DNA from: Patescibacteria group bacterium
GTDB taxonomy: Bacteria > Patescibacteriota > UBA1384 > XYA2-FULL-43-10
Reading direction: 5' to 3'
Assembly (NCBI GenBank): GCA_041674405.1
Contig: JBAYVT010000001.1
Location: forward strand, 1,012 to 65,011
Length of the DNA stretch: 64,000 nucleotides
The notes under the pieces are model-generated. The model saw only the letters and a program-made list of their open reading frames with translations. It was not told where the DNA came from and ran no database searches. The translations under genes and the position numbers were made by a program. Shown here one piece after another: positions 1-64,000 of this stretch (positions within the stretch are counted from its first letter, which is position 1; every line of letters starts with the position of its first letter).

Positions 1-236
1 GCAATAAGGGCAGAGATAATCAGAAAAAACTACAATTTTCACCTTTGCGTCAACCGATCCTATGTGGGCGGCATCATCACGATAAATTAAAGATTCATCA
101 TTTTTTATGTCACTGCTTTGGGGGCTTTCGTCTGTACTTTCGGGACCTTTGCTCTTGTTTGGAAGTGCAAGAATCACTCCACCGGCGATCAAAATTATAA
201 TTATTATAAGAATTATCCAATTACCAGCATTTTTCA
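1..236 (-). CDS. DsbA-like thiol:disulfide oxidoreductase, N-terminal part (gene runs off the window start)
   Basis: Minus-strand translation from the ATG at 236 gives MKNAGNWIILIIIIILIAGGVILALPNKSKGPE...KVKIVVFSDYLCPYC. This is an N-terminal TM anchor followed by a thioredoxin-fold CPYC active-site motif. It is not in the ORF track because it is cut by the window edge. Confidence 0.5.
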
Positions 237-423
237 TCTTGCTCCTAAAAATTACTTTTGTAACCAAAAGTTTAACAAAAAATAGAATATACTTCAAACA
301 TATCTTTACTCTGTTTATTTCTCCTTAAAAAAAATTTCTTGTTTGTTTATATCAAAATATCAAAACGACCCAACTAAAATTCGCGCTGGATCATTTTGAA
401 GAGCTCAAAATATTAGAAAAGAG

Positions 424-582
424 CTACATCTCTTTATTCGAACCCGCACCCCAAAATCCTAGAATTGCAATAATGAGGCCGGTAATTACCAAAACCCATT
501 TGTTTGCTGCGCTGGACATGTTGAGATATGGTTCGATAATCACCCATATGCCCAGAATACCAATTACCCAAGCTTGCCACAT
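424..582 (-). CDS. Small 2-TM membrane protein (52 aa)
   Basis: ATG at 582 sits 7 nt after an aaaggagc SD. Translation is MWQAWVIGILGIWVIIEPYLNMSSAANKWVLVITGLIIAILGFWGAGSNKEM, two hydrophobic helices. It lies immediately downstream of the heliorhodopsin on the same strand. Confidence 0.35.
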   Translation of the reverse strand: MWQAWVIGILGIWVIIEPYLNMSSAANKWVLVITGLIIAILGFWGAGSNKEM

Positions 583-691
583 ATTAGCTCCTTTCCTAAA
601 TTATTCGACCTTTTCTCGATCTTATAACAAAGCTAGAGCTAATTCTTCAGTAGATTCTACAATGCACCAACGCTGGGTTATTGATACTTGC

Positions 692-1453
692 TTACGGGCG
701 CAGCGTTCCGGCGAAGACTTGCCAAGCAAGCAAAGATTTGGCGACTAAACTCAGTATTATGTATGCCCTTTCGCCATAAAGATAATCCGCCCACTTGCCA
801 ACTTTTTTGTATTGTAGAATTTGGTTTATCGCAAAGCTGTTGAAGAAAACAAAGATTGAAAAATAAATCCAGTAGACAAAATCTGGTGCTTTGTTCTCTC
901 CACCGCCGGCACCGAATAAATATATCGCGATAGCCGCCCAAGGAATGATTCCGGCGATACAGCCAAAAACAAACGAAGTCCAATTTGTCTTTTCTGTTGA
1001 CTGGTTATGAAGCTCCATCATCCAACCAAAAAGAATCATACTTGCATTGACACCGACAAAGGCAATTAAAGTTGCAATATCATAAATACCAACCAACATG
1101 GCGATAACGACGATCATCAAAGATGAAGAAATCGAGTATTCAATCCAACGGAAAAAGTTGATGTGCTTCGCTAAATTCTTATTGTAAATTGCATTCAAGC
1201 CCGGCAGAGTGATTAAAAGGTGAAAAAACGCCGAGAGAAACAAAAATGATGCAACCAAGGGGCCAATTTTCAGATCAGCCAAAGTTTCCGGCGTTGGCAC
1301 TAACTTTTTGACTGCGACATCAAATTTCAAAAATGATGCCGTAACCGGCAACGAGAACGTGCTCGAAACAATAAGCATCACAATGCCTTGTCCAAGATGC
1401 AGAAGAAACATAACAAGGTTGAATTTGCGCAGACCCTTAAGTTTTGCTTCCAT
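692..1453 (-). CDS. Heliorhodopsin (7-TM retinal protein, inverted topology family)
   Basis: 253 aa with 7 predicted TM helices. The last helix carries SxxxK (LSLVAKSLL), the heliorhodopsin Schiff-base lysine motif. Long matches to motifs I recall from heliorhodopsin 48C12: RWIEYSISSSLMIVVIA, GVNASMILFGW, FGCIAGIIPW, FFNSFA, LQYK, GERAYIILSLVAKSLLAWQVF. A GGAGG SD sits 5 nt upstream of the ATG. Confidence 0.8.
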   Translation of the reverse strand: MEAKLKGLRKFNLVMFLLHLGQGIVMLIVSSTFSLPVTASFLKFDVAVKKLVPTPETLADLKIGPLVASFLFLSAFFHLLITLPGLNAIYNKNLAKHINFFRWIEYSISSSLMIVVIAMLVGIYDIATLIAFVGVNASMILFGWMMELHNQSTEKTNWTSFVFGCIAGIIPWAAIAIYLFGAGGGENKAPDFVYWIYFSIFVFFNSFAINQILQYKKVGKWADYLYGERAYIILSLVAKSLLAWQVFAGTLRP

Positions 1454-1470
1454 ACAACCTCCCCATTATT

Positions 1471-2235
1471 TTATCTTTCAATTTCCTGGCGCTTAAATAT
1501 GAAAATCGAAATTATCATAAAAAGTATGATGATTGCGATTGTGGTGATCAACGACGGCAAATAATCATGTGGGGAAAGGCCGGTAAAAATGTCTTTGTAA
1601 TTTGTCATTATATTACCTGGCAAAATTTTTTTGATTTCCTTGATAAGAGAAAGAATTATTGTGATTACTATCTGAATGCCGAACGAAATAAATGCGGCAA
1701 CAATTTGATTGCTTGTAAATGCGCTGCATAGAATTGTGGTTGCTGTGATGAAAAGGAGATAAACAAAAAATATTGATGCAAGCAATGAGAAAAGAGCGAA
1801 TGAAAATGATCCAAAAATGACAATGGTGTAGGCGTAAAAAATAAGTGACGAAGCGATATAGATCACCGCAAGCACTGAATAAGCGGCAAAAAATTTAGAA
1901 AGAACAAACTTTGCCCTCGAGACCGGTTTGGTGAGAACAACTTCAAGAGTTTTTTTATTCTTTTCCTCGGCGATGATACCAGCAAAGACAAACACCAAAA
2001 CTAATAATGCGATTTGGCTTATATTTTTGACAAACTGATCGATGGAATCTCTCCATGTTGGCTCGGGCAATTGAATTGAAAGACCCGGAGTTTGTGGAAT
2101 ATTTTTTAAGAGCTCGGGCGTAATTTTAGCTAGTGCTGGTGAGGCAAAAGCAATGAAGAGAAACAAAATTACTAAAATTAGTAACTTCTTGGTTCTTATT
2201 ATTTCTAAAATTTCTTTTCCAAATAGTGCATTCAT
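1471..2235 (-). CDS. ABC-2 family transporter permease
   Basis: 254 aa, 6 TM segments, N-terminal cytoplasmic stretch. Start overlaps the stop of the upstream ABC ATPase (ATGA-type coupling). Typical ABC-2 exporter permease architecture. Confidence 0.7.
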   Translation of the reverse strand: MNALFGKEILEIIRTKKLLILVILFLFIAFASPALAKITPELLKNIPQTPGLSIQLPEPTWRDSIDQFVKNISQIALLVLVFVFAGIIAEEKNKKTLEVVLTKPVSRAKFVLSKFFAAYSVLAVIYIASSLIFYAYTIVIFGSFSFALFSLLASIFFVYLLFITATTILCSAFTSNQIVAAFISFGIQIVITIILSLIKEIKKILPGNIMTNYKDIFTGLSPHDYLPSLITTIAIIILFMIISIFIFKRQEIER

Positions 2236-3161
2236 TATTTCCCCTTTCTGACCAAATCAAGGAATAAATCTTCGATTTCTGGAAGTTTGATGCCATAAGA
2301 ATAAATACCGACCGACTCATCGGCAAAAAATTTAATCGGTAGATTTTTCCTTACATCATCTTCACTTCTTAGCCAAATTTTAGCAGACGTAGCATCAACT
2401 TCGACCCTGAGTGCCCACGGTACCTTTTTTAGCTTGGGAACGAGTTTAGCCGGATTTTCGGAAAATTCGACGTACAATATCAGCTTGGTGTATTTTTCTT
2501 TAAGTTCCGGTAAGGACGAGGCAGCAGCGATCTTGCCCTCATTTATAATTACGACATCGTCGCAGATTTTATCGACATCAGAGAGAATATGGGTGGATAG
2601 AAAAATCGTCTTATTGGCTGAAAGTGTTTGAATAACGTTCAAGACTTCTTTGCGTCCGATCGGGTCCAAGGCAGAAACCGGTTCGTCGAGGATCAAAATT
2701 TTCGGGTCATTAATAAGCGCTTGGGCAATGCCGAGGCGCTGTTTCATGCCGCCCGAGTATGCGCCAATACGTTTATTTTGGGCATTTTCAAGGTTGACGA
2801 GTTTTAAAACCTCGGTGATCTTGGTTTTCTGCTGCTTTTTAGAAATGTTGAATGTGTCAGCAATAAATGAAAGATATTCTTTTCCCTTCATCCAATTGTA
2901 AAATGCCGGAAGTTCTGGCAAGTAGCCGAAAAGATTATTTAGCCCAGAATTACCGAATTCAATTTTATTGTCATTTAGTGATATTTCGCCGGAGGTTGGC
3001 TTTGAAAGTCCGACGATCATCCGAAGCGTTGTCGTCTTTCCTGCCCCGTTCGGCCCGAGAAAACCGACAACACGGTTATTCTCAACATTAAATGAAATAT
3101 TATCGACAGCGGTGAAATTGCCAAATTTTTTTGTAAGATTTTTGACAGATATTACGCTCAT
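2235..3161 (-). CDS. ABC transporter ATP-binding protein
   Basis: Walker A GPNGAGKTT, Q-loop, ABC signature LSGGMKQRL, Walker B ILILDEP, H-loop LSTHIL. C-terminal about 90 aa extension typical of ABC-2 exporter ATPases. Confidence 0.9.
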   Translation of the reverse strand: MSVISVKNLTKKFGNFTAVDNISFNVENNRVVGFLGPNGAGKTTTLRMIVGLSKPTSGEISLNDNKIEFGNSGLNNLFGYLPELPAFYNWMKGKEYLSFIADTFNISKKQQKTKITEVLKLVNLENAQNKRIGAYSGGMKQRLGIAQALINDPKILILDEPVSALDPIGRKEVLNVIQTLSANKTIFLSTHILSDVDKICDDVVIINEGKIAAASSLPELKEKYTKLILYVEFSENPAKLVPKLKKVPWALRVEVDATSAKIWLRSEDDVRKNLPIKFFADESVGIYSYGIKLPEIEDLFLDLVRKGK

Positions 3162-3367
3162 TCTTCATCCGTTCTTCCGATCAATAGATATAGAATCGGG
3201 CCGATAATATTGATCAAGATAATTATCAAAAGCCAAGCGACGGGTGATAAGTTTTTTGTTTTCCATTTGCGAGCCAAGTCAACTACGGCGTAGACCATAA
3301 GCCCAAGCTCGATAATGGCTATTGGCAGCGCCAAAAGCAAAATTTGTGAAACATTTGTAGTATCCAT
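3158..3367 (-). CDS. PLDc_N-like small membrane protein (2 TM)
   Basis: 69 aa, two TM helices with a basic loop (DLARKWKTKNLSP) between them. Resembles small PLD-nuclease-N-terminal-domain proteins commonly encoded upstream of ABC-2 ATPases. Overlaps the ATPase start by 4 nt. Confidence 0.45.
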   Translation of the reverse strand: MDTTNVSQILLLALPIAIIELGLMVYAVVDLARKWKTKNLSPVAWLLIIILINIIGPILYLLIGRTDEE

Positions 3368-3404
3368 TTGACTCCTTGATTACAATGAAATCATATCAGA
3401 GCAA

Positions 3405-3842
3405 TTATGACTTAGTAAAGCCTGTAAATTGACCTAAAGCCAAAATGCAAAAGTCAAGATAATAAGTTAAAATCAATAAAGTTTTTCCTTCATTTTCCTT
3501 GGCACGGGACAGAAGGAGATGAGTAATTAGTTTCTTTGGAATTTTTTGGTTAAATTTTATCTGAATAGTTTTCTTGCCGGTGGCATAGCCCATAGTTTCT
3601 AATTCTTGGCGGGATTTATCATCGAGAACGAATGCTAAACCGAAAGCTATGTGATTTTTGAAAGTGGAGAAACCAGCTAAGAGACCATGATACTTATAAA
3701 ACGGCACTCCCCAGCTGATGGATTCTGAGGCATTGGGCACTGCGGATTTAATAACAGATCTAATTTCTCTCGAGATTGGCTGTGCTTCATCTGGAGTATT
3801 CTTGATGTATTCATCCACATTTTTTGCTTCATAATTTCTCAT
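3405..3842 (-). CDS. DUF1801 (YdhG-like) domain protein
   Basis: 145 aa. Pattern DEYIKNTPDEAQPISREIRSVIKSAVPNASESISWGVPFYKYHGLLAGFSTFKNHIAFG matches the YdhG/DUF1801 fold consensus from memory. Confidence 0.55.
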   Translation of the reverse strand: MRNYEAKNVDEYIKNTPDEAQPISREIRSVIKSAVPNASESISWGVPFYKYHGLLAGFSTFKNHIAFGLAFVLDDKSRQELETMGYATGKKTIQIKFNQKIPKKLITHLLLSRAKENEGKTLLILTYYLDFCILALGQFTGFTKS

Positions 3843-3931
3843 GTACCAATCCGATATTTGATTAATTATTAGCTCGAGAATATAATTATATTGTTTTTAT
3901 ATCAATGTAGATTTTCCTAAGGGAGGGAAAA

Positions 3932-5056
3932 ATGAGAAAGTTCTCAATTGCTATTGTGGCGGCGCTCATGCTGTCGTTATTTGGCTTTTCAGGTCCGGAG
4001 AAGGCAAAGGCCGACACAGTGATTGCACCGCCGTGTAATTTTTCCTCACAGACGCTTCTTGGAAGCAATTATCTGGCTCAGACTTTTGTGCCTGGTGTGG
4101 ATAATATTGATAATGTTGGAATTTTGGTCGGAAATTTCAGTGCTAGTTCGGTAAAATTTAATCTGATGCTGACTGGACCGAACGGACAAGTTCTTGCAAC
4201 ACGACCGACTTCGCTTTCCGGTAATTTCGCTTGGCCATATCGTTATATTGATCCTCAATTTTCGATTCCATCTACAAGGACTGGAACATATGTGATCTGG
4301 GTCTACCCATATACCGGATATGAAAATAATGAATTATATGTAAAAGGTTCTGCATTTAGTGATGAGAGCTGTTATCCGAACGGCGGAGCATATCAAAATA
4401 TTTTTACCAATTTACACCGTGATTTTAGCTTCGTAGTTTTTGGGCACAATAATGATGCTTCAGCTCCCGAAGTAGTTGAAGCACCAGCAGACCAACAACC
4501 GCCTGTCGATAATCAGTCTCTGCCAGCTGCTGACCAGCCGTCTGGAACATCTTCTGATACAGCAACGACAAACGCAACAGAAAAGTCGAGCAATTCACCA
4601 AAAGATTTGACTGCCAAATGGGACGAAAACGCAAACGCGGTAAACTTGTCATGGAGTGTGTCGTCACTTTCCGGGCTTAGCGGATATGAAATTTATAAAA
4701 CCAATTCGACCGAGAACACATTCTCCAAGCTTGGGACGACAACCAAAGACGTTCTTTCTTACCAGGACAAAGATGTCAAATACGGAGAGTCGTATTTGTA
4801 TTATGTTGTTGGGGTGGCGGGAACAGCTGTTTCTGATAGTTCCAACACAGTCTCGTTCCTTGTTGATGATCAAGGCATAAAGCCATCGACTCCGCTTCCC
4901 GGTGAACAAAATGAGAGTTTTTGGCAAAAGGTTGGAAATAATATCGTAAATAATCAAGTATATTTGCTTGGGGCATCAGCATTGCTCTTAACTCTTCTCC
5001 TTATTCTTGAGGTTATTGAACGAATCCGAAAACGATCTCAAAAGAATCGTCTCTAG
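3932..5056 (+). CDS. Secreted/cell-surface protein with fibronectin type III domain and C-terminal TM anchor
   Basis: N-terminal signal peptide (MRKFSIAIVAALMLSLFGFSGPEKAKA). Ser/Thr/Pro-rich linker. FN3-like segment (LTAKWDENANAVNLSWSV...YEIYKTNSTEN...YLYYVVGV). C-terminal hydrophobic helix plus basic tail (LLGASALLLTLLLILEVIERIRKRSQKNRL). GGGAGGGAAAA SD before the ATG. Confidence 0.6.
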   Translation: MRKFSIAIVAALMLSLFGFSGPEKAKADTVIAPPCNFSSQTLLGSNYLAQTFVPGVDNIDNVGILVGNFSASSVKFNLMLTGPNGQVLATRPTSLSGNFAWPYRYIDPQFSIPSTRTGTYVIWVYPYTGYENNELYVKGSAFSDESCYPNGGAYQNIFTNLHRDFSFVVFGHNNDASAPEVVEAPADQQPPVDNQSLPAADQPSGTSSDTATTNATEKSSNSPKDLTAKWDENANAVNLSWSVSSLSGLSGYEIYKTNSTENTFSKLGTTTKDVLSYQDKDVKYGESYLYYVVGVAGTAVSDSSNTVSFLVDDQGIKPSTPLPGEQNESFWQKVGNNIVNNQVYLLGASALLLTLLLILEVIERIRKRSQKNRL

Positions 5057-5071
5057 AAAATTAAGGTTGCT

Positions 5072-5111
5072 AAATTCAAAGATCCGCCTAGCTAGGCGGA
5101 TCTTTGAATTT
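5072..5111. terminator. Perfect 40-bp palindrome (aaattcaaagatccgcctag|ctaggcggatctttgaattt); likely bidirectional terminator or operator
   Basis: Read directly: 20+20 nt perfect inverted repeat immediately after the stop of the FN3 gene, followed by TTTG on the plus strand. Confidence 0.5.
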
Positions 5112-5137
5112 GTTGCCCGTTATATTTTGTATGTAGA

Positions 5138-5166
5138 TTGACACACGATCAATATTGTGTTATTAT
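5138..5166 (+). promoter_or_regulatory. Sigma70-like promoter TTGACA-N17-TATTAT
   Basis: Consensus -35 TTGACA (5138-5143), 17-nt spacer, -10 TATTAT (5161-5166). It sits directly in front of the high-GC island at 5170-5690. Confidence 0.45.
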
Positions 5167-5209
5167 TCGCCAGTGTCGGACTACTACTTCGCAGCCATGG
5201 AGGATTATC

Positions 5210-5635
5210 TTGAAACCCGAAGAAGTGAAAGCATTGGCAAGTTGTTTTGTCAATCGGTGTGAGCAAGCGTTCGTCGACAATCCGCAGGGCCCGCAACTGC
5301 GCGTGTTCGAAAGAGGTGGACGATGGTATGCGGGTGTGATCCTGCGTATTTGCCGAGATATCGACACCTCAGTTGTGCTTGTAGTGCTAAGTGAGCATTT
5401 GCAGCTTGAGGTAGTCGAGGAAATCAAGCGAATGCGCCCCGGGGTCGATGTCGTGACGATCGCAAGATCTGTGAGAGTCAGAGTGTCATCCTTTGTTGCG
5501 CGACTGGAATCCGGCGTATTGCTTTGCTTGACCGGAAGGCAAGCCGGTTTCCTCCAGTCGCTTCTCGTCACACTACCCGTGAGCGCAATTCCCCTCGCAC
5601 TCAGCCGCACAACCGAATCCGCAGCCGGCAACTAG
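5210..5635 (+). CDS. Hypothetical protein in high-GC island A (alternative reading: structured ncRNA)
   Basis: GGAGGA SD (5199-5204) is followed 5 nt later by a TTG start in frame with a 141-codon ORF ending at TAG 5633-5635. GC is about 57% against about 35% for the flanks. The antisense strand is also open, as expected at high GC. No family recognised. Confidence 0.35.
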   Translation: MKPEEVKALASCFVNRCEQAFVDNPQGPQLRVFERGGRWYAGVILRICRDIDTSVVLVVLSEHLQLEVVEEIKRMRPGVDVVTIARSVRVRVSSFVARLESGVLLCLTGRQAGFLQSLLVTLPVSAIPLALSRTTESAAGN

Positions 5636-5690
5636 CCGGTACTGAAGTACTGGGAGAGCACGGCTTCGCCGTGCTCCTTTCAGTTATTAG
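5634..5690 (+). terminator. Multi-hairpin terminator incl. 9-bp stem with UUCG tetraloop (gagcacggc-ttcg-gccgtgctc)
   Basis: Hairpins at 5634-5651 and 5656-5677 are followed by a T-rich tail ctttcagttattagatcgttttt. Confidence 0.45.
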
Positions 5691-5704
5691 ATCGTTTTTA
5701 AGAG

Positions 5705-5917
5705 TTACATATGCAAAAGTGTAAAAACCTTGTAAATCAGAAGCGCGGGCCAAACGATTGCTTTCAGAAAGCCTAAGACCCCCCACCAAAACGTATCTGC
5801 TTGCTGAATAAAATACACTGCAGCGCCGATGAATGCCAGTCCGTAAGCACCACCAAATATTCCATTGGCGCTTCCCTTGCCTTTACTAACCTTCAATTCA
5901 CATTTTTCTTTTGCCAT
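5705..5917 (-). CDS. Small membrane protein (70 aa, 2 TM)
   Basis: aagggagaa SD before the ATG. Translation MAKEKCELKVSKGKG...GLAFIGAAVYFIQQADTFWWGVLGFLKAIVWPALLIYKVF. Confidence 0.45.
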   Translation of the reverse strand: MAKEKCELKVSKGKGSANGIFGGAYGLAFIGAAVYFIQQADTFWWGVLGFLKAIVWPALLIYKVFTLLHM

Positions 5918-5977
5918 AATTCTCCCTTATTAATTATATTTAGAATATACATCACAAGTATTGGTGACGAAAATATT

Positions 5978-6160
5978 TTATTCTCCAATATCATCTTTCA
6001 ATTTCCTTATAGACATTGCTCGGATATCTTTGAGAGCAATCACTCGCCCATCTCCAAGGAGAACCTTACCGCTTTTATGGTCAGCAAATTTGCCTGTGGT
6101 AACCTCACCGGTCCGATACTTTATCCAGATAGTAGTACCTTTAGGGTAACTTGTATGCAT
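5978..6160 (-). CDS. Hypothetical small protein (about 60 aa)
   Basis: Internal ATG at 6160 overlaps the stop of the upstream gene by 4 nt (ATGA coupling). Translation MHTSYPKGTTIWIKYRTGEVTTGKFADHKSGKVLLGDGRVIALKDIRAMSIRKLKDDIGE. Confidence 0.3.
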   Translation of the reverse strand: MHTSYPKGTTIWIKYRTGEVTTGKFADHKSGKVLLGDGRVIALKDIRAMSIRKLKDDIGE

Positions 6161-6162
6161 AT

Positions 6163-6873
6163 TTAGGGCTTTTTTGGAGTTATTGTTGCCAAACAATCTT
6201 TTTGGTCAAATGTTCCTATTCCAATCTGGCGTACAGACATGCCTTGATCGTCATTTACATCATGGATTAGGCCCTCATTGGTTGCAATTGTGCGCAAGCT
6301 AGAAACAAGAATGATTGCATTTTCACGTTGCTCTGGTGGTATTTCAGCAGTAAGACCATTTTTGGCTTCGTAATAATCACTCATCCAGTAATACTCTGGT
6401 TTCGGCGATTCAGAGGGTTGTGTAACCCGAAAAAACAACACGAGATCAGGATTTATTTTTTCATCACCAAGCGCTTCGAGGTTAACTTGATATCCAGTCT
6501 CACTTTGCCTTACTTGTCCATCGTTATGAGGTGTTTCGGGTATAGTGACCTCTTTACCCAAGAAACCGCTTACATCTCCACCCCATCTTTTTTTACGCGC
6601 TTTATAAGCAAAATCTGAAAAAGCCATTGAATGAGCAATCAGTTCTGCCATTCTATTATCGGAAGATCTGATATTCTCGGGCAATGATTCGTAAAGGTCC
6701 GGATCTTCAAAATACTCCGCCACCATGGGGTTTATTATTATTCCTTGAGCTTTCAAAAAATCACAAATCTTTAATACCTGTTCTTCTGCTTTTTTCTCAC
6801 GATCAATAGGAGGCAATTCTGCGCTATTGAAAGGAGATTGTTCAACACTACCGTAGTCATTTGCTTTTCTCAT
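6163..6873 (-). CDS. Hypothetical protein (236 aa, soluble)
   Basis: Long ORF with AT-rich codon usage typical of the host. No family recognised. Confidence 0.5.
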   Translation of the reverse strand: MRKANDYGSVEQSPFNSAELPPIDREKKAEEQVLKICDFLKAQGIIINPMVAEYFEDPDLYESLPENIRSSDNRMAELIAHSMAFSDFAYKARKKRWGGDVSGFLGKEVTIPETPHNDGQVRQSETGYQVNLEALGDEKINPDLVLFFRVTQPSESPKPEYYWMSDYYEAKNGLTAEIPPEQRENAIILVSSLRTIATNEGLIHDVNDDQGMSVRQIGIGTFDQKDCLATITPKKP

Positions 6874-7018
6874 ACTATCCTTTTATTTGGCTATTAAGAC
6901 CATGCCGGTAATAATTAAACATATTGCTAAAAATTCCGTTCGCCAGGAATAAAAAAGTAATTCAGTTCACATTTATATTCTCATAATATGAAAAATAATT
7001 GAACTGGAATGCCTGAAT

Positions 7019-8830
7019 TTAGTTCTTTTTTGCCCGGTAGCGTTCTGCAGCGGTGAGGAGTTTTTTGCGCATACGCAGGGATTGTGGGGTTACCTCAAGT
7101 AGTTCATCGTCTTCAAGAAAATCGATGCACTGCTCGAGAGACATTTTTGTATGAGGAGTTAAGATGGTTGCAATATCCGAATTCGAAGCGCGTACATTGG
7201 ATAATTTCTTTTCCTTGGTAACGTTGATATCGAGGTCGTCTTCGCGGGAATTTAGCCCCACGATCATCCCAGCGTAAACATCTGTTTGAGGTGGGATAAA
7301 GGTGATTCCTCTCTGCTGGGCGATGTTTAAGCCATAAGTTACGGCTTTGCCAGATTCAAAGGCGATCATTACGCCGTTTCGAAGTTTTGGAATTGCTGCC
7401 CCAACTTTTTCATAGCGCAAAAAGATTGAGTTGATCACTGCTGTTCCTTTAGAAAGTGTCACCAAAGTATTGCGAAGGCCGAGTGTGCCGCGGGTTGATA
7501 TCTCAAAAACCAGCCTTGTTGTGGAGTCTGAGTTTTGTGATTGGTGAATTAATATTCCTCGACGTCTGCTGATTTCGCCAATTACCGAACTTGCAAATTT
7601 ATCATCGACGTCGATGGTGAGTTCTTCGATTGGCTCGCAGGTTATTCCGTCAATTTCTCTGGTGATAACTTGGGGTTTGCCGACTTGAAGCTCGAATCCT
7701 TCACGGCGAAGGTTTTCGATAAACACCGATAGGTGGAGTTCACCTCTGCCGGAAATAATATAATTCCCGTCTGCAGCGACATGGAATCGCATCGCAATAT
7801 TTGTCTCGAGCTCTTTCATTATTCGCTCGAGTAATTGCCGCAAGGTTACAAACTTGCCTTCGCGTCCGGCGAAAGGTGAAGTATTGGCGTACATCGAAAT
7901 TGAAAGCGTAGGCTCCTCGATTGCCATTGAAGGAACGATGTCGATCTCTCCGGGGTCGCAGATTGTGTCGCCGATTGAAACTTTCGAAAGGCCGGCAATT
8001 GAAACAATATCGCCAGATAAGGCTTCCTTGACCTCAATTTTTCTTAGTCCTGCATTTTGAAATATTTTTTCCGCTTTTCCGCTCTGGACAGCTCCCTCTT
8101 CGTTCGCTAAAACAACATTTTGGCTGGTGGAAATTTTCCCCCGGATTATTTTACCGATTGCGTATTTGCCCAAGAAATTATCGTAGCTGAGGGCAGAGAC
8201 CAACATTTGAAACGGCTTGTCGTCGTCTTTTTGCGGCTCTGGTATATACTTAACTATTCCATCCATCACTGGGGTAAGATCTGCGGGAGAGGTAAAGTCT
8301 GCCGGCATTTTTTCCCAAGATTTTCCTTCCCGCCCGATTGCATAATAGATCGGAAAATCGAGCTCGCTATCATCTTTTGCAAGTTCTAGAAATAGGTCAT
8401 AAGTTTTATTCAAGGTATTTTCGATATCAGCGTTATTTTTATCGATCTTATTTACGACAACGATAATTTTAAGGCCAATTTCGAGCGCCTTTTTAAGGAC
8501 AAACTTGGTCTGGGGCATTGGCCCCTCTTTGGCGTCAATCACCAAGATAGCGCCGTCTGCCATATTCAGCGTTCGCTCGACCTCTCCGGCGAAATCCGCG
8601 TGTCCCGGAGTGTCAATAATATTTATTTTCACTCCCTTGTATTCGATAGAAGTATTTTTGGCAAGAATCGTAATTCCCCGCTCGCGCTCCTGATCGTTCG
8701 AATCTAAAATCAGAGTTTCCGACATTAAGGCCTCATTCTCACGGAATGTTTTTGACTGCTTCAAAAATCCATCAACAAGGGTGGTTTTGCCATGGTCAAC
8801 GTGAGCGATTATTGCGACATTTTTTATCAT
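7019..8830 (-). CDS. typA: Translational GTPase TypA/BipA
   Basis: MIKNVAIIAHVDHGKTTLVD G1 motif, DTPGHADF, NKID. EF-G-like domain order with the BipA-specific C-terminal domain. Start placed at MIKN (internal to the longer listed ORF). Confidence 0.9.
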   Translation of the reverse strand: MIKNVAIIAHVDHGKTTLVDGFLKQSKTFRENEALMSETLILDSNDQERERGITILAKNTSIEYKGVKINIIDTPGHADFAGEVERTLNMADGAILVIDAKEGPMPQTKFVLKKALEIGLKIIVVVNKIDKNNADIENTLNKTYDLFLELAKDDSELDFPIYYAIGREGKSWEKMPADFTSPADLTPVMDGIVKYIPEPQKDDDKPFQMLVSALSYDNFLGKYAIGKIIRGKISTSQNVVLANEEGAVQSGKAEKIFQNAGLRKIEVKEALSGDIVSIAGLSKVSIGDTICDPGEIDIVPSMAIEEPTLSISMYANTSPFAGREGKFVTLRQLLERIMKELETNIAMRFHVAADGNYIISGRGELHLSVFIENLRREGFELQVGKPQVITREIDGITCEPIEELTIDVDDKFASSVIGEISRRRGILIHQSQNSDSTTRLVFEISTRGTLGLRNTLVTLSKGTAVINSIFLRYEKVGAAIPKLRNGVMIAFESGKAVTYGLNIAQQRGITFIPPQTDVYAGMIVGLNSREDDLDINVTKEKKLSNVRASNSDIATILTPHTKMSLEQCIDFLEDDELLEVTPQSLRMRKKLLTAAERYRAKKN

Positions 8831-8887
8831 ATCAATCCTCTTGCCCTGAGCGAGGTCGAAGGGCAACATTTCTTAATTTCATATTAT

Positions 8888-10144
8888 CTAGTTTGCTTCG
8901 ACAAAAGTGAGCGCAAATCCCTTATTATTCCCTCTTCCAGTGCGGCCGATCCGGTGAATATAGTCATTATAGGTCTGGGGAATTGTGTAATTGATAACAT
9001 GCGAGACATTACTGATGTCAAGTCCGCGCGCGGCGACATCTGTGGCAACAAGAATTTGAATTTGGTCATCGCGAAATTTTGATAGCGCCTTCTGGCGTTG
9101 GTTTTGGCGCTTGTCTCCGTGGATAGAATCGGCTCGAAATCCACTCTCTGCGAGATTTTTAGTGAGTTTTTCCACATCGCGCTTGGTCTCTGAGAAAATA
9201 AGGACCTTTTTGGAGCCTTCTTTTGATAAAATATCTGTCAATCGATTGAACTTATTATCAGCGTGCACTTTTACAATATCTTGGTCGACATTTGCCGCTG
9301 TCTCACCAGTGATGGTTTTTACAATGACAGGGTTAATTAAAAATTCACGGACAAGAGTCTCGATTTTTATCGGTAGCGTTGCAGAGAAAAACAGCGATTG
9401 ACGTTTGTCTGGAAGCTCGGCCAGAATTCGTTTAATTTCATCGACAAAGCCCATATCGAGCATCCGATCGATTTCATCGAGAACAATATTTTGAAAAAAT
9501 GAAAAATTAATATTGGCCCGGTCTTTTAGATCCTTGAGACGTCCGGGAGTACCAATGACGAAATTGGGATGGCTGCGGAGATCTGATATCTGGCGGTAGA
9601 TAGGTACGCCGCCGACGCAAATTGCCGAATATATTCCCATGCCTTTGGCAAATTTGCGAAATTCGACATTTATCTGCTGGGCAAGTTCGCGAGTTGGCGC
9701 AATGATAAGAACTTTTTGATTCTTGTCGCGAAAGCATTTATCGATTAAAGGTAGCAAAAATGCCGCTGTCTTCCCAGTCCCCGTATTGGCAAGTCCTAGA
9801 ATATCGCGACCGGACATAACATGCCCGATCGATTGGTCTTGAATTGGAGTTGGAGTTTCGTAACCGATTTCCTTCAAGTTCATATTAATTTTTTGTGAGA
9901 AAGAAAAATCAGCAAAATTGTGAATAATTTTTACGTGATTCGTGGCGGTGTTTGGAACTGCCTTTTTTACAAAGCGCTGAATATCAATCACTTCACCCCT
10001 GTTGTGTCGACGAGAATTTTGTGAGTTTGAGTAGCGCGGACGTGAACTGAATTTTCCGTGAGCAGGCTTACTAAAATTTGGTTTTCCGAACCGGGAAAAT
10101 CCACGATCAAAAGAACGTTTTTGGTGAGATCTAAAATTTTGCAT
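8888..10144 (-). CDS. DEAD-box ATP-dependent RNA helicase
   Basis: Q-motif region, motif I GTGKTAAF, motif II VLDEIDRML (DEID variant), SAT, HRIGRTGR. Arg/Ser/Gly-rich N-terminal extension. Confidence 0.85.
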   Translation of the reverse strand: MQNFRSHQKRSFDRGFSRFGKPNFSKPAHGKFSSRPRYSNSQNSRRHNRGEVIDIQRFVKKAVPNTATNHVKIIHNFADFSFSQKINMNLKEIGYETPTPIQDQSIGHVMSGRDILGLANTGTGKTAAFLLPLIDKCFRDKNQKVLIIAPTRELAQQINVEFRKFAKGMGIYSAICVGGVPIYRQISDLRSHPNFVIGTPGRLKDLKDRANINFSFFQNIVLDEIDRMLDMGFVDEIKRILAELPDKRQSLFFSATLPIKIETLVREFLINPVIVKTITGETAANVDQDIVKVHADNKFNRLTDILSKEGSKKVLIFSETKRDVEKLTKNLAESGFRADSIHGDKRQNQRQKALSKFRDDQIQILVATDVAARGLDISNVSHVINYTIPQTYNDYIHRIGRTGRGNNKGFALTFVEAN

Positions 10145-10407
10145 ACAATTTCCTACGCGAGATTTCGCGTTAATATTAAAACTTCGAATAGCTCTTTAAG
10201 AACGTCGAAGTTTTAATTCGGAAATCTAAAGAACGATTTCGAGACTTCGAAAGTATATCATTAATTAGTATTTAAGTCAAGGATTGTATCTCGATGAATT
10301 AAGAGGTTGTAAGCTTGATGATTGCTCAAGTTGTACCAGTATGAATTGAAAATAATCAATTTCTAAAGGTTAAAACCAATGCGGGCCAATTAAAACACAA
10401 ATAAAAA

Positions 10408-10445
10408 GACCAGAGGAATTAAATAAATTAATTGCTCTGGTCTTG
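10408..10445 (-). terminator. Rho-independent terminator of high-GC gene B
   Basis: gaccagag...ctctggtc 8-bp stem followed on the minus strand by a TTTTTATTTGTGTTTT run. A second 8-bp hairpin (gctccgac/gtcggagc) lies at 10447-10469. Confidence 0.5.
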
Positions 10446-10501
10446 CTCCGACAAACGTCGTCGGAGCACCAGTACCACCTCCAGTTCACCAAGACTTGAC
10501 G

Positions 10502-10993
10502 CTACAGCGCCGGCGGCTGCGGCATGCCGCAGCCAATCATTACGATACCCACGCTGCCTGCGGGTGCAGCCTCCATGATGCGCTCGACGGTGCACTGCGG
10601 GCAGGTGCATGTGGACTTGTCCCTCGTCCAGACCTTCCAACCTGCCGCGACTCCGTAGTGCCGCTCGCCGAAAAGGCCGAAGACAGCCTTCATCTCGTAG
10701 TCGTAGATGTCCGTGATGAGCTTCACCCGCGCTGCATGCTCGAGGCACTGGCGCAGGAAGTCCTTGTTGTCGTCTGTGTCCTGTTCCTCGATCTCATCGA
10801 GTTTCTTCAAGATGCCCTCGGCCTCCGGCCGGAAGCTCTCGATGAGGCTGTACAGGCGCTTCAGCTCCTCGGGCAGGTCCCCGATCACATTGGCGTTCTC
10901 CGGGATCGGACCCTCGGGCTCGATTAGCTCAACTACTCCCATGCCAGCCAGTACGTCCTGAATCTTTAACATCGACATCACCTTTATTTTCAC
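10502..10993 (-). CDS. Hypothetical protein, high-GC island B (163 aa, acidic, CxCPxC motif)
   Basis: GC about 60% ORF with coherent protein-like composition. C-terminal KSTCTCPQC. The first about 12 codons are AT-rich. Confidence 0.5.
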   Translation of the reverse strand: MKIKVMSMLKIQDVLAGMGVVELIEPEGPIPENANVIGDLPEELKRLYSLIESFRPEAEGILKKLDEIEEQDTDDNKDFLRQCLEHAARVKLITDIYDYEMKAVFGLFGERHYGVAAGWKVWTRDKSTCTCPQCTVERIMEAAPAGSVGIVMIGCGMPQPPAL

Positions 10994-11027
10994 TGCCGAT
11001 CGTTATCAGTCAGTGCCCCCTTGCCAC

Positions 11028-11077
11028 CTTTCGGGAGCAAATAATCGGAAATAATTCCAAACATTTGCTCCCGAAAG
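11028..11077. promoter_or_regulatory. 15-bp perfect inverted repeat with 20-nt loop (ctttcgggagcaaat ... atttgctcccgaaag), 35 nt upstream of gene B start
   Basis: Read directly. Located in the C-B intergenic region on the minus-strand transcript. Could be a terminator/attenuator or an operator. Confidence 0.35.
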
Positions 11078-11244
11078 ATTGAATAATATTAACATATTAA
11101 TTCTGATCTGTCAACGATCGTGAATTGTAGTGTTTCTTGCCTTCGGTTGGCATAATCACACAATATACTTAAATTACAACCCTCTTAATCAAAGAACGAA
11201 CCGGCACGCCGATTCGCTCAATGATCATCCCCTCTTTTCCAGTT

Positions 11245-11880
11245 CTAGTGGCTCCTGCCCCCTCGGCCTCGGTCCTTTGCGCCGCGCGTATCCTTGCCCT
11301 GAAGAGCAAGGCGCTTCTGCTTGTCGGCGCGCCTCTTCTTTTGCTCGTCGGTCGGCGATTTCTTCTTGCCCAAGATTCGCTCCTGGGTCGGCGATTTCCT
11401 CGCTTTCTCCTTGGCAAGAAGCGCGCGAACTTCGCGCTTAACCCAGCCATCAAGGCGGTCCAGGTGGACATCCCGTTCCTCCACGCAGACGACCTGGAAG
11501 AGAAGCGGATCGGTCTTCTGGATGGAAACGCATACCTGCGTGTAGCATCCGTTCCGGTGGTAGATGACGCGGCCGGCGGTGATGAAGCACACCGACTGCG
11601 GCTCCTTGTCCGGGTTGGTTGCGGTTGTGCTCGAGGCAATTCCCTCCTTCTGGTCGTCCAGGTGGATGCGGTCCGTATTTGTGGGTACGCTCACATCCAT
11701 CAGGTTGACGAAGAGTCTCGCCTTGGGGATCCGCGCCATAGCTTGAGGAATCCGATACATCCCGTTGCCCTGGTCGGCAAGCTTGACGAAGAGCCGCTGC
11801 CCGACTACCAAGCAGGCAAGCCTGTGATTGTGGATAATGGCGGCATTGCCATTGTTCCGTGAAACCGCGAAATACAGCAT
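11245..11880 (-). CDS. Hypothetical protein, high-GC island C (about 211 aa) with highly basic Lys/Arg-rich C-terminal tail
   Basis: AGGAGG SD 6 nt before the ATG at 11880. Globular N-terminal region, then a tail KEKARKSPTQERILGKKKSPTDEQKKRRADKQKRLALQGKDTRGAKDRGRGGRSH. GC about 58%. Confidence 0.5.
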   Translation of the reverse strand: MLYFAVSRNNGNAAIIHNHRLACLVVGQRLFVKLADQGNGMYRIPQAMARIPKARLFVNLMDVSVPTNTDRIHLDDQKEGIASSTTATNPDKEPQSVCFITAGRVIYHRNGCYTQVCVSIQKTDPLLFQVVCVEERDVHLDRLDGWVKREVRALLAKEKARKSPTQERILGKKKSPTDEQKKRRADKQKRLALQGKDTRGAKDRGRGGRSH

Positions 11881-12066
11881 TTTTTCCTCCTGAGTATTGG
11901 TGTGATTGCGGCGATATTGTTTTAACATAAATTGTTTAGTTTGTAAACCTTTAAAAAGGATGTAAACACAAAAACACCGCCGGTGTTCAGGGCGGTGTTT
12001 TAATATAGAATCAGGCTAACTATTTCGATGTATAGGAAATTCCCTTCGACTTCGCTCAGGGCGAGA

Positions 12067-14715
12067 CTATTTGGAAGTATAGCTGATTCCGGATTTCGCG
12101 GCGATTACGGCTTGTGCAGCGGCAAGTCTGGCGATTGGGACGCGATATGGTGAGCAGGAAACATAATTCATCTTTACTTTGTGGCAGAAGTGAATTGTGG
12201 TAGGATCTCCGCCGTGCTCTCCACAGATGCCGACTTTCAGATTCTTCTTTGATGATCGGCCTTTCTCGATCCCAATCTCAACCATTTTGCCGACACCGTC
12301 TTGGTCGAGAGTTTGGAATGGATCAGCGTCAAAGATGCCAATTTCCTTGTAAACTTTGATGAATTTGCCGGCGTCGTCGCGGGAGAAGCCCATTGTCATT
12401 TGGGTTAAGTCGTTGGTTCCGAAGGAGAAGAATTCAGCTTTCTCAGCGATCTCGTCTGCAGTTACAGCGGCTCGTGGAACTTCGATCATTGTGCCAACCT
12501 TATAGTCGATCTTGGTTTTGTATTCGGACATGACTCGGGTAGCAGTTTCATCAACAACTTTCTTCTGGTTCTCAAACTCCTTGACATTGCCTACAAGCGG
12601 GATCATGATTTCCGGAACGATCTTAAATCCATCTTTCGCAAGTTCGCAAGCGGCAGAGATGATAGCTTCAGCCTGCATCTCGGTGATTTCCGGATATGTA
12701 ATTCCGAGGCGGCAACCGCGGTGGCCAAGCATCGGATTGAATTCGTGCAAATCTTCAGAAACCTGTTTGATCTTGGATTCAGAAATACCGATTTTTTTCG
12801 AAAGAGCTTTGACATCCTCGTTTGTCTTTGGCAAAAACTCATGCAAAGGCGGGTCCAAAAGACGGATGGTTACCGGAAAACCCTTCATTTCGCGGAAGAG
12901 GCCAAGGAAATCTTCTTTCTGGAAAGGTAAGAGCTTTTTCAAGGCTTTTCTTCTTTCGTCTTCGGTATCGGCAAGAATCATCTGTTGCATGAATGGAAGG
13001 CGCTTCTCGTCGAAAAACATGTGTTCGGTGCGGCAGAGGCCGATGCCTTCGGCGCCAAATTCTCGAGCGGTCTTGGCATCAGTCGGCGTGTCTGCATTGG
13101 TGCGAACTCCGAGGACGCGGGTTTTGTCAGCCCAGCCCATGAGAGTCTTGAATTCGGCTTTGATCTCCGGCTCGATTGTTTTGACCTCGCCAAGGATGAC
13201 TTGGCCGGTAGAGCCGTTTAGGGCGATCCATTCCCCTGCTTTGACTGTATATGAACCAACAGTAAATTTCTTCGCTTTTTCATCAATCTTTATATCACCG
13301 CAGCCGGCAACGCATGTTTTGCCCATTCCGCGGGCAACAACTGCGGCGTGGCTGGTCATACCGCCGCGGCAGGTCAAGATTCCCTGTGCTGCGTACATGC
13401 CGTGGATATCATCCGGTGAGGTCTCAGCGCGGACCAGGACGACCTTTTCGTTGTCGCCAAGTTCGGCAGCGGTATCTGCGTCGAAAACGACCTTACCGAC
13501 AGCGGCACCGGGAGAGGCCGGAAGTCCCATTGCGATAACCTCAAGCGTAGCTTTCGGATCGATGACAGGGTGCAAAAGCTGGTCGATAGTTTCCGGTTCT
13601 AGCCGCATTACAGCTTCGTCTTCTCCGATCATTTTCTCTTTGACCAAATCAACAGCGATCTTGACAGCAGCTTGGGCAGTTCTTTTGCCGGTTCTGGTCT
13701 GTAACATGTAGAGCTTGTTTCTTTCGATGGTAAACTCAAAATCCTGAACATCTTTATAATGTTTTTCAAGTTTGTCTGTGATTGCCTTGAGCTCTGTAAA
13801 TGCTTTTGGCATCTCCTTCTTGAGATCGGCTATCGGGTGCGGCGTGCGTACGCCGGCTACAACATCTTCGCCCTGTGCATTGGTAAGGAATTCACCGTAG
13901 AACTCCTTATCACCAGTGGAAGGATTTCTAGTGAATCCGACGCCGGTGGCGCAGTCATCACCCATGTTGCCGAAGACCATTGCCTGGACATTTACGGCTG
14001 TTCCCAAATTGTGAGGAATGTTATTCAAGTTTCTGTAAGTATTGGCTCGGTCATTGCCCCAGCTCTCGAATACCGCTTTGTAGGCCATTTCAAGTTGTTT
14101 AGCCGGATCCTCTGGAAATTCTTTGCCGGTCTCTTTCTTGACCAATTTTTTATATCCGTCGATCACATCTAGAAGATCGTCGGCGGTGAGGTCGGTATCA
14201 AGTTTAGCACCGGCTTTGTCTTTGACAAGATCTAGAACATGTTCAAATTTGTCTTTGTCGATAGCAAGTACGACATTTCCGAACATCTGGATAAATCTTC
14301 GGTAGGCGTCGTGAGCAAATCGGGAATTCCCGGTAAGCTCGGCCATGCCTTTGACAGTTTCATCGTTCAAGCCAAGGTTTAGGATCGTATCCATCATACC
14401 CGGCATCGAGAACTTGGCGCCGGAACGGACGGAGAGAAGGAGCGGATTTTTGGCGTCGCCGAATTTTTTTCCGGTTGACTTTTCAACTTTTGCAAGCATT
14501 GGTGCAAGCTCGGAGTCAAAGTCCTTCGGCAGTTTCTTGCCGTTGTTGTAATAGTAATTGCACATTTCGGTCGTGATAGTAAAACCTGATGGGACCGGAA
14601 CGCCTAAATTCGACATTTCGGCAAGGTTTGCGCCTTTACCGCCCAAGAGAGCTTTCATTTCCGCTTTGCCTTCGGCTTTTCCGTCACCGAAATAATAGAT
14701 GTACTTCGTACTCAT
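12067..14715 (-). CDS. ppdK: Pyruvate, phosphate dikinase
   Basis: 882 aa. N-terminal ATP-grasp (GGKGANLAEM). Central phospho-His domain (GGMTSHAAVVARGMG). C-terminal PEP-utilising TIM barrel (CGEHGGDP). Confidence 0.9.
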   Translation of the reverse strand: MSTKYIYYFGDGKAEGKAEMKALLGGKGANLAEMSNLGVPVPSGFTITTEMCNYYYNNGKKLPKDFDSELAPMLAKVEKSTGKKFGDAKNPLLLSVRSGAKFSMPGMMDTILNLGLNDETVKGMAELTGNSRFAHDAYRRFIQMFGNVVLAIDKDKFEHVLDLVKDKAGAKLDTDLTADDLLDVIDGYKKLVKKETGKEFPEDPAKQLEMAYKAVFESWGNDRANTYRNLNNIPHNLGTAVNVQAMVFGNMGDDCATGVGFTRNPSTGDKEFYGEFLTNAQGEDVVAGVRTPHPIADLKKEMPKAFTELKAITDKLEKHYKDVQDFEFTIERNKLYMLQTRTGKRTAQAAVKIAVDLVKEKMIGEDEAVMRLEPETIDQLLHPVIDPKATLEVIAMGLPASPGAAVGKVVFDADTAAELGDNEKVVLVRAETSPDDIHGMYAAQGILTCRGGMTSHAAVVARGMGKTCVAGCGDIKIDEKAKKFTVGSYTVKAGEWIALNGSTGQVILGEVKTIEPEIKAEFKTLMGWADKTRVLGVRTNADTPTDAKTAREFGAEGIGLCRTEHMFFDEKRLPFMQQMILADTEDERRKALKKLLPFQKEDFLGLFREMKGFPVTIRLLDPPLHEFLPKTNEDVKALSKKIGISESKIKQVSEDLHEFNPMLGHRGCRLGITYPEITEMQAEAIISAACELAKDGFKIVPEIMIPLVGNVKEFENQKKVVDETATRVMSEYKTKIDYKVGTMIEVPRAAVTADEIAEKAEFFSFGTNDLTQMTMGFSRDDAGKFIKVYKEIGIFDADPFQTLDQDGVGKMVEIGIEKGRSSKKNLKVGICGEHGGDPTTIHFCHKVKMNYVSCSPYRVPIARLAAAQAVIAAKSGISYTSK

Positions 14716-14893
14716 AGTAGATTCCTATTTAATAATGACGAAATTATATTAGCAAAAAATTATTTTAAGATCAAATATCCTTTATTTATAACATTCCCAA
14801 ATATTTGAGATATCTGATCAAATGATAGACAAATCCGGTAAAATATGTTAAAAAAGATTGCGCACATCATCCAGCACCCAACAGGAGAAAACC

Positions 14894-15679
14894 ATGATCC
14901 CGATGTACCTGAAGGATATTCCGATCGGTCCACATGTGGGTAAGGTGGTTGAAGAGTTCGATTCCGACACAGAGACACGCTACAGCATCCTGTCGGGCGT
15001 GTTCAACAACCAGGGATATATCCTCTCCCGCGAGGATGTAGAGGAAGAGTTCGGCAAGAACTCGTGCCTCCTTGACTTCATTTCACACGTTCATCTGCGC
15101 GAGCAGATGGCTGGATTAACCTTGTGGCTCAAGACTTTCGTCGCAGAAGTGAGAGGCGAAGGCGCTGCTCGTGTCATGTTTCCCGAATTTGAAGAGCACA
15201 ACGCACGAATACACTTGTTGCGAAGCGAGTGGATTCGCCACGAGGCCATTCGGGAGGCTACCAACGACGCGCTGAAAGCCCTGGCGGAATGCATGCGATG
15301 GTTCAACATTCAGATGGTGGCGGGATGGATCCAGCGCACCCTGACGGATGTGCTGGAACAGATGGAAATCTGCATGGATTTCGATGCATTCGAAGTGCCG
15401 CGGCAGTGTTCGTTGCTCGACGATCTGGCGTATCGTATGGGCAGAAGCGAGATGCGGTCGTCATGCGCCCGCGCCTACAACAGCCTGGCTGTCGCCTGTG
15501 AGTCGAGCCCGATCTTCAAAGACGTGGTGCTTCTTCCTCCCGAAAAGATTGTTCGTCTCGGACAGTGGCGCATGGGGCTGATCCAAGATCCGGGTCTTGT
15601 CCCAGAAGAGAAGCCCGAGGAGGACGAGGACGATTACGCCCTGAACGAATCCGGCATATTCGTGCCGAAGAAGAAGTGA
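14894..15679 (+). CDS. Hypothetical protein, high-GC island D (about 261 aa, acidic C-terminus)
   Basis: AGGAGA SD 5 nt before the ATG at 14894 (MIPMYLKD...). GC about 57%. Ends EEKPEEDEDDYALNESGIFVPKKK. Confidence 0.5.
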   Translation: MIPMYLKDIPIGPHVGKVVEEFDSDTETRYSILSGVFNNQGYILSREDVEEEFGKNSCLLDFISHVHLREQMAGLTLWLKTFVAEVRGEGAARVMFPEFEEHNARIHLLRSEWIRHEAIREATNDALKALAECMRWFNIQMVAGWIQRTLTDVLEQMEICMDFDAFEVPRQCSLLDDLAYRMGRSEMRSSCARAYNSLAVACESSPIFKDVVLLPPEKIVRLGQWRMGLIQDPGLVPEEKPEEDEDDYALNESGIFVPKKK

Positions 15680-15734
15680 TAGGAGGTGGAGAGCCGTGAG
15701 CGGACCTGTGTGGCCCGCTCTTGGCGTTTTAAAA

Positions 15735-16208
15735 CTAATTAATTATAACCCCGCCGATGAAGTTCTGTGAGAATACGACTTCATCCTTATATTCAATATA
15801 TTCGTTGTCTGCAAAGTCTTCGATATTTCCAGTAAGTGCGCTAAAGTATTCAAAATTGCCATCATGAAAATGCTGGGGCCCACGGAAAGGTGATTCCGGA
15901 TCCATCGCAAGAAGAGCCGTTTTTAAAAATTCGATCGTCTTTTTCGTGAGTTCTTTGTCGCCGTGGTGATCAAAAGCCATGCCACCGGCGTATGCCATTG
16001 CCCAAACAGGCTTGCCTTCGAAATAAACGATCTCCTGCCCAGGGGCGAAATAGTGTCCTGTATATGAATCGTGAAACAGCCAATCCCCTTCTTTGTATTC
16101 AATCTCGTCAAAACCTTGGCGCTGCGGTGAGACTTCATTGCCATCACCAGCGTAGCCGTTTTTATTGGCTTCGTATAAAAATTTTTTTAATTCATCTAAA
16201 TTAATCAT
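15735..16208 (-). CDS. Hypothetical conserved protein (157 aa)
   Basis: Soluble. Host-like AT-rich codon usage. No confident family assignment. Confidence 0.5.
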   Translation of the reverse strand: MINLDELKKFLYEANKNGYAGDGNEVSPQRQGFDEIEYKEGDWLFHDSYTGHYFAPGQEIVYFEGKPVWAMAYAGGMAFDHHGDKELTKKTIEFLKTALLAMDPESPFRGPQHFHDGNFEYFSALTGNIEDFADNEYIEYKDEVVFSQNFIGGVIIN

Positions 16209-16271
16209 GGCTGTTATTTGATCATTTATGTCGTCAAAAACTGAACGATCGTCGAAATTTCGACGATCAAT

Positions 16272-16550
16272 TTATTTTTTATTTTTTTCCCAAATAGATC
16301 TAAACCATGGCAAAGTTAGCGTCGAGAGCATAAATCCTACCGTCGGTACTATTGCATTTAGAAATGGCTGGTCAATTTTTATTGCTAAAAGATAAAGCGA
16401 AATTGCCAAGTAGGTAAAAACTGCGATAAGGATTCGCCTAGCCCAACTTGTTTCCCAGGCTTTATCGAGCTCTACACTTAAATTGCGAGATTTGATCTTC
16501 ACAATCTCGTCTTCAAGTTTTTGAACACGTTCATCTTTCATTAGTTTCAA
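16272..16550 (-). CDS. Small membrane protein (92 aa, 2 TM)
   Basis: N-terminal coiled/charged segment then two hydrophobic helices. Confidence 0.4.
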   Translation of the reverse strand: MKLMKDERVQKLEDEIVKIKSRNLSVELDKAWETSWARRILIAVFTYLAISLYLLAIKIDQPFLNAIVPTVGFMLSTLTLPWFRSIWEKNKK

Positions 16551-16842
16551 TCTACATTATTTCTAGACTGATATCAATTCGATTGCCATTTTATTAGGGA
16601 TATGAGGAGCTAGTTGCGAGGCGCCCCTCCTACCCCTAAAACCCCACCACCCGCACGCTAAAATTTGAATGATTTTCTGGCCGAAGCTCTTCGGGTATTT
16701 CAGTACCCGCTTTCAGCCCTAGAAATCCTACTATTTGAAAAATAGCCGTGTTTAATCTGTGGGCTGTACGTCGGTGTGGTTGAGGGCTCTTGTATGGCCG
16801 AAGCAGACTATTATTATTTATTAATTTATCTATAATTAAAAT

Positions 16843-18567
16843 ATGAAAAAGTATTTATTGAGTTTTGTGTTTGCACTAATCGTTATTTTTCCGATCAAGG
16901 CGTTGGCTCGGGACAATGTTGACTATTGGTATATCAAGAATTTTGATAGCAATATTACTATCAACAAGGATTCATCTTTAAGTATTGATGAAAAAATCAC
17001 TGCTGATTGCGGAGATTGCGTGGGGAAACATGGAATATTTAGAATGTTGCCTACTGTTTATTCGCCTGAATTAAATAAGACAAACAATCTGCATATCGAG
17101 CTTATTAGCATTACTAATTTTCAAGGACAACCATACAAATATCAAACCACTAATGATTACCGAGATCACACCATTACTTGGAAAATTGGTGATCCTAACA
17201 CAACGGTATCTGGAATTAACGAATACGAGATTAAATATAAAGTATTGAATGGGATCAGAAGTGGAAATTCCGATTTTGACGAATTCTATTGGAATCTCAA
17301 CGGTAATTTTTGGGATCTACAGACTGATAAATTTACCGCTTATATTAAATTTCCTGATGGTGCGAATAAGGGCAATACTACGACCAATTTATATAGTGGC
17401 AAATATGGCATGAGCACAAATAACACTGCTTCGATGTCATGGATCGATAATCAGAATTTAATGGTCGAAAGTCCAAATGATAGGATACTGGTCGAAAAGG
17501 AAGGAATTACTCTGTCAGCAACATTTCCGAAAAACATCATTGTGCCCTACAAGCCAACGTTTCTTGACCTTTACGGTGTGTATTTATATCTGCTAATTCC
17601 TCTTTTGGTGCTAATGTTATGCATATTATTTTGGTCGAAATTTGGCAAGGACCCGAAGATTAATCCAACAGTAGTTCCGGAATTTGAAATACCGGAAAAA
17701 ATGTCGCCAATGTCACTCGGGATGGTTGAAGCAGATGGCCAATTAAAAAGCCAATTCATCTCAGCTACGATTATTAATTTAGCGGTAAAAGGTGCTCTAA
17801 AGATAGAAGAGATTCCCAAAAAAGGAATATTTGGCCATGTGGATTATAAAATGATTAAGCTCGAAAAACCGAAAGATGCACTCACGGACGATGAAGCCGA
17901 ACTTCTATCCGACATATTTAATAGCGAAGATACAAAACTTCTTTCGGACATGAAAAATAAATTTTATGTAAATATTCCCGGCCTTACTTCAAGGGTTCAA
18001 GATAATTTGGTCGCAAAAAAATATCTATGGAAGAGTAGCCGCGCAATGCAGGGCGCTTTTATCAGTATCGCGGCAGTACTTACTGGTTTGGGTATTGGTT
18101 TTGGATATTTGGGATGGATGGTAATAATCTCTGGAATATTATCAGGAATAATATTATTTATTTTTTCATTCTTGATGCGAAGGCGAACAATCGAGGGGGC
18201 AAAATTCAATCTTCGTGTAAAAGGGCTTCGAATGTATATGGAGACAGCCGAAAAATATCGAGCGAAGTTTAATGAGAAAGAAAATATCTTCGAAAAATTT
18301 TTACCCTACGCCATCATGTTTGGCATAACTACGCTCTGGATTGAGAAAATGAAGGCGATTTATGGAGAGAAATATATTACCAGCTACATGCCGATTTGGT
18401 ATGCAGGATCTATCAGCCATTTTGATCCCGATACTTTCAACCAGACTATTTCGAACATGTCATCAAATATGGCATCAACTATTAATTCTTCACCTTCGAG
18501 CTCCGGCTCGGGCGGCGGCGGTTTTTCTGGTGGCGGAGGCGGAGGCGGCGGAGGCGGAGGTTGGTAG
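16843..18567 (+). CDS. DUF2207-like membrane protein with C-terminal poly-Gly tail
   Basis: Signal peptide, large extracytoplasmic domain, multiple C-terminal TM helices, and a terminal SGSGGGGFSGGGGGGGGGGGW tract. This is the layout I associate with the DUF2207 family. Confidence 0.6.
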   Translation: MKKYLLSFVFALIVIFPIKALARDNVDYWYIKNFDSNITINKDSSLSIDEKITADCGDCVGKHGIFRMLPTVYSPELNKTNNLHIELISITNFQGQPYKYQTTNDYRDHTITWKIGDPNTTVSGINEYEIKYKVLNGIRSGNSDFDEFYWNLNGNFWDLQTDKFTAYIKFPDGANKGNTTTNLYSGKYGMSTNNTASMSWIDNQNLMVESPNDRILVEKEGITLSATFPKNIIVPYKPTFLDLYGVYLYLLIPLLVLMLCILFWSKFGKDPKINPTVVPEFEIPEKMSPMSLGMVEADGQLKSQFISATIINLAVKGALKIEEIPKKGIFGHVDYKMIKLEKPKDALTDDEAELLSDIFNSEDTKLLSDMKNKFYVNIPGLTSRVQDNLVAKKYLWKSSRAMQGAFISIAAVLTGLGIGFGYLGWMVIISGILSGIILFIFSFLMRRRTIEGAKFNLRVKGLRMYMETAEKYRAKFNEKENIFEKFLPYAIMFGITTLWIEKMKAIYGEKYITSYMPIWYAGSISHFDPDTFNQTISNMSSNMASTINSSPSSSGSGGGGFSGGGGGGGGGGGW

Positions 18568-18644
18568 GCCAAATACTTCGCCTAAATCCTAATTTCTAAT
18601 TACTAATTTCTAAACATAATCGGAAATTGTTCATTCAATCATAT

Positions 18645-18673
18645 ACAAAAAATGCCCCTTGGGCATTTTTTGT
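18645..18673. terminator. Bidirectional rho-independent terminator (aaaaaatgcccc ttg gggcatttttt)
   Basis: 7-bp GC-rich stem with a 3-nt loop, flanked by A6 and T6. It sits between convergent genes. Confidence 0.6.
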
Positions 18674-18687
18674 ATATTTAGCGTTGA

Positions 18688-18942
18688 TTATGCGGCAAAT
18701 AATTTGGTTCCTTCTTTGACCTTTTTGCTAACCTTCATTCCAACTTCGTCGCCTTTTTTTACCTCAGCTACATCCTCGTGGTCTTTCTGCATCGATTCCA
18801 CTTTTTGGGTAAAGTCGGCACCATGGCCCATAAAATGAACTTCATCGCCATCTTTACAGCTTACCGAAAACTTTATCACCGCCACCCCGATGTGGTCAAA
18901 ATAGTGCGTTACTTCTCCGATCTCCTTTTCATCATTCGCCAT
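18688..18942 (-). CDS. Hypothetical small protein (84 aa)
   Basis: Soluble, His-rich (HYFDH, HFMGHGADF). Confidence 0.4.
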   Translation of the reverse strand: MANDEKEIGEVTHYFDHIGVAVIKFSVSCKDGDEVHFMGHGADFTQKVESMQKDHEDVAEVKKGDEVGMKVSKKVKEGTKLFAA

Positions 18943-19114
18943 ATGACTCCTTAGGTTAGAGACTAAGAATACATAAATATTATAGCATTGTTGTCAAACA
19001 AATCACTGTGCAAGTGAATATATCAATTATATTTTATTGCAGAGTTGACTACTATACAGAAATGTGTTAGAACTGATCAGTGATTGTTATCTACACGGAG
19101 GGGGTTTTGCTTCG

Positions 19115-19540
19115 ATGGCTGAGACGTACTTGTTTCGTGGCCGTCCGCATTGCCGGATTTCTGGTCTGGGTGTAGCGCACCTTAAGGCAAATGCCGGCAA
19201 TACACTGGCGTACGTAAGGCTGGGCATCGTCCTCGAAGACGGACTGACGCAGGAGGGCGTCAGTGCTACAGGGCGGTACTACGACGGTGAAGGGAAAACA
19301 AGGGAACGCGGTCATGCAGACAATGCTAGCGTCATTACAGTTCTCGCGATGCTAAATGACACCTGCAGGAATCTCAGCCGCGAAGCGAATGTCAAACATG
19401 CCCATTTCAACTTCGACGGTAAGGAAGTTGAGGTCGGCATTGAGTTCCATGCGCGCAGAAATGTCGGTCAGGCATTTTTGTCCAGCGTAGCGGATCTCTT
19501 CGAGGAGTCGTTTGCTGCCGTCAGTGCGGCGGTAGCCTAG
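19115..19540 (+). CDS. Hypothetical protein, high-GC island E (about 141 aa)
   Basis: GGAGGGGG SD upstream of ATG 19115 (MAETYLFRGRPH...). GC about 58%. Confidence 0.4.
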   Translation: MAETYLFRGRPHCRISGLGVAHLKANAGNTLAYVRLGIVLEDGLTQEGVSATGRYYDGEGKTRERGHADNASVITVLAMLNDTCRNLSREANVKHAHFNFDGKEVEVGIEFHARRNVGQAFLSSVADLFEESFAAVSAAVA

Positions 19541-19578
19541 ACGTGTGTGGGGGGAGAATCAGGCGAGTGCTTTCGGGC

Positions 19579-19614
19579 GCTCGTCTGTTGGTTTTAAGAT
19601 ATTATTTTGTAAAC
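19579..19614 (+). terminator. Rho-independent terminator after island E gene
   Basis: 11-bp stem (with two G-U pairs) caggcgagtgc-tttcgg-gcgctcgtctg followed by ttggtttt. Confidence 0.45.
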
Positions 19615-19703
19615 TAAAATTATGATCTCTTGCAAGGAGATTATAGAAATATATAAAAAAATGATTTCGGATGCGCCAGTGCCTGTCGGGGCAAGACGCA
19701 TAT

Positions 19704-20066
19704 TCAGCTCTCCTGGTCGAGCTCGAGGTTCTCGACCAGGGCCTGGAAGAGCATATCTCCAGGTGTCTGGGGACCCACATCTTTGCTGGTTTCGTAGAAG
19801 AAGCTATTGCCATCTTCCAGGGAAAGCTCCAGGTCAAGAACTCGTCGAAATTCCCCGTCACCATCGAGGTCAAGAATCTCGTACAAAGTGGTGATGAGGT
19901 CGGAGAGCTCTGATATATCGCAGAGCCGCTCCGGCATGACGAAACGCGAAGCCTGGAGTTGTGCCCGAATCTTGCTGACGAGCGACCGATTACACCATGG
20001 CGACTCCTTAATGAACTCGTCAATGGCCATGTTGATCTTCACAGAGAGCGGTCTCTCTGGGATCAT
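19704..20066 (-). CDS. Hypothetical acidic protein, high-GC island F (120 aa)
   Basis: Convergent with island E gene. GC about 55%. Asp/Glu/Leu-rich. Confidence 0.4.
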   Translation of the reverse strand: MIPERPLSVKINMAIDEFIKESPWCNRSLVSKIRAQLQASRFVMPERLCDISELSDLITTLYEILDLDGDGEFRRVLDLELSLEDGNSFFYETSKDVGPQTPGDMLFQALVENLELDQES

Positions 20067-20143
20067 ACCTCAACACCTCCCTCATTTCAGGCTAGTACGA
20101 CAAAAGTAGTATATAACAAAATATCAATTAATAGTACAGGTGA

Positions 20144-20983
20144 TTATTTTATCCTCTCCACTAGAACTTTGAGAGCGATTTTTGGCAGGGCCATTTGGCG
20201 TTTTATGCGTTTTGGGCTACGAATTAAGCGATAAAGCCACTCGATGCCAATTTTACTCATCCAGCGCGGTGCCCTTTTTTGAACACCGGCGATAAAATCA
20301 AACGTACCGCCCACGCCAACACCAACTTTGCATCCGGTTTTAGCTAAATTTTTTGCAAGCCATTTTTCTTGCCTTGGAGAGACAAATCCGACTAAAAGTA
20401 TATCAGCAGAAGACTTTTTGACCACTTCAATTATTTTTTTCTCGTCAGCGATGGAATCTGTGCTTGAATACACTCCAGCAACCTTCAGATCATTGATATC
20501 TGTTTGCAGCTTAAGAGAGGCTTTCTCAACGACATTTGGATCAAGCCCCTTAGAATATCCTAGAAGGAATATTCGGTAATTGTTTTGCGCTGATATTTTG
20601 GCAATGTCCCAGATAAAATCTGATCCTGCAATTGTACCCGGGATAAAATTTCTATAAATAGCGATACTGATTGGAAAAAATAAGTACGCCAAAAACCACT
20701 GAAAAAATACGTAAATTTGTTTTATGACAGGGGTTTTTGGCCGCCATGCATTTACCAATCCGTAGTTTAATATAATACCCGCTCCATCAACTGAATTAAT
20801 TTTAGTTTTTGTATTTAGAACTTGCTTAAAATCCGGATCATGAAGCGCATTCCATACAAATTCCAAATTCACAGTTGCAATAATGCTTGTTTGTTTGGAA
20901 TTTTCGACAAGAGATACAAATTTTTCCCTAGCCTCGTCTTGGCTCAAGGGATCAAGTTTAATGCCAAATAAATTAATTTTCAT
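20144..20983 (-). CDS. WecB/TagA/CpsF family glycosyltransferase
   Basis: Family-typical N-terminus (MKINLFGIKLDPLSQDEA) and C-terminal GVGVGGTFDFIAGVQKRAPRWM motif. Contains an unusual internal hydrophobic insert (IYVFFQWFLAYLFFPISIAIY). Confidence 0.7.
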   Translation of the reverse strand: MKINLFGIKLDPLSQDEAREKFVSLVENSKQTSIIATVNLEFVWNALHDPDFKQVLNTKTKINSVDGAGIILNYGLVNAWRPKTPVIKQIYVFFQWFLAYLFFPISIAIYRNFIPGTIAGSDFIWDIAKISAQNNYRIFLLGYSKGLDPNVVEKASLKLQTDINDLKVAGVYSSTDSIADEKKIIEVVKKSSADILLVGFVSPRQEKWLAKNLAKTGCKVGVGVGGTFDFIAGVQKRAPRWMSKIGIEWLYRLIRSPKRIKRQMALPKIALKVLVERIK

Positions 20984-22131
20984 ATTTTTTCCATCATTTT
21001 TTGATGTTTTTCATATTCTGCAAAAATTGTTTTCTCAAAATCAGAAGCAAATTTCTCTGTAGAAAAATTTTTAGCTTGTTCCTGGCATGCGTCCGGTGAA
21101 ATTTTTTCATAAATCAATTCAAGCCTATTTATGGCATCATTCAACGAATCTGCTGTTGGTTCATCGAAAAATACCCCTGTTTTACCATCAATCACAGATT
21201 CGGTTACCCCGCCTCTTCTATACGCTACGACGGGCCTCCCGGCAGCCATTGATTCAACAGGGGTAAGCCCAAAGTCTTCTTCACCCGGAAAAACAAAAGC
21301 TTTGGCCCTGGCATAGAGTTGTGCAATTGTCTGGTCGCTTTGCCAACCAAGAAGAGAAATGTTATTTTTTGCCGTTGATTTTAGCCTGTCGAAATCAGAA
21401 CCTTCGCCAACGATAAATAATTTTTTGCCGTTTTTGTTGAAAGCCTCAATTGCCAAATCGATCTTTTTATATGGCGAAAGCCTTGATACTATCAGATAAA
21501 AATTTTCAGGCTTCTTGCCGGTGGGCTGTATATTTTTAATGTTTGCCGGAGAGTAGACGACATTTGCGCTGGCGCGATAGTACTTCCGGATTCTTAATTC
21601 CACAGTCTTAGAAATCGCAATCCAGCTATCTACCCTTTCTGCAGCGCTTTTATCCCAAACTCGAATTTTACTAAGCATGTTTCTGATTATAATCCCGACC
21701 AAACCAAAGCCTATACTATTTTCGGCAAGATACTCATGGTGCCAGTCCCACACATACCGCATTGGAGAATAACAATAGGATATGTGCAAGGTGTTTGGCC
21801 GAGTAATAACGCCATGAGCAAATGAATTTGAACTTGAAATTACAATGTCATAATCCGATAAATCAAAATCTTCGATTGCTTGAGGAAATTTTGTAAGAAG
21901 AAGTTTTTGTCTGTTCCGGATAAATTTTGGTAGTTTTTGAAGCCGGGATGTAATTATTTTGAAGCCCTTACCGGAAAATATTCGCTTGGTTCCCTTTTCA
22001 TCATAAAGTAGCGTATAAATCGGTGCATTTGGAAAAACTTTGTGCATTTCGAGGAGGACTCTCTCAGCACCACCGATTTTGATTAAATAATCATGCACGA
22101 TTGCAATTTTGATGTCGTTTTTATTTGCCAT
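20980..22131 (-). CDS. Glycosyltransferase family 4 (GT-B)
   Basis: N-terminal Rossmann (IAIVHDYLIKIGGAERV) and C-terminal EX7E-type region (FPGEEDFGLTPVESMAAGRP). Confidence 0.8.
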   Translation of the reverse strand: MANKNDIKIAIVHDYLIKIGGAERVLLEMHKVFPNAPIYTLLYDEKGTKRIFSGKGFKIITSRLQKLPKFIRNRQKLLLTKFPQAIEDFDLSDYDIVISSSNSFAHGVITRPNTLHISYCYSPMRYVWDWHHEYLAENSIGFGLVGIIIRNMLSKIRVWDKSAAERVDSWIAISKTVELRIRKYYRASANVVYSPANIKNIQPTGKKPENFYLIVSRLSPYKKIDLAIEAFNKNGKKLFIVGEGSDFDRLKSTAKNNISLLGWQSDQTIAQLYARAKAFVFPGEEDFGLTPVESMAAGRPVVAYRRGGVTESVIDGKTGVFFDEPTADSLNDAINRLELIYEKISPDACQEQAKNFSTEKFASDFEKTIFAEYEKHQKMMEKI

Positions 22132-23212
22132 TGTATGTTAGATTAATTATTTTTAATGTTTCTTGTGCGGTTCTTTCCCAGCTAAATTCTTTTAATCTCT
22201 CGGAACCCTTTTGGACCAACTTTTGCCCAAGTTTTTTATCACTGATCAGCTTGTAAATAGCATCAGCAATTTCGTTTTGTTTATGCGGGTTGAAAAAGAC
22301 TGCTGCATCACCTGCTGCTTCAGGAATCGAAGATGCATTTGAACATGCAATTGGCGTTTGTGCCGCAAATGATTCAAGTATGGGAATACCAAAACCTTCA
22401 TATAAAGAAGGATAAACAAATACATCAGCGTTTATATATAATCCGGGCAAATCTTTCTCTTGAATAAAACCAGGAATGATAACATCTTTTGAAAGATTGC
22501 CTAGTGCACGAATTTCGCGGTCAATTTCCCCAAAACGAAATCCTCTTTTTCCTGCAATTACCAATTTGTGCGTAATTTCCGGGTGATCTTTTCTCAAAAT
22601 TCCATAGGCGGCAACAAGATTTCTAGTATTTTTGCGTTCCTCCAGCCTGCCTACGGACAAAATATAGCTTTGTTTGGTTGGCCTATAATTAGAACTTTGT
22701 TTAAATTGATTTTTATCGTATCCGAGGTGGATGACCCCCATAATTTGATTATATTTTGGGTAGAAATGCTTAAAATCATTCATAGTCTGTTGGCTGATAA
22801 ATATAATTGCATTGGCTTTTGCTGCTGCCCTGCCAAGAGATAATTTTTGTAAAAAACGATCTTTTTGAGAATATGCTTTAGGAAAAAATTTTGATCCGAA
22901 GTCGTGAATGACGGGAATCATTTTCACTCCATTTACAAGTGGTAACATGTATCCTGGAGAAATAAAAACGTCTGGGTTGGTAGCTTGTATCAGCCGCGGC
23001 AATTTTAAATTATGCCAAAAACGTGCTTGAGAAGAAATTATAAACTTGGCATTTTTAAATTTTTGCGGAAATTGAATCGGGGCATCACTATATAAAATGT
23101 AATTATTCTTTTTGTCCAAAATAAGTAAATGATAGATAAGCTCAAAAGCGAAGTTTTCAACTCCTGTTTTTTTCTCTTTCGCTGCTTGTGATGCATCAAT
23201 TCCGATCAGCAT
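22121..23212 (-). CDS. Glycosyltransferase family 4 (GT-B)
   Basis: GIDASQAAKEKKTGVENF N-terminus. C-terminal YPSLYEGFGIPILESFA motif. Confidence 0.8.
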   Translation of the reverse strand: MLIGIDASQAAKEKKTGVENFAFELIYHLLILDKKNNYILYSDAPIQFPQKFKNAKFIISSQARFWHNLKLPRLIQATNPDVFISPGYMLPLVNGVKMIPVIHDFGSKFFPKAYSQKDRFLQKLSLGRAAAKANAIIFISQQTMNDFKHFYPKYNQIMGVIHLGYDKNQFKQSSNYRPTKQSYILSVGRLEERKNTRNLVAAYGILRKDHPEITHKLVIAGKRGFRFGEIDREIRALGNLSKDVIIPGFIQEKDLPGLYINADVFVYPSLYEGFGIPILESFAAQTPIACSNASSIPEAAGDAAVFFNPHKQNEIADAIYKLISDKKLGQKLVQKGSERLKEFSWERTAQETLKIINLTYNGK

Positions 23213-23224
23213 TGCACTCCTCAG

Positions 23225-23320
23225 ATGAAATTACCTCACAGAATGATCACACAGAAAGGCACAGAACAAACTGACAACTATGATGCATTTCTGTGTAAAT
23301 CTGTGAAAAAATTCTGTGAT
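23225..23320. promoter_or_regulatory. Cluster of at least 8 direct/inverted copies of heptamer CACAGAA/TTCTGTG in the promoter region of the glycosyltransferase operon
   Basis: Read directly: ctcacagaatgatcacacagaaaggcacagaacaaactgacaactatgatgcatttctgtgtaaatctgtgaaaaaattctgtgatg. Confidence 0.3.
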
Positions 23321-23321
23321 G

Positions 23322-24332
23322 TTATTGTTCTTTTGCCCATAAAATGGATTTTTTGTACGATTCCAGATTGTCCAGGGCGATTCCGGCGCCTTTTACACAA
23401 CATAACTCCGGATCCTCGGCTGTTTCGCATGGAACGCCCGTAACCCGCGTCATGAGTGTGTCTAAATCGCGCAGCTTTGCACCGCCGCCTGTCAGTATAA
23501 TTCCTTTATCCATAACATCCGAGGCTAGTTCGGGGGGGGTTTTCTGAAGAACCTCTTTTACAGCATTTATTATTTCCAAAAGAGGAGACTTCACAGCCTT
23601 AACCATATCTTCCGAAGAAATCATTATGCTTTCCGGTAAACCCGTTACGGCATTTGATCCCGAAATTTCCGTTTTTTGTTCCCTCTTTACCGGCATAGCG
23701 GAGCCAATTTTCTTTTTTATTTCTTCTGCTGTCTGGTCGCCGATAATCAGATTGAATTTTTTACGAATGTAATTCGCAATAGCGGAATCAATTTTCATTC
23801 CACCAACTCTCGCAGAGGATGAGGCTACGATATCTCCAAGTGCGATTACCGCAACTTCTGATGTCCCACCGCCAATGTCTATAATCATATTGCCTGAGGC
23901 GGTGGCTATCGGAATTCCTGCGCCAAGCGCGGCGGCGATAGGTTGCTTGATAATATAAGCGTGTTTTGCTCCTGCAGAAATACAAGCATCAACAACGGCA
24001 CGCTTTTCAGTAGAAGTGACCCCTGCCGGGACAGTAATCATGACCTCTGGCTTTGAAAATCGAATCCTACCGAGAATTCTATCTAGAAAATTTTTTAGCA
24101 TTGATTCGGTAACTTTGTAATTTGCAATCACACCATCCTTCAATGGATATGCTGCAATAATACTCTCTGGTGTCCGCCCCAACATTTCTTTTGCGTTCTG
24201 CCCTATCGCCATAATTTTATTGTCTGATGCTTGCAAAGCAACAACAGAAGGCTCGTTTATTACAACGCCTTTTTTGGGCAAATAGACGAGAACGTTCGTG
24301 GTCCCCAGATCGATTGCGACTTTTTTCGACAT
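23322..24332 (-). CDS. mreB: Rod shape-determining protein MreB
   Basis: Actin-fold motifs DLGTTNVLVY, GIVLTGGGAKL. 336 aa. Confidence 0.9.
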   Translation of the reverse strand: MSKKVAIDLGTTNVLVYLPKKGVVINEPSVVALQASDNKIMAIGQNAKEMLGRTPESIIAAYPLKDGVIANYKVTESMLKNFLDRILGRIRFSKPEVMITVPAGVTSTEKRAVVDACISAGAKHAYIIKQPIAAALGAGIPIATASGNMIIDIGGGTSEVAVIALGDIVASSSARVGGMKIDSAIANYIRKKFNLIIGDQTAEEIKKKIGSAMPVKREQKTEISGSNAVTGLPESIMISSEDMVKAVKSPLLEIINAVKEVLQKTPPELASDVMDKGIILTGGGAKLRDLDTLMTRVTGVPCETAEDPELCCVKGAGIALDNLESYKKSILWAKEQ

Positions 24333-25591
24333 TATTTCCTTACAATATTAGTCCCAAGCGAATGAAGTTTCTCGTCGATTTTTTCATATCCACGGTCAAT
24401 TAGTTCAATGTTGTTTATGGTGGTGGTTCCATTAGCGATCAAGGCAGCTGCTACAAGCGCTGCTCCGCCACGAATGTCATTGCTTTCGATTTCGCACCCC
24501 ACAAGTGGCTCTGGCCCATAAACATAGACGATGTGCGGGCTTTCAACAGCAATGTTTGCGCCCATTTTTTTAAGCTCGCTAATGTATGCAAATCTGCTTT
24601 CGAAAAGAGTTTCAAATATCCTGGTTGGCCCGTCTGACTGGGTGGAGAGAGCGGCATAAACTGATTGTAAATCTGTTGGAAAGCCTGGATATGTCCGCGG
24701 GTCAATATCGATGGATTCTAGTTCACCGCGTTTTTGGGTGATAATATTATATTTCCCATCTTTGTTTTTGATGCTGAAATTAGCACCCATGTCAGCAAGC
24801 TTTTTAAGCACAATTGCCATATGGTCCGGTATGACATCGTAGATTTCTATACAAGAATTTGTGGCAACTGCCATGCAGAGAAAAGTTCCTGCCTCAATAC
24901 GGTCTGGTATAACCCGATGCGTTACCCCATGAAGTTCACTCACACCTTCAATCGTAAGTTTGTGGGTGTCTTTTCCCTGGATTTTTGCGCCCATTGAATT
25001 TAGAAAATCAATCAAATCGCCTATCTCTGGCTCAGCATTGGCAACGGAAATGGTCGTGGTTCCACTGGCCATCACAGCAGTCATAATGGCGTTTTCTGTT
25101 GCTGTTACCGAAAGTTCGGGCAATATAATATCGGCCGCCTTTGGTTTTCCGGTCAAAGAATATGAATCGTCATGCTCTTCAACGCTTATTTCGAATTGTT
25201 TCATGACGTTTAAATGGCTATCGATAGGCCGTGCCCCTATCAGGCATCCGCCGGGTTGGGCAAATGTAACTTTGCCAAATTTTCCGACCATTGGCCCGGC
25301 CATTACTATTGATCCCCTCAGTTTCTTGGTTAAATTTCTATCCAAGTTTGTGCTGTTTATTGGCCGAGGGTCTATGGTAACAGAATTTCCATCGACATCA
25401 ATTTTGGCACCGATCGATCTGATAATGTCCTCAAGGGTACGAATATCAGCGATATTAGGAACATTGTGAATAGTTGAAGGAGAATCCGCCATGATTGCTG
25501 CGGGAATTATTTTGAGGGCGGCATTTTTAGCCCCGGAAACTTTGACCATTCCCGATAAATCGGCGCTTCCTTCAATTACAAATTTTGCCAT
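24332..25591 (-). CDS. murA: UDP-N-acetylglucosamine 1-carboxyvinyltransferase
   Basis: 419 aa. MAKFVIEGSADLSGMVKVSGAKNAALK N-terminus. Catalytic Cys-containing loop region. EPSP-synthase fold. Confidence 0.9.
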   Translation of the reverse strand: MAKFVIEGSADLSGMVKVSGAKNAALKIIPAAIMADSPSTIHNVPNIADIRTLEDIIRSIGAKIDVDGNSVTIDPRPINSTNLDRNLTKKLRGSIVMAGPMVGKFGKVTFAQPGGCLIGARPIDSHLNVMKQFEISVEEHDDSYSLTGKPKAADIILPELSVTATENAIMTAVMASGTTTISVANAEPEIGDLIDFLNSMGAKIQGKDTHKLTIEGVSELHGVTHRVIPDRIEAGTFLCMAVATNSCIEIYDVIPDHMAIVLKKLADMGANFSIKNKDGKYNIITQKRGELESIDIDPRTYPGFPTDLQSVYAALSTQSDGPTRIFETLFESRFAYISELKKMGANIAVESPHIVYVYGPEPLVGCEIESNDIRGGAALVAAALIANGTTTINNIELIDRGYEKIDEKLHSLGTNIVRK

Positions 25592-25733
25592 ATTTTTTCC
25601 TTGATAAATTCAGTTACATTCTATTCTAAATAGCTACTAAATTCAAGATGAGTATCATTTGTGGCGCAGAGATTAATGACAGCACAATTTACAACTTATA
25701 GCCATATTCCAGCTATTGTGCTATATTTTTTTC

Positions 25734-26450
25734 ATGACTAATAAAAGAGTTAAGCGGTTACCAAAAATTATTCTAGGGCAACTGGCCGTAATACTTGTAA
25801 TTGTGATAATTGCGTCTGGGCTTATTTTTTATGCCCAAGGATATAAGATCAACTTGAAAAATTTTAAGGTTATTCGCACAGGAATGATACTGCTGGTTAC
25901 AGACCCGACTCCGGATCATATTGTTATTAATGGCATAGAAGAAAATAACACGAGCGAGTACTCTAAAACTTTCACATCTGGTTATTATGATATCACCATA
26001 TCAAAAGATAAATACCAGAATTGGCACAGATCTGTTTTTATTGATCCTGGAAAACTTGTAACGTTTAAAGAGATAAAACTATTTCTAAAAGATCCAGAAG
26101 TCTCTGAGCTGACTGATCAGTCAAAAATTAATTTTTTGAATACTCCAAATAGCTATTTGGCCGAAAATTCCACAAACGACCTTACATTTAATCGGTACGA
26201 AATTTGGGTTAATGGATCACTGCTAACGCGATTTTCATCTCAAATAAATTCACCAATGTGGTATCCTGACGACGATCATATCGTATATCAAATTGGTAAC
26301 GAGATTCACGTTATTGATAAATCTGGATATAACGACACAAAGCTCGTTACTCTGAGCACCAACAATCCTACTCGATTTACAATCGGCAATAAGGGAAGAG
26401 AGCTATATTTTCTAGATGGTGAAAGTTATAAGATAGCCGATATCCGATAA
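25734..26450 (+). CDS. Membrane-anchored PEGA-like domain protein
   Basis: N-terminal TM (ILGQLAVILVIVIIASGLIFYAQG) then a beta-rich extracytoplasmic domain (PDHIVINGIEEN...YDITISKDKYQNWHRSVFIDPGK). Confidence 0.45.
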   Translation: MTNKRVKRLPKIILGQLAVILVIVIIASGLIFYAQGYKINLKNFKVIRTGMILLVTDPTPDHIVINGIEENNTSEYSKTFTSGYYDITISKDKYQNWHRSVFIDPGKLVTFKEIKLFLKDPEVSELTDQSKINFLNTPNSYLAENSTNDLTFNRYEIWVNGSLLTRFSSQINSPMWYPDDDHIVYQIGNEIHVIDKSGYNDTKLVTLSTNNPTRFTIGNKGRELYFLDGESYKIADIR

Positions 26451-26451
26451 C

Positions 26452-27219
26452 CTATCTCGCATAAGGCAGAGTCTGGCTGTCAGTTTTGTTTTTGTTGATG
26501 TTGTTCAGGGCTGGGTCGGGATTCGTTTGCGATGCAACAATAACAAGGCGATTTATGCTAGTTCCGACTGGTGTGCATGTGACAAGTGTAAGAATTGAGT
26601 CTTTTCCCTGATTCAAAACAGACAGATCGTCAGGTTTCGTAATGAAAATTTTCGAAACGGTATAAGTGAAAAGCCTGCTTTGATATTTGATAAAAATTTT
26701 ATCACCGACAACAACCCTATTTAATGTTGCAAAAATACTTTTATATTTTCCCGGAGCCCAAAGATAGTTCGAACTATGTCCCGTAATAAATATGTTTCCA
26801 ATTTCTCCCGGGTCGGCAGTTCCTGCCAAATGTATTGTGCCGTTTTCGAGAGCTTTTGATGTGGTATCAGGGCTGTTAACCACGTCCCAAGTGATTGGAG
26901 CATTAATTCCAATTCTTTGCACATAAATTGTGTTGTCTGAAATCGATATTGTTCCGGAGCGCGAGCCCGATGCATTATTGTCGTTGGTAGTTGTGCCACT
27001 ACTTGTAACGCCGGGGTTTTCTGAAGTTCCTTGTGAAATGTCGCTTTTATACCAATAATTAATTTTTGTAAGTACCGCTGGACCATTGATTAAAAGAAAA
27101 ACACCAGCAGCCAAAAAAATCGTGAGAATTATATATAAAGCATATAAAGAACGGCGAGGATTTTTATTTTTTTTCCCCGCAAAAATGTTTTCAAGATCCT
27201 GTTCGGTAAATGATTTCAT
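26452..27219 (-). CDS. Sortase family transpeptidase
   Basis: N-terminal TM anchor, catalytic His region (IFITGHSSNY), and the TLVTCTP active-site Cys signature. Confidence 0.7.
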   Translation of the reverse strand: MKSFTEQDLENIFAGKKNKNPRRSLYALYIILTIFLAAGVFLLINGPAVLTKINYWYKSDISQGTSENPGVTSSGTTTNDNNASGSRSGTISISDNTIYVQRIGINAPITWDVVNSPDTTSKALENGTIHLAGTADPGEIGNIFITGHSSNYLWAPGKYKSIFATLNRVVVGDKIFIKYQSRLFTYTVSKIFITKPDDLSVLNQGKDSILTLVTCTPVGTSINRLVIVASQTNPDPALNNINKNKTDSQTLPYAR

Positions 27220-27238
27220 ATATGATGTTTATATTTGA

Positions 27239-27323
27239 TGGTGCCGCAGCCCGGACTCGAACCGGGATGGATTTCTCCACACGATTTTGAGTCGTGCGTG
27301 TCTACCAATTCCACCACAGCGGC
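27239..27323 (-). tRNA. tRNA-Leu (anticodon CAA), CCA encoded
   Basis: Hand-folded cloverleaf: long variable arm (type II), anticodon loop cuCAAaa, T-loop ggttcgagtcc. One acceptor-stem mismatch. 3' CCA present in the DNA. Confidence 0.7.
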
Positions 27324-27412
27324 GCAGTTAATTATCACTCGTTAATTCTAGCAAAAAATCGGTTTAAACTCAATTGTAAATTATTGTATAATGGTTCGGG
27401 AGGGATTTTTTA

Positions 27413-29014
27413 ATGTTTGAAAATAATCTATTTAAACGTTCCAAAAACAACGGCTTTAAAAAGTCTCCGCTTGTGTTGATTGTTTTAGATGGTTGGGGAA
27501 TCGCCCCGTCTTGGGGAGGAAATGCAATAACATTATCATCTACTCCGGTGTTTGATGGTCTCTTGCGTGAATATCCATCCACCGCCCTACAAGCTTCTGG
27601 CCTAGCTGTTGGCCTTCCGGACGGCGCGCCTGGCAACTCTGAAGCTGGACATTTAAATATCGGGGCTGGAAGAATTGTACACCAAGATATCTCACTTATC
27701 GATTCAGCGATAGAAAACGGAGATTTTTTTAAAAACGATATTCTCCGTGAAACATATGAACATGCAGAAAAAAACGAGAGCAACATTCACATTATGGGGC
27801 TCTTGTCTGATGTTGGCACGCATAGCCACATACGGCATCTGGATGCATTGCTTAAGTATTTTAAAGATAAAAATTTTAATCGGATATACATTCATCTTTT
27901 TTCTGATGGCAGAGATTCTGATCCGATGTATGGAATTGAGCTAATTGGCAAGGTTAACAAAATAATTGAAGGCGCTGGTATTGGCAGGATCGAATCTATC
28001 ATGGGCCGTTTTTATGCAATGGACCGCGATAACCGCTGGGGGCGCACAGCCCGTGCTTATAATTGTTTTGTCCGATCTGAGGCAGAATCGGTAGAAAACG
28101 CTAACGAAGTTTTTTCCAGATCATATGCTGCTGGCACAACCGATGAATTTATTGAGCCAAGAATAATTAATAATAAAAATTTTCATTTCGTTCCCATCCG
28201 GGATAATGATTCAATAATAATTTTTAATTTTAGATATGACAGGGTCAACCAACTAATTGATTGTTTCGTTAAAGATTCGATTGATCGCTTTCCCGACCAT
28301 AGAAAGCTCCAAAACCTTTTTGTTTCTTCCTTTGCGAACAGCTCTGATATGACAAAATTTAAAACGATTATACAAGCTCCTAAAATAGAAAATCCGATTG
28401 CCAAAGTTTTATCAGAAAACGGCTTGAAGCAATTACATATTGCTGAAACAGAGAAATTTCCTCATGTAACCTATTTTTTTAATGGTGGCATTGATGAGGC
28501 AAACAAGAATGAAGACCGGTTAAGAATTCCCTCGCCCAAGGTTCGAACATACGACCTTAAGCCTGAAATGAGTGCCGATAAGGTTTTAAAGTCTGTACTC
28601 TCTGCGCTGAATAAAAATATTTATGATTTTTATGTTGTAAATTTTGCCAATCCTGACATGGTGGGCCATACCGGAAATTTAAAGGCTACCATGCACGCTG
28701 TTTCGTTCGTCGACCAGTGCCTTGGACAGATAATACTTAGTATCCAGAGTAAAAACGGAACCGCGGTAATATGCGCTGACCATGGTAACGCCGAACAAAT
28801 GGTTAATCCGCAAACCGGTGATCCGGATACGGAACACACGACCAATCCTGTTCCGTTTATTGTGGTAAGTGATAATTTGAAAGATAAAATTTCACTCAAC
28901 TCAAACGGCTCGTTATCAAATATTGCCCCGAGTATTTTGGATCTTTTGAATATAGATGTTCCAAATGAAATGAAAACCAAAGAAAGTTTAATCATAAAAC
29001 GGGAGATGATTTAG
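27413..29014 (+). CDS. gpmI: 2,3-bisphosphoglycerate-independent phosphoglycerate mutase
   Basis: LIVLDGWG, catalytic Ser in GNSEAGHLNIGAGR, metal ligands NPDMVGHTGN and CADHGNAE. Confidence 0.9.
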   Translation: MFENNLFKRSKNNGFKKSPLVLIVLDGWGIAPSWGGNAITLSSTPVFDGLLREYPSTALQASGLAVGLPDGAPGNSEAGHLNIGAGRIVHQDISLIDSAIENGDFFKNDILRETYEHAEKNESNIHIMGLLSDVGTHSHIRHLDALLKYFKDKNFNRIYIHLFSDGRDSDPMYGIELIGKVNKIIEGAGIGRIESIMGRFYAMDRDNRWGRTARAYNCFVRSEAESVENANEVFSRSYAAGTTDEFIEPRIINNKNFHFVPIRDNDSIIIFNFRYDRVNQLIDCFVKDSIDRFPDHRKLQNLFVSSFANSSDMTKFKTIIQAPKIENPIAKVLSENGLKQLHIAETEKFPHVTYFFNGGIDEANKNEDRLRIPSPKVRTYDLKPEMSADKVLKSVLSALNKNIYDFYVVNFANPDMVGHTGNLKATMHAVSFVDQCLGQIILSIQSKNGTAVICADHGNAEQMVNPQTGDPDTEHTTNPVPFIVVSDNLKDKISLNSNGSLSNIAPSILDLLNIDVPNEMKTKESLIIKREMI

Positions 29015-30580
29015 TTGGAAAAGATTACTTCGAAAAAAGTTTGTTTGATAATACTGGACGGCTGGGGTTTCTCGCTAAATCGCGCTGGAAATGCAATTTT
29101 TTTAGCTGGCCCAAGGAACTTCGATAATTTATGGCAATCATATGGCCATGCAGTTCTATCGACTCATAGCAATTTACAGAAAAATAACGATGATAGTATT
29201 AATTCTCAAATTTGTTATACACAAATCTCGGCTGGTCGATTTGTTAAAAGCGAATCTCAAATCATTGCTGATGAATTTACGAGCGGAAATTTTTTAGAAA
29301 ATGAGGTTTTAAACAACACATTTTTAAATGCAATTTCCCATGACTCAAACGTTCATTTTGTTTGTCCAATAGATGAAAGTGAATATTCCCTGGAATATAT
29401 ATATGGCCTTCTAAAAATGGCATCATCGTATCAGGAGGTTTCTGTATATATCCACTTGGTAATTTCAAAGGATAACTCATACCAGGAACTTTACCAAGTC
29501 CTGGACAAGATAAAAGATTCTACCTCAAAGACCAGTAATTGCATCATTGCATCAATATTCGGAAGTGATTATTCAGCGTATGACATAACGGAATATTCAA
29601 AAATTCTTTCGGCCTACAATGCAATCATTTGGGGCGAAGGAAAACAATATTTTGAGATATCGCAAGTCCTAAAGTCCAACGAGGAAAAAAATGTCAGACC
29701 CCACCAAATTGAGCCATCCATTATCGTAAACGATGGTAAAGCCGTAGGAATTTCATCAGATTTCGATAACTTTATATTTAGTTCAGTAACAGGTGAACCA
29801 GTCAAAATGCTTTTTATATCTCTGGCTAATGGTATAAAAAGCGTAAAATCACGCCGAAAATTTAATCTTAAGCTTATTCCGTTTGCTGATTATTTACACA
29901 CTAAAAGTGTAAGTTGTGATCATGTATTCAAAAGTGTGGCAATATCGCCAAACTTATCGGAGATTATTAGTAAGTCTGGGATTGGTCAATTTCACGTTGG
30001 GGAAAGCATAAATGAAGATGAAGTAAGTTTTTATTTTAATGGCAGGATATCAAATAATTTTCCTGAAGAAAAAATTATGATTGTCACGTCTTCTGAAAAC
30101 TCTGCAAAGAACCATGGTTTGTCTTCGTCTTATATTGCCAAAGTAACGATTGACCAAATGATGAAGAACAAAGAGTGTTTTATTGTCGCCGGCTTTGCAA
30201 ATGTTGATTATTTTGCTCATACTAAAGATGTGAGATCTACCGCCTTGGCAGTAGCCGCGCTTGATGATTGTTTAAAATTAATTTATGACGCATCGATAAG
30301 AACAAACACAACTCTGGTGATTACGGGAAGTCACGGAAACGCGGAAAATATGGCAAGAAGTGCCAATTTAGATACGTTCTCGAAAAGTCCTGTTCCTTTC
30401 ATTGTCGTTTCACCGGAAACGAGAAAAAACACAACCTCTCAATTCAGACAGGTAAATTTTTCAAGCATGATTTCTTTGAAACATTCAATTTGTGATATTG
30501 CCCCAACAATTTTAAACATCATGGATATTAAAATTCCATCAGAGTTTTCCGGGAGAAGTCTTATAAATTATTTAGAATAG
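29015..30580 (+). CDS. Divergent iPGM paralog (possible pseudoenzyme or altered specificity)
   Basis: TTG start 0 nt after the gpmI stop. Same domain order (IILDGWGF ... NVDYFAHTKD ... GSHGNAENM). The GH of the SEAGH motif is replaced (NSQICYTQISAGR) and ADHGN is replaced by GSHGN. Confidence 0.65.
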   Translation: MEKITSKKVCLIILDGWGFSLNRAGNAIFLAGPRNFDNLWQSYGHAVLSTHSNLQKNNDDSINSQICYTQISAGRFVKSESQIIADEFTSGNFLENEVLNNTFLNAISHDSNVHFVCPIDESEYSLEYIYGLLKMASSYQEVSVYIHLVISKDNSYQELYQVLDKIKDSTSKTSNCIIASIFGSDYSAYDITEYSKILSAYNAIIWGEGKQYFEISQVLKSNEEKNVRPHQIEPSIIVNDGKAVGISSDFDNFIFSSVTGEPVKMLFISLANGIKSVKSRRKFNLKLIPFADYLHTKSVSCDHVFKSVAISPNLSEIISKSGIGQFHVGESINEDEVSFYFNGRISNNFPEEKIMIVTSSENSAKNHGLSSSYIAKVTIDQMMKNKECFIVAGFANVDYFAHTKDVRSTALAVAALDDCLKLIYDASIRTNTTLVITGSHGNAENMARSANLDTFSKSPVPFIVVSPETRKNTTSQFRQVNFSSMISLKHSICDIAPTILNIMDIKIPSEFSGRSLINYLE

Positions 30581-30587
30581 AGGCACA

Positions 30588-31145
30588 ATGCAAACCACAA
30601 TCGAAGTATCGGCTCGCCACATTCATCTTACTGCGGAAGATTTTGAAAAATTATTTGGAAAATCTGAAATGTCGATACGAAATAATTTAAGCCAAAAGGG
30701 TGAATTTGCCTCAAATGAAACCCTTGAGGTTGTTGGTCCCAAAAGCAGAATTGTTAAGGTTCGGGTTCTTGGCCCGTTTAGGGAAAAATCACAATTGGAA
30801 ATATCCAGGACTGATAGCGTATCCTTGGGAATAGATGCTCCCTATTTAGAATCTGGCGATGGAAACGGAGCTAGAATTAGAATTATAGGATCTAAAGGTG
30901 AAATTATCGATAATATAGCTATTGTTGCCATGCGCCATATTCACTTATCTCCCCTAAATGCACAAAAAGCCGGAGTATCCGACGGGGACTTTGTTTCGGT
31001 GAAAATATCTGGCGAAAGACAGACAACATTGGGTAAAATTATTGTGCGAATTGAGGATAATTTTTTGAACCACGTCCATCTTGACACGGATGATGCCAAT
31101 GCTTGCGGAATTGTTTCTGGCTTTCAAACCGAGATTATTAAATAA
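30588..31145 (+). CDS. PduL-type phosphate acyltransferase (phosphotransacetylase/propanoyltransferase)
   Basis: Two PduL repeats, each with an xRHIHL motif (SARHIHL, AMRHIHL) plus GxxGxRxR-like segments. Sits directly upstream of acetate kinase. Confidence 0.7.
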   Translation: MQTTIEVSARHIHLTAEDFEKLFGKSEMSIRNNLSQKGEFASNETLEVVGPKSRIVKVRVLGPFREKSQLEISRTDSVSLGIDAPYLESGDGNGARIRIIGSKGEIIDNIAIVAMRHIHLSPLNAQKAGVSDGDFVSVKISGERQTTLGKIIVRIEDNFLNHVHLDTDDANACGIVSGFQTEIIK

Positions 31146-31159
31146 AAACTGGAGCATAA

Positions 31160-32239
31160 ATGATTGCTGTCTTTAATCCGGGATCATCATCATTAAAATA
31201 TAAGGTTTTTGACCCCGATTCTAATTTTAGTGAAACTTTGAGTGGGTCGGTCAATAATATCGGTGACGATGACTTTGCTGATCATGCTGTGGCAGCAAAG
31301 TATTTGGCAAAAGAAATAAAAAATCATAAGGTTCATTTAAATGTTATTGCATATCGAATTGTGCATGGAGGCGGTTTGCTAGAAAATGGCGTCCAAGCTA
31401 CGGAAAAAAATATCAAAATCCTTGAGAGTTTTTCTTCGCTTGCACCACTTCATAATCCGCCGGCAATTCTGACAATTAAATCGTGCGAGCCACTATTTGG
31501 CCACGCAAAACATCTGATGTTTTTCGATACTGATTTCTTTGCTGAGTTGCCAGATGAAGAAGCTACCTATCCCCTACCTTTAAATATATCTTCAGATCTT
31601 AAAATCAGGCGTTTTGGATTTCATGGCATATCACATAAATATGCAATGAAAAAATCTGACCCACAAACCAAATCGAATATCATTACAATTCATCTTGGGG
31701 CGGGGTGCTCGATTGCTGCAATTAAAAGAGGAAAACCAATCGCAACTTCGCTAGGTTTTACTCCAGACGAAGGATTAATGATGCAAACACGCTCTGGTGA
31801 TATTGATCCGGGAATAATTTTCTTTCTTATCGAAAAATATGGCATGGATCGTACCCGTGAAATAATTGAAAAAGAATCCGGACTTAGGGGCGTTAGTGGG
31901 ACCGATGGCAACATGTTGAATGTTTTATATGCTGCTGGTTTGAAAATTGAAGATCCGGCATTTAAGCCAAAAATGATTAGAACCGAGAAAGGCATTAAGA
32001 ACGCAAAATTTGCACTTGAGCTATATGTGAGAAGAATCCAAAAGTATGTAACGTATTACACATTTTTGCTCGGGAGTGTTGATAAGCTTATTTTCACCGG
32101 CATGATTGGCGCGGGATCATCTGTGATTAGAAATATGATTGTTGAAAACTTTGATCGCCTACCAATTCATGAATATGAAGTTATAAAACCCAACGAAGAA
32201 CTTGCTATTGCCCTGGAGGCTTGTAAGAAAGAGTATTAA
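31160..32239 (+). CDS. ackA: Acetate (propionate) kinase
   Basis: MIAVFNPGSSSLKYKVF N-terminus. FHGISHKY. ASKHA fold. 359 aa, slightly short. Confidence 0.85.
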   Translation: MIAVFNPGSSSLKYKVFDPDSNFSETLSGSVNNIGDDDFADHAVAAKYLAKEIKNHKVHLNVIAYRIVHGGGLLENGVQATEKNIKILESFSSLAPLHNPPAILTIKSCEPLFGHAKHLMFFDTDFFAELPDEEATYPLPLNISSDLKIRRFGFHGISHKYAMKKSDPQTKSNIITIHLGAGCSIAAIKRGKPIATSLGFTPDEGLMMQTRSGDIDPGIIFFLIEKYGMDRTREIIEKESGLRGVSGTDGNMLNVLYAAGLKIEDPAFKPKMIRTEKGIKNAKFALELYVRRIQKYVTYYTFLLGSVDKLIFTGMIGAGSSVIRNMIVENFDRLPIHEYEVIKPNEELAIALEACKKEY

Positions 32240-32258
32240 TCGAATAAAATAAGAGTAC

Positions 32259-33299
32259 ATGTCGGAAACAAACAAAAAATTAGTAACAGGCAATGAAGCA
32301 GCTGTTCTCGGGGCAATCGCGGGAGGTGCTGAAATAATGTTTGGCTACCCAATAACGCCGGCAACGGAAATTTTACAAAACTGGGCAGCTAAATCTCTTG
32401 ATAATTCATCTTTATCATATTTGCAAACTGAGGATGAGACCGCGGCCGGATTTTGTGTCAATGGGGCACTTCTGGCTGGAGTAAAGGCTTTTACTGCATC
32501 TGCCGGGCCCGGGCATATTCTCTTACAGGATCCGATCTCAATGGCAGAAATGGAGCGATTGCCTTTTGTTGGGATTATGATGCAGCGCGGCGGCCCGTCG
32601 ACAGGGACTGTTAATTTTTCACAGCAGGAAGTAAATTTGGCTTCGTTTGGCGGAAACGGCGATGGCTTGCGTGTGGTTTATTCGGCTTCGAGCGTACATG
32701 AAATGTACACTTTGACAACAAAAGCATTTTCAACCGCATGGAAATTTCGCTTTCCAACTTTTGTGCTCGGTGATGGATATCTCGGCAAAACTGAAATGTT
32801 AATAGAGCTTCCCAAGCTTTTAAAGCCAGTGCCAGCTTATAAAATTTTAAAAGAAAATGCAGCTGCTCCCACTTATCTTCGAAACTGCTACTCCGATGAG
32901 GAATCCTTCGGTTCTGTCCTGGACGAAAACATTAAGGATTGGAAGAAATCAAAACATGCAATTGCTGAATCCGAATCTTATAAACTTTCCGGAATAAACG
33001 AATTAATCATTGCCCACGGAATTGTAGCCGAAGCTTGCAAAGATGCGATCGATAAAATGCTCACTCGTAACAAAAAAATCGGTTTGTGGAGGCCAATAAC
33101 GCTAAATCCGATCGATTCCGCCTCATTAATTGCAGCAGCTAAAAAAGTCAGAAAAATTCACATTTTTGAATCAGCACTTAATCAATTTGCCCGAATTATC
33201 AAATACGAATTGGCTGGCCTAAAATTGGATATTATTGAGCACGGCAAACCCGCACGTGGATTTACTCCTGAGGAAATTATCGAGGAGATTATGCAATGA
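32259..33299 (+). CDS. 2-oxoacid:ferredoxin oxidoreductase alpha subunit
   Basis: KorA/PorA-like N-terminus (LVTGNEAAVLGAIAGGAEIMFGYPITPATEI). Confidence 0.8.
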   Translation: MSETNKKLVTGNEAAVLGAIAGGAEIMFGYPITPATEILQNWAAKSLDNSSLSYLQTEDETAAGFCVNGALLAGVKAFTASAGPGHILLQDPISMAEMERLPFVGIMMQRGGPSTGTVNFSQQEVNLASFGGNGDGLRVVYSASSVHEMYTLTTKAFSTAWKFRFPTFVLGDGYLGKTEMLIELPKLLKPVPAYKILKENAAAPTYLRNCYSDEESFGSVLDENIKDWKKSKHAIAESESYKLSGINELIIAHGIVAEACKDAIDKMLTRNKKIGLWRPITLNPIDSASLIAAAKKVRKIHIFESALNQFARIIKYELAGLKLDIIEHGKPARGFTPEEIIEEIMQ

Positions 33300-34021
33300 A
33301 TGAAATTATGCCAAAATGCTGGAATTGCAATACTAAACCGCACTTATTTTGTCCTGGTTGTGGGCATGGCATTACGTTAAAACACCTCGGATACGCAATC
33401 GACGAGATGGAAATTGCCAATAATGTTACTTTGGGCATAGATATAGGATGCTCACTTCTCTCCTGGAATTTCTTCAATTTTGATACTATTCAGACTCATC
33501 ACGGCAGAACAAACCCGACAATGGTCGGATACAAAATGGCAAACCCAAAGCGAGTTGCCATTGCTTACATGGGTGATGGCGGTGGTTATGCGATAGGTTT
33601 ACAATCCTTACTGCATGCAGCTTTTCGAAACGATCCAATTACTGTTATTTTGGTTAATAACGAAAACTATGCTATGACCGGCGGCCAAGTTGCGCCAACT
33701 ACTGAAACTGGAATAGTAACAGCGACCACGCCAAAGGGTAAACCTGTATCATTTGGTCCCGGCTTTCATGGTCCCGAACTAGTCCGCTGTATCGCGAATG
33801 ATAAAGCATTTGTCGCCCGTGTTTCTGTTTCCCAGCCGGAAATTATTAAGTTGACACTTAAAAAAGCGATTGAAAATCAAATTAAAAACAAATTATTTTC
33901 TTTTGTTGAGGTTCTTTCCATCTGTCCGACAAACTGGAAAACCAATGCAAAGGAATCGTTTAATCGACTTTTGGATATGGAAAAATACTACCATGTCGAA
34001 GAAATCAAACCGAATGAATAA
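33296..34021 (+). CDS. 2-oxoacid:ferredoxin oxidoreductase beta subunit (TPP-binding)
   Basis: CPGCGHG, TPP-binding GDGG...NN motif. Start overlaps the alpha stop (ATGA). Confidence 0.8.
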   Translation: MNEIMPKCWNCNTKPHLFCPGCGHGITLKHLGYAIDEMEIANNVTLGIDIGCSLLSWNFFNFDTIQTHHGRTNPTMVGYKMANPKRVAIAYMGDGGGYAIGLQSLLHAAFRNDPITVILVNNENYAMTGGQVAPTTETGIVTATTPKGKPVSFGPGFHGPELVRCIANDKAFVARVSVSQPEIIKLTLKKAIENQIKNKLFSFVEVLSICPTNWKTNAKESFNRLLDMEKYYHVEEIKPNE

Positions 34022-34832
34022 TAATTCGATAAAAATTATCCTCGCAGGTGAAGGTGGCCAAGGGGTTCAAACAATTGCTAAGGCATTGTTTAATGCTGCA
34101 ATTTCTGCTAAATACAATGTTTCATACATTCCCTCTTTTGGTGTCGAACAGCGCGGTACGCCATCTGTGGCTTATATTACGCTGTCTCACGGCCAAATAC
34201 GTTATCCCCGTTTCGAATTTGCTGATGTGGCGCTTGTCATGGGAGAACGAGCAATGGATCGTGTAGCAGGGGTTATCAATCCGAATACGAAGCTGATTTT
34301 CGATACCTCAAACATGGACACAAAAAATTTAAAAAAGCCTTGGGTTAAACGGCTTGGCGTTCCGGCTACCAGATATGCTTTAGAAAAATTTTCACCGAAA
34401 TCATATAACGTATTAATGTATGGTGCTTTGTGCAAAGAGCTTGGTTTTGACCCAAAGATATCGTGGGATTCCATACATAGCATTTTGAAAGATAAATTTA
34501 AAACCAAGGAAATTGCAGAAATGAATCACGATGCGTTTTCTTTCGGTTATGAAATTGTCTTTGAACACAAGAATTTTTCCAAGCCAATCTATGAGACCAA
34601 AAAGACAGATAATATTTTTAGAAATGCCGAAAAGATCGCCACGATCTCGCCCGAAAGATGCAAGGGTTGTGGAATCTGCATAGAAAAATGTCCAGTTAAG
34701 GCATTATCTTTTGGTGAAGATTTGGGTGTGTTCTCCACTCCGGTTCCAGATATTAACCTTGAAAAATGTATCGCTTGTGGCAATTGTCGACGCTACTGTC
34801 CCGACGGGGCGATTAAAGTTGATAAAAAATAA
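34014..34832 (+). CDS. 2-oxoacid:ferredoxin oxidoreductase gamma subunit fused to 2x[4Fe-4S] ferredoxin (delta)
   Basis: Gamma-like ILAGEGGQGVQTIAKA N-terminus. C-terminal CKGCGICIEKCP and CIACGNCRRYCP clusters. Internal ATG chosen so the gene starts 8 nt before the beta stop. Confidence 0.7.
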   Translation: MNNNSIKIILAGEGGQGVQTIAKALFNAAISAKYNVSYIPSFGVEQRGTPSVAYITLSHGQIRYPRFEFADVALVMGERAMDRVAGVINPNTKLIFDTSNMDTKNLKKPWVKRLGVPATRYALEKFSPKSYNVLMYGALCKELGFDPKISWDSIHSILKDKFKTKEIAEMNHDAFSFGYEIVFEHKNFSKPIYETKKTDNIFRNAEKIATISPERCKGCGICIEKCPVKALSFGEDLGVFSTPVPDINLEKCIACGNCRRYCPDGAIKVDKK

Positions 34833-34839
34833 ATTTAAA

Positions 34840-34876
34840 ATAAAAAATCTGCCTGAATCAAGGGCGGTTTTTTATT
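34840..34876 (+). terminator. Weak rho-independent terminator after OFOR operon
   Basis: A-run, 5-bp stem cugcc/ggcgg (one G-U), then a T6 run. Confidence 0.35.
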
Positions 34877-35065
34877 TTGGTGGACCCGATCAGACATTAG
34901 AACCCGTTTCACTCTTTCGAAACCCTCGGTTCCGAATAACCTCCTATACGGGCAACTCTTGTTTCCCGACCCCTTCCGGAGCTCAAGCCTTCTCTTTGGG
35001 GAGAACAAATTAAAATAGAGTCGCAAGGACTCATTTTATTCTGGTGGACCCGATCAGGCTTGAAC
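34869..35065. repeat. 24-bp direct repeat (ttttatt[t/c]tggtggacccgatcag) duplicating the tRNA-Ala 3' end; att-like
   Basis: Copies at 34869-34892 and 35042-35065, 1 mismatch, bracketing about 150 bp. The second copy is the real tRNA-Ala 3' end plus 8 nt downstream. Confidence 0.5.
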
Positions 35066-35119
35066 TGACGACCTCCTCGATGCCATCGAGGCGCTCTAGC
35101 CAACTGAGCTACGGGCCCA
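35042..35119 (-). tRNA. tRNA-Ala (anticodon GGC), CCA encoded
   Basis: Hand-folded: acceptor gggcccg/cgggtcc, D-arm gctc-agttggcta-gagc, anticodon stem cctcg/cgagg with loop atGGCat, T-arm gtcag-ttcaagc-ctgat, discriminator A, CCA. Confidence 0.8.
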
Positions 35120-35244
35120 AAATTAACTAATAACTTAAAACTCAAAAGTTAAAACTGAACTAATTTACTATACCTAATTACCAATAATTAATCAATCCAG
35201 AGAGTATATTTCTGTGTTGATCAGTGCGAAAAATCAGAGAAATT

Positions 35245-35769
35245 TTATTCAATACAGCACTCAATTGCACGCTTTACGACCGCACCTATTTTACCAAGAA
35301 AACCTTTGCCTTTTTCTTCGTGTCGATTGATTTTGGCATCTTCAATTTTAGAAATATTTTTGGAATCGACAATTTTCATATTTAGCGCCCAAAATAATGA
35401 GTACAGATCAAAGGCTTTTTCATAAAATTCTTCTGCCTGTTTGCGGTTTTTTTTGAGATTGACCTTATTTCCCACTTCGATAAGCCGCATGGATGCTGCC
35501 AAAAGATGCTTTGAAAGGCACCAGATCTCGCCTTCGGGCTCTTTAACCAATTTTTGCATGACTTCTTTGCGTATCTCGCGAACTTCTTTTAGCATATCGA
35601 AATACTTTGTTTTGTTCGTTTTTTCAGCGGTAAAATAAAAATGTTCTTCGATTGAAACCAGGTTCATTACAGCAATTGAAAGATCTTCATCAAGAGAAAG
35701 GTCAAAACCTTTTTCTTTTGACTCTTCTACTTTTTTGATTAACTTTTGAATTTCTTTGTCATTTGCCAT
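35245..35769 (-). CDS. Hypothetical protein (174 aa, helical, Lys/Glu-rich)
   Basis: Host-like codon usage. No family recognised. Confidence 0.45.
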   Translation of the reverse strand: MANDKEIQKLIKKVEESKEKGFDLSLDEDLSIAVMNLVSIEEHFYFTAEKTNKTKYFDMLKEVREIRKEVMQKLVKEPEGEIWCLSKHLLAASMRLIEVGNKVNLKKNRKQAEEFYEKAFDLYSLFWALNMKIVDSKNISKIEDAKINRHEEKGKGFLGKIGAVVKRAIECCIE

Positions 35770-35773
35770 AAAT

Positions 35774-36343
35774 TTATTTTATTACTTTTATTTGAATAAG
35801 ACCGTGTATCAGCAAACTGCCGATGAGGATATATCCGACCGGCATAGCAATTTTCTGGAACGGAAAGTATGAATGATTGTGGTTTTTTCGTTTTAACGTA
35901 TTGTAATTTACCAGTGCTAGGACAAATAAAACGGACCCCGCTATCATTCCATCCAGCAATCGATCAATTCCCAAAAAAGTATTTTTAGGGTGTCCTATAA
36001 TACCGGTGTAATAAAGCGGTAAGATTGTAATAAAATATAGTGCCAAAGCGGCTAGAGGATAAATATATCTTGGCTCGACTTTTTTTGATTTCATCCAATT
36101 GAACATCCAGAAAGTAAGAGAAACCATGAGGGCGCCGATCCACATTCCGGTGATAAGATCATCGATCTTAAAATATCGAGAAAGCCCAAGCCCTGCAGCT
36201 ACAGCAACAGTACAAACTGGGCAAAAAGCGCTAACAGCAGTAGGAACTAGCGCAATTATCCCAGCAATTGCGATTGCATAAAATTTTGATGATCTTAGCT
36301 TCATAGGCAAAATAATCATATACAAAAATAATCCTGATTTCAA
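35774..36343 (-). CDS. Membrane protein (189 aa, about 5 TM, CPVC motif)
   Basis: Hydrophobic helices. FCPVCTVAVAAG. Confidence 0.45.
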   Translation of the reverse strand: MKSGLFLYMIILPMKLRSSKFYAIAIAGIIALVPTAVSAFCPVCTVAVAAGLGLSRYFKIDDLITGMWIGALMVSLTFWMFNWMKSKKVEPRYIYPLAALALYFITILPLYYTGIIGHPKNTFLGIDRLLDGMIAGSVLFVLALVNYNTLKRKNHNHSYFPFQKIAMPVGYILIGSLLIHGLIQIKVIK

Positions 36344-36475
36344 TAGAAATATCAGATTAAATTATAAATAAGCCGTCGAAATTGGTGTGTGATCTCTTGT
36401 ATATCATTCTAAAGAAATTTTTAGGTTAGCTTGTTATGATCAAAACACTAAAAATTGAATAAAGGGTCGAAATAA

Positions 36476-36510
36476 CAAAAGCAGGCCATTGGCCCGCTTT
36501 TGTTGTATTT
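36476..36510. other. Long A/T-flanked hairpin (aacaaaagcaggcc-attg-ggcccgcttttgtt)
   Basis: 14-bp stem with 1 mismatch and a 4-nt loop. Could be a bidirectional terminator or the end of an unannotated small RNA. Confidence 0.3.
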
Positions 36511-36623
36511 AGGCTTAAATTAGGGTAAATTATACTGGTATTTGGGCATTTAGTCCCGATGCGTGCCGATCGGGATTCCGAAAGTGTTGCTCTTCGGGAC
36601 TCAAAGCGTAATTCTAAATATTT

Positions 36624-36698
36624 GGTCGCTTAACTCAGCGGTAGAGTGCTTCGTTCACATCGAAGAAGTCACTGGTTCGAATCCAGTAGCGACCACCA
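36624..36698 (+). tRNA. tRNA-Val (anticodon CAC), CCA encoded
   Basis: Hand-folded: acceptor ggtcgct/agcgacc, anticodon stem cttcg/cgaag with loop ttCACat, T-arm actgg-ttcgaat-ccagt, discriminator A, CCA. Confidence 0.8.
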
Positions 36699-36805
36699 GA
36701 ACACTCTGATGAGGCCACCCCGACCAGTCGGGGTAATGCCCACCATTCGACTTTCGGTCTTCGCCTGAATCATATGATAAACCAAACTAATATTCAATCA
36801 AAAAA

Positions 36806-36836
36806 TGCCCGCCAGGGCCTTTTGTTTTTATAGACC
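36806..36836. terminator. Bidirectional terminator between tRNA-Val and island G gene
   Basis: aaaaaatgcccgccagggccttttgttttt: short GC stem flanked by A and T runs. Confidence 0.35.
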
Positions 36837-36897
36837 ATGAACGACCCCTTGTGGAGGTCGTCAGGCACTTCTTCTTGGAAGCCAAGAGATTCGGCTT

Positions 36898-37263
36898 CTA
36901 GGCGATATAGGGACACGGTTTGCCATTCTCATGGATTCCGTGGCAAAGACCACAGACGTACTTGTCTGCGAATACCTCTTGTGGGTGGGCTTTGGGCGGC
37001 TGGTCTTTGAGTGTATAGTGCTCGCCGTTGAAGTCCCAACACATACTAGGACACCACTGCCTAGCCCTCTCGGGAGTATTTCTTACAGCGTCGTCGCTGT
37101 CCAATGCAAACATGGCGGCGACAGCTCGTAGAACCTCCTCTCGGTTGGTCGGATCCTCGACATCCACCTCTGTCTGCGTTGGGAAGGTCCTCTCTGGAAA
37201 GTAGACCCTGATGCGGTGTTTTTCTTCCATGGTGGCGGGTGTCTCACTCCTTTCGTGCGACAC
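36898..37263 (-). CDS. Hypothetical protein, high-GC island G (121 aa, Cys-rich C-terminus)
   Basis: GC about 56%. CPSMCWDF...CGLCHGIHENGKPCPY. Located 200 nt downstream of tRNA-Val. Confidence 0.45.
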   Translation of the reverse strand: MSHERSETPATMEEKHRIRVYFPERTFPTQTEVDVEDPTNREEVLRAVAAMFALDSDDAVRNTPERARQWCPSMCWDFNGEHYTLKDQPPKAHPQEVFADKYVCGLCHGIHENGKPCPYIA

Positions 37264-37369
37264 CTAATTTATATAACATTTCTGTGTATTCGTCAATGAT
37301 ACCTGGTCAAATAGATTTGAATTTAGATTAATGTTATGATTAATTTGGATCATAATTCAGGAGGGAAAT

Positions 37370-37663
37370 ATGCAAATAAAAGAACTTTTAGCCAAAGGTA
37401 AAGAAATCTGGGGCGAACCGGCGGAGCCAATCACGCTCTCATATATTATCGTTCGGATGGGAAAGGTTTTTGGCGACATTTGTCGATGGGAGCGCAATGC
37501 GCCCAAAGACGCCTCTGTCCACTCAGATGACGACTTAAAAAAGGAGCTAGGTAATATAATATTTAGCACGATAAGATGGTGTGATGACCTCGGATATGAT
37601 CCTGAAGAGTGCATCAATCTTGCTATTAAGTGTCAAGAAGACGGTCATGCTAAGCTTGCATAA
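37370..37663 (+). CDS. MazG-like nucleotide pyrophosphohydrolase domain protein (small)
   Basis: 97 aa all-alpha. Spacing of EExxE/DxxE-like acidic residues (ERNAPKDASVHSDDDLKKELGNIIF) resembles MazG-like/YpjD proteins. Confidence 0.45.
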   Translation: MQIKELLAKGKEIWGEPAEPITLSYIIVRMGKVFGDICRWERNAPKDASVHSDDDLKKELGNIIFSTIRWCDDLGYDPEECINLAIKCQEDGHAKLA

Positions 37664-37731
37664 TTATTCTTGAAAAAACCTCAATTTTATGCGATAATGC
37701 TGAAGTATAAGAATTAAACATGTGAGAGAAA

Positions 37732-37938
37732 ATGGCAGAACCAAAGAAAAGGACAAACAATTCAAAGCAAGGCATGCGTAGAATGCATGACAAGAAATCT
37801 GTTTCCGGGCTAAATTATTGTCCAAATTGCAAAGAGCCGAAGAGAATGCACTCAGTTTGTGATAGCTGCGGTTTTTATAATGGGAAATTGGTTATCGAAC
37901 AGAAAAAAGAAAAAACTGATTCATCCGTAAAAGAATAG
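37732..37938 (+). CDS. rpmF: 50S ribosomal protein L32
   Basis: MAEPKKRTNNSKQGMRRMHDK...CPNCKEPKRMHSVCDSCGFYNGK: L32 Zn-ribbon pattern. Confidence 0.8.
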   Translation: MAEPKKRTNNSKQGMRRMHDKKSVSGLNYCPNCKEPKRMHSVCDSCGFYNGKLVIEQKKEKTDSSVKE

Positions 37939-37958
37939 AAATTAATTTTTTTTGATAA

Positions 37959-38390
37959 ATGAATCGACATCTTGGTAGAATGATCGCAATGCAGACACTT
38001 TTCGAATATGATTTTCGAGATGGTGCTGATGTTGAGGAAATAAAATCTCGCAATATTAACGAGTATAATGATGCAACCGACTCAGAATTTGTAGTGAAGC
38101 TTGTTGATGGTACACTTAAATCTACTGAGTCTATTGACGAAGAAATCAAAGCAGCAGCTCCGGAATGGCCCCTGGATCAAATATCGCTTATTGATAAATC
38201 AATTCTTCGCCTTGCTATTTATGAACTTAAATACGAGAATGACGTGCCTGCTAAAGTTGTTATAAATGAAGCAGTTGAGTTGGGAAAACAATTTGGTGGA
38301 GAAAATTCATCGAAATTTATCAACGGCGTTCTCGGAACTGTTTATGAGAAAATAACTTCTGGAGACAATAAAAAAAGTGACGACAATTGA
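37959..38390 (+). CDS. nusB: Transcription antitermination factor NusB
   Basis: MNRHLGRMIAMQTLFEYDF, all-helical, 143 aa. Confidence 0.8.
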   Translation: MNRHLGRMIAMQTLFEYDFRDGADVEEIKSRNINEYNDATDSEFVVKLVDGTLKSTESIDEEIKAAAPEWPLDQISLIDKSILRLAIYELKYENDVPAKVVINEAVELGKQFGGENSSKFINGVLGTVYEKITSGDNKKSDDN

Positions 38391-39075
38391 TTTTGAAAAA
38401 GTTATCGGTATTGAATTTAAAAACAAAGATCTTTTAAATAACGTATTTATTCATCGATCGTATTTAAATGAGCACAGAAGCTTGCAGCTCGAACATAATG
38501 AAAGATTAGAATTTTTAGGAGATGCTGTTCTGGAGCTTTGCGTGACACAATACTTATTTAACAAATTTTCCGATAAGCCTGAAGGTGTCATGACCAACTG
38601 GAGATCCGCGCTTGTAAAAGGTGAATCTCTCTCTGCCGAGGCTAAGCGCCTTGGTTTAAATGATCTTATAAAGACATCTCGCGGAGAAGCTAAAAATGTC
38701 GGAAAAGCGCGAGACTTGATACTGGCTAATGCGTTTGAGGCTTTGATAGGTGCAATATATCTTGACCAAGGGTATGAAATTGCATACAAATTTATTGAAA
38801 AAAATATTATTTATAAACTTGCCGAAATTATCAACCAAGGTTTATATTACGATTCAAAAAGTAAATTTCAAGAACTCGCACAAGATGTTTTAAGTATTAC
38901 GCCGTCATACACTACTGTTTCCGAGAATGGGCCCGATCATGCCAAGGTTTTTGTTGTCGGCGCATTTCTGGGAGACAAAAAAGTCGCTGAGGGATCAGGC
39001 AACTCTAAACAAAAAGCACAAAGTGAAGCAGCTAAAGCCGCCCTTCAAAAATGGGACGATATTTGTAAACAATAG
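38377..39075 (+). CDS. rnc: Ribonuclease III
   Basis: ERLEFLGDAVLE catalytic signature plus C-terminal dsRBD (GPDHAKVFVV...GSGNSKQKAQSEAAKAAL). Confidence 0.9.
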   Translation: MTTIDFEKVIGIEFKNKDLLNNVFIHRSYLNEHRSLQLEHNERLEFLGDAVLELCVTQYLFNKFSDKPEGVMTNWRSALVKGESLSAEAKRLGLNDLIKTSRGEAKNVGKARDLILANAFEALIGAIYLDQGYEIAYKFIEKNIIYKLAEIINQGLYYDSKSKFQELAQDVLSITPSYTTVSENGPDHAKVFVVGAFLGDKKVAEGSGNSKQKAQSEAAKAALQKWDDICKQ

Positions 39076-39080
39076 CTCTA

Positions 39081-40037
39081 TTAGTTGAACCACTTGATAT
39101 TGGTAAATCCCCAATCAAGCAATTTTCGCGATTCATCAGCTGAGGCTGGCGCTGTGTCAGCGTAAGTGTGTAAAACAATGCCTATTAGCGTGTGTCCATC
39201 TCTTTTTGCGGCTGAGACAAGGCAATGTCCAGCTTCGGGCATATAACCGGTTTTAACGCCAATTGCCCCGGGATATTGGTATTCCCCGACCAACCTGTTT
39301 GAATTTTTTAATTCGTGGTAAATACTATTGTCAATGTTGGTAGCGGTATATTCTTGCGTGTTTACAATTTCCCTAAACTTTTCAAATCGCATGGCGTATT
39401 TCGTCGCAAGAAACAAGTCATATGCACTTGAATAGCCGGCTACATCAAGACCCGCCGGGTCTAAATAATTGGTATTTTTCATTCCTAGGCGTGCTGCTGT
39501 TTCATTCATTTTGGAAACAAAGTCCGCTGTGCTAGAGTTGTCTTTTGACATGTGCTGAGCTAATGCATAAGCGGAATCATTACCTGATTTAATTAATAAG
39601 CAATGCAGCAAATCATCTACGCTGATTTTTTCTCCGACTTGTAAATATGCATCGGCACCGATCTGGTAGGCAGCCTCTGGAGTTATTGTAACTATATCGT
39701 CCAATTTGTAATTTTCGAGTACAACTATAGCAGTCATGATTTTTGTTGTTGATGCAATTGGTACTCTTGTATTAGAATCATATGAAGTAAAAATTGTGCC
39801 GCTGTCCATATCGGCTAAAAGATAGTGATTTGCGTTAATATTTGGGTTTGGGGCATTTTTTGAAACCTGCGGGCGAATTACAACTTCTGGCAAAGATAGA
39901 TCAATCATTGATGCTGCCGCAGTATTTTTTGAACCATTTTCGTCCTTATATATCGCATTATCCAATTTGAAAACGATCGGAGAAAACCCAATCAAATTAA
40001 AAAAAATTGACATCGCGATTATAGATTTTAGAATCAT
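39081..40037 (-). CDS. D-alanyl-D-alanine carboxypeptidase (peptidase S11, low-MW PBP)
   Basis: SxxK (IASTTKIMTA), SGN (IKSGNDSA), KTG (VKTGYM). N-terminal signal anchor. Confidence 0.8.
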   Translation of the reverse strand: MILKSIIAMSIFFNLIGFSPIVFKLDNAIYKDENGSKNTAAASMIDLSLPEVVIRPQVSKNAPNPNINANHYLLADMDSGTIFTSYDSNTRVPIASTTKIMTAIVVLENYKLDDIVTITPEAAYQIGADAYLQVGEKISVDDLLHCLLIKSGNDSAYALAQHMSKDNSSTADFVSKMNETAARLGMKNTNYLDPAGLDVAGYSSAYDLFLATKYAMRFEKFREIVNTQEYTATNIDNSIYHELKNSNRLVGEYQYPGAIGVKTGYMPEAGHCLVSAAKRDGHTLIGIVLHTYADTAPASADESRKLLDWGFTNIKWFN

Positions 40038-40744
40038 ATCATTTGGTCTCGATCGATAGACTTAAGTTGTCCGGCTCTCAAACCTATCTCATTAAGTACC
40101 AGCTTTCCTATTCGAACTCGTAGGATTGTGCAAACAGACAAACCAATTTTATCACACATACGGCGAATTTGTCGATTATAGCCAGTGGTAAGCACTAAAT
40201 TAAATTTGATCATATTTTTGCGTTTTTCGATCTTAATTTTATCAATTGATTTCGCCTGCATTCTTGTTCCTTTGATGTTGATCCCCTTGGTCAAGCGATT
40301 AAGGTCAGAAATTTTGAATGATTCAGACATATTAGCTTCGACGTAGTATTCTTTTTCATGTTTGAAACTCGGGTGCGTTAGTTGTTGTATTAGCTCACCA
40401 TCATTTGTAAGAATAATTAAGCCTTCCGAATCCATGTCTAGGCGACCGACGGGATTTAGTTTTTTTTCATCGGGAATATAATCAGCAATGGATTTTCTGC
40501 CAAGCTCATCGGACTTTGTTGCTACCACCCCCCTTGGCTTATAAAAAGCATAATATTCAAGCTTGGATGTGGCAATAATTATTTTGTCATTTACAACAAC
40601 TTTGTCGATCTTTGGATCGATAGAATCACCAAGTTTGGCAATTATCCCATTGACTTTGACTTTACCGGCACGAATATGCTCGTCAGCAGAGCGCCGCGAG
40701 CATATTCCATTACTTGATAAAAATTTGTTTATGCGAACTCTAGT
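40034..40744 (-). CDS. rRNA pseudouridine synthase, RsuA/RluB family
   Basis: N-terminal S4 domain (VRINKFLSSNGICSRRSADEHIRAGKVKVNG) and catalytic Asp in GRLDMDSEGLIILTNDG. Start placed at the internal ATG overlapping the aspS stop. Confidence 0.8.
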   Translation of the reverse strand, partial: TRVRINKFLSSNGICSRRSADEHIRAGKVKVNGIIAKLGDSIDPKIDKVVVNDKIIIATSKLEYYAFYKPRGVVATKSDELGRKSIADYIPDEKKLNPVGRLDMDSEGLIILTNDGELIQQLTHPSFKHEKEYYVEANMSESFKISDLNRLTKGINIKGTRMQAKSIDKIKIEKRKNMIKFNLVLTTGYNRQIRRMCDKIGLSVCTILRVRIGKLVLNEIGLRAGQLKSIDRDQMI

Positions 40745-42173
40745 CATCGATTTTTGTATCGGAATTCTTAATTTCCTTACCCTTCGCCTCTTTGGCAAGC
40801 TCGACGTGTACATCTTTGAGTTGCTGCTCGGATACAGCCGATGGGGCACCCATCATTACGTCTCTGGCGTCTCCGGTCTTCGGAAATGCTATCACCTCAC
40901 GAATTACATCTTCGCCAGCTAAAATAGCGGCTAATCGGTCAATTCCCGGCGCCACACCTCCATGTGGCGGAGCCCCATATTCAAAAGCTTCGAGCATATG
41001 CCCAAACCTGCGCAGCTTTTCTTCTTCCGAAACGCCCAAAAGATTAAAAATTTTATCCTGAATTTCACGAGTGTGAATCCTGATAGATCCGCTGGCGATC
41101 TCAAAACCGTTCAATACCAAGTCATAGCAGTATGATCGGACCTCTTCTGGTTTACTATCGAGTTTATCGATATCTTCTTTGTTCGGCATGGTAAACGGAT
41201 GATGAGACGACACAAGCTTCTTGTCTGCCTTTGAATATTTAAATAGCGGGGTATCAACAACCCAGCAAAAGCCGAACTCCTTCTTGTCTTCCTTATTCTT
41301 TCTAATATCCGGTTTGTCGTTGCCATATTCCTCCATCGAATCGGCAAACTTGATCCTTGGAAAAGGCTTTTCTGTAATTTTTCCGCCAGGGACTAGCTTT
41401 TTAACGATTTCTATCATCATCGGTTCGATAAGAGAGTAAATGTCTTCTTCTTCAATAAAACTCATCTCAATATCAAGCTGGGTAAACTCTGGCTGTCTAT
41501 CGCCTCTCTGGTCCTCGTCGCGAAAACAACGGGCGACCTGAAAATATCTTTCAATTCCACCAACCATAAGAAGCTGTTTGAATTGTTGAGGGCTTTGCGG
41601 CAATACATAGAATTCCCCCGGGTAAATCCTGGATGGCACGATATATTCCCTTGCGCCTTCAGGAGTCGATTTTGTAAGATACGGCGTTTCAATTTCCCGA
41701 AATCCTCTCTCCCATAAATACTCCCGAACCGTTTTTACAATATCGTGACGAAGTGTGATGTTTTTAGCCATTCGTTCGGATCGCAAATCAAGATAGCGAT
41801 ATTTAAGTCGTAGTTCCTCATCAACCCCAAGAGTATTTTTGTCAATTTCAAAAGGTGGGGTTTTAGCTTTATTTAGAACCTTGAGATCTACAGCTTCCAT
41901 TTCAACTGTGCCGGTGATCAAATCTTTGTTAATCATTTTTTCTGGTCGTGCATTGATTTTGCCTTCTATCGAAATAACCCACTCCGGCCGGATCTCAGAA
42001 ACCTTTTCATAAGCTTTTGATCCAGGTACGAAAACGACTTGCAAAAGGCCCGACATATCTCGAAGATCGATAAAAACAATCTTACCATGATCTCGGCGAA
42101 CATTTACCCAGCCAGATACTTTGACACTTTCGCCAATTTTTTTCACCGTTTCTGAAACTAGTATTCTTTTCAT
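40740..42173 (-). CDS. aspS: Aspartyl-tRNA synthetase (short form, no GAD insertion)
   Basis: OB-fold N-domain, class II motifs (FRDEDQRGDRQPEFTQLDIE, GGVAPGIDRL). About 477 aa from the MKRIL start, which overlaps the pheT stop. Confidence 0.85.
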   Translation of the reverse strand: MKRILVSETVKKIGESVKVSGWVNVRRDHGKIVFIDLRDMSGLLQVVFVPGSKAYEKVSEIRPEWVISIEGKINARPEKMINKDLITGTVEMEAVDLKVLNKAKTPPFEIDKNTLGVDEELRLKYRYLDLRSERMAKNITLRHDIVKTVREYLWERGFREIETPYLTKSTPEGAREYIVPSRIYPGEFYVLPQSPQQFKQLLMVGGIERYFQVARCFRDEDQRGDRQPEFTQLDIEMSFIEEEDIYSLIEPMMIEIVKKLVPGGKITEKPFPRIKFADSMEEYGNDKPDIRKNKEDKKEFGFCWVVDTPLFKYSKADKKLVSSHHPFTMPNKEDIDKLDSKPEEVRSYCYDLVLNGFEIASGSIRIHTREIQDKIFNLLGVSEEEKLRRFGHMLEAFEYGAPPHGGVAPGIDRLAAILAGEDVIREVIAFPKTGDARDVMMGAPSAVSEQQLKDVHVELAKEAKGKEIKNSDTKIDD

Positions 42174-42174
42174 T

Positions 42175-44433
42175 TTATCCTCGCAATTTAGCGTTATATT
42201 TATCTTCAACCTCGCTGATAATATTTTGGATGATTTGGTCGGCCTCGTGATCATTGAGGGTTTTATCCGGCGCCTGTAAATAAATGTGGAAAGCAACATT
42301 TTTCTTATTCAAGCCAAACATATCTGAAGCAAATTCGTCGAAAAGCTCAACACGATTAATCAAGTTTGAAAGTTTGTAAATTTCGCTAATAATATTATCT
42401 GACTTGACATCGATATCCAAAATAAATGCCAAATCGCGTGTGACAGACGGAAATTTGGAAACCGGGCGAAAATGAATTTCTCGATCGCTGACTTTTAGAT
42501 CAAGATCATCGTTGCTTGCGCTCATTCCGGCGATAATATCGGCGGTCTTTATTTCGAATACAAATGTATTCTGCTTCTTGATCTTGTATTTATTGGCGTC
42601 ATCGCCGATTAATTCTTTAATTTCTATTGTGTTTTTAATATTTCCAAGCCTGGAAAGAGCGGCTTTTGCCGATTCAATTAGTTTTTTGGGATCTTTGCCT
42701 GAGGCTACAACACCGACCATGCTTGTCTCGTCGGTTTTGGTAAACACGTTTCCAATCTCAAACATCAGAACCGGATCGAAAGTAGGGTTTTTTGCAACTG
42801 ATTTCAAAAGGCCGGGAATCAACGAATTTCTCATGTATTTATTTTCGGGCTGAACGGGATTTTTAACGACAAGTAAATTTTTATCGGAAATATCTAGATC
42901 ACGAAGGTCATGTTCAGACATGAATGAATAATTGTAAACCTCTGAAAAACCAAGGTTTGCAAGAATATCCTTGATGTATTCCCTTTTGAAATAGTCTCCC
43001 CTTTTTGGTTTTAGATTGGTCTCTGGAAGATTGTGCATTGGAAGTTTATTATAACCATATATTCTGCCAACTTCTTCAGCGAGACAGCGAAAATCAACTA
43101 TGTCGTGGCGAAATGTCGGGATAGCACATTTACTGCCCGATATCTCAAAACCAAGATTCTCCAAAACCTTATTAACCTCGTAATCCTTAAATTCGTGACC
43201 CAATAGATCATTAATGCCAGAGAAATTAATTTCAATTTCGTCTCTCTCCGGCTCGTTGCCCACAATCACGCATTCCCCTACTTCAGCATCCGGACAATAT
43301 TCAAGGATCATTTGGGTTGCCTTGTTGAGTGCGCGCTCAATACCAGCGCTATCAATTCCACGCTCAAACCTGTAACTAGCATCTGTCATTATCTCAAGTT
43401 TTTTTGCAGTCTTGCGAATTGTTTTTGGATTAAACTGCGCAGCTTCAAGAATAATGTCGATGGTATCGCTTTCAATTTCTGAATTCTTACCGCCGATAAT
43501 TCCGGCTATTGCGATCGGTTTTTCAAAGTCAGCGATAACAAGATCATCATCGGACAGAATACGAATTTTATCATCCAGTGAAATCATTTCTTCATTATCG
43601 CTAGCTGAACGAACGGCAATTTGATAATCTTTAATTTTTTTGGCATCAAAAGCATGCATCGGTTGCCCTAGATCGAGCATAATATAATTTGTAATATCGA
43701 CAATATTATTGATCGGCTTAAATCCGCAGGCCAAGAGTCGATTGGCTATCTTGTTGTTTGATGGGCCTACCTTAATATTTTTAATGATTCTAGCGCCATA
43801 TCGTGGACATTTATTCTTATCAAAAATCTCTATGTTTAGTTGGTCTTTTGTCTTATTTTTGGCATCAAATTTTATATTGGGATAATTAATTGTCTCCGAT
43901 AACGTGGCGGCGACTTCGCGTGCCATACCGATATGGCTAAAGCAATCACCGCGATTTGGGGTTGGTTTGATGTCAAGGACAATGTCTTGTGATAAGATTT
44001 CCGAAATCTTTGTTCCCAATGGTGTATCGGGCGGCAAAATCTTGATGCCGGAATGATCATCCCCCACACCAAGTTCGCGCTCGGAGCAAAGCATGCCGGA
44101 TGAAGCAACACCACGAATTACGGCTTCTGAAATTTCCATATCCCCTATCTTAGTACCGGGTTTGGCCAAGGGGACGCGTTGCCCAACTTCAATATTTGGA
44201 GCACCGCAAACAATCTGTATGTCATTTTTGCCATCATTAACCACAACTTGATGAAGCCGGTCTGCATTGGGATGTTTGTCAATTTGTTTAATTTCAACTA
44301 CGATAACATTTCCGTCGATCTCACCGATAACATCCTCGACTTCCGTACCAGAAAATATAATCTTGTTAACTAGATCCTCGTCAGAAACATTACTATTTAG
44401 ATAATCAACAAGCCAGCTTTTTAAGATTCTCAT
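42175..44433 (-). CDS. pheT: Phenylalanyl-tRNA synthetase beta subunit
   Basis: 752 aa. N-terminal tRNA-binding OB domain, B3/B4, B5 and C-terminal anticodon-binding domains. Confidence 0.9.
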   Translation of the reverse strand: MRILKSWLVDYLNSNVSDEDLVNKIIFSGTEVEDVIGEIDGNVIVVEIKQIDKHPNADRLHQVVVNDGKNDIQIVCGAPNIEVGQRVPLAKPGTKIGDMEISEAVIRGVASSGMLCSERELGVGDDHSGIKILPPDTPLGTKISEILSQDIVLDIKPTPNRGDCFSHIGMAREVAATLSETINYPNIKFDAKNKTKDQLNIEIFDKNKCPRYGARIIKNIKVGPSNNKIANRLLACGFKPINNIVDITNYIMLDLGQPMHAFDAKKIKDYQIAVRSASDNEEMISLDDKIRILSDDDLVIADFEKPIAIAGIIGGKNSEIESDTIDIILEAAQFNPKTIRKTAKKLEIMTDASYRFERGIDSAGIERALNKATQMILEYCPDAEVGECVIVGNEPERDEIEINFSGINDLLGHEFKDYEVNKVLENLGFEISGSKCAIPTFRHDIVDFRCLAEEVGRIYGYNKLPMHNLPETNLKPKRGDYFKREYIKDILANLGFSEVYNYSFMSEHDLRDLDISDKNLLVVKNPVQPENKYMRNSLIPGLLKSVAKNPTFDPVLMFEIGNVFTKTDETSMVGVVASGKDPKKLIESAKAALSRLGNIKNTIEIKELIGDDANKYKIKKQNTFVFEIKTADIIAGMSASNDDLDLKVSDREIHFRPVSKFPSVTRDLAFILDIDVKSDNIISEIYKLSNLINRVELFDEFASDMFGLNKKNVAFHIYLQAPDKTLNDHEADQIIQNIISEVEDKYNAKLRG

Positions 44434-44440
44434 ATAGCCT

Positions 44441-45121
44441 CTAAAATTGCTTTAAAAATCGAAGATCACTTGATCTAAACGTCCGAACGTCGGAAATACC
44501 ATAACGAACCATGATTGGCCGCTCGACGCCAGGACCAAAGGCAAAACCAGTATATTTGTCAGGATCAAGCCCCATATTTTTAATTACAACTGGATTTACC
44601 ATTCCTGCGCCGCCCAGCTCAAGCCATTTACCACGAAAGTTTGTATCAAACTCAATCGAAGGTTCGGTAAACGGAAAATGATGGGGGCGAAAACGCAAAT
44701 CTATTGTTTCACCAAAAATTTCTTTGTAATATTCCTTCAGGATGTTGAAAAGTTGGCCGATATTTACCTTCTCGTCGATATAAAGGCCTTCAATCTGAAC
44801 AAATGTTGTCTCATGGCCGGAATCAGTTGCTTCGTTGCGAAAACAAACTCCAGGAACAACTACGCGAAATGGCGGTTTGTGTGTTTCTCCATACCGAACT
44901 TGCGAATTCGAGGTTTGGGTCCGTAAAACTCGTCCATCTTCTAGCCAAAAGGTATCTTGTACATCGCGAGAGGGATGATCAGAAGGCGTATTTAAGGCAT
45001 CAAAATTGTACCACTCAGTATCAACCTCGGGGCCTTCATAAACATCAAAACCGTGTGACTCAAAAAATTTGACCGACTTGCGAATTATTTGAGTAACAGG
45101 GTGTAAATTACCTCGTGTCAT
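44441..45121 (-). CDS. pheS: Phenylalanyl-tRNA synthetase alpha subunit (catalytic core only)
   Basis: Class II motifs (FRPHHFPFTEPS, GGAGMVNP...GFAFGPGVERP). 226 aa, lacking the usual N-terminal about 100 aa. Confidence 0.85.
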   Translation of the reverse strand: MTRGNLHPVTQIIRKSVKFFESHGFDVYEGPEVDTEWYNFDALNTPSDHPSRDVQDTFWLEDGRVLRTQTSNSQVRYGETHKPPFRVVVPGVCFRNEATDSGHETTFVQIEGLYIDEKVNIGQLFNILKEYYKEIFGETIDLRFRPHHFPFTEPSIEFDTNFRGKWLELGGAGMVNPVVIKNMGLDPDKYTGFAFGPGVERPIMVRYGISDVRTFRSSDLRFLKQF

Positions 45122-45507
45122 ACTATTTTTACTTTCTTAGTTTGGAAAAATAATTCTAAAAGACCGATCACTAAAACAATTGGAATACCGATCCAAAAAT
45201 CCAAAATTTTTACGCCGCGTAAAATGAATAACGAAGTGATAGCAGATGAAAACAACACTGCCTGACGGACTGATGGCCAAAATAGTGAAAAAATAATTTC
45301 AGATTTCTTCAGATAAATTTTTAGATAAAAAAGTATAATTGAAAACATTCCTGCCAAGCCCAAAAATAGAGACAAATAAAAGTATACAAAGTTAGCTACC
45401 GAGGCATCGAAAGGATTATAATTAAAAACACACAAAATGAATGAAGCGATAGCCACAACCGTGATTGAATATACAAAAAATAAATTTGCCTTCAGCATCA
45501 AGAACAT
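45118..45507 (-). CDS. Membrane protein (129 aa, 4 TM), overlaps pheS start by 4 nt
   Basis: Hydrophobic ORF translationally coupled to pheS. Confidence 0.4.
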   Translation of the reverse strand: MFLMLKANLFFVYSITVVAIASFILCVFNYNPFDASVANFVYFYLSLFLGLAGMFSIILFYLKIYLKKSEIIFSLFWPSVRQAVLFSSAITSLFILRGVKILDFWIGIPIVLVIGLLELFFQTKKVKIV

Positions 45508-45540
45508 AATATCAGATTTTAGCCGAAAAATTAAGAGTGA

Positions 45541-45858
45541 TTATAGCTTTTTAAAAAGGTTATCAACCTTTTCTGCGTAGCTTTCATTAAGATCAAGAAT
45601 AAATCTAAAATTTGGAATAATACGAAGCTTTATTTTCCCTGCCAGGTCTTTGCGGATTTCTTTTGCGTGAAAGTTTAGCTGATCGACAATTTTCTGATCA
45701 TCATTTAATACACTGATATATATTTTTGAAGATGAAAGATCGGATGACGTATCAACCCTGACAATTGAGGCAATATTTCCCCCAATGTAGTCCAAAATAC
45801 TAAACGAGAGCTTAGAAAGAATGAGTGCGTTGACTTGTTTAATGCGTGAGGAATCCAT
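45541..45858 (-). CDS. rbfA: Ribosome-binding factor A
   Basis: 105 aa KH-like. RIKQVNALILSKLSFSIL...IASIVRVDTSSDLSSSKIYIS pattern typical of RbfA. Confidence 0.6.
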   Translation of the reverse strand: MDSSRIKQVNALILSKLSFSILDYIGGNIASIVRVDTSSDLSSSKIYISVLNDDQKIVDQLNFHAKEIRKDLAGKIKLRIIPNFRFILDLNESYAEKVDNLFKKL

Positions 45859-45934
45859 GGTTAGTCCTTAGTTTGTAGTCCTTAGTCTGTAGAAAATTCA
45901 CTACGAGCTACGGACTACTTACTACTGACTGACT

Positions 45935-46321
45935 TTATCGCTTAGACCATTGTGGAGCACGGCGGGCACCTTTAAGCCCTGGCTTCTTTCGTTCTTTTTC
46001 TCGAGGATCACGCGAGAGCAGCCCGGCTTTTTTCAAAGATGTACGAAATTCTGAATTATATTCAACCAAAGCGCGGGAAATGCCGTGGCGGATAGCCTCT
46101 TTTTGGCTTTGAAATCCACCGCCGACTACCTTAGCAGATACAGCGAAAGAACCCTTCTTGCCAACTATTTCAAAAGGTAAAATAATTTCTTCTGAAAGAT
46201 CAGTGGTTTTGTCGTTTATTGAACTCTCTTTTTTGCCCTCAAAAATACGAACGCGTGCAACTGCGCTCTTGCGCCTTCCGGTACCGAAATAATATTTTTC
46301 TTTTTTTGCGGTTTCTGCCAT
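45935..46321 (-). CDS. rpsI: 30S ribosomal protein S9
   Basis: C-terminal PQWSKR, GGGFQSQKEAIRHGISRAL. Confidence 0.9.
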   Translation of the reverse strand: MAETAKKEKYYFGTGRRKSAVARVRIFEGKKESSINDKTTDLSEEIILPFEIVGKKGSFAVSAKVVGGGFQSQKEAIRHGISRALVEYNSEFRTSLKKAGLLSRDPREKERKKPGLKGARRAPQWSKR

Positions 46322-46329
46322 GTTCTACC

Positions 46330-46740
46330 TTACTTGTTTACAAATTTAACATTAACGTGCGGATGCTGGTCTCCGGCATAAACTTTAAGCCGATTAAGTT
46401 TTAAAGCTTGAAGCTTGTTTTTGGGTAACATTCCGGAAACAGCGTGCTTAATGATAAATTCAGGATTTTCCTCTTTAATATCTTTGTATTCTTTGGTTTT
46501 AAGATTGCCAATATAACTCGTGTGCTTATAATACCTTTTGTCGAGCTCTTTGTTTCCGCTAAGCTTAACATCTTTTGCATTGATAACAACAACATAACCA
46601 CCAAGGTCAAGATTTGGTAAGTAATCCGGGCGGTTTTTGCCGTTTAGTATATCAGCAATTCGGGTGCATGAACGACCGAGAATTTGATCCTTCAGGTCGA
46701 AGATATACCAGTTTCGATTTTGTTCAGTTTTATTAGCCAT
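46330..46740 (-). CDS. rplM: 50S ribosomal protein L13
   Basis: WYIFDLKDQILGR N-terminus. Confidence 0.9.
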   Translation of the reverse strand: MANKTEQNRNWYIFDLKDQILGRSCTRIADILNGKNRPDYLPNLDLGGYVVVINAKDVKLSGNKELDKRYYKHTSYIGNLKTKEYKDIKEENPEFIIKHAVSGMLPKNKLQALKLNRLKVYAGDQHPHVNVKFVNK

Positions 46741-46741
46741 A

Positions 46742-47179
46742 TTATTTCTTTGTTATCTCTTTTTCACTAGTTTTCTTTGCAAGTTTCTTTTGGGAATCCT
46801 TTTTATCATCCGTGGCTTTCTCGGGTTCCTTGACGAAAACTTTTTTATCCACTAGCATAAGGCGCACGACCTGAGCATTGTCTCCAAGTCTTTTATGGAG
46901 CCGGTAGCTTTTGATAAATCCGGATTTTCTTTCAGAATATCGTTGTTTGAGGTCGGTAAGGACTTTGTCGGCGGCATTTTTATCAAAAAGTATGGAATAA
47001 ATCTGTCTTTTTGCATGAAGGTCATCAAGTTTAGCTTTTACAATAATCTTTTCCACAAAAGCCTTAACTTCTTTGGCTCTCGGGGCTGTGGTGTCGATTT
47101 GTTCGTACAACAAAAGAGACGCCGCAGCGTTGCGAATTACATGCTCTCTATGCGCTTTTTTCATCCCAAGTTGTCTCAT
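46742..47179 (-). CDS. rplQ: 50S ribosomal protein L17 with Lys-rich C-terminal extension
   Basis: MRQLGMKKAHREHVIRN...; about 30 aa basic tail. Confidence 0.85.
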   Translation of the reverse strand: MRQLGMKKAHREHVIRNAAASLLLYEQIDTTAPRAKEVKAFVEKIIVKAKLDDLHAKRQIYSILFDKNAADKVLTDLKQRYSERKSGFIKSYRLHKRLGDNAQVVRLMLVDKKVFVKEPEKATDDKKDSQKKLAKKTSEKEITKK

Positions 47180-47180
47180 A

Positions 47181-48131
47181 TTAACTCAGCTTCTCTTTTA
47201 CCTCGTCAATTCCCTTTTGCCCAAGTCCCTTGATTTCGGATAATTTAAGATCGGACAATCTTTTAAGGCCAGCTATAGTTTTAATTCCGGCATTAACCAA
47301 AGCATTCGTGGTTCGTTGCGAAAAATTAGCGTCTTCAATTTTTGTTTTTGGGTCAAGTCCGATTTCGTCAGCTTCTTCTTCGCCACCCAACAATTCTTCT
47401 TCTTCTATTTCAACTTCGTTTTTTGGCATCTCGGTAAGCTCAAACGGAACCTCTTCATTGAAGGCAAAAGCCTTGTAATGATCAATCAAAATGTTTGACG
47501 CGGATATTAATGCATCATATGGAGCAATACTTCCGTCACTATCGATCTCAATGACCAATTTGTCATAGTTTGTCATCTGGCCAACACGGGTATTTTCAAT
47601 ATCCATTTTAACTCGGGTAATTGGGGAAAATGCAGCATCGATGTCAATTCGACCAATTTCTTTTCCTTTGTCGGTAAAGTCTTCGGTAGATCTAAATCCT
47701 CTGTCTTTTTCAATTGTAACTTCAAGTTCGAATTGAGCACCTTTATCCAGTGTGGCAATGTGAACTTCTGGATTAATTATTTCAATGCTAGAATTCTTAG
47801 AAAAATCAGCACCAGTGACTTCGCCGGGACCTTTTTTGGAAATCATCAATGCGGTCGGTTCATCACTATCTGATTTAACATTAATCTCCTTAAGGTTGAG
47901 CATAATTTCAAGGAGATCCTCCTTAACATGCGAGATCGCTGTAAACTCATGAGGAGCACCCTCAAGCTTAAAAGATGTGATCGCTGATCCAGGAATAGAT
48001 GACAGTAAAACACGTCTTAACGCATTGCCAAGAGTAGCACCATAGCCAGGATAAAGCGGATCAATAACAAACCTGGATTTGTTATCCTCAAGCTTTTCCT
48101 CTCTAATTTTTGGCAGAGATATTTTCTCCAT
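47181..48131 (-). CDS. rpoA: DNA-directed RNA polymerase subunit alpha
   Basis: N-terminal dimerisation domain (GYGATLGNALRRVLLSS). C-terminal alpha-CTD HhH (LSDLKLSEIKGLGQKGIDEV). Confidence 0.9.
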   Translation of the reverse strand: MEKISLPKIREEKLEDNKSRFVIDPLYPGYGATLGNALRRVLLSSIPGSAITSFKLEGAPHEFTAISHVKEDLLEIMLNLKEINVKSDSDEPTALMISKKGPGEVTGADFSKNSSIEIINPEVHIATLDKGAQFELEVTIEKDRGFRSTEDFTDKGKEIGRIDIDAAFSPITRVKMDIENTRVGQMTNYDKLVIEIDSDGSIAPYDALISASNILIDHYKAFAFNEEVPFELTEMPKNEVEIEEEELLGGEEEADEIGLDPKTKIEDANFSQRTTNALVNAGIKTIAGLKRLSDLKLSEIKGLGQKGIDEVKEKLS

Positions 48132-48144
48132 ATTTATCTCCTTT

Positions 48145-48738
48145 TTATCTAGAGTAAAATTCTACGATTAAATTCTCATTAATATTTAGTTCGATTTCCA
48201 CTCTCTCAGGTATGTGTTTTACTAATATTTCTTTTTTTGCATCATCTAAGGAAATCCAGTTTGGTGCAGCATTTTTTGTATTTTTAACAATCTCCAACGT
48301 TTTGGGATATTTCACAACATCGTTGGGTTTGACAATAATTGAAGGTGAAGTTGCTCGTTTGTTGTTTACATAAACACGACCGTGAGATGCTAGCTGGCGA
48401 GCCGTGGCATGCGAATTTACAATTCCACTTCGGAACAAAACATTATCAAGCCGTGATTCCAACAACGAAACCAGATTTTCAGCGGTATTTCCTGTTTTCC
48501 TGTCAGCGTTTTCGTAATATATTTTGAGTTGGGATTCTGATATACCATAAACTTTTCTGATTTTTTGTTTTTCGCGAAGCTGTTTGCCGTATTCAGATAG
48601 TTTGATTCGTGATGTCGGGCCATGCTGCCCTGGCACATAAGGTCTTTTTACAACTGCACACTTTGGAGAAAGACAACGCTCTCCTTTGAGCATCAATTTC
48701 TCTCCTTCGCGTCTACATTTTCTGCATCCATGATTCAT
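48145..48738 (-). CDS. rpsD: 30S ribosomal protein S4
   Basis: Zn-finger CRKCRREGEKL...C, S4 domain. Start taken at the internal ATG just after the rpsK stop. Confidence 0.85.
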   Translation of the reverse strand: MNHGCRKCRREGEKLMLKGERCLSPKCAVVKRPYVPGQHGPTSRIKLSEYGKQLREKQKIRKVYGISESQLKIYYENADRKTGNTAENLVSLLESRLDNVLFRSGIVNSHATARQLASHGRVYVNNKRATSPSIIVKPNDVVKYPKTLEIVKNTKNAAPNWISLDDAKKEILVKHIPERVEIELNINENLIVEFYSR

Positions 48739-48740
48739 AA

Positions 48741-49145
48741 CTATACTCTTCTTTCTTTCTTCGCACGGCATCCGTTATGTGCAATTGGGGTGATATCTTT
48801 GATTGTCTCCACGGTAAGGTTGGAATTAATCAAAGCTCGAACGGCTGATTCTCTTCCTGCACCTACACCGGAAACAAACACTTTTACTTTGGAAAGGCCG
48901 TATGCTTTTGCTTTTTCAACAGCATCAGTTGCAGCAAGCTGCGCAGCATAGGGAGTAGATTTCTTCGTCCCCTTAAAACCAATCGAACCGGCAGATGCCC
49001 AAGTTACTACATTTCCATCTTCATCTGTCACGGAAATAATTGTATTGTTAAAGGATGACTGAATATAAATACTTCCAGAATAAACTGATTTTTTGACCTT
49101 TTTTCTTACCACTTTTGTGGCTTTTTTATCAACAGCTTTTGCCAT
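48741..49145 (-). CDS. rpsK: 30S ribosomal protein S11
   Basis: IYIQSSFNNTIISVTD...GFKGTKKSTPYAAQ. Confidence 0.9.
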   Translation of the reverse strand: MAKAVDKKATKVVRKKVKKSVYSGSIYIQSSFNNTIISVTDEDGNVVTWASAGSIGFKGTKKSTPYAAQLAATDAVEKAKAYGLSKVKVFVSGVGAGRESAVRALINSNLTVETIKDITPIAHNGCRAKKERRV

Positions 49146-49155
49146 TTATTTCCTC

Positions 49156-49539
49156 TTATGTCTTTTGAGCGGCAGGTTTACGCCCGGAGCCAACAGTAAT
49201 TTTCTTACCACGTTTGGTTCGAGCATTTGTTTTGGTGCGTTGTCCTCTGGCTGGCAAACCTTTAATATGCCGAACCCCCCGATAAGCACCAACCTCTTTG
49301 AGCCGTTTAATATTTTGGCTAATCATCATCCTAAGATCACCCTCAACCTTGAATGCAGCAATAGCTTTTCTGATTTTCTCAACATCAGTCTCACTCAAAT
49401 CTTTAACGCGAATATCGCCGCTTACGCCGGATTTTTCAATAATTTTTCGGCTGGTTGTACTGCCTATGCCAAAAATATATGTGAGGGCAATATTTAATTT
49501 TTTTTCGTTAGGAATATTTACGCCAGCTATTCTTGCCAT
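49156..49539 (-). CDS. rpsM: 30S ribosomal protein S13
   Basis: [26 protein letters not shown]. Confidence 0.9.
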
Positions 49540-49540
49540 G

Positions 49541-49687
49541 TTATCCTTGCCTCTGCTTGTGTTTAGGGTTTTCGCAAATCACAAAAATTCGTTCCTTCGC
49601 GCTTGTTCGTTTGGACTTGCCTTTCTTGCTGCGAGAAACGATTTTGCATTTGTCGCACATTTTTTTTACAGATGGTCTAACTTTCAT
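49541..49687 (-). CDS. rpmJ: 50S ribosomal protein L36 (with about 10-aa internal insertion)
   Basis: Hand-translated: [48 protein letters not shown]. Not in the ORF track because it is under 60 aa. Confidence 0.8.
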
Positions 49688-49701
49688 TGTTTATATTCGG
49701 C

Positions 49702-49923
49702 TTACGCAATATCGCGAAATACAATTCTGCCTTTGGTTAAATCATAAGGCGACATTTCTATAGAAACCTTATCTCCAGGAAGAACGCTAATTCGATGCAT
49801 TCGCATTTTTCCACCAAGCGATGCAGTAATTTCGTATCCTGAATCAAGTTTAACTAAAAAACTAGCATTGGGGAGGGTTTGGATTACCGCTCCCTTCGCT
49901 GTTATGACATTTTCTTTTTTCAT
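49702..49923 (-). CDS. infA: Translation initiation factor IF-1
   Basis: S1-like OB: [39 protein letters not shown]...IVFR. Confidence 0.85.
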
Positions 49924-50058
49924 ACTACACAAGGGATAATATCATATTAAACGAGTAGAGTCAACACTGCTTATACGAATCCATACACTGATCAATACAA
50001 TCGCTAATATTTGGCAAAATTACGTGTAATTTGGGTTGATTTAGGTATCCGATTTAAA

Positions 50059-50820
50059 CTATACAGTTATAATTTCGCTTCTTTTACTGCCAATCAAAAT
50101 TGTGTGTTCGAAATGCGCCGCTTTACTCCCGTCTAGTGTTGATACGCTCCATCCATCAGAGGATGTCTTAACATCGTGCGAACCCACAACAACCATAGGC
50201 TCAATTGCTACGGCGATTCCGGAAACAAGTTTTTCTCCTTCGTTTTTCCTTCCAAAATTGGGTATTTGTGGATCTTCATGCACATTACGCCCTACCCCGT
50301 GCCCAACAAGCGCACGAACAACACTAAAACCCTCTTTTTTAATATACATTTCAACAGCGTTTCCAATATCACCAGTGGTGTGGCCGGCTATTGCATTGGC
50401 AATTGCAATTTTAAGGGCCTGCTCTGTGACCTTAATAAGTTTCTCGTCGATTTTATTTTTTGGAGAGCCGGCAATTACACTCTTTGCCATATCCGTATTC
50501 ATTCCGTGATAGTTAACGCCTAGGTCGACTGAAACAATGTCGCCTTCGCGAATAATTTTATTTGGATAAGGAATTCCGTGGACGATTTCATCATTTAGAG
50601 AGACGCACAAAGCAGCAGGAAATGGATTATCATCTCCGGGAGGATAGTTTTTAAAGGATGGAGTGCCACCTTGCTGCCTGATTGACGATTCGGCTATTTG
50701 ATCCAATGAAGCCGCGGAAATCCCGGGTTTAATCGCGAGAATCACCTCAGAAAGGGCATTTTTGAGTATTTTGCCCGATTTGCGGAGTAATTTAATTTCG
50801 TTGCTACTTAATTTCTGCAT
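50059..50820 (-). CDS. map: Methionine aminopeptidase type I
   Basis: Pita-bread metal ligands (D...D...H...E...E). GHGVGRNVHEDP. Confidence 0.9.
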   Translation of the reverse strand: MQKLSSNEIKLLRKSGKILKNALSEVILAIKPGISAASLDQIAESSIRQQGGTPSFKNYPPGDDNPFPAALCVSLNDEIVHGIPYPNKIIREGDIVSVDLGVNYHGMNTDMAKSVIAGSPKNKIDEKLIKVTEQALKIAIANAIAGHTTGDIGNAVEMYIKKEGFSVVRALVGHGVGRNVHEDPQIPNFGRKNEGEKLVSGIAVAIEPMVVVGSHDVKTSSDGWSVSTLDGSKAAHFEHTILIGSKRSEIITV

Positions 50821-51460
50821 TAATTACTTTTTCTTCAATTTCTTTTTCTACCTCGGGAATGGTTTGTTCGCCATTTATTTCAATCAAGATTGCCTGATTC
50901 TTAAACTCCTCAACAACATCGTCAATCCTTGGCTTGTAAATAGAAATTCTGTTCTCAACTACTTCGGCCTTATCATCAGCCCTTGAAATCAAAGAACCAC
51001 CGCATGCATCACAGATTGTAGCTGTTCCGCCGATAAAGTTTTTGCCACATTTTGAACATACTTTTCGGTTTAAAATTCTATTGAGCGCAGATTCTGGTTC
51101 AATTTTAATCCAGACGCATACCGGTTTATCAATACCAAGATCCTTGCACATCTCAAAAAATAAGTCGGATTGGTTTTTTGTAAAAGGAAAATTATCTAAA
51201 ACAATATCGCCCTCTATGCCATCAATATTTTTTTTAATGATATCAACGGCAATTTCATCCGGCTGTGGAATTCCCTTATCATAACGCTCTTTCATTTCTT
51301 TGTAGAATGGATCAGAAAAATCAGCATTTTCCAGCTCTTTTCGAATTAGATTACCCATACCAAAAACGGTAACTTTCATTTTTTTCGCCATTATTTCAGC
51401 TTGCGTTCCTTTACCTGATCCCGGTAACCCGAGAAAGCTGTAGACTGTTCTTTCTGACAT
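50804..51460 (-). CDS. adk: Adenylate kinase (with Zn-binding lid)
   Basis: P-loop GLPGSGKGTQ. Lid CSKCGKNF...CDACGGSL. Confidence 0.9.
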   Translation of the reverse strand: MSERTVYSFLGLPGSGKGTQAEIMAKKMKVTVFGMGNLIRKELENADFSDPFYKEMKERYDKGIPQPDEIAVDIIKKNIDGIEGDIVLDNFPFTKNQSDLFFEMCKDLGIDKPVCVWIKIEPESALNRILNRKVCSKCGKNFIGGTATICDACGGSLISRADDKAEVVENRISIYKPRIDDVVEEFKNQAILIEINGEQTIPEVEKEIEEKVINAEIK

Positions 51461-51513
51461 TTGTTTTCCTTAAATTAACAATAATTATTCCTAAATTATC
51501 TTTTATTTTTAAA

Positions 51514-52788
51514 TTAGTAATGATCGTATGTATGCATTAAAAGCTGGGCGGTAAGCTGTCTCATAGTGTCAATAATGACGGCAACGAGAATTAGTATGCC
51601 TGTTCCACCGATTGCAAGGGTAGAAATATTTGTTACCGATTGAACAATATATGGCAACACACCGATAAGGCCAAGGAATACTGCCCCCAGAAATGTAATT
51701 CTGCTAATAATTTTTCCTAAATATATTTTAGTTTCCGTTCCGGGCCTTAGTCCAGGTAAATAACCGCCCTGTTTTTGTAAATTTTCAGAAATCTGGTCCG
51801 GTTTAAACACTACCGATGTATAGAAGAAAGTGAACAAGAAAATCAGTATGAAATATATGATAGCGTAATACAAATTGTTGTTCACAAGTGTAACTATCCA
51901 AGTTGCAGCATGTTTTATCCAATCAGTTTTTGCGTTTTCAAGATATTTGCCGAGGACGCCTGGAATAACCATAATACTCATGGCAAAGATTATCGGAATT
52001 ACCCCCGCTGTATTTACGCGAATCGGAAGATGAGAATCAACCGCGCCATATTGCGTAGCTCCTCTTGCCCGACGAGCATAAGAAACGGAAATATTTCTTT
52101 GGCCCTCGGTTATATAGATAATTGCTGCGACAATAAGGACAAGCAGAATGCCAATGCCAACAACGCTCAAGATTTTGGTAACATCGCCGGCAGTTAAAAG
52201 AGCGGCTGTATTTCGAAATTGGGTCGGAAATCCGGATAAAATACCCAATGAAATTATCAGTGAAATTCCATTGCCAATCCCTTTTTCGGAGATTAATTCA
52301 CCAAGCCACATAAGAAGCATAGTACCAGCCGAAGCAGAAATCAGCATCATAATAAGATCAAACATAGTCCAAGATGGGACAATGCCTTGGCTGCGTAAGA
52401 CTGCAAGCATAGCATAGGCCTGCAATATTGCGATGGGAACGGTGGCATATCTTGTCCATTGATTTATTTTTTGTTGGCCGGATTGGCCTTCTTTCTGAAG
52501 CTCCTCAATGCTTGGCACAACCATTGCTAAGAGCTGAAATATAATAGATGAGGTTATATACGGGCCAACCCCCATCAAAATGACAGAAAAATTGCTCATC
52601 GTGCCACCAGAGAACATATCAAGTAGTCCAAATATCTGGTTATTTTGGAAAAACAATTTTAGTTGGTTAAAATCTACGCCAGGCAACGGAACATGAGCAA
52701 TTAGCCGCGTTAACAATAGCAGTGAAACGGCAATAATTACCTTGTTTCGTAAATCCTTATACTGCCAGATTTTAGTCAAAAAGTTCAT
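51514..52788 (-). CDS. secY: Preprotein translocase subunit SecY
   Basis: 10 TM. 424 aa. Conserved N-terminus LRNKVIIAVSLLLLTRLIAHVPLPGVD. Confidence 0.9.
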   Translation of the reverse strand: MNFLTKIWQYKDLRNKVIIAVSLLLLTRLIAHVPLPGVDFNQLKLFFQNNQIFGLLDMFSGGTMSNFSVILMGVGPYITSSIIFQLLAMVVPSIEELQKEGQSGQQKINQWTRYATVPIAILQAYAMLAVLRSQGIVPSWTMFDLIMMLISASAGTMLLMWLGELISEKGIGNGISLIISLGILSGFPTQFRNTAALLTAGDVTKILSVVGIGILLVLIVAAIIYITEGQRNISVSYARRARGATQYGAVDSHLPIRVNTAGVIPIIFAMSIMVIPGVLGKYLENAKTDWIKHAATWIVTLVNNNLYYAIIYFILIFLFTFFYTSVVFKPDQISENLQKQGGYLPGLRPGTETKIYLGKIISRITFLGAVFLGLIGVLPYIVQSVTNISTLAIGGTGILILVAVIIDTMRQLTAQLLMHTYDHY

Positions 52789-52818
52789 ACAAAAAAATTC
52801 CGCTTATTTAGCTCTTCG

Positions 52819-52847
52819 ATTTTAACTTAATATTATGCGTAAGTCAA
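52819..52847 (-). promoter_or_regulatory. Sigma70-like promoter for secY (TTGACT-N17-TAAAAT)
   Basis: On the minus strand: cgTTGACTtacgcataatattaagtTAAAATcg, about 30 nt upstream of the secY ATG. Confidence 0.4.
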
Positions 52848-52899
52848 CGATAAATTAGTTTGAAAGATTGAGACATGAGATGAAAACAACGATCGTAAT

Positions 52900-55800
52900 C
52901 TAATATCTTGAAAATATCTTTATCCAAGAAAACGCCCGCTGAAAAGCTTCCAGTATGAGATTTAAGGCGGATTGCTGGGCTTTCTGGGTGATTACAGCAT
53001 TGTCTTCCGATGTGCCAGGATTGCCGGCTTTGTCTTTGGATACGGCTCTTAAATGGTAGGTCTTGGTCGGATCAAGATTGGAGATAATGACAACATGGGC
53101 ATTGGAATAGGATCCGTCTTCCTGGGTTTTGGAAGAATAATTGGAAGATGATACTCCTTCGCCGTATTCAACCTGAGAGGTAGAGGTTTCATCTGTGCGC
53201 CAGGAAACAACCACTTGGGCTTTACCACCATCGGATGATGTGCCGGTTTTGGATTCAATGGTAAGTTCTGTTACTTTTGGCGGACGGGAATCAAGAGCGG
53301 TTTTAAAAGTGTTGGTATCACTTGTGGCCTTGTTACCATATTGGTCTGTGCCTGAAGCAGTAAGAGTGTAGGAGGCGTTGTCAGAAAGATTTGCAATGCT
53401 GATTTCATGATCTTTCTTCATGTCGGAAGTAGCTACTTCTCTCTGTTCTCCACCAGATGGACCATAAAGGACAGATGAGGTGGTCTCGACATTGGTTGCC
53501 CAAGTTACCTTCATGCCAGCATAGGCCTGATCGTCAACGGGCTCAAAGCGAAGATTGGAGATGATGGGGATGGGGGGAGTGGAAAAATCCTTAAGGCCAT
53601 AAAATCTTGTTCCGTCTTGAGCTGTCGCATCAACTCTTAATTGATAGCTGGTACCACCAGAAAGACCAGCTAGTTCTTTAGAAAATTCAGTGCTATAGGT
53701 ATCACTGACAACAATTGATTGGCCAAGATCGCCAACACCAAATTCCAAATTAGTTTTTGCTGGATAAGTGGTAGTCCATGAAACGCTTGCAAGTGTTGGA
53801 GTCAAGACTTTGACTTCTAAATTTTTAATGCCTGGTGCCACCGCCGTGGTGGTCTCATGCCAGGCAGATTCTCCAGTGTTGGCAGAAGTATCCATCCATG
53901 TGACTTTGTAACGATAAGTGCGTTCCGGTTCGAGGCCAACCACCCTTACATTGTGGTTGATGTCAAAACCACCGAAGGCTTGTTCGGTGAGATATTCATT
54001 GCCCTCATAGACGATAACTGATCCTTTGGTGTTTTTGTTAGTCGTCCAGCTCACCGTGATCGATGACGGACCGGCAGTAACGTTCGGCCCATCGATGATG
54101 TTTACTACTCCAGTAGAGCAGTAAACTCCGGTCTGATAAGCAGAGACATTACCTGCATTGTCTTTCGATCTAATGTATATTACATTATCTCCTTCTTGAT
54201 AAGGATGAAGGGAAAGCGTGGTATCGGCAGTAGATTGGACTTGGCCTTGAGAACCATTTTTGTAGTCATAACCAGCAATACCGGCACCGCCGGAATCTCC
54301 GGGAGCATCCCAGGTGGCGGTGAAGTCTTGGGTGGTGGAACAGCCAACAGGAGATAGATTGATATACTCCGGAGCAGGTGGCGGACCGCCATCATAGGAA
54401 TACGTGAATAACTTGGTGGCGGGAGTTTGAATATTCAGGTCGTTATCTTCGGATTTAATAAGCAGATAATATGTGACTCCGGATGTCAAAGCGCCTGCTG
54501 GCACTTGGATATGTTGTTCTGTATCTGCTGCACCGGAATGGGCTTGATAGTGATATGCGCCACTTGATTCCAAAACACCAGATGTAGAGACGGGATCAGC
54601 TGAATCAGAGGTACCAAAGTAGATAAGGTAGCCGCGGATACCGGAACCCCCTTCTTCATCAGCCGCTCCGGCGAAGGTGATGTAGGGACTAGCACTATTT
54701 CCCCAGCCGGAGTCGGTAAACTCGGTGGTCTTTCCGGAGTCACTGTAGAAATGGGCAGAGGAGGGATTGGTGGGGGCAGTAGTATCTGATCCGGTATGAG
54801 TAATGGTGATATTATCCATCATCCCATCCCAGCGGTCGGTTATAGAGTTCACTCGGCTACCGATGTAAAAGTAATAACCACACGAAAGGTTCCCCCAAGG
54901 AGTATCATCAAGAAGAGACGCCACCTCTGTACTATTAACATTAAGTGATATTATTCCACTAGTCCCATCGTAAAGGACCTGAACATTATTCCAGCTCCCG
55001 TCCGCCAAACTAAGAGCTTGGGATTCCAAAACCAGCTTACGGCTTGCAGTTGTAAGATACATTCTAAGCCTGTAATCAAAGATGTCGTAGACCAATCGCA
55101 GTTCGTCTGTGCTCCCCTGGGCGTCAAAAAGTATCTTTTCTTTTGTAAAAGTCGACAAAAAGCCCGATCCGTCAATTTTTGTTTGGACAACTCGATTGTT
55201 TTGATAGTCAACAATATAGATATTTTCAGAAGTCACATCATAAGCAATTCCTCGGGGATAATTGAAATTACCGACTCCACTTCCGTTTGTACCGTAAGTT
55301 GTCCACCCGGTGCCATCCATCTTGGTTTTTACAATGCGATGATTGTTATAATCAGTCACAAAAATATTGCCACTTTCTGAATCGACCGTAATACCGCGAG
55401 GTCCATTGAAATTACCTGTCCCATTGCCAGCAGTACCGTAAGCTGTCCATCCTGTGCCGTCCATTTTAGTTTTGACAATGCGGTTGTTGCTATAGTCAGC
55501 GACATAAACATAATCATTGACTTGATCATAATCAATGTAGCAAGGATTGCTGAAGTTTCCTTCACCGCTGCCATTTGTGCCGTAAGCCGTCCACCCGGTG
55601 CCATCCATCTTGGTTTTTACAATACGGTTATTGCCATAATCAACGACGTAAACGTAATCACCAACTGAATCATAAGCAATACCATATGGATGATTAAAAT
55701 TGCCAATGCCACTGCCCACCGTTCCGTAAGCCGTCCACCCGGTGCCATCCATCTTGGTTTTCACGATACGGTTGTTGCTATAGTCAGCGACATAAACATA

Positions 55801-57204
55801 ATCACTTGCCGGATCATAGGCGATACCATATGGACCATTAAAATTACCTACTCCACTTCCAGTTGTGCCATATGCAGTCCACCCCGTACCATCCATTTTG
55901 GTTTTCACAATGCGGTTGTTGCTATAGTCAGTGACATAGATGTAACCACTGGATCGGTCATGAGCAATGCCTAGTGGTTGATTAAATCCAGCCGTACCCC
56001 TGCCATTTGTACCATATGCAGTCCACCCCGTACCATCCATTTTGGTTTTCACAATATTACGATTTCCAGAATCAACCACATAAATATTACCGCTCCCGGG
56101 GTCAAAAACAATACCAGCTGGTTCGGAAAATTTCCCTACTCCACTTCCGTTCGTGCCATATGCAGTCCATTCTGTTCCATCCATCTTGGTTTTGACAATA
56201 CGCTTATTGCCAGTATCAGCAACGTAGGCATAATCACCAGTGGCGTCATAAGAAATACCCGATGGGTTTGAGAAATTGCCTACTCCACTTCCAGTTGTGC
56301 CATATGCAGTCCATTCTGTTCCATCCATCTTGGTTTTGACAATACGCTTATTGCCATAATCAGCGACATAGGCGTAATCACCAACCGGATCATAGGTAAT
56401 ACCGTATGGGCTACTGAAATTTCCTACTCCACTTCCGTTCGTGCCATAAGTTGTCCATCCCGTACCATCCATCTTGGTTTTGACAATGCGGTGATTGCCA
56501 GTATCAGCAACATAGAGATAGCTATTTGTCGAATCATAAACAATGCTATATGAAAGTCCAAAATTTCCTACTCCACTTCCGTTCGTGCCGTAAGTTGTCC
56601 ACCCGGTGCCATCCATCTTGGTTTTGACGATGCGTTTATTGCTGGTATCCATCACATATATATACCCACTAGATGAGTCGTATGCAATTCCACGTGGATT
56701 ATTAAAATTTCCTATTCCACTTCCGTTCGTGCCATAAGTTGTCCATCCCGTACCATCCATCTTGGTTTTGACAATGCGGTTGTTACCATAGTCTGCAACA
56801 TAGACGTAACCATTGGCAGCATCATAGGCAATATTATATGGCAAATAAAGCTGTCCACTGGTGTCAATTGAATTTTTTCCATAATCATCTTTTTGAAAGT
56901 CCAAGGAAATAGAGCCTTTGGACGCAGATAGATTATCATTGGTAGCATATTTTAGAGTCTCGGCGCCATCGTAAGTATATTTAAGAGAACTTCCCGATCC
57001 ACCCTCAGCATTCGTAGTTGAGAGGGTGGGAAAGGTACTATCCGTAGAAGCAGTCCCTAACCCAACAGAGTAATCTGCATTATAGCTTCCATTATCATAT
57101 GAGGTTCTGAAAGAATCTCCTGCTTTGGTTCCTTTTGTAAATATTGGGAAAATATTGTAGGCTACCAAAAATATGATCGTGAGAGAAACGACCAAAATTC
57201 CCAA
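52900..57204 (-). CDS. Giant secreted/surface protein (1434 aa): N-terminal TM anchor, 12 tandem NHL repeats (two 6-bladed beta-propellers), LamG/concanavalin-like domain, several FN3/PAP-N-like domains
   Basis: 12 repeats of about 47 aa (consensus YVADYGNNRIVKTKMDGTGWTAYGTNGSGVGNFNxPxGIAYD). Jelly-roll segment (LRLVYDIFDYRLRMYLT...ISLNVNS). Repeated ...SWTT...YRYKV... beta-sandwich modules. TTG start (alternatively an upstream ATT). Inserted between rplO and secY. Confidence 0.8.
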   Translation of the reverse strand: MGILVVSLTIIFLVAYNIFPIFTKGTKAGDSFRTSYDNGSYNADYSVGLGTASTDSTFPTLSTTNAEGGSGSSLKYTYDGAETLKYATNDNLSASKGSISLDFQKDDYGKNSIDTSGQLYLPYNIAYDAANGYVYVADYGNNRIVKTKMDGTGWTTYGTNGSGIGNFNNPRGIAYDSSSGYIYVMDTSNKRIVKTKMDGTGWTTYGTNGSGVGNFGLSYSIVYDSTNSYLYVADTGNHRIVKTKMDGTGWTTYGTNGSGVGNFSSPYGITYDPVGDYAYVADYGNKRIVKTKMDGTEWTAYGTTGSGVGNFSNPSGISYDATGDYAYVADTGNKRIVKTKMDGTEWTAYGTNGSGVGKFSEPAGIVFDPGSGNIYVVDSGNRNIVKTKMDGTGWTAYGTNGRGTAGFNQPLGIAHDRSSGYIYVTDYSNNRIVKTKMDGTGWTAYGTTGSGVGNFNGPYGIAYDPASDYVYVADYSNNRIVKTKMDGTGWTAYGTVGSGIGNFNHPYGIAYDSVGDYVYVVDYGNNRIVKTKMDGTGWTAYGTNGSGEGNFSNPCYIDYDQVNDYVYVADYSNNRIVKTKMDGTGWTAYGTAGNGTGNFNGPRGITVDSESGNIFVTDYNNHRIVKTKMDGTGWTTYGTNGSGVGNFNYPRGIAYDVTSENIYIVDYQNNRVVQTKIDGSGFLSTFTKEKILFDAQGSTDELRLVYDIFDYRLRMYLTTASRKLVLESQALSLADGSWNNVQVLYDGTSGIISLNVNSTEVASLLDDTPWGNLSCGYYFYIGSRVNSITDRWDGMMDNITITHTGSDTTAPTNPSSAHFYSDSGKTTEFTDSGWGNSASPYITFAGAADEEGGSGIRGYLIYFGTSDSADPVSTSGVLESSGAYHYQAHSGAADTEQHIQVPAGALTSGVTYYLLIKSEDNDLNIQTPATKLFTYSYDGGPPPAPEYINLSPVGCSTTQDFTATWDAPGDSGGAGIAGYDYKNGSQGQVQSTADTTLSLHPYQEGDNVIYIRSKDNAGNVSAYQTGVYCSTGVVNIIDGPNVTAGPSSITVSWTTNKNTKGSVIVYEGNEYLTEQAFGGFDINHNVRVVGLEPERTYRYKVTWMDTSANTGESAWHETTTAVAPGIKNLEVKVLTPTLASVSWTTTYPAKTNLEFGVGDLGQSIVVSDTYSTEFSKELAGLSGGTSYQLRVDATAQDGTRFYGLKDFSTPPIPIISNLRFEPVDDQAYAGMKVTWATNVETTSSVLYGPSGGEQREVATSDMKKDHEISIANLSDNASYTLTASGTDQYGNKATSDTNTFKTALDSRPPKVTELTIESKTGTSSDGGKAQVVVSWRTDETSTSQVEYGEGVSSSNYSSKTQEDGSYSNAHVVIISNLDPTKTYHLRAVSKDKAGNPGTSEDNAVITQKAQQSALNLILEAFQRAFSWIKIFSRY
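55100..56820. repeat. About 12 tandem near-identical 141-bp coding repeats (NHL blades) inside the giant gene
   Basis: Long near-identical DNA stretches are visible (e.g. ccgtaagttgtccacccggtgccatccatcttggttttgacaatgcggt recurring). Confidence 0.7.
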
Positions 57205-57380
57205 AATGCTCTTTTTGTGAATAATTTTTTTTATTTATTCCCCTCACATTTTTTAGTGACAAATACATTTTAACAAAATGTGGCATATCTCATCAATATT
57301 TGAAAGGAAAATGTAACTCATTGCCGTGTACACATGTAAAAATATGCTTACAGAGCGTCTAATTCTTTATTTTTGAATTT

Positions 57381-57407
57381 TGTAAAACAAAAACCGGCTT
57401 TTGCCGG
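57381..57407 (-). terminator. Rho-independent terminator after rplO (ccggc-tttt-gccgg + T-run on minus strand)
   Basis: Read directly. Terminates the spc operon transcript before the giant gene and secY. Confidence 0.5.
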
Positions 57408-57433
57408 AATTTGTTTAGACAAATCGATTGAAA

Positions 57434-57916
57434 TTATTTAGAGCTTTTCTTCGCAGCAGATTTTTTGTCGGATTTAGCGGCTTCCTTTTTTTCAACCTTT
57501 GTTTCAGGCTTTACAAATAAAGAGGCTATGCTTTTGGAAGCTTTGATATCTAGAAGGGAAACCTTGACTGTAAGTTTGCCGTTGTTAAGTATCTTTGCTT
57601 TGCTGCCAGTTTCAATCAGCTTTTTCTCAACAAGTGATTTTAAGCTGACAACCTCGCCATCTTTGTAATTCTTGGAAATGTCGTCGAGGGAAATAACTCT
57701 GGCTTTATCATTAACTGATTTAAAGCCTCGAAGTTTCGGCAGGCGCATTGAAAGCGGTGTTTGGCCACCTTCAAAACGTTTGGGAATATTAAAACCAGAA
57801 CGTGATTTTTGGCCCTTGGTTCCGCGCCCTGCTGTTTTACCTTGTCCCGCAGAAATTCCGCGCCCAATTCGCTTAATGCTTTTTTTGCTATATGATTTTA
57901 GTGATATTTTTTCCAT
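57434..57916 (-). CDS. rplO: 50S ribosomal protein L15 (Lys-rich C-terminal extension)
   Basis: GRGISAGQGKTAGRGTKGQKSRSG. Confidence 0.9.
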   Translation of the reverse strand: MEKISLKSYSKKSIKRIGRGISAGQGKTAGRGTKGQKSRSGFNIPKRFEGGQTPLSMRLPKLRGFKSVNDKARVISLDDISKNYKDGEVVSLKSLVEKKLIETGSKAKILNNGKLTVKVSLLDIKASKSIASLFVKPETKVEKKEAAKSDKKSAAKKSSK

Positions 57917-57924
57917 GAGTTTGC

Positions 57925-58593
57925 CTATTTTTTAGCTTTAATTTTCGCTTTCGTGTCCTTCTTTGCCGGTTTGCTATTTGGTTTTATTGGCTCTGCTTTT
58001 TTTTCTCCAGTCTTTTCTTCAGCTAATTCAACTTTTACCTCTTTAACCTCAACGCGTTCGCTCTTTTTATCAAAATCTGAGATCTTGTCAACAACACGTG
58101 CACTAAAAGATTGTAAAGCTTTTATCGTGGCAGTAACGTTATTAACTTTGTTTTGGCTCCCCATTGATTTTGCCAAGATATCTGAAATGCCGGCAAGCTC
58201 AACCACGGCACGTACCGAACCACCAGCAACGATGGAAGTACCACTAGAAGCCGGCTTTAGAAGAACGATGGCTGCACCATATTTAGATCTGACTTCATGC
58301 GGAATTGTGCCTTTTATGATAGGAACATTGACTAGGCGTTTCTTTGCTTTGGTAGAAGCCTTTCGAACAGCGTCTGCAACTTCATTTGCCTTGGCAACAC
58401 CCATTCCGACGCGGCCTTTTCTGTCACCCAAAACGATCAAAGCTCTAAAACGGATTCTTCGTCCGCCTTTTACAACTCTGGAGATTCTAGAAACCTCAAT
58501 CACGCGCTCCTCAAATTCCTTTTCTTCTCGAGGTTTTCTGTCCCTGTGAGCAGATCTTGGCCTCATAATATTTTTTTCAAGTTCTTTGGGCAT
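57925..58593 (-). CDS. rpsE: 30S ribosomal protein S5 (N- and C-terminal extensions)
   Basis: dsRBD-like (RVIEVSRISRVVKGGRRIRFRALIVLGD) and S5 C-domain. Followed directly by rplO: no rpmD (L30). Confidence 0.9.
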   Translation of the reverse strand: MPKELEKNIMRPRSAHRDRKPREEKEFEERVIEVSRISRVVKGGRRIRFRALIVLGDRKGRVGMGVAKANEVADAVRKASTKAKKRLVNVPIIKGTIPHEVRSKYGAAIVLLKPASSGTSIVAGGSVRAVVELAGISDILAKSMGSQNKVNNVTATIKALQSFSARVVDKISDFDKKSERVEVKEVKVELAEEKTGEKKAEPIKPNSKPAKKDTKAKIKAKK

Positions 58594-58601
58594 GTTTCCT
58601 C

Positions 58602-58922
58602 TTAGATGTTTAAGCCTGATTTTTTTGCTGCTTCTACTAATTCTTTTACCGCACCATGATAGCGATATTCCGATCGGTCCAAAACAACACTTTTGACTTT
58701 CTTTTCTGCAGCTTTTTTGGCGATCTCTTCGCCGACTTTTCTAGCCATATCGGTAAGCTTGCCATCTCCTGCCTTAAGCGTTGATACAGCGACCAAGACA
58801 TTTCCTGTTTCCGAATCGACTATTTGGGCGTACATATTCTTATTTGAGCGTACTACAATAAGCCTTGGCAAATTTTGATTGGCACTGTTAATTTTCTTGA
58901 TTTTATTTCGAACGTTTGCCAT
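58602..58922 (-). CDS. rplR: 50S ribosomal protein L18
   Basis: PRLIVVRSNKNMYAQIVD... Confidence 0.9.
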   Translation of the reverse strand: MANVRNKIKKINSANQNLPRLIVVRSNKNMYAQIVDSETGNVLVAVSTLKAGDGKLTDMARKVGEEIAKKAAEKKVKSVVLDRSEYRYHGAVKELVEAAKKSGLNI

Positions 58923-59486
58923 TTATGCTGCCTTTCCTGCAGACTGAGCAGTTTTACCGGCTTTTCTGCGAATGACTTCTTCACTATATTTAATGCCTTT
59001 GCCCTTATACACCTCTGGTGGCCTGACTTTTCGGACTTTGGCTGCAAATTCACCAACTTTTTGCCTGTCAATTCCTTCGATAACAATGGAATTTTTAACC
59101 ACATTGACCGCAATTTCCTCTGGGATGTCGAGCTTTATCTCGTGTGAATAACCCATGTTGAGAATCAATTCTGTTCCTTCAACCCGAACACGATAACCGG
59201 TACCTTTGAATTCGAGTGTCTTTTTGGCACCCTTAGACAAATCAGCAATAATTCCAGAAATAAGGCGGGTTATAAGCCCATGCTGTGATTTTTCAAATTT
59301 TGAATTTCCATTTCGGCTTGTCGTGATAATACCATTTTCTATCTTTACTTTAATTTCATCCGGCAAATCTAAAATTCTTTCACCTTTTGTTGATTTTGCA
59401 ATAAACTTGTTATTTTCAACAGATATTGTGATATTGTCATCAGTTTTAATTGGTCGTTTTCCTAGTCTTGACATATTTCCTACCAA
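58923..59486 (-). CDS. rplF: 50S ribosomal protein L6
   Basis: Two-domain L6: SRLGKRPIK...GYSHEIKLDIPE. Confidence 0.9.
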   Translation of the reverse strand: MVGNMSRLGKRPIKTDDNITISVENNKFIAKSTKGERILDLPDEIKVKIENGIITTSRNGNSKFEKSQHGLITRLISGIIADLSKGAKKTLEFKGTGYRVRVEGTELILNMGYSHEIKLDIPEEIAVNVVKNSIVIEGIDRQKVGEFAAKVRKVRPPEVYKGKGIKYSEEVIRRKAGKTAQSAGKAA

Positions 59487-59857
59487 ATTTCACAAATTAA
59501 TTCACCACCGATATTCGTTTTCTTGGCTTCGCGTCCAGAAATCACACCGACTGGCGTTGACATTACGATGAGTCCCAGGCCACGCAAAGGTTTAGGAATA
59601 TCGTTGGCTTTGACATAAATGCGCTGTCCCGGCTTACTCAATCTCTTTAAATGCATCATTTTACCAGCGCCAAACGTAACAAGAAGCATCTTTTGGTTCT
59701 TAACAATTTTTTCAGAAACCGCAGAAATAAACCCTTCCTTTAGGATCACGTCCAAAACCGCTTTCTTGTGTTTCGAGTAAGGCAAAACTGCTTCGGTTTT
59801 TCCGGCGCTTAATGCGTTTTTCAATCTGATTAATAAATCTGCAATTGGATCTGACAT
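59480..59857 (-). CDS. rpsH: 30S ribosomal protein S8
   Basis: MSDPIADLLIRLKNA... Confidence 0.9.
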   Translation of the reverse strand: MSDPIADLLIRLKNALSAGKTEAVLPYSKHKKAVLDVILKEGFISAVSEKIVKNQKMLLVTFGAGKMMHLKRLSKPGQRIYVKANDIPKPLRGLGLIVMSTPVGVISGREAKKTNIGGELICEIW

Positions 59858-59911
59858 ATTGTCTCTTAAAGTTTAATTGATATATTTTCTGTGTTTAAAA
59901 TTCTGTACAAT

Positions 59912-60097
59912 TTACCAGCTGGACTTGGTTACGCCAGGTATTTCTCCACGGCTAGCTCGCTCTCTAAAGCAGATGCGGCACATATCATACTTTCTTATGT
60001 AAGCACGCGGCCGTCCGCAAAGCTTACATCTTCGTATTTTACGTGTGGAAAATTTTGGCTTTCTATTCGCCTTTACAATCATCGATTCTTTAGCCAT
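59912..60097 (-). CDS. rpsZ: 30S ribosomal protein S14 type Z (Zn-ribbon)
   Basis: 61 aa with CKLCGR...CRICFRE. Confidence 0.9.
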
Positions 60098-60651
60098 TAT
60101 TTGCTCCCTTCTTGTTTTTCAAACGGGAATCCTAGCGCAGAAAGCAATGCCTCACATTCGGCATTATTCTTGGCAGTTGTATTAACATTTATCTGAAAAC
60201 CGAAATTCTCGGTTACATTTTCAAATTTAATTTCGGGCATGATTGTATGCTCAGAAATTCCAAGCGAATAATTGCCCCTGCCATCGAATCCATTTCGGGA
60301 CAATCCCTTGAAATCTCTAACGCGTGGAAGAGCGACATTGGCTAGGCGGAAAATAAAATCATACATTTTCTCGCCGCGTAGTGTTACTGTAAGGCCGACT
60401 GGCTGGCCAATTCGCAGCTTAAATGCAGAAACTGCTTTTCTGGATTTGTTGATTTTAGGTTTCTGGCCAGTAATTATTGCCAGGTCATTCTGAATTTTTT
60501 CAATTGCTTTTTCTTCTTCTTTGAATTTGCCAACACCCGAGGATACAACTACTTTTGTAACTTTCGGTGTTCTTTCGATATTGGTAAAAGAGAGAGTTTT
60601 TTTGAGCTCTGGCCTGATCGTGTCATAAAATTTTTCTTTCAAAGCGGTCAT
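60097..60651 (-). CDS. rplE: 50S ribosomal protein L5
   Basis: 184 aa, L5 fold motifs. Confidence 0.9.
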
Positions 60652-60971
60652 TACTTGGCTCCTCCCTCAATTGACTGATTGCATTTTTTGCAAATTCGAA
60701 TTTTAGCATCATTCTTTATGCTGTATCCGACTCTTCCTGATTTGCCGCAATTCGGGCAAATGACAGCAACATTGGATGCGTCAAGCTTTTTGTTGATGTC
60801 GATTATTCCACCCTGCGGGTTCTTGCGGCTCGGCTTAACATGTTTTTTCATGATATGAACGCCTTTTACAGTAAGTTTATTTTCGGTGGCAAAAACACTA
60901 TCAACTATGCCGCTTTTTCCGCGGTCTTTGCCAACTTTTACCAATACATTGTCATTTTTCTTAATTTTCAT
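60651..60971 (-). CDS. rplX: 50S ribosomal protein L24 (KOW + C-terminal Zn-ribbon extension)
   Basis: MKIKKNDNVLVKVGKDRGKSG...CPNCGK...CKKCNQ. Confidence 0.85.
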   Translation of the reverse strand: MKIKKNDNVLVKVGKDRGKSGIVDSVFATENKLTVKGVHIMKKHVKPSRKNPQGGIIDINKKLDASNVAVICPNCGKSGRVGYSIKNDAKIRICKKCNQSIEGGAK

Positions 60972-61015
60972 CGTATTTACTTTATGAACTTTATAAACTT
61001 TATGGACTTAATAGA

Positions 61016-61381
61016 CTATAATACTTCGGGTGCTAACGAAATTATTTTCATGTAGCCATTTCTTATCTCGCGTGGAATAGGCCCGAAAATACGCGTACCT
61101 CGTGGATTTTTATCATTGTCGATAATTACCGCAGCGTTTTCATCAAACCGGATATATGAGCCATCTTCGCGGCCAAGTTCTTTTCTTGTCCTCACTATCA
61201 CTGCTTTTACAACTTCCTTTTTCTTGACAGTTCCGCGAGGAATAGCGACTTTCACCGATGCGGTAATAACATCACCAATCTTGGCTGCATCTCTTTTTTT
61301 GTGTCCCAAAATAGTAATGCATTCGATTTCCTTTGCACCAGTATTGTCTGCAACTTTTAATCTTGTTCCGGGCTGAATCAC
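61016..61381 (-). CDS. rplN: 50S ribosomal protein L14
   Basis: [18 protein letters not shown]. Confidence 0.9.
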
Positions 61382-61629
61382 TAGCTAACCTTTCTTACCG
61401 CTTCAAAATGCTTATTTTTTGAAAGTGGCTTTGTTTCTTTAATTTCAACAACATCACCTGTTTTATATTCGTTCTTCTCATCGTTGACCAAGTATTTCTT
61501 TGAAACCTTATACTTCTTTTTATAAAGGCGATTTGTCTTGATCCGGTCAACCGAAACGGTAATGGTTTTGTCTAAACCATCAAACACTACTTCGCCAACT
61601 AAAATTCTAGATGTTTTTTCTTCTTTCAT
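61381..61629 (-). CDS. rpsQ: 30S ribosomal protein S17
   Basis: OB-fold, 82 aa. Confidence 0.85.
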
Positions 61630-61631
61630 TT

Positions 61632-61832
61632 TTACTCCGCACTCGCATTCTTAATGGTAAGAAGCCGAGCAAGTTTCTTTTTATTATCGGAAATCTGAGC
61701 GTGATTTGAAGATTTTCCTGCTTTAACAGAAAGGCTTTTTACGGCAATTTCTTTTCTGGCTTTTGCAATTTCTGCCAAAATCTCAGTATCTTTCATATTT
61801 TTTATTCTTTTCAATTCTTCGGTTTTTTTCAT
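61632..61832 (-). CDS. rpmC: 50S ribosomal protein L29
   Basis: 66 aa helical. Confidence 0.8.
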   Translation of the reverse strand: MKKTEELKRIKNMKDTEILAEIAKARKEIAVKSLSVKAGKSSNHAQISDNKKKLARLLTIKNASAE

Positions 61833-62242
61833 TATTCTTCCTTTGTGAGAAATTTGGTCTTGACGGAAATTTTATGCTGAGCTAGTCTCATCGCTTCTTT
61901 TGCTATGTCGTAAGGTACGCCATCCATTTCAAACAATATTCTGCCTGGGCGAATAACTGCCACGAAGTGGTCAAGTGCGCCCTTGCCCGAACCCATCGGT
62001 ACTTCTGCGCTAGTTGCAGTTACAGGTTTGTTCGGAAAAACCCTAATCCAGATTTCACCACCGCGCTTGACATATCGAGTCATGGCGCGCCGTGCAGCTT
62101 CGATTTCACGTGCGGAAATCCAGCCATCCGACAAAGCCTTGATTGCATACTTACCAAAGGAAATTTCTGATCCGCGATATGCCAAACCTCGGCGCTTGCC
62201 GCGCTGTTCTTTCCTGTGTTTCATTTTCTTTGGCATTAACAT
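61832..62242 (-). CDS. rplP: 50S ribosomal protein L16
   Basis: [19 protein letters not shown]. Confidence 0.9.
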
Positions 62243-62263
62243 GTGAATAATCCTTCGTGTATA

Positions 62264-62911
62264 TTATTTCTCGGTTTTTGCAAATTCAATTTCTCTCTCG
62301 CCGTTATAAATCCAAACCTTGACGCCGATAATTCCGTAAGTTGTAAGGGCGGTTACATAAGAATAATCAATTCCACTCTTGAATGTTGAAAGAGGAACAG
62401 TGCCCAGGATCACCTTCTCGGTCCTAGCAATATCGGCTCCATTCAAACGCCCTGAAACTTGAACCTTAATGCCGCGAACCCCAGATTCTTTTGCCTTCTC
62501 GGCAGCTTGTTTCATAGCCCGCCTGAATGGCATTCTTTTTTCAAGTTGGAAAGCAACATTTGAAGCGACATAAGCAGCGACTGTTTCCGGTTTTTTTACC
62601 TCAACAATGTTGATTCTGGCCTTACCACCGGTTTCTTTTTCTACGAACTCTTTAATTTTTTCAGAACCGGCACCGCCGCGGCCAATTATAACACCGGGCC
62701 TTGCGGAATAAATTGAGACGGAAATCATATTCGCATCACGATCAATGATCACATCAGTGACGGCAGCGCTTTTTAAGCGGTCCTTGATCTTGTCGCGAAG
62801 TTTTATATCGGAAATAAGGTTTTTAGCGTAGTTTTTGCTCTCAAACCATGTTGATTTCCAACTTTCGTTAATCTTCAAACGTATCGATTTTGGATTTACC
62901 TTCTGTCCCAT
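62264..62911 (-). CDS. rpsC: 30S ribosomal protein S3
   Basis: MGQKVNPKSIRL; KH domain. Confidence 0.9.
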   Translation of the reverse strand: MGQKVNPKSIRLKINESWKSTWFESKNYAKNLISDIKLRDKIKDRLKSAAVTDVIIDRDANMISVSIYSARPGVIIGRGGAGSEKIKEFVEKETGGKARINIVEVKKPETVAAYVASNVAFQLEKRMPFRRAMKQAAEKAKESGVRGIKVQVSGRLNGADIARTEKVILGTVPLSTFKSGIDYSYVTALTTYGIIGVKVWIYNGEREIEFAKTEK

Positions 62912-62913
62912 AA

Positions 62914-63474
62914 TTATTCCTTTGCTTGCTTCGTAGAAGCCTTTTTAGCTTTAGGCTTTGCTGTATCAGCTTTCTTGTTTTTTCCGACACTTTCGGTCGG
63001 AACTCCGACATCCGCCTTCGGCGTGGTCGTCGGAGCTTTTTCAACTTTATTAACTTCTGCTTTTTCAGCTTTGTTTGCCTCTTTTTTCTCGACTTTAACT
63101 TCTTCTTTGGATGATTTCGTTTTATTATTGGCTTTTGTGGCTTCGATTTCATCAGACAAAGTAAGAGTCAAGTGGCACATTCGTTTCTTAATCGCTGTGG
63201 CACGGCCCTTTGAAACAATTCTTCGTCTTTTCAGCCGTGGGCCTTCGTCACACTTGATGTTTTTAACAAAAACGTTTTCTGTATCCAATTCCTGATCCTT
63301 GTAGGCAGCGATGCCGGATTTCAAAAGCGAATACAGGTCATTAGAAACGGCGGTTTCGGCATATTTGAGAATTGCCAATGCTTCGGAAGCATTTTTTCGC
63401 TTGATTCCGAAAAGAACCGGACGAACTTTCCTTGGTGAGACTCTCAGATACATTTTTTTAACTGTAATTTCCAT
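62914..63474 (-). CDS. rplV: 50S ribosomal protein L22 with about 75-aa Lys/Ala/Glu-rich C-terminal extension
   Basis: L22 core to about residue 110, then a KANNKTKSSKEEVKVEKKEANKAEKAEVNKVEK... tail. Confidence 0.85.
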   Translation of the reverse strand: MEITVKKMYLRVSPRKVRPVLFGIKRKNASEALAILKYAETAVSNDLYSLLKSGIAAYKDQELDTENVFVKNIKCDEGPRLKRRRIVSKGRATAIKKRMCHLTLTLSDEIEATKANNKTKSSKEEVKVEKKEANKAEKAEVNKVEKAPTTTPKADVGVPTESVGKNKKADTAKPKAKKASTKQAKE

Positions 63475-63499
63475 ATTTCTTGTTGTAAATTATTTTATA

Positions 63500-63790
63500 T
63501 TATGCCCCAGCTTTTGCCTGTTCTTTGGCCATTTTACCACCATGCCTGACAAACTTTCTGGTAGGCGAGAATTCACCCAGCCTGTGCCCAACCATATCCT
63601 CAACTATAAATACCGGAATATGTTCTTTGCCATTGTGGACTGCGATTGTCACTCCCACCATTTCAGGCGAAATAACACAAGCTCGCGACCAGGTTTTGAT
63701 CGGTTTTCTGTCTCCAGACGCCTTAGCAGCCATAACTTTGCGAAGAACGCGTTCATCTACGTATGGGCCTTTTTTGAGTGAGCGTGACAT
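63500..63790 (-). CDS. rpsS: 30S ribosomal protein S19
   Basis: [19 protein letters not shown]. Confidence 0.9.
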
Positions 63791-64000
63791 TATTTCCTCT
63801 TCTTGACGATTAATAAAGCTGACTTTTTATTTCTCTTTCGAGTCTTGTGGCCGAGCGCCGGCATACCCCAAGGCGTTTTCGGATACTTAAGACCGATTGA
63901 GGTTCCACCCTCACCACCACCATGCGGGTGATCGCAAGGATTCTTCGCTTTACCTCTAACGTGTGGTTTTCTGCCAGAAAGGCGAACTCGGCCAGCTTTA
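63790..64000 (-). CDS. rplB: 50S ribosomal protein L2, C-terminal part (gene continues beyond window)
   Basis: Hand-translated C-terminus ...[24 protein letters not shown]; upstream GGHGGGEGR-type region. The stop overlaps the rpsS ATG by 1 nt. Confidence 0.8.

Follow-up and report, generated by a model that had tools for sequence, protein, structure and literature searches.

Five genes on the minus strand make up the locus, in the order PLDc_N protein, ABC ATPase, ABC-2 permease, heliorhodopsin (HeR) and a 52-aa membrane protein (Table 1). The first-pass annotation of the window, by which we mean the whole 64-kb stretch of DNA analysed, had listed all five ORFs, the one at 424-582 with some reserve. 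Each was recovered on the minus strand where it had been placed, and the 52-aa ORF proved to be conserved.

Table 1 Features of the heliorhodopsin locus, with positions in the window.
Feature	Position	Strand	Basis
Terminator-like hairpin, 15-bp stem and U-rich tail, after the 52-aa gene	349..399	-	Fold z-score -3.83
SPW-like membrane protein, 52 aa, encoded at the end of the unit	424..582	-	SPW PF03779 sub-threshold, conservation
Heliorhodopsin (HeR), 253 aa	692..1453	-	PF18761, NF038020, PDB TaHeR, AF2 model, key residues
Permease-HeR spacer, 17 nt, aataatggggaggttgt, with HeR Shine-Dalgarno GGAGG	1454..1470	-	Read from sequence
ABC-2 permease, 254 aa, 6 TM, type V ABC fold	1471..2235	-	PF12679 (ABC2_membrane_2) 2.2e-17
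ABC ATPase, 308 aa, C-terminal extension, DrrA/GldA-like	2235..3161	-	PF00005 (ABC_tran) 9.3e-32
PLDc_N-domain two-helix membrane protein, 69 aa, first of three cassette genes	3158..3367	-	PF13396 4.8e-11
Promoter-like sequence TTTACT-18-TATGAT with TG; the PLDc_N start lies 23 nt downstream	3390..3419	-	Consensus scan, weak
Small membrane protein of 70 aa, 2.3 kb from the cassette; perhaps the original first gene of the unit	5705..5917	-	Homologues

The 253-aa ORF is unambiguously a bona fide, intact heliorhodopsin, as originally annotated. PF18761 matches across its entire profile (positions 1-242 of 242; 9.6e-104, 346.4 bits against a cutoff of 26.7), the NCBIfam HeR equivalog NF038020 scores 350.5 bits (cutoff 100), and the protein aligns end to end with the crystal-structure sequences of TaHeR (4.7e-78) and 48C12 (2.3e-67). 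The corresponding NCBI record from a Patescibacteria MAG, MFA7243675.1, already bears the name heliorhodopsin HeR. In the alignment with TaHeR, residues H19, H78, E105, S235 and K239 correspond to H23, H82, E108, S234 and K238, which bears out the SxxxK lysine previously noted in TM7. The Schiff-base lysine K239 lies within the helix 7 motif S235-L-V-A-K239, and the counterion glutamate is E105 in helix 3. SLVAK is the most frequent version of this motif among CPR HeRs (Chiriac et al.). Whatever the gene neighbourhood, K239, S235 and E105 are found in all 165 aligned HeRs, and H19 and H78 in 163 of them. Many positions of the cytoplasmic loops are likewise invariant among the 36 closest homologues.

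A hydropathy scan recovered just five of the seven HeR helices, and the helix count was taken instead from an AF2 model and from the crystal-structure alignment. The model (pLDDT 79, pTM 0.76) has seven long helices and an A-B beta hairpin (strands 34-45 and 50-62). Its TM-score is 0.92 to TaHeR in a Foldseek search (6IS6; 53-54% identity over the full length) and 0.87-0.89 to 48C12 (6SU3/6UH3; 46-47%, also full length), while type-1 rhodopsins reach only 0.5-0.67 in the Foldseek search. All three HeRs share the seven helices, the hairpin and the His/His/Glu counterion/S-x-x-x-K set. Their cores show no notable difference; the clade-own residues of the window protein (F76, F77, H97, F100, F101 and A222) lie mostly on the cytoplasmic side. 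From this likeness we infer a retinal-binding photoreceptor, which would have the inverted topology and slow photocycle of its family and would not pump ions. The HeR partners shown so far are glutamine synthetase, photolyase and one ABC exporter, and the function of the family is only partly solved.

The three genes upstream of HeR form an ABC-2 cassette. The PLDc_N protein contains two hydrophobic segments, and its gene immediately precedes that of the orthologous ATPase in L082, L165, L168, L169, L170, L172 and L004. The ATPase retains Walker A (G36-T43), signature (YSGG135), Walker B (ILILDE155) and H-loop (STH189) motifs, and its closest NCBIfam models are those for GldA, DrrA and lantibiotic-protection ATPases, all under their cutoffs. 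For the permease, phmmer returned no match in the PDB, and NosY was reached by profile and fold searches only. A profile of 37 homologues matches NosY (7o0y) at 2.9e-6, and the AF2 model (pLDDT 90.6) fits best to NosY (TM 0.73), followed by PmtCD and the ABCG proteins ABCG5/8/2. Sequence identity to NosY is 15-19%, and its NosD and NosL partners are absent here. No gene for a substrate-binding protein is present in the five-gene unit, which is consistent with a putative exporter while being no proof of direction. The PLDc_N-ATPase-permease order presumably resembles that in B. subtilis, where a small PLDc_N-type membrane protein, YxlE, precedes YxlFG. A literature search on PLDc_N in combination with ABC yielded irrelevant papers only. 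YxlFG itself is classed as a type V exporter with no known function (PMC11466899).

The arrangement of these genes points to a single transcript. The PLDc_N and ATPase genes overlap by 4 nt at ATGA (3158-3161) and the ATPase and permease genes by 1 nt at TAATG (2235), in agreement with the 1-4 nt first described. HeR had been placed 16 nt after the permease stop with its own GGAGG; the GGAGG is there, and the gap is 17 nt. Strictly, the earlier term translationally coupled fits the three overlapping upstream genes, and does not fit HeR with its own Shine-Dalgarno sequence and gap. Spacers of 17, 37 and 38 nt occupy this junction in the relatives L083, L165 and L082, respectively, each of them with GGAGG. 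The permease-HeR junction contains no terminator and no promoter-like site better than chance. Promoter-like sites across the region, 15 in number, are not above chance either (11.6 ± 3.5 in shuffles). At the other end of the unit, none of 200 shuffles folded as well as the terminator-like hairpin, and L081 and L082 have canonical hairpin and U-run terminators in the matching place, as L165 does directly 3' of HeR. Because of the overlaps, the short spacer, the lack of a terminator before HeR and the terminator after the last gene, all five genes are predicted to be co-transcribed as one unit ending behind the 52-aa gene. The same-strand, tightly spaced layout thus agrees with the one operon initially proposed.

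Two small ORFs bear on the limits of this unit. The 52-aa ORF matches SPW PF03779 below threshold (2.5e-5, 25.1 bits against a cutoff of 31.5) and over half a repeat length only. It is nevertheless a real gene, since two relatives, L081 and L082, conserve it (75-79% identical) and synonymous codon differences outnumber non-synonymous ones (20:11, 18:13 and 17:13); it is absent from L083 and L165. The 70-aa protein, which belongs to no Pfam family, has homologues (70-72% identical) encoded next to PLDc_N, on its upstream side, in L082 (3769-3984) and L165 (1185-1418), and its gene is possibly the one with which the unit once began. DUF1801, a divergent fn3 gene and a GC-rich island now lie between it and the cassette. 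The island (5200-5800) was considered as an RNA gene and set aside, as it has no Rfam match and no Pfam match.

Conservation of the pairing was followed in six related contigs whose HeRs are 78-94% identical to that of the window. The proposal that relatives would keep the same ABC neighbours holds in part. In three of the six (L082, L083 and L165) the cassette sits tightly upstream of HeR. The junction is interrupted in L164, by an intercalated DUF362/Fer4 gene, and in L168, by a 339-nt spacer. In the closest relative, L081 (HeR 94% identical), the cassette is missing from the upstream side; an IS200-like Y1 transposase lies there, and HeR has its own promoter-like spacer. Downstream, the relatives share a DsbA protein (70-71%), NusA (89-90%) and an 825-aa protein (82-86%), and for that reason are regarded as close kin in which the whole block is syntenic. 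These contigs form one clade in a neighbour-joining tree. The flank upstream of the cassette differs in every relative, and the cassette-HeR junction persists. This clade has its own cytoplasmic-loop substitutions, namely H97, F100 and F101 in ICL1 and A222 replacing K/R in ICL3. These residues were considered as markers of a transporter interface and rejected, because they also occur in the unlinked L081 and have a single-branch origin, so that they do not discriminate between the hypotheses.

A wider set comprised 160 other loci from the same HeR clade (58-77% identical). At none of them does an orthologous cassette adjoin HeR, and at only one (L004) does it lie within 5-6 kb, 3.3 kb downstream and behind genes on the opposite strand. 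ABC ATPase genes occur at 0.12 per 10 kb within 1.5 kb of HeR as against 0.17 further out (p = 0.79). A general association of HeR with ABC genes in this CPR-dominated clade was rejected accordingly, there being 18 ABC ATPase genes in 1.2 Mb of flanks and no excess near HeR. The cassette is also found without HeR in other Patescibacteria (L169, L170/171 and L172/173). In three further lineages HeR stands in same-strand clusters with unrelated ABC systems, which include ABC-2 permeases in L030 and L003 and an ATPase only on the L138 contig. No other neighbour (HD, MazG, DUF998, NUDIX, DUF5661, DUF6512, DsbA or NusA) recurs beyond one to five loci, and HeR context is non-conserved in a CPR sub-cluster as well (Bulzu et al.). 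Linkage of HeR to this cassette is therefore found in one clade of close relatives and not across independent lineages. The link had at first been called fixed. That description does not hold for a pairing confined to one monophyletic group, broken in L081 and absent at the 160 other loci.

Collectively, the gene-order comparison shows a young, lineage-restricted pairing. We give an even chance to the reading that the genes are expressed together through common descent, rather than because photoreceptor and transporter form an obligatory machine. HeR would have been placed once, in one small Patescibacteria lineage, directly behind the permease of a self-sufficient three-gene type V cassette, and would now be read together with the cassette, as the fourth of five genes in a unit that ends at a terminator. 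The exporter would work alone, as it does in other Patescibacteria, and HeR would have the same partner, whatever that is, as its relatives at the 160 unlinked loci. Several observations count against descent as the whole explanation. One is that in four genomes a terminator directly follows either HeR or the 52-aa gene, on which grounds transcription of HeR is considered to be tied to the cassette rather than to the housekeeping block downstream. Others are the persisting junction amid changing flanks, the clade-own ICL1/ICL3 substitutions, the HeR-ABC clusters in L030, L003 and L138, and the precedent of OcHeR-OmrDE (PMC11109279).

HeR-ABC operons are known from that precedent, reported in 2024, but with a different ABC class. 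In Ornithinimicrobium cerasi, OcHeR binds the transporter OmrDE and light enhances transport (Cho et al. 2024, PMC11109279), the one case in which a HeR encoded in the operon of an ABC exporter has been demonstrated to activate it in response to light. Partner binding in OcHeR uses the cytoplasmic loops ICL1 and ICL3, and the published group of HeRs in ABCT-containing operons includes no CPR case (PMC11109279). The locus resembles OcHeR-OmrDE and this group in that helR lies on the same strand as the ABC genes and downstream of them, with short gaps and one predicted promoter; the co-directional, predicted co-transcribed arrangement of the HeR-ABC operons of Cho et al. 2024 is thus present. 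The transporters differ. In OmrDE two different half-transporters, each with TMD and NBD fused, form a heterodimer of the type-I/IV exporter fold, whereas the system in the window has a separate NBD, a 6-TM ABC-2 permease of the type V fold (NosY/ABCG-like) and a PLDc_N accessory protein. Heterodimeric half-transporters of the OmrDE/TmrAB type are not encoded in the cassette.

By analogy, regulation of a transporter by HeR is plausible but unproven. HeR may be a regulatory subunit that touches the type V ABC-2 transporter within the membrane, perhaps together with the PLDc_N and SPW-like proteins, such that light would raise or lower export much as OcHeR acts on the type-IV exporter OmrDE. We regard this as possible, while leaning against it. 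It is in line with the predicted co-transcription up to a terminator after HeR/SPW52, with the position of the ABC genes upstream of helR as in the ABCT operon group, and with a junction kept while the upstream flank is reshuffled. The branch on which the linkage arose is also that of the ICL1/ICL3 changes, and the ABC-2 neighbours in L030 and L003 and the ABC ATPase neighbour in L138 are independent cases. Other points count against it. A single origin in close kin means that conservation is not independent evidence, and the closest relative, L081, keeps an intact HeR with no cassette upstream and the same ICL changes. The junction tolerates a whole gene or the 339-nt spacer with its GC hairpin, no enrichment of ABC genes is seen near HeR, other genomes carry the cassette as an autonomous unit, and its ABC class is unlike that of the sole tested case. 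A more elaborate form, in which HeR would be the light-sensing subunit of a type V exporter complex with the PLDc_N, the SPW-like 52-aa and perhaps the 70-aa protein, and in which a retinal-auxotrophic episymbiont would switch export by light, seems to us unlikely.

Cho et al. (PMC11109279) take sensory rhodopsin-transducer pairing as their paradigm. As in SRII-HtrII, a non-pumping rhodopsin here shares one predicted operon with the membrane protein that it supposedly controls. SRII belongs to a different rhodopsin family with a membrane orientation opposite to that of HeR, and SR-Htr pairing is phylogenetically widespread, whereas the HeR-cassette pairing is confined to one small clade. If HeR does control a type V ABC-2 exporter, HeRs would regulate structurally unrelated transporters, beyond the one tested type-IV exporter, and a minimal-genome organism would provide a compact five-gene cassette for optogenetic and mechanistic work. 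A single operon from a single genome is not enough to establish that genes are linked in function, and the main value of the locus is as a well-defined experimental candidate and a testable lead on HeR function.

HeR might instead partner the downstream DsbA/thioredoxin-family protein as a sensor of redox state or oxidative stress, which we consider improbable. The HeRs of monoderms and CPR have been proposed to sense light and so pre-empt photo-oxidative damage (Chiriac et al. for CPR HeRs), and redox proteins are enriched near HeRs (Bulzu et al.). A DsbA-like gene (70-71%) indeed lies zero to three genes downstream of HeR in all relatives with enough flank, including the cassette-less L081, but synteny among close kin explains this conservation equally well. 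Terminators separate HeR/SPW52 from the DsbA-like gene, and only one of the 160 distant loci has such a gene near HeR (L014, 33% identity, about 4.5 kb away).

N-retinylidene-PE is flipped by ABCA4, and an ABC transporter beside a retinal protein also raises the matter of chromophore supply. The claim that the 64-kb window holds no retinal-synthesis genes was upheld by a Pfam scan, which found no carotenoid- or retinal-synthesis family in ORFs of at least 200 aa or in several smaller ORFs. Four ORFs of the window matched no family at all. Most likely the organism takes its retinal from outside; CPR rhodopsin carriers, which lack blh, have been proposed to obtain it from hosts (PMC9296517). That the type V transporter moves or flips host-scavenged retinal or a retinoid conjugate for HeR in a retinal auxotroph would suit both of these observations and an ABCG/ABCA-type permease fold of a kind used for lipid-like substrates, yet it is very improbable, as no such neighbour occurs at the 160 related HeR loci, NosY, the nearest relative with a solved structure, serves an unrelated purpose, and no feature of this locus points to a substrate. 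Unaided binding also speaks against a dedicated transporter: in a citing paper's account of Shihoya 2019, the HeR apoprotein itself takes up free retinal rapidly.

Five ORFs run in the same direction on the minus strand within the first 3.4 kb of the window, encoding a PLDc_N protein, an ABC ATPase, an ABC-2 permease, a heliorhodopsin (HeR) and a 52-aa protein. The PLDc_N and ATPase genes overlap at ATGA and the ATPase and permease genes at TAATG. The permease stop lies 17 nt from HeR on direct reading (16 nt in the first-pass annotation), and this spacer contains the GGAGG previously assigned as the HeR Shine-Dalgarno (SD) sequence. A scan of the permease-HeR junction found no terminator-like site, and the 52-aa gene is followed by a hairpin whose 15-bp stem leads into a U-rich tail, a fold that none of 200 shuffles equalled. 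The short spacers and overlaps, the terminator-free junction and the final hairpin together make the unit look like a single five-gene transcript, in line with the operon first proposed. A promoter-like site just 5' of PLDc_N belongs to a class that is not enriched here over shuffled sequence. Canonical terminators follow the 52-aa gene in the window and in two close relatives (L081, L082), and directly follow HeR in a third (L165), while the flank 5' of the cassette (PLDc_N, ATPase and permease genes) is different in every relative. Both observations favour a real transcriptional tie, and, judged from gene layout, co-transcription of HeR with the ABC-2 cassette appears to be real in this lineage.

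Features of the window and of compared loci, with supporting matches
Locus	Feature	Position	Strand	Match or remark
Window	Hairpin with U-rich tail	about 349-399		z = -3.83
Window	52-aa ORF	424-582	-	SPW match, sub-threshold
Window	HeR/52-aa spacer, folding into a hairpin	583-691		z = -2.19
Window	Heliorhodopsin, 253 aa	692-1453	-	PF18761 9.6e-104, whole profile covered
Window	ABC-2 permease, 254 aa	1471-2235	-	ABC2_membrane_2 2.2e-17
Window	ABC ATPase, 308 aa	2235-3161	-	ABC_tran 9.3e-32
Window	PLDc_N protein, 69 aa	3158-3367	-	PF13396 4.8e-11
Window	70-aa gene and intervening segment of about 2.3 kb	3405-5917
Window	Island ORF	5138-5635	+
Window	Island ORF	5149-5631	-
Window	GC-rich island	5200-5800		GC 0.52-0.55 vs about 0.39 around
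Window	70-aa membrane protein	5705-5917	-
Window	Raised-GC region	10000-16000		GC 0.48-0.50
Window	ORF	11245-11928		no Pfam family
Window	Pyruvate phosphate dikinase (PPDK)	12067-14715
Window	ORF	14858-15679		no Pfam family
Window	Tandem phosphoglycerate mutases	27413-30580		Metalloenzyme 1.8e-78 and 1e-35
Window	tRNA-Ala(GGC)	35042-35118		ARAGORN
Window	secY	51514-52788
Window	1434-aa protein	52900-57204		NHL repeat/fn3/purple-acid-phosphatase-N
Window	L15	57434-57916
L081	IS200-like Y1 transposase, terminal hairpin and spacer	491-1277		directly upstream of HeR
L175	Truncated 52-aa ORF and NusA in two calls	3546-3704 and 5219-6398
L030 (Doudnabacteria)	DrrA-like ATPase, ABC2_membrane, HeR, DUF6512	3793-6978
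L003	HeR, HD_3, ABC ATPase, ABC2_membrane_3	5325-8796
L138	HeR, DUF5661, ABC ATPase	4980-6902		contig ends ahead of any permease

HeR passes all sequence and fold tests applied for the heliorhodopsin family, and its original assignment stands. Beyond the Pfam match, the NCBIfam HeR equivalog gives 350 bits (cutoff 100), and the protein aligns over its full length with crystallised TaHeR (4.7e-78) and with 48C12 (2.3e-67). Residues H19, H78, E105, S235 and K239, the last being the helix-7 lysine, align with TaHeR H23, H82, E108, S234 and K238; the K, S and E are invariant across an alignment of 165 related HeRs. The AF2 model (pLDDT 79) contains seven helices as well as the A-B beta hairpin specific to the family, with a TM-score of 0.92 to the TaHeR structure 6IS6. 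An identical protein is already in NCBI (MFA7243675.1, "MAG: heliorhodopsin HeR [Patescibacteria group bacterium]", on a 395,669-bp contig), and CPR bacteria are known to carry HeRs, most commonly with the helix-7 motif SLVAK (PMC9166423); the HeR gene by itself is therefore not new.

The ATPase has canonical ABC motifs and is nearest to GldA/DrrA-type ATPases, reaching no NCBIfam equivalog cutoff. The permease has six hydrophobic segments, its profile (37 homologues) reaches NosY (2.9e-6), and its AF2 model (pLDDT 90.6), which matches NosY, PmtCD and ABCG proteins, predicts a type V ABC fold. The three-gene cassette is conserved in Patescibacteria, and occurs in full with no HeR within 5 kb where the permease homologue is 51-55% identical (Berkelbacteria, Saccharibacteria and one further contig).

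The HeR-ABC link had been described as fixed, and this is not what relatives show. The comparison covered contigs of the nearest database homologues of HeR and 160 loci with the closest HeRs (58-77% identity), 80 from species-representative genomes and 80 from metagenomes. L082, L083 and L165 have the cassette tightly upstream (HeR 81, 83 and 82% identical; spacers of 38, 17 and 37 nt). In L164 (84%) a DUF362/Fer4 gene is intercalated between permease and HeR, and in L168 (78%, partial) a 339-nt GC-rich spacer holds an antisense ORF and a GC hairpin. In L081, the window's sister (94%), the cassette was not found in the 1.3 kb present upstream of HeR; after the transposase gene come a perfect terminal hairpin of 16 bp, a TTGAAA...TATAAT-like promoter-like spacer, and intact HeR and 52-aa genes. 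No orthologous cassette adjoins HeR at any of the 160 distant loci, and one (L004) has it within 5-6 kb, 3.3 kb downstream beyond opposite-strand genes. Neighbours are unrelated at four loci with HeRs of 76-77% identity (L001, L084, L163, L167). ABC ATPase genes as a whole show no raised density near HeR (0.12 per 10 kb within 1.5 kb vs 0.17 further out; binomial p = 0.79), and same-strand pairings of HeR with unrelated ABC systems in three lineages (L030, L003, L138) match the number expected from background density. Of seven genomes, three have the link broken or loosened, and it is missing elsewhere in the HeR clade.

In an NJ tree of contigs with full-length HeR (partial L168 left out), the window, L081, L082, L083, L164 and L165 form one clade. 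The same relatives share the genes 3' of HeR, encoding a DsbA-like protein (70-71% identical), NusA (89-90%) and an 825-aa protein (82-86%), and are therefore closely related genomes in which the whole block was inherited; by this synteny control, the cassette-HeR junction shows no greater conservation than HeR-DsbA-NusA. The HeR-cassette link is young and of single origin.

Ten HeR context groups have been published, and one of them, which mixes several ABC types, is defined by co-transcription of HeR with upstream ABC transporter genes (PMC11109279). Among the supplementary-table entries covered, this group has no CPR example. A literature search yielded no report that connects HeR with an ABC-2/PLDc_N cassette, and Bulzu et al. 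noted that, within their CPR-dominated HeR cluster, a CPR sub-cluster lacks conserved gene context. Thus the kind of neighbourhood is known, but the type V ABC-2 partner and the occurrence in Patescibacteria are new. The unit is a clean candidate for experiment, and would not surprise a specialist.

That HeR and exporter share expression and are otherwise independent in function has, in our estimate, an even chance of being correct. Direct modulation of the exporter by light is doubtful. In the one characterised case, OcHeR of Ornithinimicrobium cerasi was shown to bind OmrDE through cytoplasmic loops 1 and 3 and to raise its transport activity under light (PMC11109279); OmrDE, however, is a heterodimeric type-I/IV multidrug exporter, whereas the window's partner is a predicted type V ABC-2 system with PLDc_N. 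Seven HeR residues (A39, F76, F77, H97, F100, F101, A222) are invariant in the linked clade and found in fewer than 10% of 159 other HeRs, which carry K/R at the position of A222. By homology with TaHeR topology, H97, F100, F101 and A222 would lie in cytoplasmic loops 1 and 3. These residues arose on one branch, and unlinked L081 has them too; they count as a lead and not as evidence. A redox role for HeR is very improbable, the terminators after HeR or the 52-aa gene insulating the unit from the DsbA-like gene. Chromophore supply by the cassette is likewise very improbable: free retinal is quickly bound by HeR apoprotein (PMC9296517). Saccharibacteria with rhodopsins have no blh, and hosts are the proposed source of their retinal (PMC9296517). 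As first noted, no carotenoid/retinal-synthesis family was found by Pfam among window ORFs of at least 200 aa, 64 kb being little guide to a whole genome.

Whether the 52-aa ORF was real had been left open. In L081 and L082 it is conserved at 75-79% identity, with synonymous codon differences outnumbering non-synonymous ones, and it is a real gene, though absent from L083 and L165. The hairpin in the spacer after HeR pairs the SD of this gene and could exert translational control. A second-sample contig (L175) has identical HeR and cassette, with a truncated 52-aa ORF and a split NusA, reflecting either assembly frameshifts or decay. In L082 and L165 a 70-aa membrane protein is encoded directly upstream of PLDc_N; in the window a segment of about 2.3 kb, with DUF1801, a divergent fn3 protein of 374 aa and a GC-rich ORF/island, lies between its gene and the cassette and seems to have been inserted into the unit's ancestral form. 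The island, open on both strands and with no Pfam or Rfam match, folds on its plus strand (z = -3.06), has a GC hairpin after the ORF, and is possibly foreign DNA.

The genes encoded in the window are of typical CPR fermentative and housekeeping kinds. GC is also raised around the PPDK gene; in L168 the cassette directly follows the PPDK gene. The tRNA-Ala(GGC) has a weak Rfam score of 38 bits that covers only model positions 7-64. Cofactor-independent phosphoglycerate mutase is present as two tandem paralogues, the second far more divergent, and the 1434-aa gene, between L15 and secY, interrupts an otherwise conserved ribosomal-protein/secY/adk/map cluster.

Follow-up and report, generated by a model that had tools for sequence, protein, structure and literature searches.

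Small GC-rich single-gene cassettes among the housekeeping genes of an AT-rich Patescibacteria chromosome

The AT-rich, Saccharibacteria-like patescibacterial chromosome studied here is punctuated, within the 64,000-nucleotide stretch that was analysed (hereafter the window), by seven short GC-rich genes (islands A to G). This raises the question of whether these genes were captured from a GC-rich organism or whether their odd composition belongs to the genes themselves. They sit in gaps bordered by TypA, a DEAD-box helicase, PPDK, DUF5680, DUF2207, the WecG/GT operon and tRNA-Val; an earlier note on this DNA had correctly placed them between housekeeping genes. Their features, with gene coordinates after refinement of the starts, are as follows:

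5138-5166, + strand: predicted promoter of A, TTGACA-17-TATTAT, with 11/12 consensus matches and a TG
5210-5635, + strand: gene of island A, 141 aa; GC 0.55, GC3 0.57
5656-5676, + strand: predicted terminator hairpin of A
10406-10444, - strand: predicted terminator hairpin of B, with a T-run behind the hairpin on the - strand
10502-10972, - strand: gene of island B, 156 aa; GC 0.61, GC3 0.82
11028-11077, - strand: 5' leader hairpin of about 24 bp, conserved in B-family mRNAs
11086-11114, - strand: predicted promoter of B, TTGACA-17-TAATAT, including the TG of an extended -10
11194-11219, - strand: predicted terminator hairpin of C
11245-11880, - strand: gene of island C, 211 aa; GC 0.59, GC3 0.76
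14894-15679, + strand: gene of island D, 261 aa; GC 0.55, GC3 0.69
15698-15720, + strand: putative terminator-like hairpin of D, GAGCGG...CCGCTC then TTGGCGTTTT
19115-19540, + strand: gene of island E, 141 aa; GC 0.55, GC3 0.59
19560-19587, + strand: predicted terminator hairpin of E
19704-20066, - strand: gene of island F, 120 aa; GC 0.53, GC3 0.67
36898-37230, - strand: gene of island G, 110 aa; GC 0.54, GC3 0.61
37268-37296, - strand: putative promoter-like site of G, TTGACG-17-TATAAA

Composition, coding status and transcription signals

The islands are compositionally foreign to the core genome. The window has a GC content of 41%, and its 58 other genes show a GC3 of 0.364±0.050, with a maximum of 0.54 (PPDK). 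With these 58 core genes as the reference, the islands depart by z = +4.2 to +9.2 in GC3 and by z = -4.4 to -9.3 in codon adaptation, the excess amounting to 21-46 points of GC3 and 13-20 points of total GC. The seven discrete spikes reported in the earlier note are borne out (GC 0.53-0.61, GC3 0.57-0.82), and their outlier status withstands the windowed GC and codon-adaptation check that it had proposed; it had, however, put the flanks at about 35% GC and the islands at least 20 points above them, whereas an excess of about 20 points is reached only by B and C. The pooled islands lie at a GC-normalised dinucleotide distance of 164 from the core, as against 48±17 (maximum 120) for size-matched sets of core genes, and their proteins are enriched in Cys (3.4-fold) and Arg and depleted in Lys, Ile and Asn relative to the core. 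In GC3, codon adaptation index (CAI) and dinucleotide distance, they show the atypical composition by which genomic islands are recognised.

The islands are also genuine protein-coding genes. A second, independent assembly (an NCBI MAG, 'Patescibacteria group bacterium') carries all seven proteins with unchanged sequences on a 250.8-kb contig, where their locus tags (WC080_00050 to WC080_00225) follow the same order; the window itself comes from a 395.7-kb ENA contig. This settles the concern over a chimeric assembly raised previously and confirms the 141-aa gene call of island A. Junctions of one D relative are identical in at least five assemblies. Frame-specific, coding-type 3-base GC periodicity is seen in 7/7 islands (chi-square p from 0.006 down to 5e-15), and Rfam models found only tRNAs in the window. 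The seven proteins show no similarity to one another and match nothing in Pfam, NCBIfam, PHROGs or PADLOC, in keeping with the first impression that none belongs to a recognised family; with the PADLOC defence models, the only hit was a SIR2 fragment in A, at chance level (E = 0.013).

The protein characters first described for B, C, D, F and G also hold. The B protein is acidic, with the conserved pattern GELPxEL...FWxExR...WxVW...CxCPxC; that of C (ATG start, AGGAGG site 6 nt ahead) joins a globular N-terminal part to a Lys/Arg-rich tail (pI 10.1), in the region of which lies a 36-nt duplication. The D protein, likewise acidic (pI 4.9), is all-alpha; it contains an acidic linker and, at its C-terminal end, a conserved GIxxP hairpin. 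The F protein is acidic as well (pI 4.2; Shine-Dalgarno site GGGAGGTG), and 5 of the 110 residues of G are Cys, the ORF of G running on to a GTG at 37263. Island A, which starts at TTG with a GGAGG site 6 nt ahead, encodes a protein of pI 8.9 with 4 Cys.

A Shine-Dalgarno site and a putative terminator hairpin accompany each of the seven islands, as had been proposed, and most islands have a sigma-70 promoter of the resident type, matching the genome's own extended -10 kind. Judged from the sequence, A, B, C, E and G each have a promoter-like site and a terminator hairpin of their own, with D a weaker case; the promoter matches at C, D and E are weaker than those at A, B and G. Consensus promoters had been credited to A alone, but those of B and G are near-consensus too. 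Island F may be transcribed by read-through from WecG, located 77 nt upstream on the same strand.

The hairpin at 11028-11077, formerly taken as a terminator, is actually the conserved 5' leader of B. It shows compensatory changes across three genomes, has no match in Rfam, and is a new, covarying cis-acting element. In the B relatives, the -35 and TG of the promoter are invariant, and promoter plus leader retain 74% nucleotide identity as against about 32% identity of the proteins. This conservation of promoter and leader alongside the gene indicates that the B cassette behaves as a unit.

Relatives of the islands and their genomic contexts

An exhaustive HMMER search of 1.84 billion representatives recovered small unannotated families, with about 30 members each for D and B, three for C (all distant) and one for A (the distant P0019, 34% identity), and zero relatives for E, F and G. 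The B and D families have conserved motifs, and their AlphaFold (AF2) models are confident (pLDDT 87 and 91, respectively), with no informative structural relative for either. No relatives of the islands were found among GenBank phages, IMG/VR viral contigs or viral structure predictions, and 160 loci of relatives, each surrounding an ortholog of PPDK or the helicase, yielded no family member. The islands consist of one ORF each, have neither an integrase nor a recombinase or transposase beside them, and lack att-like or flanking direct repeats. Island G alone is close to a tRNA gene (tRNA-Val, about 200 nt away on the opposite strand), the end of which is not repeated near G.

About nine distinct genes of the roughly 65 relatives could be placed in their DNA context, the taxonomy of the contigs being inferred from gene content and GC only. 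All of these A-D relatives lie on AT-rich contigs with housekeeping neighbours (aminoacyl-tRNA synthetases, Mur/Fts, RadA, RecJ, ClpB, NusA, TsaD and TsaE) and are themselves GC-elevated, and none has a GC-rich or phage/viral context. Homologs native to GC-rich genomes or phages, the mark of transfer from a host, were thus absent from this sample, although with about 9 of roughly 65 relatives placed, a GC-rich 'home' replicon may have escaped notice. The neighbours vary between genomes, and the relatives are too divergent for comparison of empty orthologous sites or of gene trees with species trees.

The compositional offset recurs in these relatives. GC3 is 0.59-0.76 in D relatives (L162, L163, L168/L169 and L173-L180) versus 0.30-0.46 in their neighbours, and 0.74-0.80 in B relatives (L165/L166 and L167) versus 0.20-0.46; GC is also elevated in the relatives of C (L170) and A (L171/L172). 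The exception is a D relative (L164) whose GC3 is only 0.31 where the background has 30% GC, although its total GC is still 10 points higher. Across the D family, gene GC follows background GC with an offset that stays roughly constant (+0.10 to +0.18), and FYMINK is 0.22 across 28 D and 31 B relatives versus 0.33 in the core. The pooled A-D relatives are separated from the window islands by a delta* of 35 (noise floor 57), and 22 GC-rich loci by values of 60 to 180. The closest GC-rich genome sampled is a Planctomycetaceae MAG at a delta* of 60, which is about the noise floor and so leaves room for an external donor of that type. The presence of GC-rich A-D relatives in other AT-rich genomes indicates that the unusual composition is a trait of the families; this argument does not extend to the origin of E, F and G, which lack relatives. 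The earlier note had weighed against its own reading the prospect of core families that are GC-rich in all relatives: GC-rich relatives do exist for A-D, but the families are rare and accessory rather than core.

Other GC-rich single-gene islets are also present in related genomes. Those of close relatives of this genome encode FabH-like, prepilin/DUF1559-like, radical-SAM-like and HD-domain proteins, which clearly resemble proteins of other phyla, and lie at a delta* of 52 from the islands; from its sequence, we take the prepilin/DUF1559-like product to be of a kind abundant in Planctomycetota. Further, a GC-rich FabH-like gene occupies a matching relative position in two collinear, diverged relatives (L082 and L084), and the L082 copy scores equally against unrelated FabH structures and against the L084 copy.

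Origin of the GC contrast

The explanation that we prefer, at a probability of about one half, is that the islands are rare accessory cassettes of one gene each, drawn from a GC-rich pool of genes that related AT-rich CPR genomes have in common. In each cassette, the ORF would be preceded by a sigma-70 promoter of the resident type and a strong Shine-Dalgarno site, would be followed by an intrinsic terminator, and would encode a small, soluble, structured protein. At least four of them, A-D, would represent rare, fast-diverging, lineage-restricted families, whose members appear GC-rich, with a shared GC-normalised dinucleotide signature, wherever seen. This family-wide GC-richness and common signature suggest that the GC contrast is inherited with the family, in the case of B probably together with its promoter and 5' leader hairpin, and is not what a recent capture from the chromosome of a high-GC host would have left before amelioration. 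Their accessory status is suggested by the tiny families, the varying neighbours and the absence from the 160 PPDK and helicase ortholog loci. Spread could have occurred by CPR-to-CPR exchange via DNA uptake and recombination, with no integrase or repeat scars; most of the horizontal transfer inferred in Patescibacteria is from Patescibacteria to Patescibacteria (PMC12455944). Judging by how fast the proteins diverge, how patchily they are distributed, their Cys/Zn-type motifs and their acidic or basic character, they probably have roles of a conflict or interaction type, for example in defence, in immunity or in regulating partner proteins or nucleic acids.

A weaker contender, which we hold to be unlikely but worth weighing, is that these are vertically inherited, lineage-specific genes in which GC-richness is actively maintained, either by transcript or codon selection (which might favour, for example, stable mRNAs or transcripts free of AU-rich cleavage sites) or by GC-biased gene conversion (gBGC) at recombination-prone loci. 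Such maintenance would fit the finding that all relatives are GC-rich although their proteins share about 30% identity, a divergence by which synonymous sites have long become saturated. It would also fit the roughly constant offset in the D family and the extent of the high-GC stretch, which begins near the transcription start and ends at the terminator, the promoters being AT-rich. Moreover, 5'-terminal stem-loops are of a kind known to stabilise mRNAs, and the leader of B may act likewise. The mRNAs of 7/7 islands fold slightly more stably than synonymous shuffles (z = -1.1 to -3.6, with E at -3.6), but in A-D and G this extra stability is weak, overlapping with that of the controls. Likewise, the ribosomal-protein genes of the window have ordinary GC3, which argues against an expression-linked codon bias, and the gBGC effects known to us in bacteria are far smaller than the 20-46-point gap. 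The families are tiny and patchy, with neighbours that are not conserved, and while the matching position of the FabH-like genes favours vertical descent, the L082 copy scores no better against the L084 copy than against unrelated FabH structures, such that the two may be independent acquisitions.

Lower still we rank the reading that the earlier note favoured, namely separate recent, unameliorated captures from a high-GC organism, either the host of the CPR bacterium or a phage of that host. The codon, amino-acid and dinucleotide profiles do look as though the DNA had evolved in a genome of a different kind, the islets of close relatives encode products that resemble proteins of other phyla and share the island signature, the Planctomycetaceae MAG is the nearest GC-rich genome by that signature, and an unsampled donor would account for the lack of relatives of E, F and G. 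For A-D, however, this reading runs against the recovered contexts, all of them AT-rich chromosomes despite the breadth of the search, and against the lack of matches in phage genomes, viral contigs and viral structure models. The promoters are of the resident type and, in the B family, have been conserved along with the gene in different genomes, the amino-acid composition of the families fits coding at about 50-60% GC rather than actinobacterial extremes, and mobility genes and att-like repeats are lacking at every island.

More speculative, and in our estimate doubtful, is the notion that all the GC-rich islets, i.e., the seven cassettes, their relatives and the annotated genes of sister genomes, form one class marking ongoing traffic with a single GC-rich partner. 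This partner might be the host or a shuttling replicon, as hinted by the planctomycete-like signature and the DUF1559-type prepilin encoded by one sister islet, and the cassettes might be host-interaction genes kept in the partner's 'dialect'.

Finally, an artefact (chimeric GC-rich reads in an AT-rich contig, or structured non-coding RNA misread as ORFs) might be suspected from the long ORFs on both strands where the DNA is GC-rich, from some excess RNA structure at E and F and from GC-rich segments of AT-rich genomes often being RNA genes, but it is effectively refuted by the two assemblies, the shared D junctions, the periodicity, the conserved families with confident folds and the Rfam result.

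Known systems and wider meaning

The phage 'morons' of the Hendrix/Juhala concept are reportedly extra genes with their own promoter and terminator, inserted between two genes and unlike their neighbours in composition. The islands resemble them as self-contained single-gene transcription units in intergenic gaps, with composition sharply off that of the flanks, no mobility genes of their own and mostly small products with no known function. In contrast, they lie among the housekeeping genes of a bacterial chromosome and not in a prophage, have neither phage genes nearby nor PHROG matches nor phage or viral relatives, and display a compositional offset conserved across family members in different genomes. 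With the genomic islands and islets of Patescibacteria (PMC12455944), they share atypical composition, accessory distribution, transfer mostly within Patescibacteria and the occurrence of GC-rich islets in related genomes. They differ in being about 0.4-0.8 kb each rather than multi-gene, in lacking integrases, tRNA-linked repeats and other mobility hallmarks, and in being GC-richer than the core with no annotated homologs. GC-rich structured RNA genes likewise form sharp GC peaks in an AT-rich background, and one RNA element, the B leader hairpin, is present here, but the island peaks themselves are protein-coding.

Acquired and accessory bacterial genes are usually AT-richer than the recipient core. 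Against this trend, many single-gene cassettes in a reduced, AT-rich CPR chromosome are richer in GC than the core, and for four families every genome examined shows both the offset and the GC-normalised signature. This raises the question of what keeps a class of genes compositionally separate in tiny genomes, with a hidden donor, replicon or GC-rich vector, biased gene conversion and transcript selection as candidates. B and D, two confidently folded families with neither annotation nor structural relatives, are objects for follow-up. More generally, the compositional marker could help link uncultured episymbionts to their gene-exchange partners and, if the islets do form one class with a single partner, the cassette signature could identify the host of an uncultured episymbiont.

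Seven GC-rich genes in an AT-rich setting

GC along the window (41.1% overall) bears out the seven peaks at the positions reported in the earlier note, and each peak is occupied by one small gene, designated islands A-G.

Islands A-G in the window, with starts refined by Shine-Dalgarno spacing
5210-5635, + strand, island A
10502-10972, - strand, island B
11245-11880, - strand, island C
14894-15679, + strand, island D
19115-19540, + strand, island E
19704-20066, - strand, island F
36898-37230, - strand, island G

A-G are genes. The refined starts agree with independent gene calls, a Shine-Dalgarno site of the GGAGG type precedes every island and a hairpin follows it, and all seven display the frame-specific GC periodicity of coding sequence, with GC1 above GC2 and a high GC3 (GC at third codon positions; p 0.006 to 5e-15). 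Motifs are conserved across the B family and across the D family, and an Rfam scan returned tRNAs only. The islands have a GC of 0.53-0.61 and a GC3 of 0.57-0.82, against a GC3 of 0.364±0.050 in the core (the 58 other genes of the window), and their codon adaptation to the core lies 4.4-9.3 SD under the mean. The contrast goes beyond base content because the GC-normalised dinucleotide distance (delta*) between pooled islands and core, 164, exceeds that of size-matched core gene sets (48±17, maximum 120). In amino-acid usage, Cys is up 3.4-fold and Arg is up relative to the core, with Lys, Ile and Asn down. The original observation is therefore confirmed with small corrections: the gap in total GC, put at 20 or more points over a 35% core, is actually 13-20 points over a core of 40%, and the consensus promoter credited to A only has near-consensus counterparts at B and G. 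Assembly chimerism is excluded by a second assembly, an NCBI MAG ("Patescibacteria group bacterium", WC080_ locus tags) in which all seven genes recur in unchanged order, and, by analogy, by a D relative whose junctions are identical in at least five independent assemblies. By exact protein match, the window belongs to an ENA metagenome contig of 395,669 bp; the MAG contig measures 250,826 bp.

The window otherwise encodes TypA/BipA, a DEAD-box helicase, pyruvate phosphate dikinase (PPDK), a WecG/glycosyltransferase operon, NusB and three tRNAs, along with a row of small genes that fits a ribosomal-protein cluster. In species-representative genomes, the best PPDK relatives come from MAGs labelled Patescibacteria (77% identity) and Saccharibacteria (69%), neither of which has neighbors in common with the window; beyond these two CPR MAGs, the best are from Clostridia, Woesearchaeota and others, at about 60%. 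PPDK (12067-14715, - strand) is the GC-richest core gene (GC 0.49, GC3 0.54), with a stretch of GC >0.51 at 12915-14034, and could itself have been acquired at an earlier date. An eighth stretch of raised GC (0.50, at 54185-54869) is embedded in a 1434-aa ORF (52900-57204, - strand); it represents another type of feature and no discrete small-gene island. The 253-aa gene at 692-1453 (- strand) encodes a heliorhodopsin (PF18761, by a precomputed match on the source contig) and is 70-74% identical to copies in two relatives' loci, L082 and L083. Two copies of a roughly 26-30-nt repeat (TCTYGCCCTGAGCGARGTCGAAGGG), inverted relative to each other, flank the 3.2 kb comprising the helicase, B and C, with one copy between helicase and TypA (8834-8863) and the other directly downstream of the PPDK stop (12042-12071). 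The repeat had no chance matches in 100 shuffles, and not one of the relatives' loci contains it; a REP-like element is one candidate, the remnant of an inversion or insertion another.

Relatives of the islands and their genomic settings

Scans of all seven proteins against Pfam, PHROGs, NCBIfam and PADLOC, including the known defence models of the last, gave chance-level matches only, and the seven are unrelated to one another even at the profile level, which rules out paralogy or remote kinship among them. A word-indexed search of 5.8 billion protein clusters with a concatenated query found nothing, and word-indexed searches with two family profiles gave nothing useful, because the families are too divergent to share 5-mers. 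When 1.84 billion representatives were searched exhaustively with HMMER, the seven themselves came back together with small families. D and B each gained about 30 full-length relatives (21-33% and 21-37% identity, respectively), C gained three and A a single one; nothing turned up for E, F and G, which remain true orphans. None of the relatives looked up has a functional name. Nothing related was found among GenBank phages by tblastn, or among IMG/VR viral contigs scanned with sub-alignments of B and D, the full alignments being too divergent, and a fold search of the BFVD viral structure models gave no match. A tblastn and HMM scan of more than 160 relatives' loci likewise found no island homologs. 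Helicase relatives in metagenomes, identical at up to 68% over their full length (79% for one partial match), retain the helicase-TypA arrangement and the glycosyltransferase operon, with no comparable "empty site".

DNA context was recovered for about nine distinct relatives of A-D.

Loci of A-D relatives in other genomes
L162, D relative adjoining a P-type ATPase
L163, D relative on a short contig
L164, D relative adjoining GSP synthetase
L168/L169, D relative between PBP and HTH-RadA-RecJ-Mur/Fts on an 80.8-kb contig
L173-L180, D relative between a peptidase and an ABC transporter, near HisRS, LexA, ClpB, NusA and a WecG-GT4 operon (on 15 contigs of one sample series)
L165/L166, B relative on a 46-kb contig with TsaE, TsaD, LytR and an RRM protein
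L167, B relative
L170, C relative
L171/L172, A relative

All of these backgrounds are AT-rich (GC 0.30-0.48), and each time the relative itself forms a GC spike, the weakest being the D relative of L164 (0.40 versus 0.30). GC3 is 0.59-0.76 in D relatives versus 0.30-0.46 in their neighbors, and 0.74-0.80 versus 0.20-0.46 for B relatives. The bias extends to amino-acid make-up: across 28 D and 31 B relatives, the FYMINK fraction is 0.22 (0.33 in the window core) and R/(R+K) is 0.50-0.67 (0.33 in the core). In dinucleotide signature, the pooled A-D relatives lie at a delta* of 35 from the window islands, whose own split-half noise is 57, whereas 22 truly GC-rich loci are all farther away (60-180).

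Several A-D relatives adjoin further unannotated GC-rich genes; those near D, C and A relatives have a GC3 of 0.56-0.74.

GC-rich genes near A-D relatives, in coordinates of each locus
L173, 7633-8193, - strand, unannotated 186-aa gene near the D relative
L162, 3226-3648, - strand, unannotated 140-aa gene near the D relative
L170, 7638-10651, run of five genes at the contig end, near the C relative
L171, 782-1732, - strand, unannotated 316-aa gene near the A relative, with a sub-threshold radical SAM match

Upstream of the 140-aa gene, at about 3650-3790 of L162, are heptamer tandem repeats (GGTTATA / GGTTATG).

Expression signals and protein features

For the three genes of the B family with recovered DNA, about 160 nt of upstream sequence align at 74% identity, although their proteins are about 32% identical. 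All three have an unvarying TTGACA, then a spacer of 17 nt that ends in an extended -10 (TGnTAnnnT); the leader forms a hairpin of about 24 bp (11028-11077, - strand, in the window), and a GCAGTGAAA-like box precedes the Shine-Dalgarno site. RNAalifold retains the leader stem in all three sequences, with both sides changed at 9 of its 29 pairs, and Rfam has no family for it. Across 384 kb of related sequence, its covariance model has no match beyond the three B copies, ruling out a leader of this type common to other cassettes. An island-specific promoter motif is likewise ruled out, an extended -10 being present ahead of 12 of 35 core genes by a crude regular expression. With such promoters before about a third of core genes, the cassettes are wired for the resident transcription machinery, a condition that fits poorly with a recent transfer out of an actinobacterial chromosome. 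At G, which lies near a tRNA, no att-like repeat was found, and tRNA-linked integration was accordingly rejected.

The products are small, and two of them are confidently folded in AlphaFold models built from family alignments. B (pLDDT 87.3, pTM 0.76) is predicted to form a helical hairpin on a small sheet, followed by a helix beginning at the CPxC of its invariant CxCPxC motif; D (pLDDT 91.2, pTM 0.84) is predicted to have an all-alpha body and an acidic linker that leads into a C-terminal beta-hairpin with the conserved GIxxP. G has the Cys pattern CxxxC...CxxC...C. B, D, F and G are acidic, A and C basic and E near neutral. The Lys/Arg-rich C-terminal tail of C bears a repeat, a 36-nt tandem duplication (11340-11365 and 11376-11401; KSPTQERILGKK / KSPTDEQKKRR). 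Inspection by eye revealed no signal peptide or membrane segment in any of the seven. Because the proteins diverge fast beside a conserved leader, are patchily distributed and have strong, constitutive-looking signals, we tentatively suggest that they might be accessory proteins of a conflict or interaction type, acting in immunity, defence or counter-defence, or as regulators binding partner proteins or nucleic acids.

Origin of the islands

We favor, at a probability of about one half, an origin in a GC-rich accessory gene pool common to related CPR genomes, from which genes would move as self-contained cassettes. This preference follows from the lack of A-D relatives native to GC-rich genomes or phages in our searches and from the accessory nature of the families. 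It agrees with the finding that inferred transfers in Patescibacteria are mostly from other Patescibacteria (PMC12455944). The earlier note had named, as a refuting outcome, core families GC-rich in all relatives; in spirit this is what A-D display, but the families are tiny, with a patchy distribution and a different location in every genome, and hence accessory rather than conserved core.

The main rival, vertical inheritance with actively maintained GC, strikes us as rather improbable, although several observations are in its favor: GC-richness survives at about 30% protein identity, D genes keep a roughly constant offset over their background, high GC is limited to the transcribed unit, and B has a 5' stem-loop. 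The mRNAs are also slightly more structured than their synonymous shuffles, with z = -3.6 for E, -3.1 for F and -1.1 to -1.8 for the other five (controls +0.2 to -1.5). A weaker point concerns GC-rich genes for a FabH-like KAS III (GC 0.60, GC3 0.71-0.73), which occupy equivalent positions upstream of the helicase in a pair of collinear relatives, L082 (5736-6737) and L084 (1933-2967), whose other orthologs have a GC3 of 0.30-0.48. However, the two copies share only 46% identity, and neither is nearer its counterpart than it is to unrelated FabH proteins and structures; the pair is therefore weak as positional evidence and only suggestive as an "amelioration clock".

The islands could conceivably stem from an external donor instead: GC-rich islets of sister genomes encode clearly foreign-looking products (FabH-like, prepilin/DUF1559-like, radical-SAM-like and HD-domain proteins). 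Three are in L081, the locus of the closest helicase relative.

GC-rich islets of L081, in coordinates of that locus
6438-7157, - strand
13550-14854, + strand
14970-16058, + strand

In the order listed, they encode a protein with a prepilin-type N-terminus, which, from reading its sequence, we take to be DUF1559-like, a radical-SAM-like protein and an HD-domain-like protein. DUF1559-like prepilins are abundant in Planctomycetota. The pooled sister-genome islets match the window islands in signature (delta* 52), and the nearest sampled GC-rich genome by this measure is a Planctomycetaceae MAG (delta* 60). The proposal of the earlier note, repeated separate and recent capture from a high-GC host or its phage, strikes us as improbable and is not supported for A-D: it predicted relatives native to GC-rich genomes or phages, and for these four none was found. 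The note's interpretation is partly borne out, the genes being foreign-looking and accessory.

With the CPR accessory pool as the favored source, the islands are compositionally atypical acquired islets with a moron-like architecture. They differ from the usual islets of this kind in being single genes, GC-richer than the core and without mobility hallmarks, and in keeping their compositional offset and signature across family members in different genomes.

Follow-up and report, generated by a model that had tools for sequence, protein, structure and literature searches.

ORFans are genes for hypothetical proteins that lie in compositional islets acquired by horizontal transfer. Phage morons, for their part, are independent transcription units within phage or prophage genomes, each equipped with its own promoter and its own terminator and set apart by a deviant GC content (Bacteriophage 2012;2:225, PMC3594210). 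The locus studied here, hereafter island A, resembles both: its gene has a GC content of 0.55 and lies in a window (i.e., the whole 64,000-nt stretch of Patescibacteria DNA that was analysed) with a GC content of about 0.40. An earlier note on this DNA had left the product of the locus ambiguous between a 141-aa protein and a structured RNA of about 510 nt. According to our analysis, and with a probability of roughly 0.9, island A is a monocistronic gene for an orphan protein of 141 residues (P0001), carried by what is most likely a horizontally acquired, autonomous accessory cassette that is moron-like in its architecture. In this explanation, a strong sigma-70-type promoter would direct the synthesis of an mRNA with a 5′ untranslated region of about 35 nt, ribosomes would bind the GGAGGA motif and initiate at the TTG codon, translation would stop at the TAG codon, and the hairpins spanning 5624-5690 would end the transcript (Table 1). 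The product would be a small accessory protein of the cytoplasm, with an expression that is autonomous and probably strong.

Table 1. Features of island A, of its surroundings and of the other GC-rich cassettes (positions in the window, except for the last line, which refers to the contig of the homologue, L002).
Feature	Position	Strand	Remarks
Upstream fn3-domain gene	3932-5056	+	precedes the palindrome
Perfect 20+20-nt palindrome	5072-5111		loop-less, 100% complementary; A-run and T-run on its flanks; repeat search
Near-consensus sigma-70-type promoter, TTGACA-N17-TATTAT	5138-5166	+	consensus scan; putative activity
Antisense shadow ORF, 160 codons	5149-5631	-	not taken as a gene
Shine-Dalgarno motif, GGAGGA	5199-5204	+	5 nt upstream of the TTG start; read from the sequence
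CDS of P0001, TTG to TAG, 141 codons/aa	5210-5635	+	stop TAG at 5633-5635; homologue and gene calls
First 3′ hairpin	5624-5640	+	6 bp, 5-nt loop; overlaps the stop codon
Second, long G+C-rich hairpin with U-rich tail	5642-5690	+	9-bp G+C core at 5656-5676; putative intrinsic terminator
Next gene downstream of island A	5705-5917	-	opposite strand
Cassette B	10502-10993	-	GC-rich single-gene unit
Cassette C	11245-11880	-	GC-rich single-gene unit
Cassette D	14858-15679	+	GC-rich single-gene unit
Cassette E	19064-19540	+	GC-rich single-gene unit
Cassette F	19704-20066	-	GC-rich single-gene unit
Cassette G	36898-37263	-	GC-rich single-gene unit
Divergent 316-aa GC-rich ORF beside the P0005 gene	L002 782-1732	-	CX3CX2C motif

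The coding nature of island A is best appreciated through its homologue. An exhaustive phmmer (HMMER) scan of 1.84 billion cluster representatives with P0001 returned a single full-length relative, P0005 (138 aa; residues 8-132, E = 2.3e-14), which is encoded on the Logan contigs SRR30681657_2521385 and SRR30681658_2036552 (loci L002 and L003). Another match of the exhaustive search, P0004 (2064 aa), was rejected as compositional, this acidic low-complexity repeat protein being matched in 10 stretches. BLASTP aligns 124 residues of P0001 and P0005 with one 1-residue gap (35% identity, 57% positives, E = 1e-23). The BLASTP match begins at residue 8, and MAFFT places both N-termini in the first column and the common C-terminal Gly-Asn in the last two. 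The two proteins are collinear, both coding sequences end in Gly-Asn-stop, and the conserved blocks read F-x-x-G-x-[KR]-W-Y-x-G, [VL]VLV[VL]LS, EVV-x-x-IK-x-[MI]R and S-x-FVA-x-L-x-x-G. They differ in their start codon (ATG for P0005, TTG for P0001) and in their isoelectric point (6.8 vs. 8.9). When P0005 was searched against the whole window with tblastn, the sole match fell at 5231-5599, in a plus frame (E = 1.3e-19).

This similarity is a matter of protein sequence, since blastn recovered no DNA similarity between island A and the L002 contig beyond 14 nt spanning the stop codon (AACTAGCCGG...). In a six-frame cross-comparison of the two loci, the sense frame reached 77 bits, vs. 49 bits for the best alternative, which is an antisense shadow frame. 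Identity at codon positions 1/2/3 amounts to 0.50/0.61/0.365 in the protein-guided alignment of this one sequence pair, and to 0.50/0.63/0.37 (chi-square p = 1.5e-4; one pair, with dS saturated) in two ungapped blocks, for which protein-based gap placement is not needed. Moreover, 23 of the 45 identical residues are encoded by different codons. The earlier note had named three-nucleotide periodicity of substitutions and synonymous changes as what would make the locus a CDS; because both are found against P0005, the CDS reading is favoured, the comparative evidence coming from this one homologue. Altogether, we regard the coding nature of island A, its reading frame, its start region, its homologue and its compositional foreignness (see below) as demonstrated; that island A is a protein-coding gene, as judged by sequence comparison, deserves a higher confidence than the figure given above for the explanation as a whole.

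The family is nevertheless extremely small. A word-indexed protein search of 5.8 billion clusters yielded nothing but the ORF itself when this was used alone, and nothing beyond P0001 and P0005 with a two-sequence profile. Out of about 15 billion predicted proteins, the family has two members. Likewise, no further relatives emerged from a scan of viral and metagenome contigs (IMG/VR included) with the P0001/P0005 profile, nor from tblastn searches of GenBank phages and PLSDB plasmids.

Public annotations of the ORF are not consistent. JGI and ENA both list a 141-aa hypothetical protein that is identical to our CDS, vs. 110 aa in the NCBI annotation of the metagenome-assembled genome (MFA7243681.1, WC080_00050, Patescibacteria group bacterium), which begins at an internal GTG at 5303. 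No Shine-Dalgarno motif stands before this GTG. From the sequence, the TTG at 5210 is the better supported start, because a Shine-Dalgarno motif precedes it and because the N-termini of P0001 and P0005 share an alignment column. The public annotation can thus be corrected to the 141-aa form, with its TTG start.

The expression signals reported by the earlier note are for the most part where it had placed them, whether the promoter, the GGAGGA motif followed by an in-frame TTG and a 141-codon ORF, or the GC-rich segment (GC 0.50-0.57 over 5201-5700 vs. about 0.40 for the window). The promoter matches 11 of the 12 consensus positions, which no other site in the 64-kb window does as well, and an extended -10 TG lies one base upstream of its -10 hexamer. 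Taken by itself, this score is within chance and not statistically exceptional: a window should contain 0.65 matches of this quality by chance, and one or more appeared in 49 of 100 shuffles. The weight of the promoter comes instead from its placement and from its recurrence upstream of the homologue, where TTGACA-N17-TACTAT ends 44 nt before the start codon, vs. 43 nt in island A. Similarly, a GGGAGG is located 7 nt before the ATG of P0005. Transcription would start near 5173-5175.

At the other end of the unit, the tandem hairpins and the 9-bp stem described by the earlier note stand, but not its UUCG tetraloop: the 5656-5676 core carries a UUC loop with a C-G closing pair, which can also be described as a CUUCG pentaloop, and not the canonical C(UUCG)G. 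Termination would take place at the second hairpin, which has convergent genes on its two sides and may act for the minus-strand gene downstream as well. On the left, the boundary of the unit is marked by the palindrome, which has the appearance of a bidirectional intrinsic terminator for the fn3-domain gene. That island A forms a self-contained transcription unit, as the earlier note had it, is in line with these consensus signals and with the architecture shared by the homologue, both of which suggest that the promoter and the terminator are functional.

P0001 (15.5 kDa) is probably a small soluble protein, with a predicted alpha/beta fold. It has no signal peptide-like N-terminus, and its one hydrophobic stretch is borderline, the hydrophobicity not being kept in P0005. 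AlphaFold2 models have a low confidence (pLDDT 45-46). The model built from the two-sequence alignment shows an N-terminal half arranged as alpha-beta-beta-beta-alpha (pLDDT 50-70) and gives no resolved fold for the C-terminal half. Foldseek found no meaningful fold match for these models. Scans of P0001 against Pfam (E ≤ 10) and NCBIfam (E ≤ 0.1) and a sequence profile search of the PDB returned no match, P0005 had no credible match in Pfam or NCBIfam either, and scans of P0001 and P0005 against PHROGs and PADLOC gave no credible one, the PADLOC matches being at chance level and inconsistent with each other (SIR2, E = 0.013, for P0001; CARF, E = 0.018, for P0005). Because there is neither a fold nor a family match and the models have a low confidence, the function of P0001 is a guess. 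The architecture of the cassette and the rarity of the family, from which this guess is drawn, make it likely that P0001 serves in conflicts or interactions with other cells, mobile elements or phages, and not in core metabolism.

The surroundings of P0005 bring in a more specific proposal, in which P0001 would serve a radical SAM/SPASM enzyme as substrate or partner, perhaps as a RiPP-type precursor with a long leader, the modification then falling on the variable C-terminal tail with its final Gly-Asn. On L002, the P0005 gene has two neighbours. One is an AT-rich msrB, whose matches, at no more than 62% identity, are scattered over numerous phyla and do not single out a host; the other is a divergent, radical-SAM-like orphan (the 316-aa ORF of Table 1). 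This ORF shares an intergenic region with the P0005 gene, its CX3CX2C motif goes along with sub-threshold matches to Radical_SAM (E = 1e-4), SPASM (E = 0.06) and TIGR04053 (E = 0.013), and both genes belong to one GC-rich block (GC about 0.53-0.56) that adjoins msrB. In addition, the body of the P0001/P0005 family is conserved, with a variable C-terminal tail that features a 4-residue indel before the invariant GN. However, the linkage is a single observation, the 64-kb window holds no relative of the L002 enzyme (tblastn E > 1), the radical-SAM matches fall under the curated cut-offs, and the enzyme is itself an orphan, devoid of relatives in 5.8 billion protein clusters. As for the putative substrate, the tail of P0001 has no Cys-rich or otherwise recognisable core, a length of 141 aa with a predicted alpha/beta secondary structure is atypical for a precursor peptide, and the Pfam and NCBIfam scans revealed no leader family (NHLP, Nif11 or others). 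Hence, we consider this proposal very improbable as an alternative to a free-standing accessory protein.

At face value, a GC-rich segment of an AT-rich genome that is open on both strands and has a promoter on one side and a terminator on the other might also encode a structured non-coding RNA of about 510 nt, the ORF then being incidental to the GC-rich sequence. ORF length alone is indeed weak evidence for coding, because 4.3% of the mononucleotide shuffles of the segment give an open run of at least 141 codons, and the folding of the full transcript reaches a z-score of -3.27 when the terminator hairpins are counted in. Yet this last value is due to the terminator hairpins: the RNA body (5173-5620), when compared with dinucleotide shuffles, has a z-score of only -1.75 on the plus strand, similar to the -1.58 of the minus strand. 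The folding of the body is therefore unremarkable and not strand-specific. At the gathering threshold, Rfam covariance models found only three tRNAs in the whole 64-kb window and nothing in island A, which extends the negative verdict of the earlier note on RNase P, tmRNA, SRP, 6S, OLE, GOLLD, ROOL and group I/II introns, while a permissive scan (E ≤ 10) of 5000-5800 produced chance-level matches only, all on the flanking hairpins and none in the body. The earlier note had also suggested a long-range pairing between the Shine-Dalgarno region (5199-5218) and a downstream partner given as 5548-5557. This CCUCC-containing partner (GGTTTCCTCC) in fact lies one base upstream, at 5547-5556; the pairing is absent from the minimum free energy fold of island A, and no CCTCC occurs anywhere in the coding sequence of P0005, so that it has no counterpart in the homologue. 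Finally, the sole relative of the locus is recognisable as a protein in one frame and not as a nucleotide sequence, and its substitutions track codon positions. The structured-RNA reading is thus already largely refuted, and we give it very little credence compared with the protein-coding gene. One distant homologue, brought up by the exhaustive search, was enough to show that a locus with the looks of a large structured non-coding RNA is a small protein gene of an ordinary kind, which makes for a clean negative.

Beside these scans, another program differs on a tRNA elsewhere in the window: ARAGORN reports a tRNA-Ala(GGC) at 35042-35118 (minus strand), which aligns with no more than a part of the Rfam tRNA model (38 bits, model positions 7-64), and this tRNA may be atypical or degraded.

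The openness of both strands, which the earlier note had correctly observed, is an expected by-product of the composition of the sense strand. Antisense stops are possible only at Tyr, His and Gln codons in particular contexts, and P0001 has 1, 1 and 6 of these residues, respectively. In 56% of the synonymous-codon shuffles of the sense CDS, the antisense frame is fully open. The 160-aa antisense ORF was also rejected as a real gene in view of its Ser/Thr/Arg-rich translation, of a cross-species similarity weaker than that of the sense frame, and of its closure in L002, where the longest minus-strand ORF has 75 aa.

That the ORF is instead a decaying or non-functional remnant of foreign DNA, transcribed or not and with no selected product, would suit an orphan with one relative among about 15 billion predicted proteins, a foreign composition and a low-confidence structure prediction, but is hardly credible when frame, start context, length and C-terminus are kept between relatives whose DNA has diverged beyond recognition, when substitutions are conservative (57% positives) and when promoter, Shine-Dalgarno motif and terminator are intact. 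The preserved frame and the conservative substitutions therefore require long-term purifying selection on the protein shared by the two loci.

Turning to the origin of the accessory cassette, the GC contents at codon positions 1/2/3 are 0.64/0.44/0.57 in the gene of island A, vs. 0.48/0.37/0.39 for the host average, computed over 35 long ORFs of the window, two of which are themselves GC-rich cassettes. In the P0005 gene, the corresponding values are 0.62/0.36/0.62. Hence, in both genes, GC1 is the highest of the three and GC3 exceeds GC2. P0001 is moreover Arg-rich and Lys-poor. Part of the GC3 excess could stem from a tendency of native genes with high expression to favour codons that end in G or C, the native PPDK gene having a GC3 of 0.54.

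Around island A are found genes for an ABC ATPase, a DUF1801 protein, BipA/TypA, a DEAD-box helicase, PPDK, an fn3 surface protein and small membrane proteins. None of these chromosomal genes looks phage-derived, and their PHROG matches are not informative. We found no direct or inverted repeats flanking island A, no mobility genes and no donor, and the search for syntenic loci in genome and metagenome contigs, based on a neighbouring 236-aa protein, identified no relatives. Because its foreign composition is combined with a position between housekeeping genes, horizontal acquisition is the most likely origin of island A, and the Patescibacteria genome probably acquired it in this way, as judged from composition.

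Farther along the window, a 1286-aa ORF (52900-56760, minus strand) includes at least 10 tandem copies of a 144-nt (48-codon) unit at 55238-56833, with 68-76% identity, and presumably encodes a repeat-domain surface protein.

Island A does not stand alone. At least six other GC-rich cassettes (B to G in Table 1) are scattered among the housekeeping genes of the window, with a GC content of 0.54-0.60, a GC3 of 0.57-0.82 (vs. 0.39 for the host) and a GC1 higher than GC2, each with AT-rich DNA upstream and a G+C-rich hairpin downstream. Cassettes B to F have no family match in Pfam, NCBIfam, PHROG and PADLOC, nor does cassette G in PHROGs, the one library used for it; IMG/VR contains no relatives of cassettes B to D, and island A is not similar in sequence to any of the other GC-rich islands. 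Owing to these cassettes, island A is to be seen not as a singular RNA locus but as a member of a recurrent class of self-contained protein-gene cassettes with a foreign composition, of which the window contains at least seven.

Two further observations concern the DNA around cassettes B and C. Cassette B (minus strand) is preceded, in the region 11028-11077 and 11086-11114, by a TTGACA-N17-TAATAT promoter with an extended -10 TG, and its 5′ untranslated region (about 90 nt) contains a 23-bp near-perfect hairpin that might act in attenuation or in the processing or stability of the transcript. Besides, a 30-nt inverted repeat with 87% complementarity (CCCTTCGACTTCGCTCAGGGCGAG...) occurs at 8834-8863 and 12042-12071, enclosing a 3.2-kb segment with the DEAD-box helicase gene and two GC-rich cassettes. 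At its annotated 5′ end, the BipA ORF overlaps with one of the two copies, and the repeat is possibly of the REP-like type.

The loose end of most interest in this study of island A is the recurrence of GC-rich orphan cassettes. With their own expression signals, they give a modest clue to the way in which reduced genomes obtain accessory genes. A bolder view, which we regard as unlikely, is that the cassettes and the P0005 islet, located in a second AT-rich genome, are the traces of a hitherto undescribed path by which genes enter reduced genomes, with P0001 and P0005 as interaction or conflict proteins, possibly accompanied by a new radical SAM enzyme. If it were true, the cargo could come from unsampled viruses of Patescibacteria or consist of genes from the organisms on which these bacteria live.

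How, then, does island A compare with known systems? Like the OLE, GOLLD, ROOL, HEARO and raiA non-coding RNAs, it is GC-rich, bounded by a promoter and a terminator, and outside recognisable protein families. Unlike them, it has no covariance-model match and no excess stability of its RNA body, and it is conserved at the level of the protein, not of the RNA. The closest locus is that of P0005, which has the same succession of promoter, Shine-Dalgarno motif and start codon, the same C-terminal Gly-Asn-stop and the same position of GC-rich (0.53-0.55 for P0005) beside AT-rich DNA, but differs in its neighbours, i.e., msrB and the radical-SAM-like orphan, vs. the fn3 and BipA region for island A.

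With phage morons, island A shares the organisation of a single gene with its own promoter and terminator, both predicted from consensus scans, and a deviant composition (GC 0.55 vs. about 0.40; GC3 0.57 vs. 0.39). In contrast to morons, it is flanked by chromosomal housekeeping and lineage-specific genes instead of phage genes, P0001 has no PHROG match, and no relatives are found in IMG/VR or among GenBank phages. Because the prophage setting is absent, we call island A moron-like and not a moron. Its likeness to ORFans is closer, as it is short, lineage-restricted, compositionally atypical and without a family, and its product is a hypothetical protein according to JGI, ENA and NCBI. Island A is thus an orphan gene for a hypothetical protein in a compositional islet, but one that is GC-rich in an AT-rich host, which is the reverse of the typical AT-rich ORFans of enterobacteria, and that carries an unusually complete set of consensus expression signals.

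Follow-up and report, generated by a model that had tools for sequence, protein, structure and literature searches.

The second of two adjacent iPGM genes in the window (the whole 64,000-nt stretch of Patescibacteria DNA analysed here) is predicted from its residues to have lost the phosphoglycerate mutase (PGM) reaction, and we consider it slightly better than even, with a probability of roughly 0.55, that its product, c2, is an iPGM-derived pseudoenzyme, dead as a PGM and kept in a non-catalytic role, perhaps as a protein-level partner of its canonical neighbour c1. The c2 protein is a genuine full-length paralog with the iPGM fold and not a fragment or fusion, nor does it represent a recent duplicate or a relic. 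No pseudoenzyme would have been described before in the iPGM family; a literature search found no iPGM pseudoenzyme and no relevant work on pseudoenzymes of the alkaline-phosphatase superfamily.

The c1-c2 gene pair and its operon

The features of the region are presented in Table 1. An earlier note on this DNA had described a canonical gpmI with intact motifs, followed at zero spacing by a 521-aa paralog with a TTG start, and the two open reading frames were found exactly as it gave them. The motifs LDGWG, NSEAGH, ADHGN and HTGN are all present in c1, to which c2 aligns over its full length with 28% identity (E 3e-46). The counterpart motifs of c2 read NSQICY and GSHGN, which bears out the changes of SEAGH to SQICY and of ADHGN to GSHGN that had been pointed out before. 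The junction reads ...GGGAGATGATT TAG TTG GAA..., with a gap of 0 nt and with c2 in the frame of c1; the TTG start was the choice of both the IMG and the NCBI gene callers, and the ATG of c1 is likewise preceded by GGGAG.

Table 1. Features of the c1-c2 operon, in window positions
Feature	Position	Strand	Remarks
Promoter-like site TTTAAA-18-TATAAT	27363..27392	+	10/12, best of operon; about 20 nt upstream of c1; consensus match only
c1, canonical gpmI	27413..29014	+	ATG, 533 aa; TIGR01307 590.9 bits; identical to NCBI MFA7243704.1
Shine-Dalgarno-like GGGAG	29001..29005	+	Within c1 3' end, 9 nt before c2 TTG; read from sequence
c2, iPGM-fold paralog	29015..30580	+	TTG, 521 aa; NCBI MFA7243705.1, 'hypothetical protein'
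pduL-type phosphate acyltransferase (PTAC)	30588..31145	+	185 aa; PF06130, 2.3e-60; directly after c2
Acetate kinase (ackA)	31160..32239	+	359 aa; PF00871, 1.5e-76
2-Oxoacid:ferredoxin oxidoreductase, alpha subunit	32259..33299	+	POR_N/PFOR_II
2-Oxoacid:ferredoxin oxidoreductase, beta subunit	33296..34021	+	TPP_enzyme_C
Oxidoreductase gamma subunit fused to 2x[4Fe-4S] delta domain	34014..34832	+	POR and Fer4 domains
Terminator-like hairpin and T-run, operon end	34849..34877	+	Consensus match only

The window c2 lies between a single promoter-like and a single terminator-like site, common to the operon, and has its own Shine-Dalgarno-like site inside c1. The gamma-delta gene probably starts at the ATG at 33993 or 34014, inside an ORF of 33870..34832.

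Since c1 and c2 stand in one frame with only TAG between them, ribosomes reading through the TAG would yield a single 1054-aa protein; we give virtually no chance to such a fusion, or to c2 being a fragment produced by mis-assembly or a frameshift. The c2 gene has its own ribosome-binding signal, and the N-terminus of the window c2 aligns with the N-termini of its orthologues, while in related loci the two genes stand in different frames, at spacings of -14 to +58 nt, with TAA or TGA stops and with ATG starts. The window c2 sequence was also found in two assemblies, on a 250,826-bp JGI contig and on a 395,669-bp NCBI/ENA/Logan contig, which may come from a common sample. Read-through fusion and sequencing error were thus rejected, and with them the fusion or frameshift that the earlier note had allowed for. 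A Rosetta-stone search found no c1-c2 fusion; the longer iPGM proteins were fused to HAD, to signal peptidase, or to regions without a further Pfam match.

Fold and active site of c2

Both iPGM domains were recognized in c2 by Pfam (PF01676, Metalloenzyme, 1e-35, and PF06415, iPGM_N, 3.6e-12). The AlphaFold model built with an alignment of 115 sequences reached a pLDDT of 90.2 and a pTM of 0.91, in comparison to an unusable model with a pLDDT of 34 when only the two closest sequences were supplied, and the best Foldseek matches of the former were 1O98 and 1EJJ (TM 0.83, E about 1e-41). The overall superfamily layout is thus retained, as the earlier note had stated, in the form of the two-domain iPGM fold. 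Relative to iPGM/GpmI (TIGR01307; Geobacillus stearothermophilus 1EJJ/1O98), c2 has the same two-domain architecture, fold and Ser position, whereas it falls below the family cutoff of 330.65 bits (220.5 bits in comparison to 590.9 bits, above the cutoff, for c1), has 10 of 16 site residues replaced and changes at roughly double the rate of c1.

The core phosphatase-domain fold is also common to phosphopentomutase (DeoB), archaeal ApgM and the sulfatases, with weak NCBIfam or Foldseek matches (TM about 0.4); however, c2 scores far under their cutoffs (24.7 bits in comparison to a cutoff of 254 for DeoB) and has the iPGM-specific inserted transferase domain. Members of the sulfatase branch carry a C/S-x-P-x-R formylglycine motif at the nucleophile. 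This signature is absent from c2, in which the nucleophile context is N-S-Q-I-C-Y, and the Pfam search gave no match of c2 to Sulfatase or Phosphodiest, c1 having weak matches to them.

The active site was mapped at 16 catalytic or ligand positions in the numbering of the Geobacillus iPGM (1EJJ), a list that rests in part on the near-invariance of all of these positions in 118 other iPGM homologues. Ten of the 16 positions are replaced in c2 (c2 numbering in brackets): H66Y(68), H123E(123), R153K(152), R185S(184), R191D(190), R261T(259), R264P(262), K336N(333), D444S(439) and H462F(455). The six kept are D12(15), S62(64), D154(153), D403(398), H407(402) and H445(440), so the Ser nucleophile is retained, S64 aligning with S62 of 1EJJ. 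We take D12, S62, D444 and H445 together with D403, H407 and H462 to be the ligands of the bimetal site, a residue list which reportedly goes back to Jedrzejas et al. in 2000. On this assignment, five of the seven metal ligands are kept and the site is incomplete, D444S and H462F removing one ligand from each metal site. H462 is named as an iPGM residue also in bioRxiv 10.1101/2024.10.28.619893. Among the transferase-domain substrate binders, six of seven are lost (H123, R153, R185, R191, R261 and R264), and D154 is the sole survivor, also when K336 and H66 are added to the substrate-binding set.

The damage at two motifs that the earlier note described is therefore real as far as the motif changes go, but its extent had been understated. 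The main lesion, which is the loss of all substrate-binding Arg residues and His123 in the transferase domain, had been overlooked. The full-length homology and the iPGM fold would agree with c2 being still an iPGM, i.e., a duplicate or isozyme with tolerated motif changes. We find this highly improbable, in view of the replacement of H123, R153, R185, R191, R261, R264, K336 and two metal ligands at positions otherwise nearly invariant, and of the TIGR01307 score under the cutoff. A simple duplicate, in which the alignment would place Ser and all metal ligands as conserved, does not describe c2 either, as Ser is kept while D444 and H462 are lost.

Syntenic copies and selection

Twelve Patescibacteria loci (the window, L001, L003, L004 and L165-L172) were found to share the order gpmI-c2-(pduL-ackA or ADP-forming ACS)-porABG, in which c1 is canonical and the acetate and por genes come after c2; pduL is the gene next to c2 in 9 of the 12, the window among them. 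The c1 active site was intact at 16 of 16 positions in all of these loci, with c1 identities of 51-84% among the lineages. The numbers of sites lost from c2 were 6, 6, 6, 7, 7, 10, 13, 14, 14, 15, 15 and 16 of 16, and therefore any function common to all copies cannot need the iPGM site. The c2 ORF was intact in 12 of 12 loci, at about 485-530 codons, in comparison to a chance of 4e-18 that no stop would occur in 521 codons at this composition. The two genes adjoin or overlap in most of the loci: in ten of them the spacing was -14, -8, -8, 0, 1, 2, 5, 16, 17 and 58 nt, and the coordinates of the other two give 1 nt (L172) and 26 nt (L171).

The results of the rate analysis showed purifying selection on c2 in both pairs which could be tested, L165/L168 and L167/L171, each from a sublineage other than that of the window. 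For L165/L168, dN/dS was 0.12-0.24 for c2 in comparison to 0.08-0.13 for c1, and for L167/L171, in which both c2 copies have lost 14 of 16 sites, it was about 0.2-0.3 for c2, a rough estimate with dS saturated. In the window subclade, in which the nearest relative of the window c2 has 44% identity, dN/dS was not obtainable because dS was saturated. The overall pace of c2 was about twice that of c1 (dN 0.51-0.61 vs 0.23-0.25; identity 36-44% vs 60-70%). The window c2 and a sister with an intact metal site had 62 vs 62 unique changes (p=1.0), indicating no acceleration.

Alternatively, c2 could be a spare iPGM in decay that has so far escaped deletion. In favour of this are the faster evolution of c2 in comparison to c1 and the lineage-specific, apparently stochastic losses in its active site; redundancy did exist, as two or three fully canonical iPGM copies occur in related Patescibacteria. 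We nevertheless regard a functionless relic as quite improbable, given an ORF that has stayed intact in twelve lineages (about 4e-18 per ORF by chance), a dN/dS of 0.12-0.29 where measurable, the confident fold prediction and the maintained tight spacing to c1, in very small and streamlined genomes such as those of Patescibacteria, which encode very little metabolism.

Neofunctionalisation is another reading, in which the retained Ser and the remnant of the metal centre would give phosphatase or phosphotransferase activity toward a new, non-glycerate substrate, the Arg cluster having been discarded. The window c2 may still bind a single metal ion and perform phosphoryl chemistry of some kind, because the Ser nucleophile, D12, D403, H407 and H445 are kept, and some other members of the alkaline-phosphatase superfamily work with one metal. 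The three closest c2 relatives (L001, L003 and L004) keep 9 of 9 phosphatase-domain residues in comparison to a background of 40-48% (P about 1e-3 each), which argues that the metal centre is still selected in their lineages, possibly for catalysis on another substrate. L165 and L168 keep 8 of 9, and some c2 residues are invariant within subclades, e.g., the FxGR Arg344, C67/T69 and P118-D120-E121.

In the window copy, however, one ligand per metal site as well as H66 and K336 are gone, and the phosphatase-domain site is kept at 5 of 9 positions, no better than the 45% background of other c1-invariant columns. The metal site is partly or wholly lost in 7 of the 12 syntenic copies, the window among them, and 5 of the 12 lack at least 14 of 16 positions, including the pair with dN/dS of about 0.2-0.3. 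The search for a residue invariant across all c2 that is not a canonical iPGM fold residue found none, a per-domain conservation test detected no domain-specific retention in c2, and the rate on the window branch is unchanged after the loss of site residues. We thus consider a new enzymatic activity rather unlikely. A pseudoenzyme is favoured over it because copies at this operon position have lost up to 16 of 16 positions with purifying selection acting where it could be tested, the retention of 5 of 9 is no better than the background, and the sulfatase signature is absent. The earlier note had offered either a new activity or a regulatory pseudoenzyme; the pseudoenzyme is what we retain, a phosphomutase, phosphatase or sulfatase is less favoured, and a regulatory role is no more than possible.

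Possible role, related systems and origin

For Patescibacteria, the main predicted source of ATP is lower glycolysis together with acetate fermentation. If c2 is a PGM-dead pseudoenzyme, it would have kept the full two-domain fold while losing phosphoglycerate binding and isomerisation, and selection would keep it for a role without need of the iPGM active site. It would be transcribed and translated together with the active c1, the two genes heading an operon for 3-phosphoglycerate isomerisation and the ATP-yielding, pyruvate-to-acetate end of fermentation. The most likely mode of action would be at the protein level: c2 would bind c1 in stoichiometric amounts without catalysing anything itself, and could stabilise c1, scaffold it, or adjust its domain closure or metal loading. 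Dead paralogs are partners of active enzymes in the trypanosomatid AdoMetDC prozyme and in HisZ with HisG, and the partner role is suggested by analogy with such dead paralogs of active siblings. The data show the loss of the PGM site, a conserved position beside c1 and, in related lineages, purifying selection; that the window c2 catalyses nothing at all and, above all, that c1 and c2 are physical partners is what we infer.

Similar to the AdoMetDC prozyme and HisZ, c2 is a catalytically impaired paralog, probably kept by selection, and it also lies directly beside its active sibling. A difference is that the partnership of c2 is predicted by analogy, and iPGMs are described as monomers (PMC5382265), which speaks against it. 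In cyanobacteria, iPGM is controlled at the interdomain cleft, a key point of carbon flux, by the protein ligand PirC (bioRxiv 10.1101/2024.10.28.619893), a precedent for the regulation of iPGM through protein binding. PirC distinguishes itself from c2 in being small, unrelated and PII-governed, while the Patescibacteria protein is homologous to iPGM and of full size. A wider proposal, which we regard as speculative and unlikely, is that iPGM in a large group of Patescibacteria would be a c1-c2 hetero-complex, in which the second subunit, once active, has more than once degenerated into a dead but obligatory controller of c1 activity, metal loading or stability. If true, a minimal fermentative metabolism would have a prozyme-like control point where its ATP-yielding branch begins.

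It is very probable that c2, a 1.5-kb gene at the head of an ATP-yielding operon and without the chemistry of its family, has an important task, although annotations at present either count it wrongly as another gpmI or label it 'hypothetical protein'. For annotation, the case is a warning that Pfam-level iPGM calls inflate the number of functional PGMs when the metabolism of CPR genomes is reconstructed. The natural series of c2 copies, with 6 to 16 of 16 positions lost, also offers material for studying the retention of dead paralogs.

In regard to origin, the local duplication implied by the earlier description as tandem paralogs was not borne out. In an HMM-type test, c2 resembled the adjacent c1 no more closely than it did the remaining iPGM types; this shows only that c2 is not of the c1 type, as outgroups behaved alike. 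The length of the C-terminal loop was a better marker of orthology than this test, and the c1-c2 pair is old, because c2 carries the long loop that marks the second iPGM type, the one typical of CPR. For the c2 groups that have diverged most (19-31% identity), orthology was based on synteny and the shared long loop. All degenerate copies stood on long basal branches of the NJ tree, which is compatible with monophyly or parallel decay.

Word-indexed protein searches returned only one relative above 30% identity, and an exhaustive representative search yielded P0121, P0122 and degenerate groups at a greater distance. When the four-member alignment was used for pattern scans, GTDB species genomes and JGI metagenomes gave only canonical iPGMs of at most 29% identity and no new c2 members. 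The loci fetched after these scans showed that tandem iPGM genes are common.

Active-site residues of the second gene

Two adjacent plus-strand reading frames, abutting without spacing at a TTG start, had been claimed in the earlier note at 27413-30580, and both were found at exactly those coordinates, namely c1, the canonical cofactor-independent phosphoglycerate mutase (iPGM) gene gpmI, and c2, the iPGM-like gene directly 3' of it. The junction reads GGGAGATGATT-TAG-TTG with no spacer and a shared frame, the Shine-Dalgarno motif GGGAG lies 9 nt 5' of the TTG (the ATG of c1 has the same motif 5'), and the TTG is the start chosen by the IMG and NCBI annotations alike. The two proteins are 28% identical end to end (E 3e-46) and both match Pfam Metalloenzyme and iPGM_N, while for the NCBIfam equivalog TIGR01307 (cutoff 330.65 bits) c1 scored 590.9 bits and c2 220.5 bits, which is under the cutoff.

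Features and their coordinates in the window and at other iPGM loci
Feature	Sequence	Coordinates	Strand	Remark
c1 (gpmI)	window	27413..29014	+	ATG start, 533 aa
c2	window	29015..30580	+	TTG start, 521 aa
Best promoter-like site	window	27363-27392		5' boundary of operon
Terminator-like hairpin	window	34849-34867 plus T-run		3' boundary of operon
tRNA-Leu(CAA)	window	27239-27323	-	
Acetate kinase	window	31160-32239	+	359 aa
Pyruvate phosphate dikinase	window	12067-14715	-	882 aa
NHL/fn3 protein	window	52900-57204	-	1434 aa
Three iPGM genes	L071	3260-8147		Candidatus Berkelbacteria PFTZ01000003.1
Three iPGM genes	L085	4814-9584		
Three iPGM genes	L104	6402-10920		
Degenerate iPGM-like gene	L002	352-1923		P0080

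Sixteen positions were tabulated by HMMER alignment to 1EJJ, the Geobacillus iPGM structure that supplies the residue numbering, and by MAFFT alignments that included over 100 homologues. Following Jedrzejas et al. 2000, we take the metal ligands to be D12, S62 (the nucleophile), D403, H407, D444, H445, and H462, and the substrate or catalytic residues to be H66, H123, R153, D154, R185, R191, R261, R264, and K336. H462 is named in the PirC-iPGM paper (bioRxiv 10.1101/2024.10.28.619893). Among 118 other homologues most of the positions show little or no variation, the more variable ones being R153 (98/118) and R264 (105/118), and all 16 are intact in c1. The corresponding residues of c2, in 1EJJ order, are D S Y E K D S D T P N D H S H F, with 10 of the 16 changed. 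The changes of SEAGH to SQICY and of ADHGN to GSHGN previously read from the sequence were correct and correspond to H66Y and D444S, but the lesion is larger than these two motifs, as the substrate binders of the transferase domain are lost except one, together with K336 and H462. With D444 and H462 replaced in the alignment to the Geobacillus enzyme, two of the seven metal ligands are lost, and the nucleophile Ser is kept.

The fold of c2 was predicted confidently with a deep alignment (pLDDT 90.2, pTM 0.91), and the model superposed on the substrate-bound Geobacillus iPGM with a TM of 0.83. As far as residues predict activity, the alignments rule c2 out as a working iPGM; the protein is homologous to that enzyme but lacks the curated cutoff score, a complete metal site, and a substrate site. 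In Pfam, NCBIfam, and the structure search, c2 matched none of the other branches of the alkaline phosphatase (AP) superfamily. Many otherwise canonical Patescibacteria iPGMs (P0003, P0004, P0010, P0014, P0024, P0026, and others) carry T, V, I, K, or E in place of R153, or S in place of R264, with the rest of the active site intact, and this variation suggests that changes at the two substrate-binding positions are tolerated or compensated in CPR enzymes.

Residue loss and selection across syntenic loci

A word-indexed search returned no relative of c2 above 30% identity besides P0002 (44%). P0121, P0122, and several degenerate iPGM-like groups at greater distance came from an exhaustive profile search covering 1.84 billion representatives. 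Contigs of the c2 relatives and of c1 homologues yielded 12 syntenic loci (the window, L001, L003, L004, and L165-L172). At every one c1 is canonical at 16/16 positions, and the number of these lost in c2 is 6, 6, 6, 7, 7, 10 (window), 13, 14, 14, 15, 15, and 16. The two genes are close together or overlapping at most of these loci, with spacings of -14, -8, -8, 0, 1, 2, 5, 16, 17, and 58 nt in the first ten and, from coordinates, 26 nt in L171 and 1 nt in L172. Because spacing, stop codons, and frames vary among the loci, the in-frame TAG of the window is incidental and the pair represents two separate genes, rather than the fusion or frameshifted fragment that had been raised as an alternative.

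The c2 reading frame is intact at all 12 loci, and the chance of 521 codons without a stop at the composition of the window gene is 4e-18. The c1 proteins share 51-84% identity with 150 invariant columns, and the c2 proteins 19-74% with 17, every one of which is also a conserved fold residue of ordinary iPGMs. For the closest pair, L165/L168, dN/dS was 0.12-0.24 for c2 in comparison to 0.08-0.13 for c1; for L167/L171, whose c2 copies have each lost 14 of the 16 sites, it was about 0.2-0.3, a rough value with dS near saturation. In the window subclade dS was saturated, and c2 had roughly double the dN of c1. A Tajima relative-rate test showed no acceleration of the window c2 over its sister in L001, in which the metal site is intact (62 versus 62 unique changes, p = 1.0). 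At the level of coding substitutions, the results showed purifying selection on c2 in the two pairs of related lineages, whatever the state of the active site.

In L001, L003, and L004 the active-site residues of the phosphatase domain are kept at 9/9, in comparison to 40-48% of the other c1-invariant columns of that domain (P about 1e-3 each), and L165 and L168 keep 8/9, which argues that the metal centre is still under selection in these lineages. The window c2 keeps 5/9, no better than the 45% background, L166, L167, L169, and L170 keep 0-3 of 9, and of the full 16 positions L171 lacks 14 and L172 lacks 15. Judged by these residues, the metal centre is kept in some c2 lineages and dispensable in others, and the whole family is predicted to be PGM-dead, since no member retains the transferase-domain site. 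No sign of the c2 protein itself becoming dispensable was seen among the syntenic lineages with or without the metal centre. Since the metal centre appears dispensable in some lineages and the protein is retained, the non-catalytic pseudoenzyme was ranked first for the window c2. The main rival is neofunctionalisation of the phosphatase type, which is favored by the complete phosphatase-domain residues of L001, L003, and L004 but not by the background-level retention in the window protein; it suits the L001-type proteins better than the window c2. The earlier note had left neofunctionalisation and pseudoenzyme side by side; its pseudoenzyme option leads, and its sulfatase-like option, like any other AP-superfamily branch, found no match.

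Tandem iPGM genes and the origin of the pair

The similarity of c2 to its neighbour c1 is no higher than to other iPGM types. Tandem iPGM genes, in two or three copies, were present at 30 of the 167 loci fetched in scans, on CPR metagenome contigs and in Actinomycetota MAGs, and in the majority of these every copy retains 16/16 residues (tandem loci are L019, L031, L059, L070, L071, L085, L090, L093, L101-L105, L110-L116, L128-L137, L144, and L162). This frequency contradicts the published rarity of iPGM paralogs: Foster et al. 2010 reported them for no more than 4 of 702 genomes and tied PGM paralogy to large genomes (PMC2964296), whereas the paralogs seen here persist in genomes that are very small.

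Two iPGM types are distinguished in tandem loci by the segment between the PVPF and xIAPT motifs, which is short (18-21 residues) in the c1 type and long (32-33 residues) in the c2 type; the degenerate c2 copies that were measured fall without exception into the long class (28-34 residues), and the measured c1 copies into the short one. The pair would probably go back to two active iPGM genes set in tandem long ago, the second of which would then have lost its PGM site in the lineage with the sortase/gpmI/acetate/por arrangement. The NJ tree of the copies, dominated by long branches, fits single or repeated loss.

Three iPGM genes in a row were found in L071, where the third is degenerate (7/16 changed), and in L085 and L104, both with a sortase upstream and L085 with por genes downstream. 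R153Q is the sole change in the third copy of L085; that of L104 has R153Q and the last three positions differing, which may be an artefact of an ORF cut by the contig end. The three-copy loci may represent early steps of the decay seen in c2. The degenerate lineage of P0080 (L002) and P0151, with 10/16 positions changed and the nucleophile Ser replaced by Pro, may be an independent dead-iPGM family; in L002 an AMP-binding enzyme and no visible gpmI lie downstream, and a 117-aa upstream gene is cut by the contig end.

Operon context and proposed role

The gene order across the syntenic loci is gpmI (c1), c2, pduL-ackA or ADP-forming acetyl-CoA synthetase, and porA-porB-porG. On the opposite strand 5' of the pair, a sortase is present in the nine loci long enough to show the region, with a PEGA-like gene and MurA in most of these and MreB and GT4 genes in several. 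The c2 gene is co-located with the canonical iPGM gene and very probably co-expressed with it, and stoichiometric co-production is suggested because the junctions are tight or overlapping. We infer that c2 would act through binding, not catalysis, with c1 as the most plausible target. Catalysis by iPGM needs a large domain closure and Mn loading, either of which a partner protein could modulate. A precedent for protein-level control of iPGM is cyanobacterial PirC (bioRxiv 10.1101/2024.10.28.619893), and the description of iPGMs as monomers (PMC5382265) counts against a c1-c2 partnership. A literature search pairing pseudoenzyme with iPGM or with the AP superfamily gave nothing relevant, and c2 was classified as a family of dead paralogs, so far undescribed, that derives from a well-known enzyme, a clean, testable case with a proposed role, within the core energy operon of CPR bacteria.

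The tRNA-Leu(CAA) gene of the window lies just 5' of the promoter-like site and is flanked by the sortase gene and gpmI. The acetate kinase (359 aa) matches its Pfam model up to position 352 of 392, and because it is equally short at the syntenic loci (355-361 aa), the C-terminal truncation is conserved. The pyruvate phosphate dikinase gene bears on the PEP to pyruvate step preceding the por/acetate operon, and the 10-16 kb stretch around it has a GC of 0.48-0.50 versus about 0.39 for most of the window and could be a horizontally acquired segment. The 1434-aa protein combines numerous NHL repeats with fn3 and the N-terminal domain of purple acid phosphatase and is probably a large surface protein, and the same domain (Pur_ac_phosph_N) occurs in a 736-aa protein near the operon in L166.
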